From assembly GCA_973895155.1 (NCBI GenBank), contig OZ316897.1:9757832-9821831 (forward strand): DNA of 64,000 nucleotides, in the 5' to 3' direction. Below the pieces are notes generated by a model that ran no database searches, was not told where the DNA came from, and worked only from the letters and a program-made list of their open reading frames with translations. The position numbers and the translations under genes were made by a program. Each line of letters starts with the position of its first letter. Position 1 is the first letter of the stretch. Source of the DNA: Marsupella aquatica. Lineage: Eukaryota; Plantae; Marchantiophyta. Below are positions 1 to 64,000 of the stretch, piece after piece.

Positions 1-94
1 TCCCGTTTCTTCGTGGAATCTTGGTACATTCACGAGGCTGCAAATTAATGATCTTGGTACATTCACGAGGGACCAAACGAATGTACACTCTACC

Positions 95-860
95 GTACAT
101 AAGTGCACCGTGTATAAGTGCATCCGTGGATAATTGTGTAGTCCTCTAATATCATAGCATTTTCTTTGTGAATGCACCAAAAAATGCACCTTTTGAAAGT
201 GCAAGTTTTACTTTATAAGTGTACTGAGAATGCCTCGTTTGTAAGTGCAAGTTTTTTATTGTAAAATGCACCAAAAACATGCACCTTTTGTAAGTGCCAG
301 TTTTTCTTGTAAGTGCACTAAGAAATGCATGTTTGTAAGTGCAGGTTTTTCTTTGTAAATGCACCAAAAAATGCACCATTTTTAAGTGCGTATTTTCCTT
401 CATAAGTGCACCAAAAAATGCACAGTTTGTAAGTGTAGGTGGGTTGTCACTAAAAACAAATTGTATAGGTGCAGTTCTGTCCCGGGTTCTGTCTATAAGA
501 GTGCACACACATTTTATCAATTCCTATAATTGCACACGTTAGAAGCTTTTATTGATAAGTGCAGTGGACAACTATACACAGTACTTTTGTGCACTTTTCT
601 TGTTGAATCATGCACTCTCTGGGTTTGGGATGTGAGGAGTGGGATGTGTATGACCTGATAATACATATGCGAAAGTGCATAAGCTATTTCACATTCACTT
701 ACTTTTATTGATAAGTGCAGGGGACAACTACAGACAATAGTTTTGTGCACTTTTCCAGTTGAATCGTGCACTGTGAGGGGTTGGGAGGAGACCAATGTGT
801 ATGACCTGACAAGACATAAGAGGAAATGCATAAGCTATTTCACATACACTTATTCAAGAG
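95..860. repeat. Degenerate (AA)GTGCA/TGCAC-rich repeat array; related sequence flanks the copia insertion site (about 1410-1522 and 47529-47690)
   Basis: Many AAGTGCA/ATGCACC motifs; ~160-bp units at about 540-840 whose sequence resumes right after the 3' TSD. Confidence 0.7.
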
Positions 861-1522
861 TGCAGCATGCACGTATGGAGAAATGTGTTGTCCTGGGAGC
901 TTAGTGGTAGCTCTACTGCTCTTTGAATCCGCTCAATAAAAAACATTGACGTAATTTGAGGGTTTATTTTCCAAATATTTTGGGATTGAGGAAGTCATGT
1001 GAGGTAATGTACCCATGACCTGGATGGGGTTAGAGCATCCGCACTGGTTTCCTAGCTGCCGACCGGTAAACAGCCCTTCAAGGACACAAAAGCAGGCTAA
1101 GATGGTTGAGCCATCCCAAACAAAAAAGTGGTATGCACCAGTGGTTGCCATTGGGGCATGCTCTTGTCACTAAGCACACCATGGTTGGAGCTTGTACTGT
1201 GGAAAGTACTGAGGAATAGTAAAGTTGGTGCCTCATTTGCTCATGTCGCATAGAGACAAGGGTTGATGTATTTACCAATCCTGGGCAAAATCTTTTTCTA
1301 GTCCTGCAGAAATGCTTGATTTGGCAGCCTGCATTTCCTCTGGGAAAAATACAGCAATAGCAAGAACCGGTGCAAGCAGAAAAAATGTTGATGCTCCTGG
1401 AAAATGAATGCACAAGTGCATTGCTGTCTATAAGAGTGAACATGTATTCATCAATTTACTGCTTCAAATACATTAGGAGCATTTATTGAAAAGTGCTACA
1501 AACAACTACACATAGTAGTTTC

Positions 1523-1867
1523 TGTTAGATATTGCTCTAGTCTTGTGACTCACGAGCTAACCTCAGTTAGTTTAACTCGGGTTAGGACTTAGCTAATGTT
1601 AGCAGTAGTGTTGTTGTGTATTAAGCCAGGGCTGGTACCAGACCCTGGGTGGAACTTAGGCTCATTGTTACGGAGCTAGTTGAGAGATAGGGAGAGCTTG
1701 TGCTGTGGGTGCTTGGTATGGCCGTTCGGCCTAGAGTGCAGTAAAACTCTTGTGTGTTCCCGTGGACGTAGCCTCATGTGGAGGTGAACCACGTATCTCT
1801 CTATGTCGACTCTTGTGCATTGGATGGTTCATGGGCTTGCAGTTGCGAATGTCGTCTATGCTCAACA
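1523..1867 (+). repeat. 5' LTR of copia (345 bp)
   Basis: TGTTAGATATTG...CTCAACA; about 18 substitutions plus one 2-bp indel versus the 3' LTR (counted by eye). Confidence 0.97.
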
Positions 1868-1869
1868 AG

Positions 1870-1881
1870 TGGTATCAGAGC
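1870..1881 (+). promoter_or_regulatory. Primer-binding site (initiator tRNA-Met)
   Basis: TGGTATCAGAGC, 2 bp after the 5' LTR; canonical plant tRNAiMet PBS. Confidence 0.95.
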
Positions 1882-3740
1882 ATGCCTGGGAGGTGACAAG
1901 GTTTTTTCGTGACGGGTTTTTTCCAGCGTTCAGAGTCGATGGTACATTCAAAGTTTCGTCGCATGAAACTCGAATGTGTGTGGCTAAGCAGATAGGTTAG
2001 TGAGAGGGCTTTCTAATGGTGGTTAGGACTCGCTAATCGGTATTCGTGGTGCGGAGGAATCGAAGTTTGCGTCGTTCAGGGTTTATTCGTATTCGACGGT
2101 ATTTCGGGGGAGAGACCAGAGTTGCATTTTTTCAACGGTGTGAGCTGTCCGGTGCATGAGGGATTGCACATTATAGCTCAAGTTGAAGGTTGAAGCGAGC
2201 TGGTCGTTTCGGTAGCTGGATTGCTGCCGAGTTGTTATCGAGTGCGACATGACGAGTGAAGGAGGAGTTCAAGTTTTTTCACAAGCTATGGAGCTTGTTC
2301 TCATTTGAACCGGGTTTCTCTTTGTGACGTCCGACTCGGTGGAAGAAACGTGAAGTGCTACGGCTCAACGGTTTGATCGCGGAGAGGCGGTCGTTTTGAG
2401 CCCGGGATTGGCACTTGACGCGGAGTGAAGGCGCGGTGGAATTTTTTAACTCTGCTGGAGCTGCAGACTGTGCTGGTGCAATTCGGCAACATTTCCCGTC
2501 GGCGGCAATCTTTTTACTCATCAGAAACGGTGGCATATAGGTGAGTAACTAATTCACTTTTTCCCGGGGGAGTTTTTGGCATTTTAAAGGGGTTATTTGG
2601 GGCCCCTTTTGTGTATACACAAGGTGTATACACCCACCTCGTACCCGCCCCCCCCCCCGTGACCCCATTCGTATCCCCCACTCCCACACCCCATTTTTAC
2701 GGCGGGGTCCGTAGTGCCGGTCAGCGCGCGCCCCGCAGTCTTCCCTCCCTCGTCGAGGGGGGGGACTCCCTCCGCCGAACCTACCTTAAGGCCCCTTTGG
2801 CTGGTTCCCCGTTAAGGCCGGCCTTGCCTTTGCCCTCCCTTACGCGGCCCTTCGCGCCTCCTGCGCCCTGCCTCGCCACCTGCCGGTCGCCCTTGCCCTG
2901 CCCTGCTCGCCGGCCCTTTTTCTGTTTCTTGGCCCGGCCATATTCAGGTGTACGCGGCTGCATACGCAGCCACCCGGTACAGGCAAGGGCGTACCCCCGA
3001 CCCCATACGGGGGTATTTTCTATTTAAAGGGCGTTTGGACCCCCCAAAGGGCCCTGTTTTTTTCCTGTTTTTTCTTCTTCCTTTGTTTCCTCTTGTGTGG
3101 GACCTGCCGCCCTCCTTTTTAACTGCTCTGACAAGGGGAACGGCCCCCTGTGAGACCTGTAGGACTGTGCGGGAATATTCCCAAAAAATAGAGACCTGTT
3201 TTCCGGCCGTCCGGCAAAGATTCTGTCCGCCGAACGGTAATTTTTTTGGTTCTTTTTTGGCAAGCTCATAGCCACTGAAGTTGGCAACGCGGCGCACCAA
3301 TCACATCGCGATTCCGACGATGGGTTGTACTTGGTATTTTGGTTATTCCTTGAGGTGGTCAAAACGGGGGAGTTTCCCAAGGTTTTACCCACCCCGACCA
3401 AAATTTGAATAACTTTTCCGTCGAATTTTGATTTTGATTTCGGCTTTCAGTATTGGACTCCTAGCTTTGTGGGCTACGTGGCGGTGTTGAGTTTTGAGTT
3501 TTATGAGAAGTTTTGAAAAAAGATGTTTTTTCGTGATTGTTCCATATGAGTGACTTGGAGGATACTGGAAGAATTGGCGTCGGTGAAGCTTTAGGATCGC
3601 GACGGTTAGATGGAGAGTCTGAGGAGGAGCTGCTACCATTTGAGGAAGAACTTGTGTCACCGGTACGATCACCGGTGCGGCGTGCAGTGGAGGAAGCTGT
3701 ACTACTACCAAAGCTGTCGGTAGTTGGGAAGAAGAGGGAG

Positions 3741-5790
3741 ATGGCTAGATTTGGAGGAGTAAAGTTTGAGGTGGAGAAGTACGATGGTTGTACTAACTAC
3801 TTGTTGTGGGAGAAGCAAGTGAAGGGTGTTCTTTGAGCCATGGGCTTAGCTTATCTGCTCTCTTCGTGAGAGTAGTATGATGGAGAGGAGGAGATCTTAG
3901 AGAAGCAATGGAGACAGGAGCAGGTGATTGCTGTTAATGCAGTGATGCTTTATCTCAAGCCGCACATCATCAAGAAGTTGGATGATTATGTGGATTGCGC
4001 GTCACTGTTCAAGGCTCTTAGAGAGAAGTACTACCGGGAAGATGCGTCAGACCGGCTGTACAAGAAGTCTCTCTTGATGAGCCTCAGGCTCAAGGGAAGC
4101 AAGGAAGCTGCAAGATCACCTGGATGAGTTTAACAGTCTAGCGGTGGATCTATCAAACCTGGGTAAGGGAGTTGAAGATGAGGATAAGGCCTTGCTTCTG
4201 TTAAGCTCCTTACCGCTATCTTATTAGGGCTTGAAATAGGTGCTCTTGTACAGAGATCTAAAGTCCATTTCGTATAATGAGGTGGTGAGCTCGTTACTGT
4301 CTAATGATGCTCAGAAGAAGTTGGGTCAATCACAGACAGCATCTTCTTCTGGCACTGCACTGAACATGAACCGGGGAAGACCAACGCAACGCACGAATGG
4401 GCAGAACAGATTTAGATCTACATCACGGGGGAGATCTAAATCCAAAGGGAAATCGCAAGAGAGGAAGCCTCTTGCATGTTGGAGATGTGGCAAGCCTGGC
4501 CACATGAAAAGGGATTGTCGAGTAAAGGACCCTACTGCATCAGCTAACGTGGCATCAAGCTTGCATGAGGTAGATTTGCTCGATGATGATGACATATTGT
4601 CATGCCAAGGTTATGCTCTCAACGTAGTATCAAATCCAGGTAGTGATGACCGGATTCTAGATAGTGCATATACTTTTCACATTTGCTCCAAGAGAGATTT
4701 TTCAGTTCTTACACGGTTTCCAACGGGTCAGTGTTGATGGGCAATGGAATCCCATGTCAAGTAGTTGGACTTTGGATCTGTTAGATTTCAGATGTTTGAT
4801 GGTGCTGTGAGAATGTTGAGGAATGTACGGCATATTCCCAGCATGATGAAAAATCTCATTTCACTTGGAGTTTTAGAAGCAAATGGCCATCAATAGAGTT
4901 TTGCTAATGGTGTCCTTCAGGTTTCAACTAGTACTAAAGTTGTATTGAAGGGAAAGAGACATAATTATCTATACGTTTTGGAGGGCAGTGTAGTCTGTGA
5001 TGAAGCCAATGTAACCTTATCTCATGAGAAGATGGCCCGGCTGTGGCACTTCTGTTTGGGCCATATGAGTGAAAAAGGTTTGGTTATTCTTCAGAAAAAA
5101 AGGATTACTTTCTAATTTGCAATCTTGTAAGTTGGAATTTTGTGAGCATTGTGTGCTTGGGAAGCAGCACAGGAAATGCTTCGGAGTTGGAACTCACACC
5201 AGCAAGGAGGTACTTGAGTATGTACATAGTGATGTGTGGGGTCCAGCCCCCACTCCCTCATATTCTGGATGGTTATACTATATCACGTTCGTAGATGATT
5301 ACTCAAGGTATGTGTGGATATACTTTCTACACAGTAAATCTGATGTTTTTGCCACTTTTAAGGAGTGAAAAGCCCAAGTTGAGAATCAAACTGGTAATAA
5401 GGTGAGATATCTTTGATCGAATAATGGCGGTGAATATAGTTCCGGGGAATTTGGAACGTATTGTAAGGAACAGGGGATTACCCGCTATCTCACAACAAGT
5501 TATACTCCTCAGCAGAATGGTATTTCTGAGAGAATCAACCAAACACTATTGGACCGTTCGAGGAGTATGTTGAGTCAATCATGTTTACCACATGAGTTTT
5601 GGGCTGAAGCTGTCAACACTGTAGCTTATTTGGTAAATTTTTCTCCATCCAGTTCTATTGGATTCAAAATGTCATTTGAAATGAGGTACAGGCGTCCAGC
5701 AGATTACTCACATCTGAAGATTTTTGGATGTGATGCTTATGTGCTTACACCTTCCTAGCTTCGATCCAAGCTGGAGTCCAAGTCGAAGAA
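3741..5790 (+). pseudogene. Copia gag / protease / GAG-pre-integrase / integrase core, with stops and frameshifts
   Basis: KFEVEKYDG..NYLLW (gag N-terminus), CWRCGKPGHMKRDC zinc knuckle, ILDSA protease, LWH..LGHM and CEHC zinc finger, VHSDVWGP...FVDDYSR...PQQNG integrase core. Confidence 0.93.
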
Positions 5791-5809
5791 CACTAGAAGA
5801 AAACAGGGC

Positions 5810-6570
5810 CCTTTATGACCAATCACCCAATGACGGAGATGAATAAATGACCAAAATTTCTAATGACACAAAAAGAATGACAGGGGAATGACTGTCCACA
5901 ATGACCAATAGACCAAAATGACAAAATGTTAACTTTTGCATCATTTTGTATAATGTCTGTAATGACTTATGTGACCAAAATGACCCAATTTCCTTAAATG
6001 GTCAATTTAGATACATGTCCTAAATGACGCAAATAATAACAACAATGATAAATCAATGTTAAGCAACATTATAGTCACTTTGGACAACGATGATAAATGA
6101 CAAAAAATGTATTACCGTCATTTTAACCAACCGTGTTAAATGACGGTAATATAGGGTCAATCTGAAAATGAGAATATATCAGTGTTTACAACAATATATT
6201 GTCATTATGGATTTCTCCCATAAATGACTAACTCTAGGGTCAATCTTGAAATTAGGACATATCAATGTTTACAAGAACATACCGTCATTATGGACTTCTC
6301 TCATAAATGACTAACTCCAGAGTCAATCTTGAAATTATGATATATCAGTGTTTACAAGAACATACCGTCATTATGGACTTCTCTCATAAATGACTAACTC
6401 CAGAGTCAATCTTGAAATTATGATATATCGGTGTTTACAACAACATACTGTCATTATGGACTTATTGCATAAATGACTACTTATAGAGTCATTAAAGAAC
6501 CCAAGAGATATGAAGATTAAAATACTCAATAGTCATTCCAGACACCGGTCATAATTGTAGAGTCATTGAT
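5810..6570. repeat. Left subterminal AATGAC/GTCATT motif cluster, including four copies of an 83-bp tandem repeat (about 6155-6485)
   Basis: Dozens of (A)ATGAC/GTCAT(T) motifs in both orientations; RTGTTTACA anchors at about 6181, 6264, 6347 and 6430. Confidence 0.88.
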
Positions 6571-6579
6571 ATAGTTGAT

Positions 6580-9500
6580 AACCCTTCCACTAAGTGCGGG
6601 ACACAATAGTCATCATTGTCCTCCCATTGGTTGCGGCATTAGCAATTTGAACACATGTCTTGCATTTACTTTAGGCATGATGCACCTAGCTTTGGGGAAA
6701 TCACTCCCAAGTCATACACCTTTGGAGTGATTTTCCAGAAGTGTCACCATATATAGATGCACGCATACTATCGTATCCAAAGGCAAATGAAACATTTTTG
6801 TCTCTCCAAGAAGTAGGGCAATACCAATGGAAGGTTGTCATCCTTTGTTGTAATTGTGTCATGTTTGTGCCGGTGTTTGGATAGGGAATATTTTAATTTG
6901 CAAATAAATAGTGATGGGGCATTCAAGGAGCTAGTGTAATCTTTATTGGGTCATTTCAAAAAAATATTTGCATCACAAATACCAATGACTACAAGTAGGG
7001 TCATTAAATTTGTCATATGGACTGTCATATAAGTCAAGTGACTGGACTTGTGGTCATTTGTGTGGTCCCTCATGCAGTCATTAAACACAAGCACAAATGA
7101 CCAGTTTGGGGCTAGGGGCTGGAGGTGGGCCCTAGAGTGCCATGGGCCCCCACATAGAGGTTAGAACCCCTCCACTGGGTGTGGGACACTATACTCATCA
7201 TTGTCCAACCACTAGTTGCGACATAAACACTTTGGACACATGTTTTTGCGTTTACTTAAGGCATGATGCACCTTTGGGGAAATCACTCCCAAGTCGTACG
7301 ACTTTGGAGTGATTTGCCAAAAGTGTCACCATGCATGCATACCATCACACCCAAAGGCAAATAAAAGTTGTTTTTTGGTTCTCCAAGAGGTAGTGCTGCA
7401 CCAATTGAATGGGCAGGGGAGTTGTGCTTCTCAGTATGGTGTGGGTGTGGGATTAGGGAAGAGGAATATTCCAATCTTGTAAGGAATCTAAAGCTGGCTC
7501 TCTTTGGAGGTACTAGGGCCTTTATTGGGTCATATGTGAGCAATGGCCCATCATTAATACCAATGACTAAAAGTAGGGTCATTAAAACTGTCATATAGAG
7601 AGTCATATCAGTCTAATGACTGGATTTGTGGTCATTTGAGGGGTCCCTCATGCAATAATTAAGGAAAAGCACAAATGACCAGTTTGGGGCTAGGGGCTGG
7701 AGGTGGGCCCTAAAGTGCCATGTGGCACCACATAGAGCTCGCAACCCCTCCACTAGGTGTCAAATACTATAATTACTATTCTCCAACCACTAGTTGCACC
7801 ATTAGCAGTTTGGAGCCATGTTTTTGTGTTTACTTAAGGGATGATATAATCTTGGGGAAATCACTCCCAAGTCATACGACTTTGGAGTGATTTGCCAAAA
7901 GTGTCACCATTGATGCATACCGTCCTATCTAAAAGGAAATGAAGCCATTTTTTTTGTCTCTGCAAGAAGTAGTGCAAGGCTGTTGTCCTTCCATGTAATT
8001 GTGTCATGTTTGTGCCGGTGTTTGGATGGGGAATATTCTATTTTGCAAATGAATAGTGACGGGGCACTCAAGAAGGTAGTGTAATCTTCATTGACTCGTT
8101 TCTGAAAAAATTGGTGTCATAAATACCAATGACTACAAGTAGGGTCATTAAATCTGTCATATGGGCTATCACATAAGTCAAATGACTGGATTTGTGGTCA
8201 TTTGAGGGGTCCTTTGTGCAATCATTAAGCAGAAGCACAAATGACCAGTTTGGGGTTAGGGGCTGGAGGTGGGCCCTAGAGTGCCATGGGGCCCCACATA
8301 GAGGTGAGAACCCCTCCACTAGTTGCAGGACACTATACTCATCATTGTCCAACCACTAGTTGTGCCATGAACACTTTGGACACATGTTTTTGCGTTTACT
8401 TAAGGCATGATGCACCTTGGGGAAATCACTCCCAAGTCATACAACTTTGGAGTGATTTGCCAAAAGTGTCACCATGGATGCATACCACCGTATCCAAGCG
8501 CAAATTAAGCCATTTTTTGTCTCTCCAAGAAGTAGCACAACACCAATGGAAGGTTGTCATCTTGTGATGTAATTGTGTCATGTTTGTGCCGGTGTTTGGA
8601 TGGGGAATACTCCATTTTGCATATGAATAGTGTTGGGGCATTGTGAGTAGGTGTTATAATCTTCATTGGGTCATTTTGGAGGAATAGTGTGTCATAATGC
8701 CAAAGACTGCAGTAAGGGTCATTTTTGCAGTCATTTTGGAAGTCATTTGTGCACAATGACTGCATATGGGGTCATTATAGAGGTCCCTCATGGTGTCATT
8801 ATGGACCATCAAAAATGACTATTTTGAGTCTAGGAGCTTAAGGTGGCCCTAGTGTGCCATGGGGCCCTACATGAAGGTGGCAACCTCTCCACTAGGTGCA
8901 GGGTACTATACCCACTATTCTCCAACCACTAGTTGCACCATGAACACTTTGGAGCCATGTTTTTGCATTTTGTTAAGGCATGATGGAACCTTGGGGAAAT
9001 TACTCCCAAGGCATATGGCTTTGGAGTGATTTGCCAAAAGTGTCACCATGGATGTATACCACCACATTCAAAGTTAAATAATAGTTGATTTCTTGTTCTC
9101 TAAGAGTAAGCGCAAAACCAGTGGAAAGTTGTTGTCCTTCGATTTAACTATGTCATGTTTGTGCTGGCGTTTGGGTGAGGAATATTCTATTAAATTGCTA
9201 AGGATTTACCAGGGGCCACTCCGATAGGTAGTGTAATCTTCACCGGGTCATTTTGGAGGAATGGTGTGTCATTAAAGCCAATGACTACCATATGGGTCAT
9301 TTTGGCAGTCATTTGGACCAAATGACTACATACCTGGTCATTACAGAGGTCCCTCATGGTGGTCATTAGGGACCAACCTAAATGACCAGTTTGGGGATAA
9401 GGGCTGGAAGTGGGCCCTAGACTGCCATGGGGCCCTACATGGAGCTGGCAACCTTTCCAATAGGTGCGGGACACTATACTTACTATTCTTCAACCACTAG

Positions 9501-11100
9501 TTGCACCATGAGCACTTTGGAGCCATGTTTTCGCAATTACTTAAGGGATGATGCAACCTTGGGGAAATCACTCTCAAGTCATACAACATTGGAGTGATTT
9601 TCCAAAAGCACCATCATGGATGAATATGTTATGTTCCAAAGGCAAATGGAGCCATTTGTTTGTTCCTAGCCTCCAAGAGGTAGTGCAACACCAATGGAAT
9701 GGGCGTGGTAGTGGTGCTTCCCTCTATGGTGTGTGTGCTGGTTAAAGGTATAGGAATATTCTATTTTTGCAATGAACCTAGAGTGGGCTCTCTCGGGAGG
9801 TACTAGGACCTTCATTGGGTCATTTTTGCACAAAGTTGTGTCATAAGTTCCAATGACCACAAATAGGGTCATTACATATGTCATATGGACTGTCACATAA
9901 GTCAAATGACTGGATTTGTGGTCATTTGAGGTGTCCCTAGTGCAGTCATTGAAGACAAGCATAAATGACCAATTTGGGGCTAAGGGCTGAAGGTGGGCCC
10001 TAGAGTGCCATGTGGCCCACATAGAGCTCGCAACCCCTCCACCAGGGTATTTTCTATTAAATTGCAAAGGAATTGTAAGGGGGCACTCCTAGAAGGGGCG
10101 ACGACTGTTGAGGGGATCTGATAGAAAGTTTTTGAGGCATCCTCTGATTGATAATGAGGTTGTTCGTGCCTCAAGATTTGTAGATGAGGAGGCTGAATCA
10201 ACATCGAGATTTGAGAGTAGTGAAGTATCTACTAGCGAGGAAAGCACAGAGAATTCAAGTTCCGATAGTTCTATTGATGTTTAGTCATGATTAGATGACT
10301 ATTGATTTTGTCCAAATCTTCTTGATATTTCCTCATCCTTGTGGATAAATATCACTTTAGAAAGAAGTGGTACTTTTAATGTATTTGAGAATGGAAAATT
10401 AGTTATGTATCATCTCAAGTCATCTCAATAAAATACTATTGGTACTATTTTGGTTCATAGGGTTTTGGATATGATAGAACAATTTTTGCTAGCGAGGTTT
10501 GCTAGCAACTTTCATGATGGATTGAATAATTGATATTAGTTTTTTTCTGCCAAATAATGAAGTTAAATGTGAGGTTTTGCTTCGCTAGCAATGGCTCTGT
10601 CTCGCTATCAGTATGTGTTTTTCCTATCTGCTTTCTCCTTTTTACTAACATTGTTAAAAGCCCCCTATATAACTATGTCATGTTTGTGCCGATATTTGGA
10701 TTTTGGATATATTCTATTAAATTCCAAAGGAATTGTAAGGGGGCACTCCGAGAGGTAGTATACTCTTCATTGGGTCATTTTCACATAATGTCTGTCATTA
10801 ATGCCAATGACTACAATAAGGGTCATCTTGGTAGTCATATTGGAGGTCATTTGGAGCAATTGACTGCATATGTGGTCATTAATGAAAACACCTCAAATTA
10901 GGGTAATCTTGGTTGTCATACTAGAGGTCTGAAAACCCTAAATGACTGGAAATGTGGTCTTTACAAAGGCTACTGGGGGGTTCTCTTTGGAGGTACAAGG
11001 GAGTTCATTGGGTCATTTGTGAATTAAATGGTGCTTCAATTTGAGGACTAAACATGGGGTCACTCACGCTGTCATATTGGAAGCCATTAATGTTGGCATA
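6580..11100. repeat. Internal tandem array of about 570-580-bp units (about 6 full plus partial copies) in the CACTA
   Basis: Anchor GGGAAATCACTCCCAAGTCATAC recurs at about 6695, 7277, 7855, 8420, 8995 and 9562; units carry many AATGAC/GTCATT motifs. Confidence 0.9.
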
Positions 11101-12079
11101 TTGGAGGTCCTATTAATTTTTTGTTACCCAACAACTAGTCGTATCCTTAGTCGCCCGCCATACATTGGGTCATTTAGGTGGGGCCCTCTTTAATTTGGAT
11201 ATACCACAACCTTCATTGGGTTATTTGCAAACCAATAATAATTCATTAGTTGCCACACAAATGTGATTTCTACAATTAGTCTAACCATAATTAAGAGTTA
11301 ATGCATAACAATATCCATGGCTTATGGTGGTCATATATAATACCAGATTGGTTGCACATAGGGAGTTGCAAGTTGGGCGAGAAGTTGGGAGGACATACAT
11401 TTAGGTACCAAAGGTAATGATGGGTGCATTGGGTGGAGTCTAAGTGTGGTCATACTCAGGTGTCCAAGGAAGGCATATGAGGCCCTAGCAAGGCCACAAG
11501 GGGCTCAACTTTTGTGACCAAAGCTTTCTGGTCACAAACGTATTTAGTTATGGTCTTAAAGTGGATTTAGTGTGAACCATATGTTGAGGTTGAGGTTATG
11601 CGGCAGCATGGTGAACTTGAAGTTGGAGTTTAACCCTAAGACTTAATCAAAGCATCTTCAAAGGTTACTATGTCCCCAAAGTTACTATGTGCAACGGGAC
11701 CTTTGGGAAGAGCACAAGTCGTGAAATGTAGGGTTTTTGTGGTTGATCTGCACTTTTTCTTCAGAGGAATGTGTAGTGGCGGTGGGCAATGTGCATGGAG
11801 TGCGGGGCGCATTGAGGTCAGTCACGCAGAGTTTAGGCAGCTGCCGTGGAGCGCGCACTCCATTTCTTCCCATATTGTATTAGGGTGCTGCGCTCGGTCG
11901 GGGGAGTAGGAAACCTTAGGGTCAGCCGGTAGGACGCGGGAGCTACAACCACAGAGGAGCTCCGATCCATTATAGTGTCGCGCAGCATTGCGGAGCATTG
12001 GGCGTTGCAGCTATAGGTCTCAGAAAGCTGCAAAGGGTGCCGACGTGCGATTGATGATAAGCACATTGTTGTGAGGATA

Positions 12080-12430
12080 CATTACATTACGAAGGAGCTG
12101 CAGGAGGTTACCTCAGCAAAGGGCGACGAGCTGTGACTGGTGATAACCTGCGGGTGATAAGCTGCGAGGAGTGGGAGGATACATTGGGAAGGAGGTGCGA
12201 GCTGTGACCGGGGATAAGCTCCCGATAGTATTGGAGCTGCGGGAGGTCACAACAGGCAAGAGGTCACATTGGTGGAGCTGTGGGAGGTCACATTGGCAGG
12301 AGCTGCGGGAGGTTATAGCGCACAGGAGCTACGGGAGCTGCGGGAGTTGCGGGAGCTGCAAGAGGTTACATCAGGGAGGAGTTGCAGGAGCTGTAGTTGG
12401 TGAGGAGCTATTGGTCAGTCAAGAGCTGGA
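12080..12430 (+). repeat. Short degenerate GAGCTG(C/T)G repeat cluster upstream of the CACTA coding region
   Basis: More than ten GAGCTG-like units visible. Confidence 0.6.
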
Positions 12431-14415
12431 GTTAGGTTTGTGCGCTTCCCTCTCTCTCTCTCTGACTGCTCGAGTTTTGCAAATAAGGGTTCGGCTGCCA
12501 AAGTAAATTAGGAAACGCCATTTTTCCTGTCTGTCTGTTGATTTCCGACAGTCCCTATCAATTGTTCGATTGTTCACGTTGGTCCCTGTCTTGTTTGTTG
12601 GGTTCTAGCATTGCCTAAACAAATCCCCCTAGTTCCTGTACAGTTTTAGGCTGTTCATCCTATAGCCACTTTCAAGTCTATGCCTAGACTTGCTCAATCT
12701 TTCAAGTCCATGACTGTTTTTGTTATGCAGCAGAATGTAGCCTCTCAAAATAAATCATTCACACAACTCTGACCGAATTAGCAGTTCAAACTGCCACTCG
12801 TCTCCCTGGTTCAACCCAATGCACATCAATTGATCAAATCCTCTGCCAGTATGTAGAGCACAATCATATATTTGATGAGGCCCCATATTTTGAGAATTGT
12901 TGATGGCCAGGCAGCCCTTGGTTTGGGGTTTAGTAGGGAATGAAGATATAAGAGTCGGTTATTGAAGTTTGGTGATCGAGCCTAGTGTCTCAAGAAGAGC
13001 TTAAACTGTTGCGGGTATTTTATAGTATTCCAAACGGTTGGTTCGCTTTGTCATTGACCTCACGGTATACCTGTTTTGAAGTTTGGGCCAAGCGCGAGTA
13101 GAATTTTACCGCCACTTAGACTCTATCTACATATATGCGGAGGTTCTCAACCTCGTACACATAGGCACCTGCAGAGCACTAAGCTAACGAACAATACTGG
13201 ATGTGTAACTCAGGTCTCACTGATTCTCCCTGGCCAAGTATCATTCTCCGTTTCCATCTCTCCATTCCACATCCCATTTGGTGAAGTTCATGCAACAGAT
13301 GGCAATGCTTTCGACCTGTCCCTTAGACCCCAGTGTTAATATACAAGAGGTCTAAGCTGAGTGAGGCATTGAAGTAGAATCACCGGCTGTTAATCCTCAC
13401 AGAGAGGGACCTGCCCTTGACAGTACCATAGCCCAGACCTAGTGAAGACCCACTGAATGACGAACATCTGTGTATGTTGGATCTCTGTTGCGCTCTACTT
13501 TCTTTCACAGATTTTCTTGTCTCTGTCCTCTGTGTTCAGCTTGCGGGTGGGTTTGTCATGATTTGATTGGGTGATTGTTTTGAAGTCGTAGCCGTGGTCA
13601 AAAGCTGGTCTATAAAAAACGAATTCATGGAGCTCAGGTTGCTGCTGTATATAAAGCGCAGTAGGATCCAGAAGTGGAAAACTGTCCCAGCAAATTTATA
13701 TTTGTAGCTCTCACTACTTGAATATATAAATTTATAGCTCTCACTACTTGAATCCGAATTTCAAGTTAAAAATACATGAACTATTCGCTGCCTTAATTGC
13801 TATGTACCATTTGACATTATATATGATGAATGTACTTAAACAATTCACTCTCATTGTGTCAGACAGTTCTCTCCATCACGTCCTGTTAATAGCACATTGT
13901 TGCATTAGAAAGTTCATTGTACTTCTGACTTTCTTATGCGCAGCGAATGGAGCTTAAAACATGAGAAAGCTCACAAGGAGAAAGCTTGTTGAGAGTACAA
14001 TAACTTACGGTTCTATAACAAATGTGTCCAGCACCTTAAGATGTAGAAGGCTTGGGACCTTTGGGGAAGTGTGTGTCACCTTTAATGGTTTGCATGTTGA
14101 ACTTACAGGTCCGAATCTTGATTTGATTTCGTTGCTGAAGTTCGTATCTCTTGCCTGAGTCCCAGTTTGCTGGAGTTTTGTTGCTCTTTGTGCTTTTTTG
14201 TGCACATTGTTGTGTCAAATGCTTTGTTTGCCCTGATTGGTCTTAGCCTGCTGCGCACAAGGCAGGAATGAAACAAGTCTGTCCATTTTAAAACTTGAGA
14301 ACCAATGCTTTGTTGAAACTCAATTGCTATTTGTTCTGTGTTGCCCTTACAGATTTTTAAAAGGCGGGGTGAGTGAGCACTGCTGGACAGCAGGCGAAGG
14401 CATATAGGTTGCAAT

Positions 14416-14712
14416 CTCGGGGGTTTCACTTCCACAAAAATGGCATATCACGTGCGACGAAGGATAGGGTCATTTTATTGGTTCTAAGGGAAGACTTAAG
14501 AATTTTTGTAGAAGAACAATAGGGTCTTTTAAATTCAATTTTGAGACTTATAAGAACATTAGGGTCTTTTTAATCCATTTTTTAGAATATTCCAAGAATA
14601 TTCCAACTTTATAGGGGTTAAAAAATAAATTTTTTTTCTTACATTTTAGGGGGTTCGAGGCCTAAAAACGTCGCAGGCGATAGGGAGGTCCCCATATAGT
14701 GAGACCCCTGAG
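14416..14712 (+). mobile_element. 297-bp MITE of the CTCGGGGG-TIR (P-like) family, nested in the CACTA
   Basis: TIRs CTCGGGGGTTTCACT / AGTGAGACCCCTGAG; 8-bp TSD GTTGCAAT at 14408-14415 and 14713-14720; near-colinear with the ends of 42759-45521. Confidence 0.95.
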
Positions 14713-14923
14713 GTTGCAATATTTGTGATTGCTTCCGATCATAGGCCAAGGTTATTTGCGCTGCTCAGTCCTAGTGCTTTGCCATCCATAAAGCATTGGT
14801 TTATGCTGCACCCTTGTGGTTACATTCATATTTTATGCTGCACCCTCATTCTTTTGTGTCATGTTGAACCCTGTTATTCCTTCTTGTTTCACAATCTGAT
14901 GTAGGGTCTGAGTGTGCAGGACC

Positions 14924-15583
14924 ATGGCTCGCAATAAGCAGAAGGCCATGAATCGTTGCAGAGGTGAATCCTCTCAAGCACCTCAATTGTCCTTATATTC
15001 AGACATTGAGATTAACCAAAATAGCCCACATGTATGTGCGATTTGTGATGAGGGAGGGGATCTTATTGTTTGTGATGGGCCTTGCCACCGACATTTCCAT
15101 AAGAATGTTTCCTATCCTTTGGGTCAGCAATGGCTATGCCCAACTATATCCCTGGCTGATGGCCATGTTGGAGAATGGCTTTGTGTTGACTGCAAGAATG
15201 AGGAACATTCTTGCTTTAAGTGCCATGTGTCTGGAAAAATTGGTGAAGAGGTAAGAAAATGTCCAGACCCTCTCTGTGCCCGGTTTTACTGTCGGCAGTG
15301 TTTGGTTCCTGGCACAGCATCATGTGGACTCCATATTTGTCACACTTGTGGACAGGGGCCCAATGATGGGGCTAATGGCTTTTTGGTTCAGTGCATGAGG
15401 TGTCCTAAGGCATGGCACAAGGACTGCCTGCAGTTTATCCAGCAAAGGGGATTTGCCCATGATCGAACAATTTGGGATCACTCAGCGCATGGGCAGCCCA
15501 AGAAGGGAATGTTTTACTGTCCTGACCATGACATTGATCCTACACTAGGCACTCCTGCCAAGAGCCACATTTCTTGGATTTGA
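14924..15583 (+). CDS. Stand-alone EDM2-like composite PHD-finger protein (219 aa), intact, CACTA cargo
   Basis: VCAICDEGG..VCDGPCHRHFH..WLCVDC...HSCFKC...C....CARFYC...CGLHIC..C...VQCMRCPKAWHKDC...IWD...FYCPDHDIDPTLGTP.KSHI. This follows, block by block, the PHD cluster of plant EDM2 as recalled (VCAICDNGG..CEG.C.RSFH...HQCF.C...CPLH.C...CRRCPK.YH..C...AWD...IYC.EHEID..L.TP..H). Confidence 0.88.
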   Translation: MARNKQKAMNRCRGESSQAPQLSLYSDIEINQNSPHVCAICDEGGDLIVCDGPCHRHFHKNVSYPLGQQWLCPTISLADGHVGEWLCVDCKNEEHSCFKCHVSGKIGEEVRKCPDPLCARFYCRQCLVPGTASCGLHICHTCGQGPNDGANGFLVQCMRCPKAWHKDCLQFIQQRGFAHDRTIWDHSAHGQPKKGMFYCPDHDIDPTLGTPAKSHISWI

Positions 15584-16173
15584 TTGAGGCTGGATAGAAC
15601 ACAAACTTGAGATAGATGTTTTTGATGGTTTCACATGGACTTAAACAATTTTCAGAGTGCTAAAACATGTGGACTATTTATATGCAGTTTGATGAACTCC
15701 TCATGTATACACACTCTACGACAGTGCATTGCGGACGGAGGCAATTAATTTTGAGAAATCAACTTTACTATCTGGAACCAGGGTAGGATTCCGATTTTCA
15801 TGCATGTGCTTTGAATGTGAGACCTGTCACTATTGATGTCTAAACTTCACTTGTAAATTTTTCACTGGTGTCACAAACGTCACTCATTCCAGACCTGTCT
15901 GCTCACATTCATAAATACTGGAAATGATGAAGGCACAAAGATTTACGTTCATAGTATCATTCTGATGACACTGTCTGTGATGCTCTATTTGTATGCAAGA
16001 AGGAGAAGGTGCCCCACTATAGTGGATTTGAGAAACTGGGCTCTGTGGGTTTGAGCAATTGGACTGTGGTTGGCATCGGTTGTACAACTGTGACGGTAGG
16101 CCCAATTTTGTATGCATGTCACACTGATTGAGTTTGAAAATCAGAGTTTGAATACAATTTCAATCAAGCTAGC

Positions 16174-19100
16174 ATGGCACAATTGCCACATAATAGGTTA
16201 GGTGTGGGTAGAACTCCAAAGTTGCCGCTCTTCCATCCAACTAGAGTACAACATCGTGATGATGCTTTGTGGGTTCGAGAACAGAAGGCCTGCCACAAGA
16301 GTGGGGACCATAAGATGTACTGCCCTTGTGTGAACTGCAAAGGGAATTATAGGACTAATCGGAATACTGCTAGACTGCACCTTATTAAACATGGTCGGTA
16401 CCCTGCATGTCGAGTGTGGGTGAGAGAGGGACAGGACTCTTCTGATGAAGAGTGGGGTGCTGACTACATGTCACAACATGGCCCTGAGGCATTGAGGGTA
16501 GCAAACCTTCAGCAGGAAACCTGTGCACAACAGCCAACTGTAGATGTTGAAGAACATTTATTTGTAGATGTTCCAGAGTATCCAATTGTGGATGTTCCAC
16601 AGTATCCAACTGTGGATGTTCAAGAACATCCAACTATAGATGTCGAAGAACATATCAGGGCTCTACTGGAAGAAACTTTGTTGAGAACCAGTGTAGAATC
16701 CCCTGAGCATGAACTAGATGATCAGGACCGTTTTGACTTGGATTTTGTACTTGGGGATGATGAGAGTGAAGGAGGTGCCCATCCTATAAACCCCCTTGAA
16801 ACCTCTGAAACTCCTATGGAGACTGATCCTGCACAGTTATCTTTAGATGCAGCAATGCAACCTTTGTTCCCAAGCAGCAAAATAGATGTTGTGTCATTCA
16901 TGTTGCTTCTGCTGAACATCTGTCATAGCCATGGATTCTCAAACAAAGGAGTGAATGCATTGTTGGCTTTGATGGGGGAGCATGGTATGCCTACAGAGCA
17001 TAATCTGCCCAAGAACTTATATGCTGCAAAGCAGCTATTGAGAAAGCTTGGCTTGGATTATGAGAGAATCCCTATCTGTGAGAAAGGTTGCATGCTCTTT
17101 AGGGGTGAGTCTGCCAAGTTAGAAAACTGTTCAGTGTGTCAGCAGCCGAAGATGAAGAGAGTGGGGAATTCATTACAGGCAAGGAAGGTGGTGCGGTATT
17201 TCCCTATAATTCCCAGGTTGAAGAGATTGTATGCCACTGCTGGTACATCTAAACTCATGACTTGGCATCATGAGAATAGAAGCACAGACAACATGGTTCG
17301 GCACGCAGCAAATTCCAAGGCTTGGAAGCATGTGGATACAAATATTGATAAGAAATTTGCAGCTGAACCAAGGAATGTGCGATTTGGGTTGGCACTTGAT
17401 GGGGTGAATCCCTTTGGGAATAATTCCACAGCTTGGTCTACCTAGCCAATCTTGTTGTTGAATTACAATTTACCTCCTTGGCTTACCACCAAGAAGTTCT
17501 TTGTCATGCTAGCTATGCTGATTCCAGGACCTGATTCAGTAACAGAGGAACAGCTGGACATAATATTGGGCCCATTCTATGAGGAGCTGGAGCTGTTGTG
17601 GATGAAAGGAGTGCCCTGCTTTGACAAATTGCCACGCCCAGGATTGTCTCAACACTTCAACCTAAGGGCTGTGCTATTGTGGACAATCAATGATTACCCT
17701 GCATATGGTTTAATATCTGGACAACAACACGCTGGATACAAAGGATGTGTCATCTATGGGCCAAAATGTGTGGCACGTGGTTCTAAGCACTTGCAGAAAT
17801 TAGAGTACAGTGGCCACCGTCGATGGTTAGTAGCAAGGCATCTTTTTCGTAGACCAGACAGTGCACAATACTTTGATGGTGCAATTGAGAGCCGACCTGC
17901 ACCGTGTAGAATGTCAAGCTCTGATAGAAAGAAGTGGGGAGACGAGACAACAGAATATTTGAAGAAGGGAGGAACCAAGGTTGAGGATGAGAGTTGCCCC
18001 ATAAAGGTGCATGGAGTGAAGAGGGCTACTGGTCTGTACAAGTTGCCCTATTGGAACGTAAGACTCCATACTACTACAATGAATTTCTGCAATCTCTTCA
18101 TATGACTTTGAAATGTGTTTACTTCCTGTAGCCCAGATTTTGTAATTGTTGTATTCAATGCCCTAATTTCTGAATTGTGTGTCCACTGCAGGAATTACTC
18201 ATTAACCATTGTCTAGATCCCATGCACTGTGAGAAGAATCTTGCACACAACATTGTGCACACTATCATTGGGACCAAGGACACTCCTTCTGTGCGAGAAG
18301 ACCTGAAGCTCTTACAGGTGCGCCAACACCTATGGCTTGTACCCAATCCAGCTCCCAAGCGTAACGATGACAAATTGTTGATGCCCCCAGCCCCATATTG
18401 CCTGAGCAAGAAGGAAAGAACAAGGTTCTTGGAGGTGTTATTGACCTTGAAAGGGCCCACTGGTTTTTCAAGTTCTTTGGCAAAGTGTGTTACAAAATCC
18501 AAGAAACTCTCTGGGTTGAAATCACATGATTTCCACCAACTCATGCAACAGATTCTCCCTCTGGCAACAATGGGATTACTTGATGAAGGGGTTCGCTTGG
18601 CCATAGTTGGGATGAGCAATATCTATCGCCAGATATGTACGAAGGTGTGGGACCCTTCAATGTATGAGAATTTGATGATGGATGTTGCATTCACTCTCTG
18701 CATTGTGGAAATCCATTTTCCACCAAGCTTCTTTGATGTCATGACCCATTTAATGATTCACCTAGTGGAGGAATTAAACTTGTGTGGCCCAGTTACAGGC
18801 AGATGGATGTACCCAATAGAGAGGAACCTAAAGGTATTGAAGGGTTATGTACGAAACAAGGCACGTCCAGAGGCTTCTATGGCTGAAGGCTATGTATTAG
18901 ATGAGTCTTTGGGATTCCTTTCTGAATACATGTTTGATGCTAAGGGAGAGGGAAAACGAACCTGGGAGTTGGAGGAGGATGCTGGCGTTGCAGGCATTGT
19001 CTTGGAAGGGGCTGCAAAGGAGATAACTTTAAATTGGTCTGAAATGATGGCCATGCATCATTATATATTGGAGAATGAAGAGACAGTGGCTCCATGGTAC

Positions 19101-20074
19101 AGGTATGTAAACCCTGTACCATATGGATCATAATTATGCTGCCCCATTGTGTTTGTATATTCATGGTGGATCATGCACTAATGTCTTGAGTGTTGTTGTT
19201 GCCATGTAGGATATATGATGCTACCAATGAGACTGTTACCAAACGAAGAGTGGATTTCCGGAAGGAATGGATGAGGAAGCCTGCCAATCGAAGAAAACCA
19301 GTGGAATTTCCCCTTGACTGCCAAGAACTGCCACCTTTCAGGGAATGGTTTCAAACATTAGTCAATACCCATAATTTTGAGACAGAGTCTGAGCGGTCAT
19401 TACTATCTACATACTCCACACCACCTAGTTTGAAGGCACGACTGTATAGGGCATGCAGAGCCTATGGGCATCACTGGAGGACTATTCCATCCTTGGGGTG
19501 TTTGAGTGATTGTGATTCTGGTGCATTCAGCACTTTTGATTCTGGGATGGCTTCGACATTCACTGAGAAGCGGATGGACAGGTCTGGCGCAACTAGAGAA
19601 GAATCTGTATAGTATGTAGGGGCCTTGACAGATATCTTAGTACTGAATTACCGCAGCTTGAGGAAAGAGGTGATTCTTTTCAAAGGGAAATGGGCAGATC
19701 CATCATGGACTCCTAAATCCTCTGCCAGTATGAGGTATTCTGAGTCTGGTCTTTGGCAGGTGAATTTCCATAGAGAACTGGGTGTGTCCAAGAAAATGGA
19801 TTACGTTTTCCCAAAGCAAGTGGAGCAGGTTTTCTTCCACCCCAATGAGAAGGGGATAGCATGGAGAACAATCCTCCACAAAGAATCCAGGTCCACAAGG
19901 GTGTTAGGTGATTACACAGATGTTGATTTCCATGCTACAATGGAAAACAATGCCAAATTACACATTGAATTGGCTAAAGCCTGTAGGACTAGAGCAAATC
20001 CAGGACCAAGTACTGGTCCCAAACGAGGCAGAGATGCAGAGGGATCTGCAAGAAAGGGTAGGCCTAAGCAGTGA
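16174..20074 (+). pseudogene. tnpD: CACTA TnpD/TNP2-like transposase; exons 16174-18057, 18192-19102, 19210-20074; in-frame stops at 17443 and 19610
   Basis: YCPCVNC (transposase-associated domain); YFPIIPRLKRLY, EPRNVRFGLALDG.NPF, NLPPW, DYPAYG (Transposase_21); D.MHCEKN, GLKSHD.H, FFD.MTHL..HL, RWMYPIER (DUF4218-like); YVFP.QVEQVF (DUF4216-like); GT-AG introns. Confidence 0.95.
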
Positions 20075-20161
20075 ATAGGTTTTAGGTGTGTGAAGTCCAT
20101 AGATGGACTACATGTATGGACTATATATGAAATCAGACTAATGTTTTGCCCATTTGTGCAG

Positions 20162-23100
20162 TTGGTGAATGCAGCCTGTGAAAGGAAGATTGCAGGGGTT
20201 GTCACATCCTGTGAATGCTTATGAGGAGGCCCGAAAGCGGAACATAGAGCATAATGTCAGCATTATGCGTGATCTAGGACTGGGGCCAGACTGCATGCTG
20301 ATGTGTGTGTTAAAATGTCTGTTGCAAATTTGATTCAGTAGATATATGGAGTTGTCAGGTTCATGTTCTGTTTTCATATTCCATATTGGTCTCATACTAG
20401 TATGGAACCTGTACATAAGTACCATTATTACTGTGTTATAGATTCTGCTTGCATGTATGTTTGATCTGCATTGGTGTATGTTGATGATTGCTTTGTTCCT
20501 TAGAGGCCCAACCACACATGTACAACGACAGAGAGAAAAGCCTGCATTGGTGAAAGGTACTTCAACTGGAACATTGCCAAAGAGGAGGAGCTCTAGACTA
20601 TCACAAGTTACCAAGGTGAACATGGCAGAGTCTGGTGATGATGGCTATGCCAGTGCTGGGTATGACACTGAGGATTCTGATATTGGAGGGTCAGAACCTG
20701 AGAGTGAACAACAGGTAATGCTTGAACTTCATCATCCTAAACCCTAAATCCTTGTCCTTGTTTCAAAGTATTTGTTAATATGCCTACGTTGTCCATGATG
20801 TAGGTACAGAAACAAAATCGTGGTCCTAAGAAGACTGGGCCTGGTGGAGGTGGGCTGGTGAGATGTTGGAAAGACCCAGACATTGGACTGTTATATGAAA
20901 GTGAGTGGATTGTACTGATAAACCTTTTCAGTGTGTTTGGAAGTTGATATTCTACATTTTCCTAAAATTCACTGAAGTGCTTGGTGGTGTGTGTTTGTTT
21001 AGTGGTTCCATCAGCATCTGAAGGCAGATCAGGTCAATCTGACGTACTACATTCCAGAGGATCTTCAGGTAATACAAATCTGCTCGTCATGCATATGCAA
21101 GTGCATTTGCTCAACTTTTCAATGTACATATTTTCTGAGTGAAAGCATGTGTGTGCATTGCAGGCGGGGCCTCTGAGATGCGCAGGGAACAAAGGCATGC
21201 TAAGAAGATGTTTGATAATGCTGCCAAAGTACGAAGGAATCAGGGAGATTTGCCCAAACACATTAAAGTGAGTATTGTACTTTTTTTGAATGTAGATTTA
21301 GACATAGATCCTCTCTGTTATTGTGTGTATAAAACCTGGACTATGCATAAATTCCAGAGTTATGAATTGACATTGCATCTGAAATGCAGATTTATGACAA
21401 TGATATTGATGATTCTGATCCCAACAAACAGTACTGGCTGGAGGAACTTCGTGGCAATGTACTCAGAATCTTTGATGTATCAAAGCCAAAATGGACTGAT
21501 CATCCACGAGTTCATATAACCAGTGTGTGGAAGAACATGGCAACTGAGTGGGAGTATGTGGGTGGGGAATTTATTGACAATAAATTCCAGAGTCATTGTC
21601 GTGGCATATTGAAGAGAGAGCGCCATAAAATGCATGTTTACTGGAAGAAAGTTTGCAATGAGGATCCAACCAAACCTGGGCCATCTGGTGTTGATCCAAA
21701 GAAATGGGCAGCTTTGGTATCTCATTTCACCAGTCCAGCATTGATATCTTTGAGTAAACAAATGACTGATAAAAGAGCACGAGTGCAAGATACCAGTCAC
21801 TTTGGTAGAGGAGGGCATGCTGCAGCAGCAAAGAGAATGGTAAACTGTCTATATCATTTTCACTATCAATTCTGTCTTGTTTGTGAATCTTGATGAAAAC
21901 AGACTCTAAGTTTCTCATTCATTGTGTGTTTGAACAGAAGCAGAAGAGAGGATCAAGCCCAAGTATATCTGACCTGAAAGAAAACCTTGGTAGTCAGGGC
22001 TCATTGCCAAAGGTGACAATGAGCCCATCATTGGCAAGTGTAGAAGGTCAGACTGGTAGTTTTTTGGGAGCAAAGGTGAGCCCGTCATTGGCAAGTGGGG
22101 AGGGTAAAAGCGCTAGCTTACTGGGGCAAGGATACAGACATGGATCAGCTGTGAGTATTGCCATTCCAATCTGATTTGTACATCATTTTCCATTTGATAG
22201 AGTGTTGTGTCGTTTGTTAGTTTGACAATGAGAATGTTGTGTTGGTTTGTGGTTCATTTACAGACCCCACATTCAAAAGAAGAGATCACTGCCATTGGGG
22301 CTGTCAAATTGGATGTCGATGAGTTGAAAGGCACTGTGAAGGAGTTGACAAACATGATGACTATATGGATGGCACATCACTCCAGTAATGCACAAGTTCC
22401 AACATTTGTTCCTAGTCACAGTAAGTTGACTACAGCTACCAAAGAAGGTAGTAGAAAACGATCTCTTACTTTTTTAGGTGATAATGGAGGTAAAATTCTC
22501 TATCATCTATTCACTGTCCATTCAATGTAATTATTGTGGTGTATATATGTCATTGTATGTTTATAATGTTCTTGCATGTTCTAGTGTGATTATATGTTGC
22601 TGGTGAATACATGTTTGTTTATGCATTTCTCTTGTGTGTGTTTTATGACAGCATCTTTAGGGGAGCCTCCTGTGTCGCAGGGAAGACCAACTGACACAGC
22701 TAACAGTACTCTGAAGCAAACTGAATTGGAAGTGAACCTTTTGCCATCTAAGTTGCCCAAAGAAGCCATTTTAGATGCCTTTCAGTTACCAGAGGATAAG
22801 TCGACTCAGTTGACACTAGATGTAACCCCAGAATCATCTGAGTTGCCAAAAGAAACTCCTGTTCCAAGTGAGCATGATGACACTCCGTCAACTAGAAAGG
22901 GAAAGAAGAAAAGGAAGAAAGGATCTTCAGCAAATGCATCACCTACATAGAAGAAACCAATGCAGTCTCCTAACCCCATTGCAAAGGTAAATGTGTGTTT
23001 GATTTGAGTGTTCTTCTATCTTTCAATTTCTGTTTATTGCATTTTTAACAAAATGTGTTGTTCACAGTTTGCAAGAGGAGATTTGGTGAAGATGAAGAGC

Positions 23101-23327
23101 GTTGTGGACAATTCCATGATAGTGGCAAAAGGTGAGGTGACAGGGCTGCCAAGAGAAGATAAGTTTCATTGTGCAGATTTTGAAAGCCCTTTCTTGCGAG
23201 TGCATGTGATTGAAGTGTTTGTAGATTGGCATTGCCATTTGCCAATGCAGGGGAGAAACAATCTAAATTATCTGATGTGAAAGGGATGAATGCCCTATGG
23301 AACTCTAGATTGCTTAAGAAGCAATAG
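20162..23327 (+). pseudogene. CACTA second gene, TnpA / Ptta-En/Spm-like, multi-exon; exon boundaries approximate
   Basis: P.GVDPKKW..LV.HF, KRARVQ..SHFGRGGH motif (21391-21840) typical of Transposase_24-like proteins; C-terminal GDLVKM...IVAKGEV...LRVHV domain; many GT-AG introns; at least one stop and one frameshift. Confidence 0.72.
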
Positions 23328-23599
23328 AAATAGCACTGTGTCAAGAACACTAGACATGATAGAATCAACTCTATTTTTCTATAAAACATGCAGAGTGATT
23401 GGTATGTCAGGTTGTAACAATTGACAATCTAATATTATTGATGCCAATGTAATTTTGTTTCATAAATTTGCATTGAGTTCAATAGTTACTGTGAGACTTA
23501 TGAAGGTATCTTGTATGAATGTCAATTAGATTTGTGATATATATGGAATGTTTCTTTAAGTTTTCATTCAGCAAATCTATTGAATGGCTTTGTAATGTA

Positions 23600-24375
23600 T
23601 GATTTTTGAATGACATGAAGTTTTATTTATCATGATCACTTAAATTTGAATTTCTCCAAATCATTGAATATTTCACCTAAATGATTGGCTAGAATGACTG
23701 ATGTAATGGTCATTATCCACAATTATCTTTGTGACCAATATGACTCAACTCTGGTCATTAAAGACATAGACTAAATGATTCAAAGAATGACATATACAAT
23801 GACCGCTCTCATGGTCATTATAAACAAGTCCACTATGACTCACTTTATGTCATTCAAGACATGTCATTAATGACTAATGTGTATCTTTATGTGTCTCCTC
23901 CTAATTGAACCACGTATCTTAATATGACTTGTTTATATCATAGTCATTTTGGATACGTCCAAAATGACCCAAATGTATTGCCAAATGGTGAATCCTCTTT
24001 GAACCATGTGTCACTATTTGATTTGTTATATAATGTACGTCATTTTGGACAAGTCCAAAATGACCAATGTTATTTGTTTTTTGATTGCCACGTGTCGTTG
24101 TGTGATTGGGTACGGGGACCGTCAACGGTCAACGGCAATTGACCGTCGATGGTGATTTGAGTCGTCATTTTGGACCGTTCAGCATTTATGACCATATCAT
24201 AAAAACCGTCATTTAGGATAGTATGAAATGACCACATGTTTTTAGCGTCATTTGTCCAAAAGGACCGTGACCAAAATGTCCGTTGTGATGCGTCTGGAAA
24301 GACAAGAACGATTGCGTCATTGTTTTGTTAAAAAGACCTGATTAATAGTCATTGTTTCTGTCATAAAATACATTG
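23600..24375. repeat. Right subterminal AATGAC/GTCATT motif cluster of the CACTA
   Basis: Same motif as the left end, densely repeated in both orientations. Confidence 0.88.
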
Positions 24376-24391
24376 TTTTGTACTAGTGGAA

Positions 24392-24591
24392 GTGCATTTT
24401 CCTTGGCTATCAGGAAAGGTGTGAAGGGTTATAGGTTATGGGATCCAGTAACCTGTAAACTAATTGTTAGTAGAGATGTGTCCTTTAATGAATCCAGATC
24501 ATCAAAGGAGGGGGAGAGTTCTCAGGACTCCCATACTGACAAGGGGAAATCTCCCATCCCGGACCGGGTTGAGGGGGAGATTAGTCATGAT
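24392..24591 (+). pseudogene. Copia integrase C-terminal fragment between the CACTA and P-like insertions
   Basis: CIFLGY..GVKGYRLWDP...VSRDVSFNE motif. Confidence 0.92.
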
Positions 24592-25221
24592 CTCGGGGGG
24601 GGTCACTGTATGTAGGGCTCTACATCGCGTAGGGTCTGGACCCCCTAACTTTTAAGTGAAATTTTTTTCCCCACTCCCTTACTTTCTGAAAAGCGGCCAT
24701 TTTTTGAATTGTTTACCCCTATAAAACTTTATGGAAAGTTTTATGATGATTTAAAAAATGCCTATTAAGGAAAGTAAAGTACCTCAATAGTGTAGAGCCA
24801 ATTGTGCAAATTGATGCGCATTTCCAATCCATTCAATGAATTTGCATCATGAAGCTGAATATCTTGTAATGCATTCATTGTCATCCAACAACTTGTAGTT
24901 TTCACTCTTGAATAGTGAAGCATGGTGGGTGCCAGATACTATGAATAGGTAACCGAACATCTTAGGTTGCCTATTCAAGGCATCGGTACTCTACCTTGTT
25001 TCACTGTAAACTCCAGCATGATGATGTCCACATCTCTACCTTCCTTCACGGACTCATGCATGATGATGTCCACATGACGAAGGGGAATTGAACCCCTGAT
25101 TGAGCATAAATCTCAATTTGCCAATCCGCCATCCCCTACTCTACTCCCTCTCACTAACCCTACACATGCATCACATACACACACAACAAACTACTTTTAA
25201 TAAACAATAGTCAATTATATA

Positions 25222-28200
25222 TCACAATTTACTCACACTTTGAATGTATGCAGTCAAAGCTTGCAAGTCACTTGCATCTAGTACATACACTCTGTCAACT
25301 ATCCCAGACTTCATTGTCAAGTTCACATTTGAAATTACCATCTCAATATCAATCCATTGTCCATCTGCTGCATCATAAGTGAACAAAGTTTTGTTGTTAC
25401 CAGTAGATTTGTACCAATTACACTGCAAGCGGCACACACTTCCACTCTGTCCAACTACAGGTACAGGCCTGTCCAACAGATCTATTGCTTTCCGATGTCT
25501 GACCCAATGGGAGCCATTCTTCTGTATCATAAACTCAATCCTACCCAACCAATATTCCTTCTTTGCAGATGTTGCGTCAACAACAGGCCCTTTATCTATT
25601 CCCTAGCTTCCTCTTCTTTGACTTGGATGATCTGGTAGAAGGACCAACCTCTGCAGCAGACTCAAACAAAACTGCTATATTAGTACCAATGTCAACCAAA
25701 CAAGTCACAGAGTCACCATTTTCCTTCTCCTTACTAGTAGTGTAATAGGTCTTCTGGGCTATCCTAGTTAGCCTATCCTTTGACATGAAAGGATTGCAGC
25801 ACAATTGACTCACAAGAGTGGACTTGTAGATAGTCCTTCCCTCATAAGTTATAGTAGACACTACTGACCAGGGTGTCTGCACATCAGTTAAGTTTGCTTG
25901 AACTCCAGCCAAGACATGCCTTACTTCATGTCCTAGTGTCTCCATCTCACAAAATGGGTTAGTGTCCACCTCAATCGAACAATCATCAACTGTTAGTGGC
26001 TCAATACAATCTTGACTGTCTAGAGTGTCCCATGAATCAATCCGATTGAGATCTTCTTCAGGATCTTCAAACTCTAGAAACTCTCCAATTGGGGGCTCAG
26101 GTCTAGGGCCTACAGTAGATCGATGCTCAACTATGTCTTCAGCATCATCACATAACACAGCCTCTTTCATGACACTTGTATCCGGCCAAGTCTCTGCACC
26201 TCCGAAGGATGAACCCACCATCGTCTTTTCGCTGCTGGCAAAGAACTCCTTGGTGACATGTTCAGCTTGCACAACAAATCCTTTGCTTCCTGCAAACCTT
26301 CCTTTAGAGTATCAACAACCAGCTCATTAGTCTGAATTATAGAGTAATCATAAATTTGGAGCTTGTTCTCCTTCATCCAGAGGATGTAAAGTTGCCCAAA
26401 CATGATCCTATTTATCATGTGATCGACGTATCTTCAATCCCTCTGGTCCATACTCTAATCCAGCTAGTCGATTCAGTCCCACTGCACTGTCCAGTAGAGA
26501 TCCAAAGTCATAATTTCTCTCATGGCCACTCATGCCACCTACCTTGCTAAAAAATATCTCACAACAATCTGATCCCAACAAGTGAAATGGAACTTGCAGA
26601 TATGGGAACTTGTCCCGAAAGGCACAGATTAACAATACTACAAAATGACAAGACATGTTGATATCATGGAAAGCCTGCATAGAAATCATGTTCTTCTTTG
26701 TGATAGATCCAGCATTCCCTGTCACAGAATGATCACCATACCTCAACCATAGCCTCCACAATCGGAAGAACCAAGATACCTTTGATGCCAAGACAACACG
26801 AGTTCTTAGGTCATGCTTAACAGAGAAGAAAATATCCATGTAGTCTGCACAAACCTCCAAGTATATCATGGTCCCAAAGCTTTTGTCATGACGAACATCT
26901 CGTCACTCATACATATGCTGCAGGCAGGCCTGCACTCTCCTGGAAGCTATTCGTTGTGGGCCAGCCCAGTTTTGTCTATCTGTCCTATTCACATCATCCC
27001 AATGCAAACCATGCTCATGAATTGCATAATGGTTATAAACACATGTGACATATGACAAAGATGCATGCTGATCACCAAGAACTAACATAGCAGACACTTG
27101 GTCCAATGGGTTAATTGCCTTCTTGCCATTGTGAGGTGGGTCTTGGTCTCCAAAACCATATAGATCTCCATTCGGAAGTATGGACACTGAGTATTGCCAC
27201 CCAACCCATCCTACACTGAACCTAGGAAAGGAACCATTCACAGTAGTATAATCTTCCATCATCAATTTCCTACGACGAGCATCACCATCACTAGCATGGC
27301 CCAACAAAGGACCAACACTGTCTCTGCAATATGTGTTCCACATGGACTTCAGCTGCACCCAATGCTCTCTTACCCAGGGAGCTCTAAACTTGTTACATGT
27401 TGGTAGAACACACAATGCCAATTTAGGCATCTTTGCATGTAGAGGATTGACAATGATTACTCTAGCATACATGCCTTAGTTTGGCATATTGCTCAAAAGT
27501 ACTTACAATCTTGTCATACTCTTCAGTACCTGCTCCAACCAGTACTTCCAAGCCAAAAGAACATGTGTGCTCCTCTAAGGGGCCACAGAAACCAATGAGG
27601 GTGTCATATTTAGCTTCCCATCTGTCACACACAATACAAAACACACATCAGCTCATGACGTGCAAACTCATCCAACACATTCAAAAGAACAAGCTAATTT
27701 ACTACAGAGACAAAAACACAAACTTGGGTCTCTCTTTTATCCTTGTTTCATCCTCAGCAAACATTACTGGTATATCTCCTAAAATTCCAAGTGACTGCTT
27801 TGATGCACATAGTACTCTGCACACCTCCTGGAATATCTCTTTTCGAATGCTAGCTCTAAAGGGTGGTAGTTTTGCTCTATCACGTTTCAAGGTCTTCAGA
27901 CCTGGACCACCTAGGTTTGCCTGGAAACAATGAGCCACTTGTCTACCTCCAAATTGGAACATGGCTTGGGAAAAGGCCTTGGTTCTCTTACTGTATTGAT
28001 AACCCTTAGCAACTCTCTGCAAGTTCTTAGCTACATCTGTCAGGAAATCCCACAACCCTTCCTTGCCACCAAAAGCACCACGCCTATGTCCATTCACAAT
28101 ATTTCTCAGAAACAGTCTTAAATCTTTCCTATCATGGGCGACTCCTAATAAATCTTCTAGCTTCTTTCGCCTAACACTCAAGGCACAAATGTTTTGAGCG

Positions 28201-28395
28201 TGTTGTGCCAACAGCCAACGCTGTTTCCTAAAGCGAGTGTTGAGGTTACCAACATGTTCCCTCAGTTCGGTTTTGGTCAAGTATGCCAACTTCATCCCAC
28301 CCTGTGTAGTCCTGTCTCCTCTCTGCACTAATGCTTCCGCTTCCCTATGCACCCTGCCACAGAAATCGTCTTCACGTTTTATTGAATCACATAGA
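25222..28395 (-). pseudogene. P-like transposase, catalytic and C-terminal part (intron 27622-27723; several stops and frameshifts)
   Basis: HTH-like YSKRTKAF...GG....H....LGGPGLKTLKR; D1 in FAEDET.IK; D2 in HASDGD; D-x2-H in DQDPPHNGKK..N; DRQNWA...RIAS; E in LGSDCCEIFFS.VGG. The order matches P-element/THAP9 transposase motifs. Confidence 0.8.
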
Positions 28396-28674
28396 GTGCA
28401 AGTGAGGTTTTCCTTGGAATGGGAACATTTTTATAATTTTTGGTTCCCCCGCGAAAAGCCCCACGGGGAGGGCAAACAGACAGACCAGAAGGCCAGACCA
28501 AGCGACATAAAACAAAGCCGAACACACAGCGCACAGGCACACATCACCAGCGCATATCCCACAGCCCCCCGACCACCAAACAGTGGAAAAGGGAAAATCA
28601 ATCACCAACACAAGCCCAAGCCCAACATAAGAGGGCATTCAACAGTCAGATCATCCAGGAAGCCACGGTCCCCC

Positions 28675-31600
28675 TCAAGCAAAAGAATTGACAGCAATGC
28701 TGCCACTGCCTAGCCAAACCCTACGCAGGTCATCCATCCATGCCTTTGCCCGAATCAGGCGGGTGCACTTCCTGCCCGGGGGGCAGCGCCGACTAACAGC
28801 AAAAGCGTTCTCCGCTGCCTCATTCAGAACAAGTCCCAAGTCAAACACCCGTCTCCCCCCCACCTGAAACATGTGAGTGTTCCTTCCCGTCCAGAGTCGC
28901 CACAGAATATGGTGCAAGACGAAGATCCGGGCCACTTGCACAGGCTCCTTCCCGCAGGCCGCCTCTAAAAGAGCCATCAGACCTCGTCCCATTGGCAAGC
29001 CCAGAATCTGCAACGAATCCTGACAGAGTAGCCAGCAACGGACCGCATGTGTACAGTGGAAGAACACGTGGGGGATCGTCTCCAGCCATCCTTTGCAAAG
29101 CTTGCAATCTCCATTACTCACCTCCATTCTGAGCGCACGTGCCCCAGTGAAAAGGCCCCCTACAATAATCCTCCACACAAAGGTCTTGCCTCTAATCGGA
29201 AGATCAGACCCCCAAAGCTTAGCCCAACACATATTCCAGCGCATCTCAGGCCAGGACAGTGACCAGATCCGATTGAGGCGGTCATGGGATGCAGTCTTAG
29301 GCCTTAAGAAATCATACACTCTACAATTCTCGATTCTGAAGTCCTTCAGCGGCTCCGGTCTGTCTGTCCATCTCCACTGCTTGGCATACAAGTAGTATTC
29401 AGATCGGCAATGGTCTGCCCGCCAAAGGCACTCCAAGAACGAACGAGCCATCGTTCGATGCTCATCAGAAAAGCCACGCATATTGTGCCATCGTAGCGGT
29501 AGGTCCTTCCAACATCCATCCTCCGTCGACCATCCATCACCAATAGACCTCAATCCCAGCCTGCCACAAATCGCAGCAATCTCTATGAGGGCTTTATTCG
29601 GAAGGGAATTGAAGCCCACCATACACCTGAGGGTATCCATGATGCTCCACCGGGAAGGTGGCCCCGTCCGCCCAGGATCGAAGAATAAGTGGGCTCTCAC
29701 TAGCTCCCAGCTTCTCCAGAGACCTGTCGTGTAGGGGAGCCCACTAAATGAACGAGGCGTGCACAGTAGCAGCCGGTCCTGGAAGGAGTATCCATTTCGC
29801 CTAATAATTTTGTAGTTCGTCCACCCCATCAATTTCAGGTTGGCTGCCAACATCCTAGACCATTCCGTCTCAGGCGCGTTAAGTGCCTTAGTGAACCATT
29901 GAGAGAGTAATGCATCAGAGTGACTGCGGAAGTCCCGGAATCCCAGCCCCCCTTCCACACGTGGCAAAGCCATCCGATCCCAGGCCACCAGGGGGACCTT
30001 CCGTCCTCCAGTGGCATTATATCCCCATAAAAATTCCCTGCTCAGAGCAATCATCTTCTTCGCCAGGCCTACAGATGCCTTGCAATACATTACATGGTAG
30101 ATCGGGATAGCAAGTAGTACCTGTTTGACCAGTAGTGAACGGCCAGTAAAAGAAAGAAGTTTGTTGGACCAAACAGAAAGTCTGGCACAAATCTTATCCA
30201 AACAGAATTTGTGCAGTTGTTCCGTGCTCAAACTCTCCCCAAAAGGTGCCCCCAGGTATTTATGTATCTCGCCTCTTCGGCTGATAAGGCAGCCTGTGTT
30301 GTTCAACCACTCTGGGATCCTTTCCAATGCCAATGGGATCACAACGGATTTCTTCAGATTCAGTCGTGCCCCACTAGCCATCTCATAGCATTCTAGAGCA
30401 GTGGTTGCTTCCTCAAAGGCACGCTCTGTGGCCGGGATAAACATCCCAACATCATCCGCAAACAGTCTATAGCAGATAGTGAATCCAGGGGTGATCTGTA
30501 GTCCACAAAGTCGGCCCTCCGCCATCTCAGTATCAAGAAAGTCCATAAGAGGTTGCGTGGAGATGACAAACAACAATGGTGACAGTGAACAGCCCTGTCT
30601 TACCCCTCGTTTAAGCTCAAATGTGTTTGATAGTAATCCGTTCACCAAGGCCCTGGAAGATGCCTGTGCTAGCAGGGCCCTGACCAGCATAGTGAAGCGT
30701 CCGCTGATGCCCAGTAGGTGCATGCATTCCCATAAGTAGTCATGTGAAACACGGTCAAAGGCCTTCTCGAAATCCAGTTTTAGGAACAATGCCTCTCTCC
30801 TCTTGTTGTGCACCCAGTCACATGTAAGCCAGGCTAAGGAAATATTTTCAAGAATGTGTCTTCCAGGTATAAATCCAGTCTGTTGCGGGCTAATAATCAT
30901 GTGTAGAATCGGTTTGAGTCGTATAGCGAGGATCTTGGCAATGAGCTTGTATATAGTATTTAACATTGTCAAAGGGCGCCAGTCCCTTAAAAACCGTTTA
31001 TCAGGTTTCTTGGGTATGAACTTCACAATTCCTTCACAGATTCCAACGTCCAAAGCCCCCGTAAGCCAAAACTCCTGTATCATATCCACCAGATCTTGCC
31101 CGAGAAACTCCCAGCAAGCTCTGTAGACCTCAGCTGTCATGCCATCCGGTCCCGGCATTTTGTCACAAGGCAGGAGCCACAGCACCTCCTTCACCTCCTG
31201 GTATGACAGGAGTCTCTCCATCCTCAAATTCTTCGCTCCAGAGAGTGCAAACCTCGTGTTGCCAAGCAGTCTGTCTCTGGCCACACGAACCTCTTCCAAC
31301 TCCGCTTCCAATCGCGGATCAGGCGAGTATAATGTTTGGCAGAACCTTTCTACCTCCTTCAGGATTTCTCCAGGGTCAGCTACTGTACTCCCGTCCTCCC
31401 TATTCAGGGAAGGCATGGACTCACGAGATCGCTTAGCCCTCACTGTAGCAAGAAAACTTTGTTGACTCGTCTCCTTCACTTAACCACTTAATTCTGGCTA
31501 GCCGTCGTCCTCTGTGTGCTTCCTCCAACTCTGAAGCATGTAGAGTGTCTTCCGCGTCCATGAACTCTGCAATGTCTCCCTCTGAATGGTGTTCTATAAT

Positions 31601-32593
31601 GGCCATCTTAAGAACTCGCAACTGAGCTCGCTGAGCTGCCATCTCCATCTCAGTTGTCCTTGGTTGGGCTTGAATTTCCTTCAATGTTTGACGCATTTTC
31701 CAGCTGCCCTTAGCAAAGCGCAGCCGCGGGTCCACAAAATCTCCTCGTCCCACCCTCCAAGCAGCCTCCAACCGCAGAATGTCCTCCCTTCTCTGCAGAA
31801 ACGCCGGGTTGGCCATGAAGAGACGCACTTTGCCTCTCTCCACCGTCTCTGTCAGTCCAGAGAGCTGCACATTCAACATAACAGGATCATGATCCGAAAG
31901 GGCTGAGCCCCCGTCATGCAGGAGTTCCACCTCACGAAGCCATTCTCCCCTTTCACTAACATAAATCCTGTCGAGTCGAGACTGTGACATCTCTCCATTC
32001 CGATTCCTTCTCCACGTGAAGCGCGGGCCAGCAGCTCCTCCCCTAATGTCCCACGCGTCTGTCAAATTAAATCTCATCTTCAAGAATCTCCAAAACTCAG
32101 CCTCTCTACCGCGGATCAGCGGCGATGTACCAGTCGAGTCCGTTCTGCGTTCCGTCATATTGAAGTCACCACACAGCACCCAGTCATTGTGTGGTAGCAT
32201 CACCTTTAGATCATTCCATAGCAGAGCTCTTAGTCTAGCTGAATTGGGAGCATATATACACGCAACTCCGAAGGTCACCGCTCCCTTCTCGATCACAGCC
32301 CATACCGCCCTTCCCATATCCAGTGTTCCCGAGCCCACCACCCTCAGCTTAGGGTGTACCAGTAGTGCCGTTCCTCCCTTTCCCTCCTCCGGCTCAGAAG
32401 AAAAGTGCTGATATGATGGGAGAATAGCCCGCAGAGCCATATCAAGTCTAAATTGATCAGCTTTCACTTCTTGAAGGGCCAGAATCCCCAGCGGTACCTT
32501 CAGCGATCTTACCCAATTCTTAACAATATGCTTACGGTTAGGCTCACAAAGTCCACAAATGTTCCAGGATGCCACCCTGAGCCTTCCGTCCAT
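28675..32593 (-). CDS. LINE ORF2 (APE endonuclease + RT + zf-RVT) with one frameshift at about 31460
   Basis: SWNICGL, LQEVK, IYAPN, GDFN, SRLDR, SDHDPV (endonuclease); KMPGPDG, WRPLTMLN..YK, KLDFEKAFDRV, GVRQGCSLSPLLF, LFADD, YLG.P (RT); C..C....ETIPHVFFHC. The two ORFs overlap at WLSEGDESTKF / FLATVR. Confidence 0.94.
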
Positions 32594-32647
32594 CCTCCTA
32601 CTATGCCAAAATTATATCCTGGCACAGCCACCCCCCATCCTTGCGTC

Positions 32648-34906
32648 TCATAGTCTATTCCGTCCCCCGGGAGACATCCCCGTCACATCTCGACCCATAG
32701 GTCCACTCAAATATCCATTAATAGAGCCAGCAGGAGAGACACGCATGGGGGATGCTATATGCGCCACTCCACCGCCAAAAGGAGCATTCCCCTGGACCCT
32801 CGCATCACAATCGCTCCCTCTAGGAATGGTGAGCAGCAGTCGCTTGTGCATTGTAATCCCGTCCGCACTTCCTGCATCAGACATGGCACCACGTGAGAAT
32901 CTAATTGATCTTTGCTTCTTAGCCTCACCTTTGGCCTTCTCAGTCCTTTCAGAGGGCGGTGTGCGAAGTTCTTGCTTGCGGGCTCTAGCTTTGAATTTGC
33001 TGTGTGAAATATAAGCTTCATATTCAGACATCTCCGCATCAGATTCTTCGTGAAAGGAGAAGGTCTCATCATTTCCATCACGCGAATTGGGAGTAGTAAG
33101 AGCTTCAATTCCTTGTTCCACTGAATTTCTCTGAGTAGTCCGTCGCCCAATTGACGGGACAACGACAGCCAGTAGTGGAATCCTGGCAGCCTCTGTGTCT
33201 TGTGAGTCCTCCATGCAGCCAGCCAGCCCAGGCGTCAGGAGACAATCAACACTTCTCTCCCTGGTTCCCGAAGAGAAAGCCGCCACCCGCAAATCCGGGT
33301 TCTCCCGCAGCAGCGGCCCCGAGTCCCGCCCTGCCATCTCCCCAGGAACCGGACTAACAATTAGCAACTCCACCTGAGCGATATCCTCCTCCACTAAAAA
33401 GGGTACCTCCAGCACAGGAGGCACCATGGCTCCCCGAAAAATAGCACGTGCTTCAGCATTTTCTTTAGCCCTCAACACCTCCTCCTGATCAGCCTCAGAG
33501 TGTCTCTCATCATCTTTCTCGTCCGGCGGGTCCGCTCCTGTCCGTAGAGCACCGGCAGTCTCCAAGATTACTTTACATTCACGGGCCAGGTGACCTCTTT
33601 GGTTGCATCGAAAGCAGTGATAGGGGATATTTTTAAACGTCACCGGTTGCCAGATAATAATGTCATCACGAATTCGAATCTTCACACTGGCAGGGACTTC
33701 CCTGTCCGTGTCCCAAAGGATGCAAGCCCGATCGTGGGGATACGAACTGAATTCGTTCCCCTGAATGTAGTACAGCAGAGTCCCTAGAGAGCACGCAATC
33801 TTTCTTCTGCAGCCCTCTAGTGCAAGATCCCTAAACGGTATCTCAATCCACACTGGGAGCTTCGTGAAGTTCTCACATTTAACATCAAAGGATGGATCCC
33901 ATGGGAACGTGTATATAAATCGTCTCTCCATAAACCATGGTGCGTAGTTGAGTGCCAGATCCCTGTGATTAGGATCCTCAAACACTATCATGTAAAAGTT
34001 CTTCCCTACGAATTTAACCTGAAGTACCGACCATCCCTCCTGGTTTGTCATCACTTCGTCTACCCATGCTCTAAAATCATTGAGGAGCGGCGTTCTTCCC
34101 ATGAAGTAGCATATGAGAGCGCAATTATATAGTTGTCTCACATTACGAGCTGCTTCCGGTAGGTTCCATTCCACTTCTGCAAAGAGTCTCTTGTCAAGAT
34201 CACCTTTGGACCTGATCGCAATCTCGCGCAGGATCTTGATACACTCTTCAGATTCGTCATCCTCCACGGGCGCGTCCTGCATCTCCACATTTTCTTGTGG
34301 CACCTCACTCCCCACCATTGCATCCTGGTTAACCTCATTCGCCCCTCTTCCAATTGTTCCACGCCCCCAGTGCAGAGCTTCGCCTTCCTTCTCCCCTGCT
34401 CCATCCCCCTCCTGCAGGTTCTGAGGCAATTCCATTCCACTCACCGACTGCACCTTAGGTCCAGGTCCATTCACCGGACGCTCATTCCCATTCAAGTAAT
34501 ACAACTGAGATCTGGCCGCAGTTGTCTCCCCCAAATTCGGGTCGTTCCTCCCAGAGCGCGCATCTTGTGCAGAGAATCCAATAGCAGGTCCACTGACCAT
34601 AACACCCCGCGCAGGTGATCGCCCCACAGCTTCACCGGGTATCCCCCCCACCTCAAGCCTTGCAGCAGGCTCCCCTTGTGTCCTCCGATCTACTCGTCCA
34701 CCAGCTAAGCGTCCCCCCCTCGCGCTCCTGCGGCTCGAGGGTCCATAATAGTCTATCCCCTGTTCCTCCATGATACAAGTGGCCTTCCTTGACTCTACAG
34801 CCTTGCATCCAATTAGGAATAAAATAGTCAAGGTCTTCTTGTACTCACCAGAAGATTCGACGATGGCTCGAAGTCCCGCTGCCACTCCACACCTCCTCGT
34901 CTCCAA
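32648..34906 (-). CDS. LINE ORF1 (DUF4283/RRM-like plus CCHC zinc knuckle); first ATG probably MEEQ at about 34771
   Basis: VGKNFYMIVF..P..RD.AL..APWF, LPVWIEIP, CFRCNQRGHLAREC; uninterrupted ORF. Confidence 0.92.
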   Translation of the reverse strand: METRRCGVAAGLRAIVESSGEYKKTLTILFLIGCKAVESRKATCIMEEQGIDYYGPSSRRSARGGRLAGGRVDRRTQGEPAARLEVGGIPGEAVGRSPARGVMVSGPAIGFSAQDARSGRNDPNLGETTAARSQLYYLNGNERPVNGPGPKVQSVSGMELPQNLQEGDGAGEKEGEALHWGRGTIGRGANEVNQDAMVGSEVPQENVEMQDAPVEDDESEECIKILREIAIRSKGDLDKRLFAEVEWNLPEAARNVRQLYNCALICYFMGRTPLLNDFRAWVDEVMTNQEGWSVLQVKFVGKNFYMIVFEDPNHRDLALNYAPWFMERRFIYTFPWDPSFDVKCENFTKLPVWIEIPFRDLALEGCRRKIACSLGTLLYYIQGNEFSSYPHDRACILWDTDREVPASVKIRIRDDIIIWQPVTFKNIPYHCFRCNQRGHLARECKVILETAGALRTGADPPDEKDDERHSEADQEEVLRAKENAEARAIFRGAMVPPVLEVPFLVEEDIAQVELLIVSPVPGEMAGRDSGPLLRENPDLRVAAFSSGTRERSVDCLLTPGLAGCMEDSQDTEAARIPLLAVVVPSIGRRTTQRNSVEQGIEALTTPNSRDGNDETFSFHEESDAEMSEYEAYISHSKFKARARKQELRTPPSERTEKAKGEAKKQRSIRFSRGAMSDAGSADGITMHKRLLLTIPRGSDCDARVQGNAPFGGGVAHIASPMRVSPAGSINGYLSGPMGRDVTGMSPGGRNRL

Positions 34907-35804
34907 GGCGCACCAAGGTCAGTCCTTCTTCTCACCGCTGTGTATGCCCGCCCATCCTTCTATTCGCAGGTTACGACGTTGAAACAGCTCTCAGCTCATC
35001 CCTATTCTCTCTCCTCTCGCTGCCAAACCTTCATACAGAATCGTCTCACCGCTCCATCCCAGGTTATGAGAAACGGAGAGTGGCATCAAAAAGTCTCCAC
35101 GCCGTCAATGAATAAGCCACGATTGTCGAGGACGTCCCACTGTCCCGTGCTCCTTCGATCCTCTTCAGCTAAAAGGCCTTCCCTCACACCTCCGTAAGCG
35201 ATTACCTCCCATCAAGTCCCCGCAGCTCCTCCCCTTTGGAAGAGACCATTCTTGGTCACATCAACCAGCCAGCACAGCCACATACGGAAAATTGATCCTC
35301 CCAATCCCATCTACCATCAGTCCGCTTACGCTCCGGTCTCCTCAAAGCCCATCCTGGCCCTTTCACTCATCACTTTTCCGCCACTCTCGGTTATAGCCGA
35401 GCACAGAATCGGATCCACCCAACACTCACCGATTTATCCACCAATGTGTAACAGTTAAGACTCTCCTTCGCCATCGCTTGTATCTGAGGAAACATTCTCC
35501 ATCGAGCAAACTGCCCCCGTACCCACCATGCCCGTGTCTGTGTACACACAGTGCGTCTCCCTTCTCCTACACCCTAAACCGCCCTAAAACCTTCTAAAAT
35601 CTCCCGAGCCGTCCAGAGCATGGAGATGTCGAGAGTGAGCAAGAGTGGGTTCATTCGCATGCGGTGTCTCCTGCGTATCAAAACCTTCCCCCTCGGGAAG
35701 CAACGCCCACACCCGATCCAGGTGTGGATGATTCCAAGCTCTTGAGAGAGAGCACAAGTCAGCGCCATGACATGTTCTTTTTATATTGTTAATAATATGT
35801 TTCC

Positions 35805-37230
35805 GTGCAAGTGAGGTTTTGAAAACCACCTCCATTAATGGACACCCTGTGACATTGCTTGTGCCTAAAACAACCCTGTATACCAACAACTGACTGGCTA
35901 GTTACATTGAAAACCTCAGCACAGGTGGTACGGTCACAGTCCTAGACATTCCCTCCCTCTTGATCATCAAGTATGCCCTTCACAGCCATAGAATCCCCTG
36001 TCCACTTGACCTCTAACTCCCACAGGCCCCAACAAAGCAAACTTAAACTTGGCTCAACGGAGGAATACAACCCACCTCTACCTGAACTGCTCCCTGCAGC
36101 AGAGCTATCCTCTCTAAAGAAATTCAGAATAGAATTTTGAGATGGAAACAGATCACGAGCATCAGGCTTCCTTGGTCTCCCCTTCTTTCCTGCCCTCAGT
36201 GCAGCCTGGGTATTGGTGACAACATTCTGAAGTGCATCCATATGATCCCGACTGACAAGGTGTTGCCTTAAATTGTGTTCCAAATTGGATTTCTTAGGGC
36301 ACATGTCAGTATGTAGCTTGCCACAGACTGTACATCTAACCTTAAACAAAAATTACCTTTGTGCAAATGTTGGATCAGTGGGAGATGGTGTGATAGAGAA
36401 CACTTCTACCACGCCACCTACCTCTGCATTCAACTTTCCAACTATTTCCACACCAGCCCCTATTTGCATACTATGATCAAATAGTGGTTGCTGTATAGTG
36501 TCAGTAGCCGTCACCAAAGCTCCAGCTAAACCCCTTCGCTTACACCAGTTCTCCTTGTGTTTAGGGTTGGTCAGGTGCTTTGTCTTGAAGTTGCTAAAGC
36601 AATTTGTGATGGACTTCAGCACCTGTGAAGTGGCTGCATTCCCATAAGTCTCCCTACACTCTAAGCATTCGAGATGACCTCGACACTCCCCTCCCTCATC
36701 CCATGTTCGCACTTTCCACTTGTGCTCACCAAAGCCCTTCTGGTTCACCCAGGATCGTAGCTTCAACCACTCATCATTCCAGGCCTTTGATGCAGCCTCA
36801 AACATGAGGTGAGACTCAAAGGAGCCTGTGACAGGCTGTACAGTAGCCTGTACTGGCACCCCCCTTGTGTTTGTCCTTGAGACAATGGAGTCGTGCCTGC
36901 CACATTGGACACAGTGGCAGCAGATGAATGAGAGGAACCAATAGTGACCCTCTCAGCAAGCAAGGCAACTAAGGGTAACTCTGCAATCACGTAAATTGTC
37001 CCTTGAAGTTCAGTCACCGCAACAGTCTTCTCTTAAAAGTGTCAGACTCGACCAGGCAACCTCTCATCCCAAAAATCAAAGTCAAACTCTACTGAACCAA
37101 CACATTTCAGACGAAAATCTGCCAGAGTCTGCCCTTCTTTGAAGGACATGACACAGATTGGCGTATCAGGCTTTCCTCCCTCCTCACCTTTTTCTACCAA
37201 TCTGACAAAGCTCATGCCTAGGTGTGCCAT
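35805..37230 (-). pseudogene. P-like transposase, N-terminal part: two C2H2-like fingers, AT-hook, PIP box, Cys cluster
   Basis: CLEC...KHL..PKH; CTVC...QHL..RDH; KKGRPRK; QNSILNFF. The frame continues across the LINE TSD as GGFQNLTC|TLCDSIKREDDFCGRVHREAEA into the 27702-28352 ORF. Confidence 0.78.
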
Positions 37231-37573
37231 GATGGATAGTTATACAGGCTGTGAAAGTAAGGGATAGGGATTAGGTACATGAACCTATCATACAACAATG
37301 GACAGACATGGAAAAGATCAGGACTCAAGTCAACCATTCACAATGTCATTTGAACACTCAATCTATTGTAGTCAATGAAACTTACTTAAGTCCATTTCAA
37401 TTCATCAAACTTCCACTTTGTTCAACCAAATAGTTAAGTCCATTTCATTCATTGAAATACTTAAGTCCATAGCATTCAACCAAATACTTAAGTATAGTTT
37501 AGGTTGTCTTATGGGTCCACTACAAAAAAGGTTCAAGTTATAAGATGGTGGAATTAGTAGCAATCATGCTGGT

Positions 37574-38292
37574 CTAGTCATGGGTACTTGGGATATCAGA
37601 ACCCTCTGGGATGACATGGCGAGTACAATAAATCATGCGCCACTATCCAATGTCCCAGGTGTCTCGGCCCCTCACCCTTCTCCTCAAGTGCCTGTCTGTT
37701 GTTGGTCCTTCATCACGACACCATGCACGAGGGCATCTACGACATTGGACAAAATCCCAAATGCCCTCCCGATACTCCTTACAGACCTCACAATAATGTC
37801 GTGGGCATATAAGAGCATCGGGATGTGCATCAGGGTTATCTGGATGGCGGGTGAAAGGCATTTCCCCCAATCGCAGAAGTGTCCGAAGACAACCCACATG
37901 GTAAAATGAGTAGCAGTCATCATGAGAACACTGGATCACAAGGGGCTTGTCTGTGGTGGGTCTCAAGGTTCTGCCAAGGAGTCCACAACCAAAACATCTT
38001 CCTCTGTTTTGCTGATAGAGGTCACAAAGCCAAGCTGCAGCCCAATCATGACCTTTGGAAATGACAATCCGCTGACATGTAGGTCCATGGCCATCTTCCT
38101 CATCGGGGTTGTGCCATCTTCCTCATCGGGGTTGTGGCCATCAACTACATAATGAAAATGGTGACCACAAGGGCCATCACAGAACAAAACAGTTCCTCCC
38201 TCATCACATTCAAAACAGCAAGGGGGATCCATACGAAGGTGCTCCCTATGCCCAAATCTTGGATCTAGCAACTGACGAGCAATGTGTGCCAT
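37574..38292 (-). pseudogene. Second stand-alone EDM2-like composite PHD-finger gene (cargo of the P-like element), disrupted by a 23-bp tandem duplication and one stop
   Basis: Removing one copy of CCATCTTCCTCATCGGGGTTGTG (38091-38136) gives one frame: CFECDEGG..FCDGPCGHHFH...WLCDLY...RCFGC...QCSHDDCYSFYHVGC...ICPRHYCEVC...VQCRRCPRAW...DTWDIG*WRMIYCTRH. Confidence 0.85.
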
Positions 38293-38466
38293 GCTGAACA
38301 AGATCTGCAAAATTACCTTCAAAAATTAGGGGCAGGCAGAGGGGCAGGCATGTGATGTACCAGAAGGAGCGATAGTCCACCAGCAATCATAGCCAGTAGG
38401 CACCACCAGGGGCATGACTTCCCTGTGGGCTCCTTTGATCCATCCTGCAAAGTGAGCAATGCAGAA

Positions 38467-39042
38467 TCAGAAGTCAACAACTTGAGTGTGCATCACCATC
38501 ATGGGCAGAACCTGGACGTGTCCCACCACAGACACAATCATTGATGAAATGATAGGTGTTCCACGCCAGGCAACCACCCATGACATTCTTGCCATGTACT
38601 GTGCAAAAGTCTGCACTATGTTAGAGTCACCTCCCCTACAACGATCACATGTCTGGGTGTGACAATGGAGACAAGCCTCCAAGAAGACACGGTCCTCATC
38701 TAGCACCCCATCTGTCTGTTTAACTAGACGGATACTGTTTGGGGCTGGTGGGGATGTACTTAGCCTCCGGTAATGGTTGCGAGGCATAGATGGATAGCCC
38801 CAGGTCACAGCACAGTCTGTAGGCACGATCCCAGAATGGATCATCTTCACACGAAAGCGCTCACCCTTCTGTCGATGGTACTCAGACAATACACTACGTG
38901 TGACTACCATCTTCAGTGCAGTACACAGAGATTGTGCCCACTCCAACAAAATGACAAGGCCACAACAAACAAGGTATCGGGATTGACCTTAGCAAGGGCC
39001 TGAACACAACCTCCCCAATTCCCGACTTCTACCAATTGATCC
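38467..39042 (-). other. Unidentified ORF or exon between the BRCT and PHD cargo genes
   Basis: 160-aa ORF (CLHC..TCDRC) downstream of a TTGCAG acceptor at about 39043; no family recognised. Confidence 0.3.
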
Positions 39043-39295
39043 CTGCAAGAAAGAAAGGGAGTTGAAGTTATATTTCATGCATACAAGTATCAAACAAACA
39101 TACAGAGTAGATAGTGTCCAAAAATAGACAGACTCCAATATGCAAACATTTGCATCAGACAAGCAGGTCTTTATTATGTAAACTGCACCAAACACAAGGA
39201 TACACTTGGAAAACGTAACCAGTCCTATATACACCTGCGTTTGGGTATGATCAAGTTTACACTTTGCCAAAGGGCATTTGCCTCATCCTGTTTAA

Positions 39296-39691
39296 TCATT
39301 CTAGTTTCCTCTTGGTATTGTGAGCCTCAGATTCCACCTCAGTCAACATTAAGTTGAAAGGGCCTTCTTGCAGACGTACCCCTACCTTTAAGGATTCACA
39401 CATCCATTCAAATGAGACAACTTTCATTGTCTGATTTTGAACAAAGTGATTCACATCAGACCAGGACCATGTGGACAGGACTGCTTTCCATGAATCGGCA
39501 ACAATGTGAGTGGTCTTGGTGGATAGAATATCACATTGTCCACCATGACGTTCTATCAGCTTTCTGTGAAAGACTTGAAAACGAGCTTTGGAAAATCCAT
39601 TTTGAACTAAGATGGCATTCACGCCTTGGAAAATGGGGTTTGATACTGAACTAGGTGTGGCTTTTTGTGGAATGGCTTGTCTACGACTTAT
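39296..39691 (-). pseudogene. BRCT domain, DNA polymerase lambda N-terminal type (cargo of the P-like element); start codon apparently ATG>ATA
   Basis: IFQGVNAILVQNGFSKARFQVFHRKLIERHGG....STKTTHIVA...KVVSFEWMCESLK.G..L.E..F.L shows the BRCT hallmarks (F.G, GG, THIV, W..ES) and the G...R.Q....KL helix recalled from plant Pol lambda. Confidence 0.8.
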
Positions 39692-42362
39692 GGTACACTA
39701 AACCATAAACTATAAGAAACCGTCAGCTACTCTGCAACAAAATGAAGCTTACTTGAATCCTCCAAACAGATGCCTAGAATTGCTGCTCTGTGATAATTCA
39801 ATACAAAACCCTTGCACAAGTCCCACACACAACAAAAAGCTCAATAAAACATCAATAGTCTCAACATACACCAAAAGCTTAGTACAGTGAAAGTGAATGA
39901 GGACCGCAAACTCTCTCACTGCGACACTCTTTACAGTCTCACCAGAAATGCTTTGAAAAACAAAAATGCCGGGTTAAATAAACTGCACAGGTAAACCAGG
40001 TTCTCTATCACATTGACAAACAAGCTTTCTTTCATAGTCCGAGGGTCTGTCTGTCTACTATCAGTTTTTTGCTAACATGTTCCAACTCTGATAGGAGACC
40101 CCCCCTGAGAGATTATCAGTTTTTTGCTAACTATGTGCATTCTGCTAAGCCAAGCTGCAAGTAAACATAGTTAGCAGAATTTCATTCACTTTGGAACCCA
40201 CAAAAAGAGTTGCTATATGAATAGCAATGTTCTTACCTTCACAGCACAGTCAGTGCAGGATTGGATTGGATCTGATTTGGATGGCGAGCACCGAGCACCG
40301 ATCACAACGAAGATCAAGCACCGATCACCAACCAAGCAGCACTCACCAAGAAAGCACCGATGTCTCTTGCTGAGTTCACCCTAAATGGACAATCTTGCCA
40401 ATGCGAGTGGGGATCAGATGCACAACTTTTTAGAAGCTTCTATAACTGAACAAGCTGGATTTCAGGGTGGCTCTTTTCAAGGCAATGCAAGCACATAGGC
40501 TTGTGACTGTGACAACATAGACTCTGTTTGTATGGAAACTTCCAATTACAAACTCACAGGAGTGATAGATTCTAACCTGGCAGATCAAACACTTCCTTCT
40601 ATCTTCTGCCCTCACCAAGCATCCCTTCTAGGTCCGCGTTTGTCTGCAAGCAATATCACACAGCTCAACCCCGCAACTAAAGAACCAGACAACAACAGAC
40701 ATCTAGCCAGCATCGCCCTCCAGACCTCTTCAATGAAAGGAAAGACCACGTCGCAGGTACAGAGGAAATGCTAGCAAAAAATAGCAACATCAATGTGCGA
40801 CAACATTTGCAATAGGAGCGACCTCCAAGGGGACATAGAAGCTCAGAGTATCACCTTCTTTCTGCCAATCCGAGCTCTGTAAAGTAGTGTCTGAAACCAA
40901 GTAGCAGTCGACCTCCACATGCCTCCACAGTCTACCTACTCTCCAAACTTGCACAGCAATAGTCCTTCCGCCCTCCAAACTTGCCGCAACAGCAGTCCTC
41001 CCAATTGTCTCAAAGAGAATGGACGGACCTCTAAAACTGTGGCAGCAACAATCCTCGTGGCCTCCACAGTTGACTACAGCTCCAGCTTGCAGCAGCACAC
41101 AACAATCAACCTTTGATTTCTCACAAAGAACATGGAGAGCCTCTGAACTCGCGCCAACAACAGTCCTCCCGACCTCCTCAGTCAACTAGAGCTCCTCTTG
41201 AATGAAACGAAAAGACCATGTCGCAGGCAAAGAGGAAATGCTAGCAAACAAATAGCAATTGACATCAATGTGCGACAGCATTTGCAAGAGGAGCAACCTC
41301 CAAGGGGCCACATAAGCTAGGAGCATCACCTGCTTTCCGCCAACCTTTCTCTGTAGCGTTGTCGTCCTCCTAACACATATCAAAAAGAAACATAAGAAGA
41401 AGCAGTACGCAGGGAAACAAGCAAAAAGCTATGGTGGAAACCTGATCAGTTTCTATCAAGCTTGATCCAAACCAAGTAACAGTCGGCCTCGACAATGTAC
41501 CTCCTCTGAAAACTCGCACCAGAACTCGTGGCAACAGCAATACTCAGTCTACCCCGATCCTCTCCTTGGTCCTCTCCTATGTCGCGGCAACGCAGCGCAG
41601 TCGAATGATCCTCCAAAGTCACGGCAGCGCAGCGCAGTCCCGATTGTCACGAAGAAATTAAACTTGAAGATCCTCCAATATCATGGTAGCGCAGCGCAGC
41701 CCTCTCGATTGTCACAAAGAGAGTCACGGCAGTGCAACGCAACCCTCCCAATTCGCACAAAGAAAGTGAACATTGAATTTGAAACTCAATGTTCGCGCGT
41801 CCTCCCCCATCCTTGGGCCCACAATCCCCATCTCTAAGCCGCCACCCAGGCCATTATTAACCGTTCGATCTTAACCCTAAACATGGACGGCCCTCGCAAA
41901 CCCCGAGTGGTATCATTGTTCCCCCGAGGCTAGGGTCCCTTAACCCACTTTAGACCCCGTCCCAATAAATCAAAAACTGAAATCCTTCACAATATAGTTT
42001 TTGGACAAAAGTTTGGTTACAATAGGGCAAAAATTGAAACATTCATGTTGCAGCAAAAAATCATATGTACCACCTAAAACCACGTGTTGCAATTACAAGG
42101 AGACACGTGGTCCAACCTAAACATGACGCCTGTCGCATGAACATATGGCAATAAATTCCCTAACTTTCCTGGACACCTTCCGTGCAATATGTCCCATATA
42201 AAAAATGCCTATTGTTCTTTAAAGCATCCCAACAATTAAAATAGACCCTTTTGTTCTTCCACCAAACTTTGGAAGTCTTCCGCTGAACCCAATTAAATGG
42301 CCCTATACTTCGTCGCACGTGATGTGGCACTTCCGTGGAAGTGACCCCCCCGAGGTCATGAT

Positions 42363-42758
42363 GCAGTTCATGACAGGAGAGATGGAGAAGCTCCGGGCTT
42401 GGAGCCGGTTCCTGTGATGGAACAAGAGGAGAAAATTGTTGATGGGGTACCTCAAATTCAACCAGCAGCAGTAGCAGATCAGCCTGAATCATCTACTAAA
42501 AGAACTTCCAGTCATTCTACTAGAGCTCCTACCAGGTATGGTCAATGGGCAGACTCATCTAAGCTAGATGATATTGACATTGCACCTGATGAAGATGATA
42601 TGGCTTTGATCTTGGAAGAAGGAGAGCCTTCTTCGTACAGTGAGGCTTGTGCTTCAGAGTAGAAGCATGAGTGGAATGCAACAATGCAAAGGGAGTTGCA
42701 ATCTTTGAGTGACAACAAGACATGGGAGCTGGTGGAGCTTCCAAGAGGTCAGCAAGTG
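42363..42758 (+). pseudogene. Copia IN-RT linker and RT N-terminus
   Basis: STRAPTRY, EPSSYSEA, W..TMQREL.SL...TWELVELP motifs. Confidence 0.88.
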
Positions 42759-45521
42759 CTCGGGGGTTTCACTTCCACAAAAATGGCACATCACGTGCGA
42801 CGAAGGATAGGGTCATTTTATTGGTTTGAAGGGAAGACTTAAGAATTTTTGTAGAAGAACAATAAGGTCTTTTAAATTCAATTTTGAGACTTATAAGAAC
42901 ATTAACACGTTGACGGACCAAACGAGAAGTGTGACAGGCTTCTCGTTTGGGCCACCCCAAATTTTTTTTAAGTGTAAAACGCGACATGATACAAACCAAG
43001 ATTTCCTACAAAATCAAACATTTTCAAGCGCAAAATCAAAACATCTCAAACTTTGACTAGTGAACCTTATGAAACGAGGTAAAATGACATTTTGTATCAC
43101 CAAGTTTTATGGAGGCAATACGAAATATGATACGGGGCATCACATTTCACATTCCTTAACAAGTAAATTCGATGTGATTGCTTTATCAATAGAGAATATT
43201 CCAAAAAGATACCAACTATGATCAAGTTAACCCATTAATAATTGTACTATGGTAAAACTTAACTCGACCACAATACAAACTAAACTAGGCTGAATCTGAA
43301 AAGTATAAATAAAGGACCACAAAAAATAATTAGCTTCATAATTTTGTTTTGTGTCCTCTAACCCATGTTACTCCTTCCTCAATGTTGAAAGCAATTGTCC
43401 ATACAAACCCGGATTCAACAAGGCCACCGACTAAAATGCTAGTAGTTATCCTCACTTATCCTCCTTTTCCTTTACTTCAAACCCAAATCTGATTCTTCGT
43501 ATCACATTTCAGATTCTTAATGTTACTTTACCATTCAAAAGTGATAGAGTACTCTTGAAAGCAAAACCCAAATCTGATACGCTCTATCACATTTTGGATT
43601 CCTAAAGGGTTGAAAGAGGTATTAGTTTGAGTGGGAAATGAGGGTATTGGGCTTGAGAATTAGATTTTGGATATACTTGCTTGAACAATCCAAAATCTGA
43701 TACGTGTATCAGATTTTGTATTCTTTATAGAGATTTTTTAATTTTGTTCCGATGATCATCCTTTGCATTCCAATGCGAATTCCTGGTGATTTTGAATCTG
43801 GTGTCCGTATTCCTATATCCAATTATGCTCTCATCACGGACGAGACTTGCTTTCTCTCTGTTCTAAATTGAACAAATGCTTCCGGGGATCCTAAAGGTGG
43901 GCCAATCTGACTTCGTTGACATGAAAACTGAGTAGACGACGTTTATCTGGTTTAGTGGGTGAGACGTAGTATGAAGAAATGTCTTTGTCACTTCCCTCTA
44001 AATCGGAGTCTTTAATGTCTACTTGGGGCTCCACTCGCTTAGAGGGTGGAAGTTTGGCTTGCAAATGAGAAGGAATAAATCTATGAACAATCCTAGGGGA
44101 GGATTGGATGGAACTAGCAATGCTTTCTTCTGACTCAGAGCTAGACCTGGTTATCATAAAGTCTATACAACCCATGTTTCCTCACAGGATGTGCCTCTAC
44201 GACTGTTTAAATACTACAAAATTTTCAAAATCTTGAGCGCCCCACAAATGAAAAATATGAAGGTCCTATGAAAGTGAAGCTCAAAATTTGATGACGGACC
44301 ATGCTTTTATAGTTTTGGGGTTGTGTTTGCCATGTGGCATAGCTTGATTGGTTTTCACTCAGAGACAAAATATAGAAATGATCTGGTTTCCAGAATTTTG
44401 AGAGCATTATAATCTAGGTATCATGGTTAGGATTATACTCAATGTTTTGCTTCTAGTGACAAATGGACTGACCAGGTGTTTTGATAGGAGGTTTTTGTGT
44501 GTTCGCAATAATTCTGATCTGTGTATCATGATTGTAATTCCTCTCAAGGTTTGGAGGACTGGAAAATAATTTAAAGCATGTTTTTGAAGATGTGTTTTGA
44601 GTTTGGGAACCCATTGATCCAAGGATCACAAATTGAATTCCTCCCATTATTTTATGCGCTAGAAAATTATTTGTATTTTCAATGGGTAGTTTTGTGTATT
44701 GGCAACAATCCATGATCCGTGGATCATGGTTGGGATTAGGTTTGATGGTTTGAATCGCGCAACAGTGTCATTTAGTTGTGAGTCTTAGCTTAACCGGAAG
44801 TGAGTTAAAGTAACTGACTATGGATGTAACTGCGCGGTTGCGTGGTAGTCCCCAAACCTTGGGTTCACATGACGATCAAATTTGGAGTTTTGGGTATCTT
44901 TCAATTCATAAATTATTACCGTTATTTTGAATTTGTTGTCAAACATCGTTTGGGCAGGTTGCAAAAGTCAATTCGTAAACTGAATCCAAAATTTGATACG
45001 CGGTATCACTTTTGGTATGTGAAAAGTTAAGCGTACTGTTGCTTATCATAAAAAATTTAGTTTTTGGTCAAAATCTTGAGTTTGGAAACAATTGCAAAAA
45101 TTTATCTAACACATTTTATTTTTCCAAATGTGTGTATTCTAGTCTCTAGTCTCTCGCAAAACATGACATCCAAATATTTTATTTCCAGATCATTAGTTTA
45201 GCTCCCAAAATGTCACTAGGCACAATACGAAAACTGATCCATTTCTTAATTTTTTTCAAAAAAGCTTGTTTTAACAAAAAAACATGTTTTGTATCACCAT
45301 TTTTTGCAAAATCTGAAGAGGCTTCTCGTTTGGTGGTCACACTTCTCGTTTGGTCCGTCAACGTGTTCATTAGGGTCTTTCTAACCAAATTTTTGGAATA
45401 TTCCAAGAATATTCTAACTTTATAAGGGTTGAAAATAATTTTTTTTCTTACATTTTAGGGGGTCCAAGGCCTAAAAACGTCGCAGGGGATGGGGAGGCAT
45501 CCATATAGTGAGACCCCCGAG
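42759..45521 (+). mobile_element. MITE of the CTCGGGGG-TIR family (295 bp net) containing a nested 2.46-kb TIR element
   Basis: TIRs CTCGGGGGTTTCACT / AGTGAGACCCCCGAG; 8-bp TSD AGCAAGTG at 42751-42758 and 45522-45529. Confidence 0.95.
42904..45367. mobile_element. Non-autonomous DNA element with perfect 32-bp TIRs and a 4-bp TSD; superfamily unassigned
   Basis: AACACGTTGACGGACCAAACGAGAAGTGTGAC at 42904-42935 and its exact reverse complement at 45336-45367; CATT duplicated at 42900-42903 and 45368-45371; the empty site AAGAACATTAGGG is present in the 14416 MITE. Confidence 0.92.
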
Positions 45522-45529
45522 AGCAAGTG

Positions 45530-46969
45530 GTGGACAGCAAGTGGATTTACAAGTTGAAGGACAGTCCTTCAGAGGGTGGAGATAAGATCTACAAGGCAAG
45601 GCTTGTTGCCAAGGGATTCACTCAGGAGAAAGGAGTGGATTACAATGAGGTCTTTTCACCGGTGGCTAAGTATTCCACAATTCGGATCTTGTGTCAGCTG
45701 GTTGTGTTTTTTGGTCTAGTGATGTATCAGATGGATGTTGTTACTGCTTTTCTCTATGACAACTTGGAAGAGATGATCTTCATGAGACAGCCACTAGGCT
45801 TTATGAAGAAGGGCCAAGAGAACTTAGTTTGCAGATTGCTCAAGTCCTTGAATGTATGGATTGAAGAAATCTCCCAGACAGTGGAACAAGCGGTTTGATG
45901 ATTTCATGTTTGCTCAAGATTTTACAAGGATGGTGTATGATCCTTGTGTGTATACGAAACCAATCAAGAATGATGTGTTTGGTTTCATCATTCTGGTTAT
46001 CTATGTGGATGACATGCAGATAGTGGCTAAAGATCAATCTGAGGTTGACAAACTCAAGGCAAAATTGAGTTCTGAAATCAGGATGAAGGATCTTGGTAAG
46101 GCCAAGAGGATCTTAGGGATGGAGATTTTTAGGAACTCTGATACTTGACAGTTGTGCTTGAGTCAAGGCCACTATGCGAGAAAAGTACTTGCACGATTCA
46201 ACATGGAGAACTGTAAGCCAGTGAGTATTCCTTTAGCTTCACATTTCAAGTTATCATCGACTTTCTCTCCTACGGATGCTGTGGAGAAAGGTCTGATGGC
46301 TAAGATTCCTTATGAGCAGGCAGTAGGCAGTCTGATGTATTTGATGACTTGTACTAGGCCTGACTTGGCCCTAGCGATGGGCAAGGTTAGCAGATTCATG
46401 TCAAATCCAGGGAAGGTACATTGGGAAGCTGTGAAATGGATTCTCAGGTATCTGAAGGGTACACAGGACTATGGATTACTATTTGATGCCAAATCAGATA
46501 GAACGTTAGTTGGCTATGTAGATTCTGACTATGGAGGCTGTCTGGACACAAGGAGGTCTACAACTGGGTTTGTATTTACTCTTGGAGGAGGATGTATCAG
46601 TTGGAAATCTACCTTGCAGAAGTGTATATCTCAGTCTATTACAGAAGCAGAGTATGTTGCAGCAGCAGAAGCAGCAAAGGAAACAATTTGGTTGGACAAG
46701 TTGATCGTTGAGATGGGTTTAGAGCATGGCAAAATGTCTCTAAATGTGATAGTCAGAGTGCTCCTCACTTGGCTGCTAACCAGGTGATGGATAGCAAGGT
46801 GAAGCACATTGATATCAGGTACCATTTTATCAGGCAAGCAGTGTCTGATAAAATTTTTGAGCTAGTCAAGATTAATGGAAAGCTCAATCCCGTTGATGCC
46901 TTTACCAAAGTGATTCCTTTGGAGAGTTTCTCAAGACACCGTGCTACTTTGCAGGTTTTGCAGTTGTAG
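45530..46969 (+). pseudogene. Copia reverse transcriptase (RVT_2) and RNase H
   Basis: SKWIYK..KARLVAKGFTQ..GVDYNEVFSPV, QMDVVTAFL, YGLK.SPRQW, YVDD, GYVDSDYGG, KHIDIRYHFIR; several frameshifts and stops. Confidence 0.95.
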
Positions 46970-47169
46970 TGTAAGTAGAGAGAGTTATTTAGCAATGTGT
47001 GACTATTTGTATATGGATTACTCATTCCAGTTTGGCTACGGCTTAGTTCTAGTTAACCCTTAATTAACCCTTGTGGTTTTTAGGGGGAGACTTGTTTAGG
47101 TGATTGTCTAGAACTTTTCGTTGAGGATTCCATATGGTAACATTTAGTGCAGTCCCCAAGACAAGAGTC

Positions 47170-47178
47170 AAGGGGGAG
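47170..47178 (+). promoter_or_regulatory. Polypurine tract
   Basis: AAGGGGGAG just before the 3' LTR. Confidence 0.9.
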
Positions 47179-47180
47179 TT

Positions 47181-47523
47181 TGTTAGATATTGCTCTAGTC
47201 TTGTGACTCACGAGCTAACCTCAGTTAGTCTAACTCGGGTTAGGACTTAGCTAATGTTAGCGGTAGTGCTGTTGTGTATTAAGCCAGGGCTGATGCCAGA
47301 CCCTGGGTGGAACTTAGGCTCGTTGTTACGGAGGTAGTTGAGAGATAGGGAGCTTGTGTTGTGGATGTTTGGTATGGCCGTTCGGCCTAGAGTGCAGTAA
47401 AGCTCTTGTGTGTTCCCGTGGACGTAGTCTCATGTGGAGGTGAACCACGTATCTCTCTGTGTCGACTCTTGTGCGTTGGATGGTTCATGGGCTTGCAATT
47501 GTGAATGTCATCTATGTTCAACA
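47181..47523 (+). repeat. 3' LTR of copia (343 bp)
   Basis: Direct repeat of 1523-1867, followed by TSD GTTTC. Confidence 0.97.
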
Positions 47524-47751
47524 GTTTCATGCACTTTGGGGGTTTGAGGTATGAGAACTCTAATCATGTGTATAACCTGAGAAGACATAAAGTGGAAGTG
47601 CATAAGAATTTTAAATCCACTTATGGGATAGTGCACAATGGTTTGGATTGGTAATTCACTTTTTTTCCTTGTAAATGCACACATATCTCACAAATATTTG
47701 AAAATGTTTTTTTCTTCCAATGTTTATGATTGTGAATTCTCATATTATCAT

Positions 47752-48267
47752 TGTAAAAGCATACATATCTTACAAAATTTTGAATATACGCCCTTTGTAA
47801 ATCCTAAATACTATAAAGCATGTCGTGCGCATACACATCGCTACACAACATACATGGCTTGTCACATACATCCAGACATAGTCATACTGCCACATCGCAA
47901 ACACAAGAGAATGGAATACAAGTGGAACCCATGTCCACACATGTCTAAAACCCACAGTAATCTCAATACAATCGGCACAACGATCCTGGTCAACAATACC
48001 CCATCGATCCCGCACCGATCCGATCACACACGTATGTCAAGCCAACGCACCTTGCACTACTCAAGGAATTCACGTTACACAAGCGGAGCTCACAACCACC
48101 ATAGCCACACTCAAGCTCCTCTCTCTCCAAGACTCAACATTGAAAGATGACCTTTCAATGTCTCACAAGTGAGAACTACCCTCTCACACAAACTTGACGG
48201 AACCTTATCGGCTCATATAACACACATACCAAACATACGGATCTAGATAGTACGATACACTCTAACA
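47752..48267 (-). mobile_element. Possible solo-LTR-like fragment
   Basis: Minus strand begins TGTTAGAG and has LTR-like composition; no TSD found, so boundaries are uncertain. Confidence 0.25.
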
Positions 48268-49406
48268 CTACCTAGAATGGTGTGACAAGCAAAATAGCCA
48301 GGCAAACAATTGGGGAAGGTTGTATGGTGATTTGAACTGCCGGGATTGGATAAAGAGGACTTTAAATACATTGAGTAGGCCCCAAAGGTGATCTAAGTGA
48401 AGGGTTAAGGATGTCTCTACCAATCTTGACCATTGAGATTCATTTTGGAAATTGAGAATTGTGGTTGAAATTAAGAGTGTCACGAAGGCAAATGGGGCCT
48501 AGACACTAGTTTAAGAAACCATTGGGCAAAGGGTTTCAGCAATGTGAGTCTATTTGTTTATGTTGTGAGTCTATTTGTTTATGTTGTATTCCAGGCTATG
48601 CTGATATCCTGTGATTGGCTAATTGCATATTCTATGGAGTAGTTTTGCTTTCATTATTTAAGCTGTAGAATCGAAAGATGGGATTCGAAGTTGGAATTCG
48701 TGACCATCACGTATCTTTGTGATTGGGATGCTACTGTAGGATTTACCACAGGTTGGATTCCGAGTGTTTCTGAATTGAAGACATTCAAACACTGCCAATT
48801 GCGTAAAGATATCTGCTTAATTTTCGAGTTCCTAATACCTACTTATGGAGAGCTGCGACACCTACTGGTCTGCTCTATTGATCTTGTCATATGAATAGGC
48901 AAAGTCAGCAACTCAACTCCCAAAGTTAATTTGCCCAACGGAATGACAGGAACTGTTGATATTCACCAAAAGAGACGGATCGGACCGATGAAACTGTTGC
49001 TGAAACCTCGAGATATTCAGTAAAAAGTGAGCAATTGCTGGTCACAAAACATGCTCTGGCGGGATATGCACCATGTGGGAACACAATCAACTGTGGCTCA
49101 ATTTGAACTGATGATGAAGTATACACATCACTTCCAGGGTCCTCCATCTTAGAAGAGAGGAAACTCACATTCAGCAGGGGCAGAGTGCCATGATATTCTT
49201 CGAATAGGAAAGACACAACTTGATATTATTTGCTAGAAATGATTACATGATTGAAACTGTTGCTGCTGTGCATGGGTGCGTAGCTCTAAATTAATGTATG
49301 GTATCGACTGATCAATGTCATGCAGAGTTTTATTTTGAATGTGCTTTCCTATTTCTTGCAACCCAATGCCTGGGAGTTTAGATTGAGCAATGATCACGAT
49401 AGTAAT

Positions 49407-52148
49407 CTATGCTTTAGTGGTGCTTAAGGGCGCCTTTGGAAATAATCCTTTCCGCATGAAGTCTTGTAAGCAGTCATCAAATATGCTTTCAGCACTTTTG
49501 AATGACTTCAGACCTAGTTGTTGAACTTTTCTTGTGTTGAGGGTATGAGGTATGGCTTCGGTACTGTCCTCCTTGTACCTGCATTTTGTCAACAGGTGTT
49601 CCTGTGAGTATCAGAGTATTTATTCAAGCGAGGGGACCCAGGCATAGTACCTAACATTGATATGGGTTTCTCAACGTTGAAATTGTGAAGCGACAAAAGA
49701 GACTTCATAGGGTCCAGGTTTGACGGTAAAATTAACCAGAGGTGGTCAGGTATAGTACTTCATGGGGAGTTTTGTTGTTGAATACTTGGATCTGATCATT
49801 TCCATCATCTGCTGCCAGTGTGCCACAACAGATGAGCAGATGTAACGACCAGTCGCTTCAGGTGTCTCGTACGCGAGGATGTGTGTCTCAACCACGTCAT
49901 CAATGTGGACAAATCCTATGATTTGGTTTGGATATTCCTCCATTTTTCCTGCAGGATGAAATTCATTGGACCTAAGTTAGCCAATCCTGCTTTCAGTTTG
50001 ATACTGTCAGTCTGCGTGTTGATTGGGAATCTAGCAGAGAAATCGATGGAGTGGCTGATATAACGAGTTATAGACAAATCTGAATTGAATGAACTATTCT
50101 TGACCATACATAATTGAAATACTTACCATGGAGAAGGTAGTAGATATAAGAAACTGTGCTCGTTGGGAAGTCTCCAAGGAAAGGTCCAACTATAAATGAT
50201 GGATTCACTACCACCAAGTTCAGGTTGTGCTCTTGGGAAAATTTCCAGGCTACCTTCTCTGCCTGTGTCTTCGCAAGCGCATACCACATCTGATACACCC
50301 AGCCAGTTCCAAAGCACGTCTCCTTCAAAACACACTCTAAAATGTATATATCCTCGATATTGCAAGCATTACACCCGACAAAGAATCCACCTTGTTCAGA
50401 ACCCGATGCTAACATAAGGCCAGAAGCTGCAAACAAGATATCTTTTCCAAAAAGCTTGAAGCAGTGCAAGTGAACCTGATTTTCTCTGCAGAAATCAAGA
50501 TTGGAGAAACTTGATTCATCCAAGGGAAGATCGTCTGCTCGTCGATTGTAGTCATAGCGGACAGCTGAACATGAAGATGTCATCACAATTCTCCTTACTG
50601 TGGACGACTTTGCACAAGATCTCAGCACATTTAGGGCCCCGTTCACAGTTGGATCGATCATGGTCGCCTATATAAAATAATTGCCACAGTTCAGTTCTCC
50701 ATCGGGAAAAAACTTATTCAATTCATGCACACTGCAGTACGTGACTGACTTCAATCAGTAATTGTAGCGGGAACAACCAACGCAGTTTAGGTGATTGTCC
50801 TTGCCTGGGGATTGTTGGGATCTTCTGGGAGGACAGGGCCAGCAGTATGAAAGACACCCTCAACTCCTTCCAGAGCTGCATCAAATGATCCCTCCTTCAT
50901 CAGGTCTGCTCCTACTATGCTCAGCCTCTCGCTGGCTCCTTCCAATTTCCACAGAAATGCAACCTTTTTCTTATCTTCTGGTGTCCATCGATTGAAATCC
51001 ATTCACCCGTTGACATGCATACATCAAACCCAATGTCGAGTTAAAACTCAGCTTCGAGAAGGAGACAATAAGGAAGATACGAAGTTAGAGTAAAATTCAG
51101 CCTTGTCCATACTCAAAGTACCATGGAACCCCAGGATGTGCCTCTTAAATATTTCCTGGCCAACGTCCGGAAACCGGTACCTCTTCGAGTTTATTTTCTA
51201 AGGTAAACATGTTACGGTGTGATTGACTTTCGCTTGGCATAGTAAACTTCATGACAACTTCTTTCGGAAATTCTTGTGTCATTGAGGACGTCCACACTAC
51301 TGTACTGTCCACATTTCTAGTACAAATCTCTAATACCGAACGAGGCCAATGTTGAATGTTCATTGACTCTCCAGTGGCTCCTTCACACTACTGTCTCTGG
51401 AGTAACATTCCCAACTGAGCTTCAAAAGATAATTAAGCCAGTGCATTCTCTTAATTGCATAAGAAATGACTGCCTCGTGGTGAGGACTGTCAACCGAGGA
51501 TGCATTTTGATCAGCAGTAGATATAAAAAAGGGCCAGTCAACCAAGAATTAATTCCATTCAACAGAAACTATCAACAAGACATGAAGGCTGTCAGCAAAG
51601 AATGTTTATCACAAGAGTAGCATTCGAGCATCATGTCGAAAAAACATAAAGACCAGCCTCCTAAGCAGTGTACGTTTTGTCCCCAAATCAGTAAAGATCT
51701 GAACAATGCTCTCAATGCCCAGTGACATTGTGACGACACCTCTTTGGACTCTGTGAATGATGTGGGCATAGTGTGTTCATCAAAATGTTCTGATGATTTC
51801 TGATGCGGTAAGCTACTGAAGATTTTGTGTTTTGTTGACTTCCTACATCAAATTTAACAGACGAGATCCCTCTTTTCAGCCTGAACTCAAATGTATAAAT
51901 GTGAATGTAAAAGAAGACGAGTCCATGATTTCGAAAATAGATGATTAGTCAGTACGTGGGTTGCGGACGGTGGCTCTGACGGTGTAGCCGAGCTGCAGTA
52001 GACGGCAGATGAGGTTCGAGGCAACGTAACCCGTGCCTCCGGTTACGCAAACCAGCCCCCTCGCGTTCCTTTCGCCCCCTTCTTCGACTCTTCCATTGCC
52101 AATAGCTATGGAGCCTGTCTCCGTGTTTCCTTGCCCCCCAGCCCCCAT
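49407..52148 (-). CDS. TKPR2: Tetraketide alpha-pyrone reductase 2-like (DFR/CCR-like SDR); exons 52148-51956, 50977-50805, 50667-50476, 50289-50127, 49948-49759, 49578-49407
   Basis: [10 protein letters not shown] Rossmann motif, [24 protein letters not shown] (YxxxK), [19 protein letters not shown]...[18 protein letters not shown]; splice phases consistent, giving an open frame. Confidence 0.9.
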
Positions 52149-52594
52149 GCTGCTGCACCTCTTGGCTTCGGAAATCTGAACGATGTCAATTCCGGAAGGG
52201 ATCGATCTGCTCCTTCTTCTCGATTCCAAAATCCAAACGAACTTCTCAATCACGGAACGCCGCTTCTCAATTGATCAATTGAGTGAGTGAGGAGTGACTG
52301 CGAGTACGTGAGTATTTATGCCTACTGGTCCAAAGCAAGTCAGAGCATGATTGATCTCTTCCTGTCATTGCTCGCCTCGATCGCTAGCTCCATCACACTC
52401 AATTCCTGCCCTCTCCGGCTTCATGACAGATCAATCATGAAAGGCGTGTGCATCGAAGAGGTACGTCCACACTGTCTGTGCTGCTCGAAACAGTACGATC
52501 GATGGTTAGATATGGGCGTCGGTCAGCTGCGGTAGACACCCACTGTCTCGAAGAATGCATGTTCTGTACAGGACAGAACAAAAGGATGAATCAG

Positions 52595-53035
52595 ATGAAA
52601 TGGGCTGATTATACCACTGGTCTATTGTCTATGTGTGACTCTCAACAGTCAATTCATCCAGACGTTAATTTCCCATGGAGAGGAGTACCGAAAGAAAGTA
52701 TCAATCAGATGAAATGTCAATTGGTCTGATTGTACCGCTGGTGTAGTCTCTCACTCTGACTCTCAACAGTCAATTAATTCAGACATTCCCTTCCCATGCG
52801 GAGTAGGACGGCATGTTCTGGTGAGATGAGTACCGAAAGAAAGTATGCATCAAACCAACTGATTGTACCACTGGTGTAGTCTGACTCTGACTCTGACTCT
52901 GACTCTGACTCTCAACAGTTAATTAATTCAGATATTCCCTTCCCATGGAGAGGAGTAGGACGGCATGTTCTAGTGAGATGAGTACCGAAAGAAAGTATGA
53001 ATCAGACCAACTGATTGTACCGCTGCTCTAATTAG
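52595..53035. repeat. About four degenerate ~120-bp tandem units with a (GACTCT)n tract, upstream of the TKPR2-like gene
   Basis: Recurrent GACTCTCAACAGT..ATT and GAGTACCGAAAGAAAGTAT..ATCA blocks. Confidence 0.8.
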
Positions 53036-56000
53036 TCTCTAATTAACTATGGCTTGACAGTCACCTCATTTAGACATGGATCGGAGAGCAGCCGAACATT
53101 CAGCATACTCTCGATGTCAACCGTGGACAAAAGTGTGGGATAGACTAATTCATCATCATCCCATTGATTAGACTGACCGAGCTCTTTGTGGCTCATTTGA
53201 GAGTCGGGTAGCTTCAAAACTCGATCAATCCAGGTGGGAAGTCTCAAAATTTTCTGTCATCATTCATTGTTGAAGCCTCTTCCGCGCTGATCATCGTCAT
53301 GTCAAGACTGTCTACTCTCAACTCCGAAATTCGTGCCATGATAGCTATGATGCACGCTTGACTAATTAAGAATGGAAATAACTGTGCTCTGTCATGCAAG
53401 TCTTTGAAGAGTTTGCTGTTTGTATGAAGAAGCTAATTACCTGCATTCACATCCAAAACACGCACGAAAATCAGGACTCTTTCTCCCCATCAGCCTCATG
53501 AAAGTCAGTCCAAGGGTACCTACAGTAGTACTTGACCGTTCGAGCATTAAATCACAATCGTATTTAATCTATCTAACGAGAACCGAACACGAGTGTGCTC
53601 GCTCATGTCTGTACTAGGGTCTTCCCACTATTGGATGTATTTGTATATTGAGAAATTCACTGCGGTGTTCGGTACCGGGTTCGGTACTTGCTTTAATTAA
53701 GGATGGGATCATGGTGCAGTCCCTCCTCTGCCTAGTCCCTCCTCTGCAGTGTATATGTGCCCTTCGAGGGCTGCGAGAACACAGTCATGCCACGAACGGT
53801 AAGGCGGACCCCAGTGGTTGACGATCCAAGGCAGTGGTGGAGGCTCGTGGAGATTACGTCCCTCTGATCCTAGTAGAAAGATTTTATAATCGGTGGGACG
53901 TTTCCAATACGTCGTTGTAATCATGTCTACTGGAATCAATGAAGCTATGCCGCGCACACAAAAGCAGTGGCCGGGAAAGGGGGAAAAGCAGGCAAGTAGG
54001 AACGCTGTTAACATTGCCCATCCGGCCCGGCTCGGCTCGATCACCCAATTTTAAGCTCACAATCTAACCAGATCGACTAGTGAAGAGCGGGATTGGAGTG
54101 AGCGTTCTGGTTGTTGGCAGCGCGCTACCTGAAGTGCTGCAGCTTTTGCTGCTGCACCAGCAAGAGGAGCACGAGGGGGCAAGGTTGGTGCCTTCCTTCC
54201 TGCACTTTTTGAGCTCCTGCATCTGCACTTCGTTGTGCTTCTTTGTCTGCACGGTGGCTGTTGCTGCGCTCTCGAAAAACAAAAAGTAGTTTATTGAGAG
54301 CTCCAGCACTGCGATGTCATGACTGTGTAGGGCACCGCGAAACTCGGTACAATCGCCTTTGTCTGTCCTGCCGTGCACGTACCGGCCAGCGCCGTCTATA
54401 CACTGCTGCATGGCCATTTAAATTCTGTGCCGATGATTGCAAAGCACGCTTGGGAGTTGGGAAATTCAACCGCCTGCATATTAGAATATCATTGTCTTGA
54501 TCGAAGCGAGTGTTTAACCAGGGCAGGCATGTCTAACAGCTGTGGATTTTCGTTTCAGTTGCAGCATGTTTGTTGTTCACCGGAAACTGTCACATGGATT
54601 GTGATTATCATTCCAATTGGATGGTGCCATTCTCGAGGCAATTCGAATTGAGATGGCTTATTAAGGGCTTAAATAATCCATGGCCTCGAAAAACTTGTAG
54701 TTCCTCCCCAACTTACTCGCTTGGGGATGAAATCTGTGTGGATTAGTTCATTTGCACTTCAGCCTGTGAGGAATTGAAACCTTACCTCAATCATTCTCGG
54801 AATTCTTTAGATAGAAGGATCTTCGTTAGGTTTCTGGGCCTGTCATGAACTGCATAGCTTACCCGAAACACTTGGGAAAGTGGAAACTCTGCGCCATGCA
54901 CCATCGAGTTGAAAGGATTGTGATAACTTTGGAGATATTTGCTTGATCATGGCCGGGGGCCCTCGATCCAAAAGTAGCTTCCAGTAAGACCCCTTTTGCA
55001 AAATTTACACAGCTTGCTACAGTAGTTGCTGTTATACAACTGAGCATCTCATGTAGAAGCTGTAGTATCGGTTGCCTCCTTGCCTGGGCAATCGATTCAA
55101 GTGGAAAGAATTCAATTGACAGAACACCGCATGATGTCGAACATCTCAATCAAAGATTAGAAGGATTCAAAAGATACTACTTGCTCTTGAAAATTTGGAT
55201 GCTCAATCTCTCCAAGACGTCCATACAATCCATGAGCAAGGAGACTGTACAGCACTTGTAGTGAAACTAAAATCTGCAAAGAGAAACTCTCATAGTTTGA
55301 TAGTAATATCAATCTTCGCCGACAAATCTAAGGGCCATCATGAAGATCTCCGTCTTCAAGATCGCCCATGAGGATGCCAAAATGAAATATCCCCAAAATG
55401 CTTTTCTTGACAACTTCCTTTACTACTCCGGACCTTTGATATCTTGATTTTAGACTAGATTTTACTCTAGTAGGACTTATTTTTCGCCAAAATACAAAAC
55501 ACTCTATTCAGGGTAACTGCTATACATATGCATTGTCACTCTTTTCACATAGTTTGCAATGTTTTTTCACTCTTGGTTAGGCAAAGTAACTCTGGTTAAC
55601 TTGATGCAACCGACAGTCAATATCCTTCCTCCAACCTAACCATTTGGATTCCATTGACGGTAACGTCTCTAACTTGTCTCTAACTTTGCTCCATAAGCCC
55701 TAAACCCAATCTAGCCCCTCTTGGTTCGCAGCTCCACTCCTGTCCCACCAGCCCAGTATAGCTGAATTTGACCCAAAAAATTGGAATGTACTAAATTCAG
55801 TTATTTAATAATGTTGGCCCTGAGAATGGCCACATCCATGGGTGAGTTGTGGAGATATTTTTCCATCCTTGCAGACACCTAGGTTCCAAGCACACCCAAC
55901 TACCTACTCCTTCAAAATCTCAGCTCTCATACCTCTCTATGAAGGATGAGGGGTCAGGTTTTTTTTTAGTGGCACAAATTCGCTAGTATTTTTCTTTCTC

Positions 56001-57589
56001 ATTAGCCAGTGTCCCACCTAATCACAGGCCCTTTTAGCCAGAACCTAACGGTCACCCTTAAATCTAGGGAGATCTGACGGTCAGAAAAACAATCAGATAA
56101 GGAACATTTTCAGCATCTTCTCCTTCACACACTGAACATTTGCCACTGGCGAAAAGGCAAACCCCTAAAAAATACGCTGTGAGGGGTGGACTGAGTTGGT
56201 GTAGGATTAAGAACTTGTTGGTGATGTTGTGCCAATCCACCATGCATGGTTGTCCCTGTTGAGTCCCTGATCATAATTCCCAAGAGAACAAACTGATAGA
56301 TTTGAAAGAGTCTTATTGAGGAGAAATCATCCTTTCTAAGCCCATCCAAAACTTCACCAGGCCCATGAATTTACATCCTTCACCTTTAGATGGACGCTTT
56401 ATAAACATGGCCAAATTAAATGCTAGTCAGATAACTTCCAATGACCTATTTGGACAGACATTTGTGAACCAGGAAACTGGAAACCCATGAGCCATTTCTA
56501 CATTATTATAAGAGCTTGTGACCCATAACACATTAGACCCACCCAAGATGGTTTGGAGCAGAACTCATTGCTGAGATTAAAGTGGAATGGTCTGATCAGG
56601 AGTTGAATTTGGAAATGTTGGTCCCAAGTTATCACTGGGCTTATAGAAGATCCATCATGGACCCACCTAGTTATTTCGTTATGTTGTAAATTAAAAGGAA
56701 TATACCCTATCTCGATAAGTTCAATTAAAGAGAATCTCTAAAACAATAAAGGTGACAACTGGAAGGTGTAAAGAAACTTTTATTCCTTGGGAATTGGACT
56801 GAAAGTAATGCTAGCTTTAGAATCCAAAAATGAATTTAAATTCTGGTCCAACTGGAAGGTGTAAAGATTATCTTTCTGAATTCATTACGTTTCCTAGAGT
56901 GGACAATACACAGGTGAGGTATATAGTAGGAGCATCTTCTGTGTATAGTAGGACATTATGGGCCTGCAAAATGATTATTTTAGCCCTACTTTTGAGTAAT
57001 GCCTTGCCCTTGTAACATGGTGTTAACACACTTTAAGGCGTCACGAATTTTTTTCTACTATTTATTAAAGTAAATTTAAAGGAGAAGATCAAAATCTGGG
57101 CTGTCCATTCTTCTTTGTAACACCAAAAATTACAGAGAAAAGTTATGAAGGACATCCTGCATTGGTGAAACGGAAGTGGGCTTGTCTAGTCAGGTCTTGA
57201 ACTTGAGATCTGTTGCCAAGTCACCACCACTGGGCACATGCATTGGTGAAACTAAAGTAGAATAATCTAGTCAGGTATTGAACTTGAGACTTGTTGGTAC
57301 AAGTCACCAGGTCTACTTCACACTCGAGTAATAAATATGGAAGAATCACTAAGCATGTATTCTAAAACATTTCCATTGGTAACAGTATGTTCTCTAAAGG
57401 TTTCCATTGGTGACTTTAGACCTACTCATAAAGTTTCTGGGCCTTTTTCTCCAGATTTCTGAAAAGAAAAACCTCTCCACAAAGTCTGGCTTACCTATTG
57501 TATAGAATGAACCTATTGTATAGAATGAAGGCTCTAGCTACTCCATGGGCGTACCATGTAGAGCAAAGCTTGTAGACGGTGACTTTAAC

Positions 57590-58480
57590 TGAGGGCATAG
57601 CTGAAAGTGAGGGTACCTGGAGGCCCCTAGACTGTGACTCTTAGTGTTTGAAAGTGAGGGCTATCTGAGGATGTCTCTAGCTGAGTGTGCCACTGAAAGT
57701 GAGAGTAAAGGCATAACTGACAGTGAGGGGGAAGAAAACGCAGGCATCAGGCGAAAGGGTGGGGCAAAGATGAAAAACATGAGTGAGAGTAAGGGCAAAG
57801 ATGAAAAACATGAGTGAGAGTAAGGGCAAAACTGACAGTGAGATGCAAAACGAAAGTGAGGGTACTGAAAGTGAGGGTGCACAAAAAAAACAGGGATGAG
57901 TCCAATGGATGGGGGCAAAGATGAACAACAAGTGAAAGTCAGAGTAATAAGCTAGGGCATAACTGAAGTGCAGAAAAAAAAGGCATCAGGCAAAAGGATG
58001 GTGCAACCATGAAAAACAGGGATGAGGCTAGGGCAAAACTGAAAGTGAGGGTGCCAAAAAATATGTGAGGGGTGCACAAAAAATGTGAGGGTGCAAAAAA
58101 GACGGATGAGTCCCAGGGATGGGGGTAAGGATGAAAAACAAGGACGAGGGTGAGGGAGGGGGGCAAAGATGAAAAGCAGGGATGAGGCTGCGGCAAAACT
58201 GAAAGTGAGGGTGCACAAAATATGTGAGGGTACTGAAAGTGAGGGTGCACAAAAAATAGTCAGGGATGAGTCCAAGAAATGGGGGCAAAGATGACAAACA
58301 ATGAGGCTACTGCAAAACTGAAAGTGAGGGTGCAAAATGGATGGGGCAAAGATTAAAAACAGGGATGAGGCTAGGGCAAAGATTAAAAACAGGGATGACA
58401 GGGTGCACAAAAAATGTCAGGGATGGGTCCAAGGGATGGGGCAAAGTTGAAAAGCAAGGATGACAGTGAAGGACGAGTGA
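57590..58480. repeat. Degenerate purine-rich minisatellite (CTGAAAGTGAGGGT / GGGCAAAGATGAAAAACA)
   Basis: Both motifs recur many times. Confidence 0.8.
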
Positions 58481-59837
58481 GGGAGATATATGCTTAGTAG
58501 ACCCCCTTTGCTTAATCAACCCCCTCCATGCTTTTCCCCAATCTGGACCGTTAATGGACCTTTAGATCTCAGATCTGGACTGTGGACAGACTTCAGGGGG
58601 TTGATCATGTAATAAGTTTCTTTTGAGGGGTGATCATGTAATAAGTTTCTTTTTGGGGGTGATCAAGCAAATACCTCACTAATGAGGCATGGGGGCAAAG
58701 ATGAACAAGGAATGACGAGCCAGGGGTTCGAGGGATCATTCGATTTAACTCGTAATCACACAAGTTTTCAAAATCCCAAAAAAGCTTTCTTAAAGATTTT
58801 CGCTACCCACGTGTTTTTCCAAATGTTTTACGGGTGCACCACTCATGCACATCACGTGACTTCACACGAGTCAGATACCTCCTCCCACGCCATTCCCTGT
58901 TGCTCTTTGACCAAAATTTGTGGGAGACACTTCGAGTTCCAACCGCTACATCCTCTGTAGACTAAAGACCCAGTCTGTCGACTAAAGACCCAGTCTTAAT
59001 ATTCTTTTCCCAATTCTTTGCACACCGTGGATGCTAGAAACTTGCAAGAATAAGTTTGAGCCGATATTACGAGTCTTCATCTACAAGACATGTAAACCAT
59101 AGCTGAGAAGTCTTGTCTGGACTTGGGAGCACATTGTTGGACTGATGAATGTGTCACTAAAATTAGTCTAGTCTTCACAACCCATTGATCGTACCAGGTG
59201 GGGTTTGTATGCCTGGGGATGAAGAGGGATAGAGAAAACTCCATTCAACATTCAATACTCTGCGCCCTAGATTTCTGTGGATGTATAATTCCACTCTGCC
59301 GAGAAATGTGTTCACATGCACTCTGTATGTTACGTCAACCACAGACTGACTCCCAGCCATGAACGTGATTGGATTCGAAAGTGGTGAATACGACGACTCA
59401 CCTTCACTTCCATCCAGCAAGATGAGATTCAGGCACAAAAAACGAAAAGTTTCATTCTTACACAAACTCACACACTGCAGAGTAAGCACAGTGGTGCAGT
59501 GTAACACGTTAAGTCCTGAAAGAAATAATCCCTCCACCATCCATGATTCTCTGATATTCACTCCAAGTGCAACGGCGACAGAGACCTCAGACCATATCAA
59601 GTGCTCTTTCAAGAAGATCGTGTACTGGAGGTGAGATGACCACTGACAGTGCAGTGAAAAAGGTAGCAATCATACTTTAGTTAACTTGAGACAGCAAGAG
59701 GGGTATCATGATGCTGTCAACTCAAAAACAGTTCCCGGCTTCGTCTGAAGAGTTCTCTACATCGGGACTTTCACAGTAGTACCCAGAAAGGGTTTCGCAA
59801 ACACGGGAAACAGAAGAGGAAGTGAGAAGAGCTATGT

Positions 59838-60672
59838 TCAAGACAACTGTCCGCAGTCGGCAATAACAACGGGCTTCTTCGTCTTGCCGGACGCAGATCC
59901 TACAGCCTCAACGGCCTTCACTACGTTCATTCCTTCAACGACCTTTCCGAACACGACGTGCTTCCCATCCAACCATGGGGTGGCAACGGTGCACAAAAAG
60001 AACTGAGATCCATTGGTGTGCTGGCCGGCATTTGCCATGGACAAGATCCCGGGTTCAGAGTGCTTCATGGTGAAGTTCTCGTCCGCGAACTTTTCTCCGT
60101 AGATGGACTCTCCACCGGTCCCGTTGCCTCTGGTGAAATCGCCACCCTGCAGGGAACAGAGGGAAACTTGCTGAGAACGTTACAGGCTTACAAACAATAA
60201 GGGCTTACAAACAATAAGGCTTACAAACAATCCGTAGTCGGTAGCTCCGACGGACTACTTGCCGCAAACCGCAACATCCACTGCTTCAAACGGACAGGTC
60301 AAGCACAAGAGCCCTCCACCGCTCGCAACAACATTTGTAACGTAAGCTGACGCCGAAACTACTGCCTAGATTAACGAGCAGCCTCGACGCCCCTGCAGAA
60401 AGGGGGCACGAACCGAAGATGGCAAATGAGAAGCGAAGGAGGCCTCGTACCTGGCACATGAAATCGGGGATGACCCTGTGGAAAGACGAGCCCTTGAAGT
60501 GCAAAGGCTTGCCACTCTTCCCCATGCCCTTCTCTCCGGTGCAGAGGCTCCGGAAGTTCTCGGCGGTCTTGGGGGTGGTATTAGCGAAAAGATCCATAAC
60601 GATTCTCCCGACACCGGCGCCGCCGATGGAGATATCGAAGAACACCTTAGGGTTAGAGCCGGACTTCGACAT
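59838..60672 (-). CDS. Cytosolic single-domain cyclophilin (CypA/ROC-type PPIase), 176 aa; exons 60672-60451 and 60146-59838
   Basis: [45 protein letters not shown]|[47 protein letters not shown]; GT-AG intron in phase 0. Confidence 0.96.
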
Positions 60673-60719
60673 TTTCGCTGCACGTACGAGGCAAACTCTT
60701 TCAGCCAATGGTTTCACCA

Positions 60720-61130
60720 AACGGAAACAAAACCTCCTCCACGACTCAGCTCCGTAGACCAAGATTCCCGTCAAAACAGGTGATCCGCATCCAACCTTTT
60801 CTAACACACAAGTGCAGAAAGACCAAAATCTACAACACTCAAGCCGACCGTGCCTCCTCCACAACTCAGCTCCGGAGACCAAGATTTCCGTCAAATACAG
60901 GTGATCAATCAACACACAAGAAGCTCCGCATCCAACCTTGATTCTAAAGTAAAACAAAAAGCGCAGAAACACCAAAATCTACAGCACAAAACTTAACCGT
61001 GCCTCCTTCACAACTCAGCTCCGGAGACCAAAGATTTCCGTCAAAACAGGTGATCAACCAACACGCGAGAAGCTCCGCATCCAACTTTTTCCAACAACAG
61101 AAAGGTGCAAAAAGACCAAAATCCACACTC
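60720..61130. repeat. Three tandem copies (about 120-150 bp) in the putative 5'UTR intron of the cyclophilin gene
   Basis: CCTCCT.CAC.ACTCAGCTCCG.AGACCA..ATT.CCGTCAAA.ACAGGTGATC at about 60733, 60853 and 61002; donor-like ACAG/GTATTG at about 61167 (minus strand). Confidence 0.75.
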
Positions 61131-61389
61131 CTGAAGTGAACAAACCATCGTGGTGAGCGCGACAATACCTGTCTTTCGCCGAAGGAAACGATTCAACTAA
61201 CACTGGACTCGATTACTCGATTACCTCGAAGAACGAAGAGCAACGAAAGACTGCTTTCGCTTAACTGTGGGAGCAGAAAAAGACTTCCGAGCCCAAAGTC
61301 TCAACTTTATACGGAGACGACAAAGATCGAGAAATCGAGTCCTGTAACAATCATTCCGTACCTTCGCTATGTGCAACGAGTAATATGGG

Positions 61390-62215
61390 GGGAACTCTCT
61401 ATAAGTGCACACACCTCGGAAAAGCCCTCAACCTTGCACTTAGAAAAATGTGTAAGGTAACCTATCCCCAAGAGGGGCTAATGGGATGTAATCCGAAAGG
61501 CCAGTGAGCCGGAGGGGGTGACAGCCCATTGTCCCTAAGTGGGAATGATTTACGGGGAGCACTGGGGTTACAGCCCATTATTCCCAAATAGGGATGAGTT
61601 ACGGAGCATGAAACCCAAGTGCATTTTTTAATGCACTTCATTTTCACATTATTTACAAGAGTCTCATCTCTCGCTGTTTGCCACTTGCAGCTTGGAGTAT
61701 TTCTCATTCAAATTTGATACTCCCCAGGCCAGGTTGGCATAGGGGCTCCCTGGGATATTGCCTCATAACCATGTGTAGACATAGGAAGAAAAAAAATCAC
61801 AAGGGGCTTACTAATACTGTACAGTGAACTCTCTCCAAGTGTACCCTAAAAGAATCCCCAACCTTGCACTTGTAAAAATGAGCACTGTATTGTGAATTCT
61901 CTCTAAGGGCACACTCCCGGGAAGAACTCCCAACCATGCACTTAGAAAAATGAGTACTCTACAGTGAACTCTCTGTAAGTGCACACACCCTGGAAAAACC
62001 CCAGCCTTGCTCTTGTAAAAATGAATACTCTACAGTAAACTTTCTCAAGCATATCCTGGACGAACCCCAAACCTTGCATTTGTAAAAATGTATACTGTGG
62101 ACTGAATTCTCTCTAAGTGCACACTCTCGAGAAGAACCCCCAACCATGCACTCATACTACTGTGAACTCTTGCTAAGTGTACACTCCTCGGAACAAACCC
62201 CACCCTTGCAACTAT
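61390..62215. repeat. Degenerate ~70-bp repeats (AAGTGCACAC...CCCCAACCTTGCACTT.TAAAAATG), interrupted at about 61460-61810
   Basis: Recurrent GAACTCTCT...AAGTGCACAC...ACCTTGCA motifs. Confidence 0.7.
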
Positions 62216-62769
62216 AAGTGGTATGCAGTAAGTTATAAGTGAGAGATTTAAGGCCTTGCACTTATCATGCAAAAAGATCTAAGATCTTACACTTTCAATA
62301 GCAACTGTACATAACCCTAAACCAAACCCTAGCATTACTCCACAAGTGCAACAATATACATTATTTTAAAAAAATTCTCAAACACTTATCAATAAGATGG
62401 CAGGTAAGGTTAAATGGCAGTATATGTTTGTATTGATGTGTCTAGTATTGTGTTAGAGTGACTACCTGGAAATACTTAGAGAGACTGCTAAAAGGAAAAA
62501 GAGGAAAAAGACCAACCAGCTTGGAGTATCCTAGATTTTTCAAATTAGTTCAAGGACCCCTTGGTTATGCAAGCTTGTTTTATTGGACCATTTGGAGCCA
62601 TGAAGAGTTGCACATTGGAATAGATCAATGAGAGGACAAAGATTAAATGAAATATTCTAAATGAAGTGAATTTTAAAGACAACTTCACTAAAGACAAATA
62701 AGAGTACATTCATGGTTTACCCTAACCCCTAAATTCTCCATGCAAAATGTTTCCCTTAGTACCTCTATG

Positions 62770-64000
62770 TGTTGAGCATAGACGACATTTGTAACGGCAA
62801 GCCCATGAACCATCCAACGCACAAGAGTAGACATAGAGAGATACGTGGTTCACCTCCACATGAGGCTACGTCCACGGGAACACACAAGAGCTTTACTGCA
62901 CGCTAGGCCGACCGGCCATACCAAGCATCCACAGCACAAACTCTCCCTATCTCTCAGCTAGCTCCGTAACAATGAGCCTAAGTTCCATCAGGGTCTGGCA
63001 TCAGCCCTGGCTATATACACAATAGCACTACCGCTAACATTAGCTAAGTCCTAACCTGAGTTAGCCTAACTGTAGTTAGCTAATGAGTCACAAGACTAGA
63101 GCAATATCTAACAAACTCCCCCTTAACTCTTGTCTTGGGGACTGGACTAAATGCTACCATATGGAATTTTCAGCGGGAAATTCTAGACAATAACCAAACC
63201 AGGTCTCCCCCTAAAAACCACAAGGGTTAACTAGAACTAAGTTGTAGCCAAACTAGAATGAGTAATCCATATACAAATAGTCACACTTTGCTAAATAACT
63301 CTACTTGCACTACAACTGCAAAACCTGCAAAGTAGCACGATGTCTTGAGAAACTCTCCAAAGGAATCACTTTGGTAAAGGCATCAATGGGATTGAGCTTT
63401 CCATCAATCTTGACTAGCTCAAAAGTTTTATCAGACACTGCTTGCCTGATAAAATGGTACCTGATATCAATGTGCTTCACCCTACTATCCATCACCTGGT
63501 TAGCAGCCAAGTGAAGAGCACTCTGACTATCATAGTTTAGAGTCATTTTGCCATGCTCTAAACCCATCTTCGCGATCAACTTCTCCAACCAAATTGTTTT
63601 CTTTGCTACTTATGCTGCTGCAACATACTCTGCTTCTGTAGTAGACTGAGATATGCACTTTTGCAAGGTAGATTTTCAACTGATACATCCTCCTCCAAGA
63701 GTGTATACAAACCCAGTTGTAGACCTCCTTGTATTCAGACAGCCTCCATAGTCAAAATCTACATAGTCAACTAACGTTCTATCTGATCTGACATCAAATA
63801 GTAATCCATAGTCCTGTATTCCCTTCAAATACATGAGAATCCACTTCACAGCTTCCCAATGTACCTTCCCTAGATTTGACATGAATCTGCTAACCTTGCC
63901 CATTGCTAGGGCCAAGTCAGGCCTAGTACAAGTCATCAAATACATCAGACTGCCTACTGCCTTCTCATAAGGAATCTTAGCCATCAGATCTTTCTCCACA
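62770..64000 (-). mobile_element. Second copy of the same copia family, inverted, extending beyond the window (3' LTR 62770-63113, PPT, RT/RNase H end 63310-64000)
   Basis: Reverse complement of the 1523/47181 LTR; CTCCCCCTT PPT at about 63116-63124; peptide nearly identical to 46290-46969 (KHIDIRYHFIRQAVSDK). Confidence 0.96.

What the first reader, a model, noticed from the sequence alone, without database searches (positions are those of the whole stretch)
14924..38292. Two unrelated DNA transposons carry the same module: a stand-alone EDM2-type PHD reader directly upstream of the transposase (candidate TE-encoded anti-silencing system)
Seen: the CACTA element has an intact 219-aa PHD-cluster ORF (14924-15583, +) about 590 bp before its TnpD ATG. 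The P-like element has a homologous but strongly diverged ORF (38292-37574, -) about 340 bp before its transposase ATG. Both are intronless, start a few bases after a CAG acceptor-like site, and consist only of the PHD cluster. Both share CDEGG/CDGPC/HFH and W-L-C signatures. Established: EDM2's composite PHD binds H3K9me2-containing marks and, in the ASI1/IBM2-AIPP1/EDM3-EDM2 complex, promotes full-length transcription through heterochromatin. Sequence-specific TE anti-silencing proteins are known (VANC of VANDAL MULEs) but are not PHD readers. Inference: DNA transposons of different superfamilies captured, or exchanged, a heterochromatin-reader domain stripped of EDM2's other domains. It could act as a decoy, shield or adaptor against silencing, or steer integration into heterochromatin; both elements sit inside an old retrotransposon. 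I am not aware of this having been described, but could not search.
Basis: partly seen in the sequence, partly recalled or inferred. Interest (0 to 1): 0.93.

Follow-up and report, generated by a model that had tools for sequence, protein, structure and literature searches.

The report
Transposon-carried EDM2-type PHD reader genes

Summary
An 18.6-kb CACTA element (5791-24388) carries an intact 219-aa ORF (14924-15583) that is nothing but an NSD/EDM2-type triple PHD cluster. It lies 590 bp before TnpD and keeps all 24 putative zinc ligands. Diverged relatives (83%, 70% and 41-46% identity) show the same PHD-then-TnpD order, a conserved stop position and dN/dS of 0.10-0.17. It is therefore a selected transposon accessory gene, not a passenger.

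The neighbouring 17.8-kb element (24592-42354, 8-bp TSD) is P-type. Its PHD copy is homologous but is not an ORF. It has a 23-bp tandem duplication that shifts the frame, an in-frame TAG and a lost Cys. Intact relatives of 226-247 aa exist elsewhere.

Whether the two transposon types share one capture or made two is unresolved (AU p = 0.50). A BRCT gene shared by the P-type element and a related CACTA element favours a shared cassette.

No RNA or binding data could be obtained, so the anti-silencing role remains inference.

This scan has noted the same module many times on other DNA of this genome. I found no paper that describes it.

The parts
5791..24388 (+). CACTA (En/Spm-type) transposon, 18,598 bp, inserted in a retrotransposon integrase region
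   Evidence: TIRs are CACTAGAAGAAAAC and, reverse-complemented, CACTAGTACAAAAC. The 3-bp TSD is GAA on both sides. Subterminal repeat arrays lie at about 6150-10100.
14924..15583 (+). Intact stand-alone PHD-cluster gene (219 aa) of the CACTA element
   Evidence: Three NSD/EDM2-type fingers are present and all 24 putative Zn ligands are kept. The AF2 model has pLDDT 82 and resembles PZP and NSD PHD tandems. dN/dS is 0.10-0.17 against relatives.
14416..14712 (+). 297-bp MITE of the P-type family inserted 211 bp upstream of the PHD ORF
   Evidence: It has CTCGGGGG TIRs and an 8-bp TSD, GTTGCAAT. Contigs of two runs hold the empty site, seen as the joint 14407->14713.
16174..20074 (+). TnpD transposase gene of the CACTA element, disabled in this copy
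   Evidence: Pfam hits are Transpos_assoc, Transposase_21, DUF4218 and DUF4216. There is an in-frame TAG at 17443-17445 and a GT..AG intron at 18058-18191.
24592..42354 (-). P-type transposon, 17,763 bp including a nested LINE
   Evidence: It has CTCGGGGGGG(G)TCAC TIRs and an 8-bp TSD, GTCATGAT. Transposase pieces 27702-28352 and 26903-27472 resemble Tnp_P_element, TNP-like RNaseH_N and GBD by Atlas features (0.91-0.93), in the expected order.
37574..38292 (-). Pseudogene copy of the P-type stand-alone PHD-cluster gene
   Evidence: The lesions are a 23-bp tandem duplication at 38136-38091, an in-frame TAG at 37645-37643 and a Cys to Tyr change in finger 1. Intact relatives are P0155 (247 aa, 65-69% identity) and P0156 (226 aa).
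39296..39622 (-). Single BRCT-domain ORF (108 aa) upstream of the PHD pseudogene in the P-type element
   Evidence: Pfam BRCT hits are weak (E 0.002). It matches both repeats of the tandem-BRCT gene of the CACTA contig L010 (E 2e-11 and 1e-9).
28675..34906 (-). LINE nested inside the P-type element, splitting its transposase region
   Evidence: Pfam hits are RVT_1, zf-RVT and Exo_endo_phos. The ORFs are listed.
42759..45521 (+). Non-autonomous relative of the P-type element in the same retrotransposon
   Evidence: It has CTCGGGGGT(T/C)TCAC TIRs and an 8-bp TSD, AGCAAGTG.

Best explanation
The PHD ORFs are transposon accessory genes.

Origin (shown and inferred). An ancient liverwort-lineage CACTA clade and a P-type family each carry a small gene ahead of the transposase. 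The gene encodes only the NSD/EDM2-type triple-PHD histone-tail-reading module. Its closest cellular relatives are liverwort EDM2-like proteins, which carry this module at their C-terminus, so it was probably taken from such a host gene.

State in this window (shown). The CACTA copy is intact. The P-type copy is decayed.

Expression (inferred). The coding exon follows a conserved YAG acceptor-like site, and the protein ends at a conserved stop. The gene is probably expressed from the element's own spliced transcripts, as En/Spm expresses its products, and yields a free 25-kDa protein.

Mechanism (inferred). The protein would bind histone H3 tails of silent-type chromatin. Finger 1 keeps the CxxCDEGG[DE]L acidic signature of H3K4me0-reading PHDs, and EDM2's module binds H3K9me2-containing tails. 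It lacks all other EDM2 domains. It would therefore act in trans as a competitor or adaptor at the host's heterochromatin-reading step, helping these long, repeat-filled elements stay expressed.

What is shown and what is not. Gene identity, conservation, selection and synteny are shown. Histone binding, expression and the anti-silencing effect are inferred.
For: Identity:
- Pfam finds three NSD-type PHD models in order.
- NSD3/NSD2 PHD1-3 match by sequence, E 6.6e-10.
- The fold matches PZP and NSD PHD5-C5HCH histone readers.
- All 24 putative Zn ligands are kept.
- Of 393 HMMER hits at E up to 0.001, those checked by name or by Pfam are EDM2 orthologues (DNMT1-RFD plus PHD cluster; named ENHANCED DOWNY MILDEW 2 in Ricinus and Selaginella). 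The best cellular hits are liverwort proteins such as Marchantia Mp1g03210.

Accessory-gene status:
- The PHD-then-TnpD order recurs in L001/L002 (83% aa identity), in L006/L007 (about 45% PHD identity, 29% TnpD identity) and in the 13-kb contig L010 (PHD, BRCT, TnpD).
- dN/dS is 0.10 (dS 0.86) and 0.17 (dS 1.25).
- The stop lies at the same position after ..HISW[IL] in five lineages; L006 runs two residues further.
- The stand-alone proteins form a supported clade (99/96) with its own derived characters: His to Cys in finger 2 and a roughly 20-aa loop deletion.
- The family is high-copy in contigs of three organisms.

P-type gene:
- Intact relatives of 226-247 aa exist. pN is 0.30 against pS 0.76.
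- In two contigs a same-strand gene starts 288 bp downstream of the PHD gene.

EDM2 function: PMC7529245 and PMC3632883.
Against: - No transcript evidence. No RNA run holds the stretch, and all laid runs are contigs.
- No binding data.
- Which EDM2 domain recruits AIPP1/ASI1 is not known to me, so a PHD-only protein may be unable to act as an adaptor.
- Finger 2 of the CACTA-type clade has a changed ligand and a shortened loop, so its specificity may differ from EDM2's.
- In this window neither element is autonomous: TnpD has a stop codon and the P-type PHD is dead.
- A co-occurring BRCT gene points at least as much to DNA-break or repair chromatin as to silencing.
Confidence: 0.5

Rival explanations
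1. Integration or excision adaptor. The PHD protein (with the BRCT protein in elements that have one) tethers the transposition machinery to, or recruits repair factors at, chromatin with a particular H3 state. It would steer target choice or donor-site repair rather than counter silencing.
For: - Both carriers are cut-and-paste elements that make double-strand breaks.
- A BRCT gene travels with the PHD gene in the CACTA contig L010 and in the P-type element.
- Four DNA-transposon insertions lie in one retrotransposon here.
- Reader-guided integration is known for chromodomain integrases (my own knowledge). RAG2, which evolved from a transposon (PMC4411706), carries an H3K4me3-reading PHD finger (my own knowledge).
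Against: - The window's CACTA lineage has no BRCT gene.
- The complex test of the PHD protein with the TnpD N-terminal 423 aa gave no answer.
- Nesting in old retrotransposons is also what weak selection against such insertions produces.
Confidence: 0.22
2. Two independent captures. The CACTA-type and P-type genes were taken separately from host EDM2-like genes, so there is no shared or exchanged module, only convergence on the same host domain.
For: - The AU test does not reject a tree that separates the P-type clade from the CACTA-type clade (delta lnL 0.12, p 0.50).
- The join of the two clades has SH-aLRT 85 only and links two long stems of 1.2 and 3.2.
- The P-type protein keeps the ancestral FYHxxC ligand and the long finger-2 loop, and it lacks the ..LGTPxRxHISW tail of the CACTA-type.
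- By blastx, copy 2 is about 30% identical to host and transposon proteins alike.
Against: - Best trees place the two transposon clades together.
- Both are cut to nearly the same module boundaries.
- A second gene, BRCT, is also shared. The P-type ORF matches the CACTA BRCT protein at E 2e-11. Two double captures are less likely than one cassette moving.
Confidence: 0.35
3. Upstream coding exon of the transposase. The ORF is spliced onto TnpD, giving a transposase with an N-terminal PHD cluster, as in Rehavkus-type transposases that contain a PHD finger.
For: - It lies on the same strand, 288-590 bp upstream of the transposase.
- An acceptor-like YAG lies before the ATG.
- En/Spm-type elements use alternative splicing (PMC13547354).
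- Rehavkus transposases hold a PHD finger (PMC6446971).
Against: - The stop falls at the same place after a conserved C-terminal motif in five diverged lineages (L006 two residues further), and this motif is also the end of the module in EDM2-like proteins.
- TnpD has its own conserved ATG and N-terminus.
- In L010 a BRCT gene lies between the PHD gene and TnpD.
Confidence: 0.08
4. Non-functional passenger. The ORFs are Pack-TE-like transduplicated host fragments with no function.
For: - The P-type copy here is dead.
- DNA transposons of plants often pick up gene fragments (my own knowledge).
Against: - dN/dS is 0.10-0.17 at dS of 0.9-1.25.
- ORFs stay intact at 41-46% identity.
- Synteny with TnpD is conserved in five contigs of three diverged lineages.
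- All zinc ligands are kept.
Confidence: 0.04

Closest known systems
EDM2 (ENHANCED DOWNY MILDEW 2) and liverwort EDM2-like proteins (e.g. Marchantia Mp1g03210)
   Same: The same triple PHD cluster, alignable from the first finger to the ..TPxRxHI.. tail. EDM2's module binds H3K9me2-marked chromatin and supports full-length transcription through intragenic heterochromatin (PMC7529245).
   Different: The transposon proteins are the module alone (213-247 aa). They have no DNMT1-RFD-like N-terminus and no ELP/methyltransferase-like region. The CACTA-type has a His to Cys ligand change and a roughly 20-aa loop deletion in finger 2. They are encoded inside transposons.
NSD1-3 PHD1-3 / PHD5-C5HCH and PZP domains (BRPF1, JADE1, AF10)
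   Same: Sequence match to NSD3/NSD2 PHD1-3 (E 6.6e-10). Fold matches to PZP and PHD5-C5HCH tandems, which bind the H3 tail.
   Different: Identity is low (17-23%) and whole-model TM-scores are low. There is no SET, PWWP or other catalytic context.
VANC anti-silencing proteins of VANDAL (Mutator-like) elements
   Same: Both are accessory genes encoded by a DNA transposon beside the transposase, and VANC is thought to counter host silencing (PMC5735166, PMC10398659).
   Different: VANC binds specific DNA motifs of its own element and is not a PHD reader. Here no DNA-binding domain is seen and no effect on methylation is shown.
Reader domains built into transposition enzymes: chromodomain integrases of chromoviruses, the PHD finger of Rehavkus transposases, the RAG2 PHD finger
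   Same: A mobile element carries a histone-reader fold (Rehavkus: PMC6446971; RAG2: PMC4411706).
   Different: Those readers are fused to, or form an obligate subunit of, the enzyme.
TET/JBP dioxygenase genes carried by heterogeneous fungal DNA transposons
   Same: One epigenetic-pathway gene is found next to the transposases of several unrelated DNA transposon lineages (PMC12730594).
   Different: That gene is an enzyme that removes a mark, in fungi. This one is a reader without catalytic domains, in a bryophyte-type plant.

Membership tests
NSD/EDM2-type triple PHD cluster | Three consecutive fingers matching PHD-1st_NSD, PHD_NSD and PHDvar_NSD in that order | tested here: met
   ORF1 residues 36-59, 94-127 and 139-170. 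The pieces of copy 2 hit the same three models more weakly. P0155 and P0156 hit PHD_NSD.
NSD/EDM2-type triple PHD cluster | Complete set of zinc-ligand Cys/His (3 x 8) | tested here: met
   ORF1 has all 24 positions filled. One is a clade-wide His to Cys change in finger 2. Copy 2 fails this feature: one Cys is replaced by Tyr, and it has a frameshift and a stop.
EDM2 orthologue (full protein) | N-terminal DNMT1-RFD-like domain and C-terminal ELP / N6-adenine-methyltransferase-like region flanking the PHD cluster | tested here: not met
   ORF1, P0001-P0009, P0155 and P0156 are 166-247 aa and hold PHD models only. EDM2 orthologues show DNMT1-RFD plus the PHD cluster in 1,200-1,400 aa. The transposon gene therefore shares a module with EDM2 and is not an EDM2.
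EDM2-type reader function | Binding of H3 tails carrying H3K9me2 (in combination with the H3K4 state) | not testable with these tools
   Only inferred from homology and from the conserved CxxCDEGG[DE]L signature of finger 1.
CACTA / En-Spm superfamily | CACTA termini, 3-bp TSD, TnpD-type transposase, subterminal repeats | tested here: met
P superfamily | 8-bp TSD and short TIRs | tested here: met
   GTCATGAT on both sides of the element. Two further family members also have 8-bp TSDs.
P superfamily | Transposase homologous to P-element/THAP9 transposase | tested here: inconclusive
   There is no Pfam hit even at E 10, and the PDB sequence search gave only chance hits. Atlas features give Tnp_P_element, TNP-like RNaseH_N and GBD at 0.91-0.93 for two adjacent pieces in the right order.
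Transposon anti-silencing factor (VANC-like in function) | Expression causes loss of silencing marks on cognate elements | not testable with these tools
   No expression or methylome data could be reached.
Pack-TE / transduplicated fragment | Neutral evolution, fragmentary ORF, sporadic presence within the family | tested here: not met
   dN/dS is 0.10-0.17. The module is complete. It is present beside TnpD in five diverged contigs.

The most novel reading that the evidence does not exclude
A portable 'chromatin toolkit' made of a stand-alone EDM2-type H3 reader, often with a BRCT protein, has moved between unrelated DNA transposon superfamilies (CACTA and P) in liverworts. It works as a molecular mimic of the host's heterochromatin-reading module, letting the elements escape silencing or choose their chromatin targets.
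Probability: 0.25. Interest if true: 0.85.

Novelty: new variant of a known kind. Interest (0 to 1): 0.62.

Why it matters
Transposon accessory proteins that deal with host chromatin are known in only a few forms: VANC, chromodomain integrases and the RAG2 PHD finger. This one is a free-standing copy of the very module that plants use to read heterochromatin inside genes. It is kept under purifying selection in an old, high-copy CACTA clade and is also present in a P-type family. That gives a concrete, testable candidate for how DNA transposons interfere with, or exploit, H3K9me2-type chromatin. It also offers a natural minimal EDM2 reader for biochemical work, and a possible case of gene cassettes passing between transposon superfamilies.

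Tried and rejected
- Expression: the look-up of sequencing runs found no RNA run. Read laying saw contigs only, so it shows presence and copy variation but no transcripts.
- A paper search for the Logan run prefix did not identify the samples.
- P-type synteny outside the window could not be confirmed. The contigs with P0155 and P0166 came without DNA. The metagenome scan with the P-type alignment found nothing. A protein search with the P-type transposase N-terminal ORF found nothing.
- Complex prediction of the PHD protein with the TnpD N-terminal 423 aa returned 'no answer', which is neither support nor evidence against.
- Pfam (E up to 10) and a PDB sequence search did not recognise the P-type transposase pieces. 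The UVR8/RCC1 hits are chance.
- The ORF downstream of the PHD gene in L004 could not be shown to be BRCT (E 0.083, and no match to the other BRCT proteins).
- I first suspected that the inverted repeat 14416-14530 / 42240-42354 marked one 28-kb element. It is a MITE plus the end of the P-type element, each with its own TSD.
- For the tree, copy 2 was read through in a script with X at the duplication junction and at the stop. For the codon comparison, one duplication unit was left out, so real residues stand at the junction, and only the stop was read as X. By reference, only a single uninterrupted piece was searched.

Full report
**Observation**

Window 14924-15583 (+) is an intact ORF of 219 aa. 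Pfam places three NSD-like zinc-finger models on it in order: PHD-1st_NSD at residues 36-59, PHD_NSD at 94-127 and PHDvar_NSD at 139-170. Nothing else is found on it. All 24 positions that serve as zinc ligands in the family alignment are Cys or His.

The ORF ends 590 bp before an ATG at 16174. That ATG opens a TnpD-type transposase, identified by Transpos_assoc, Transposase_21, DUF4218 and DUF4216.

The second stretch, 38292-37574 (-), is homologous. tblastn with ORF1 gives E 4.5e-9 within the window, and the CDEGG, CDGPC, HFH and WLC signatures are shared. It is not an ORF, for three reasons:
- a 23-bp unit (CACAACCCCGATGAGGAAGATGG) is tandemly duplicated at 38136-38091 and shifts the frame;
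- an in-frame TAG lies at 37645-37643;
- one ligand Cys of finger 1 is a Tyr.

**Anatomy of the two elements**

The CACTA element spans 5791-24388 (18.6 kb).
- Its termini are CACTAGAAGAAAAC and, reverse-complemented, CACTAGTACAAAAC. Its TSD is the 3-bp GAA.
- Its 5' subterminal region holds long repeat arrays.
- Its TnpD carries an in-frame TAG at 17443-17445, where relatives have Trp, and a GT..AG intron at 18058-18191. This copy is therefore not autonomous, although its PHD gene is intact.
- A 297-bp MITE (14416-14712) with CTCGGGGG termini and the 8-bp TSD GTTGCAAT lies 211 bp upstream of the PHD ORF. Contigs of two runs hold the empty site.

The second element spans 24592-42354 on the minus strand.
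- It has CTCGGGGGGG(G)TCAC termini and the 8-bp TSD GTCATGAT.
- A LINE (RVT_1, Exo_endo_phos) is nested in it.
- Pfam does not recognise its transposase. Two adjacent pieces nevertheless look like Tnp_P_element / TNP-like RNaseH_N and RNaseH_N / GTP-binding insertion by language-model features (0.91-0.93). That is the order of those domains in P-element transposases.
- With the 8-bp TSD, I accept a P-superfamily assignment at about 0.85.

Both elements, and a 2.8-kb non-autonomous relative of the P-type element (42759-45521), are inserted in one retrotransposon integrase region.

**Is the CACTA-borne gene a passenger?**

It is not.
- A word-indexed search found four stand-alone proteins of 213-225 aa at 83, 70, 52 and 44% identity.
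- An exhaustive HMMER search found 393 relatives. The five best are stand-alone proteins of 166-245 aa.
- Their contigs show the same layout. L001/L002 align with the window from 30 bp before the ATG through the spacer into TnpD (74.6% nucleotide identity, 83% protein identity).
- L006/L007 have a PHD gene about 45% identical, followed after about 420 bp by a TnpD N-terminus 29% identical to the window's.
- The 13-kb contig L010 carries PHD, a tandem-BRCT gene, then Transposase_21 and DUF4218. It is colinear with the window element except that the window lacks the BRCT gene.
- Nei-Gojobori dN/dS is 0.10 against L001 (dS 0.86) and 0.17 against L008 (dS 1.25). More distant pairs are saturated at synonymous sites while pN stays at 0.35-0.45.
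- The stop codon falls at the same place, after a conserved ..IDPTLGTPxxxHISW[IL] tail, in five diverged lineages; L006 runs two residues further. This argues for a true C-terminus rather than an exon spliced onto TnpD.
- A YAG lies 3-12 nt before the ATG in the window, L001, L008, L003, L006 and L009, and in copy 2. This suggests that the coding exon is reached by splicing from an upstream leader, as in En/Spm. That point is inference.
- Contigs of three organisms hold thousands of pieces of this element family, the PHD region included.

**What the module is related to**

Sources name some of the long hits ENHANCED DOWNY MILDEW 2 (Ricinus, Selaginella). These proteins have a DNMT1-RFD-like N-terminus followed by the PHD cluster at about residues 210-440.

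The best cellular hits to ORF1 are liverwort proteins: Marchantia polymorpha Mp1g03210, Riccia sorocarpa, M. paleacea and Calypogeia fissa. In the 600-770-aa proteins among these, the cluster sits at the very C-terminus and ends in the same ..TPxRDHI.. tail.

By sequence, ORF1 also matches PHD1-3 of NSD3/NSD2 (E 6.6e-10). An AlphaFold model (pLDDT 82) matches PZP domains and NSD PHD5-C5HCH tandems. All of these are H3-tail readers.

The gene is thus an EDM2/NSD-type reader module, but not an EDM2, because the other domains are absent.

**One origin or two?**

In a careful tree the ten CACTA-type stand-alone proteins form a clade (99/96) on a long stem. Copy 2 groups with the intact proteins P0155 (247 aa, 65-69% identity) and P0156 (226 aa) in a P-type clade (99) on an even longer stem. 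The two clades join, but only at SH-aLRT 85. A tree that separates them is 0.12 log-likelihood units worse (AU p 0.50).

Character evidence cuts both ways.
- The CACTA-type clade has a His to Cys change and a roughly 20-aa deletion in finger 2. The P-type proteins lack both, and they also lack the C-terminal tail. P-type is therefore not derived from within the sampled CACTA-type clade.
- On the other hand, the P-type element also carries a BRCT ORF (39296-39622) that matches both repeats of the BRCT gene of the CACTA contig L010 (E 2e-11 and 1e-9). Two linked genes in common make a shared cassette more likely than two double captures.

I leave this open, at roughly 60:40 for a shared origin.

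The P-type gene family also shows constraint. Its ORFs are intact at 59% identity, and pN is 0.30 against pS 0.76. In two contigs a same-strand gene starts 288 bp downstream of the PHD gene. I could not obtain that DNA, so I could not show that the gene is the transposase.

**Mechanism**

Established knowledge: EDM2 binds H3K9me2-marked chromatin. With ASI1/IBM2 and EDM3/AIPP1 it promotes full-length transcripts through intragenic heterochromatin (PMC7529245, PMC3632883).

Finger 1 of the transposon proteins keeps the invariant CxxCDEGG[DE]L..CDG motif. From my own knowledge this resembles H3K4me0-reading PHDs such as AIRE PHD1, which is also a weak PDB hit.

My best reading is a free reader of silent-type H3 tails that competes with, or stands in for, the host's EDM2-like reader. 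It would help 18-kb, repeat-filled elements to be transcribed. The main rival is a role in target choice or break repair, which the BRCT partner gene suggests. A structure-based test of PHD with the TnpD N-terminus gave no answer. No step of either mechanism is shown.

**Novelty**

Full-text searches found no description of a transposon-borne EDM2-type reader. The term sets were CACTA + PHD + EDM2; transposon-encoded + PHD finger + anti-silencing; CACTA + PHD finger + BRCT; and EDM2 + liverwort + transposon.

Related precedents are:
- VANC;
- PHD fingers inside Rehavkus transposases;
- RAG2, a transposon-derived protein whose PHD finger I know of from my own knowledge;
- TET/JBP genes spread over several fungal transposon lineages.

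Earlier notes of this scan describe the same module many times elsewhere in this genome. I used them as leads only.

**Verdict**

This is a real, selected transposon accessory gene, intact in the CACTA copy and dead in the P-type copy. It is a new variant of a known kind. Its function is unproven.

Noticed in passing
window 6156-10100: The 5' subterminal region of the CACTA element holds an 83-bp tandem array (6156-6479). After it comes a run of roughly 570-bp repeats rich in GGTCATT motifs, about 3.5 kb in all.
   Followed up: partly
window 14416-14712: A 297-bp MITE of the P-type family is inserted in the CACTA element 211 bp before the PHD ATG. Contigs of two runs hold the empty site. The MITE region has several-fold to about ten-fold higher contig depth than the rest of the stretch in the four laid runs, so the MITE family is very abundant.
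   Followed up: partly
window 17443-17445 and 18058-18191: The CACTA transposase has an in-frame TAG where relatives have Trp, and a 134-nt GT..AG intron. Some contigs of two runs lack about 107-117 bp at this place.
   Followed up: partly
window 39296-39622 (-) and L010 3587-4402: A BRCT gene accompanies the PHD gene, as a single domain in the P-type element here and as a tandem BRCT in a related CACTA contig. The two are specifically similar (TTHIVA..W.AV..WSW motif).
   Followed up: partly
window 38467-38949 (-): A 160-aa ORF without any Pfam match lies between the BRCT ORF and the PHD pseudogene in the P-type element. A contig with an intact P-type PHD gene also has a 146-aa gene upstream.
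   Followed up: no
window 46280-47540 and 62753-64000; also 1523-1867: Long inverted repeats (about 1.2 kb, 87-95% complementary) lie 15-17 kb apart. A third partial copy sits near the window start. They may be the ends of another large element or LTR copies in opposite orientation.
   Followed up: no
window 40600-41800 (-): The leader of the P-type element contains several imperfect direct repeats (…GACTGCGCTGCGCTGCCGTGAC…, …CCCTTGGAGGT(T/C)GCTCCT…GCAAATG(C/T)TGTCGCACATTGATG…), which suggests internal duplications.
   Followed up: no
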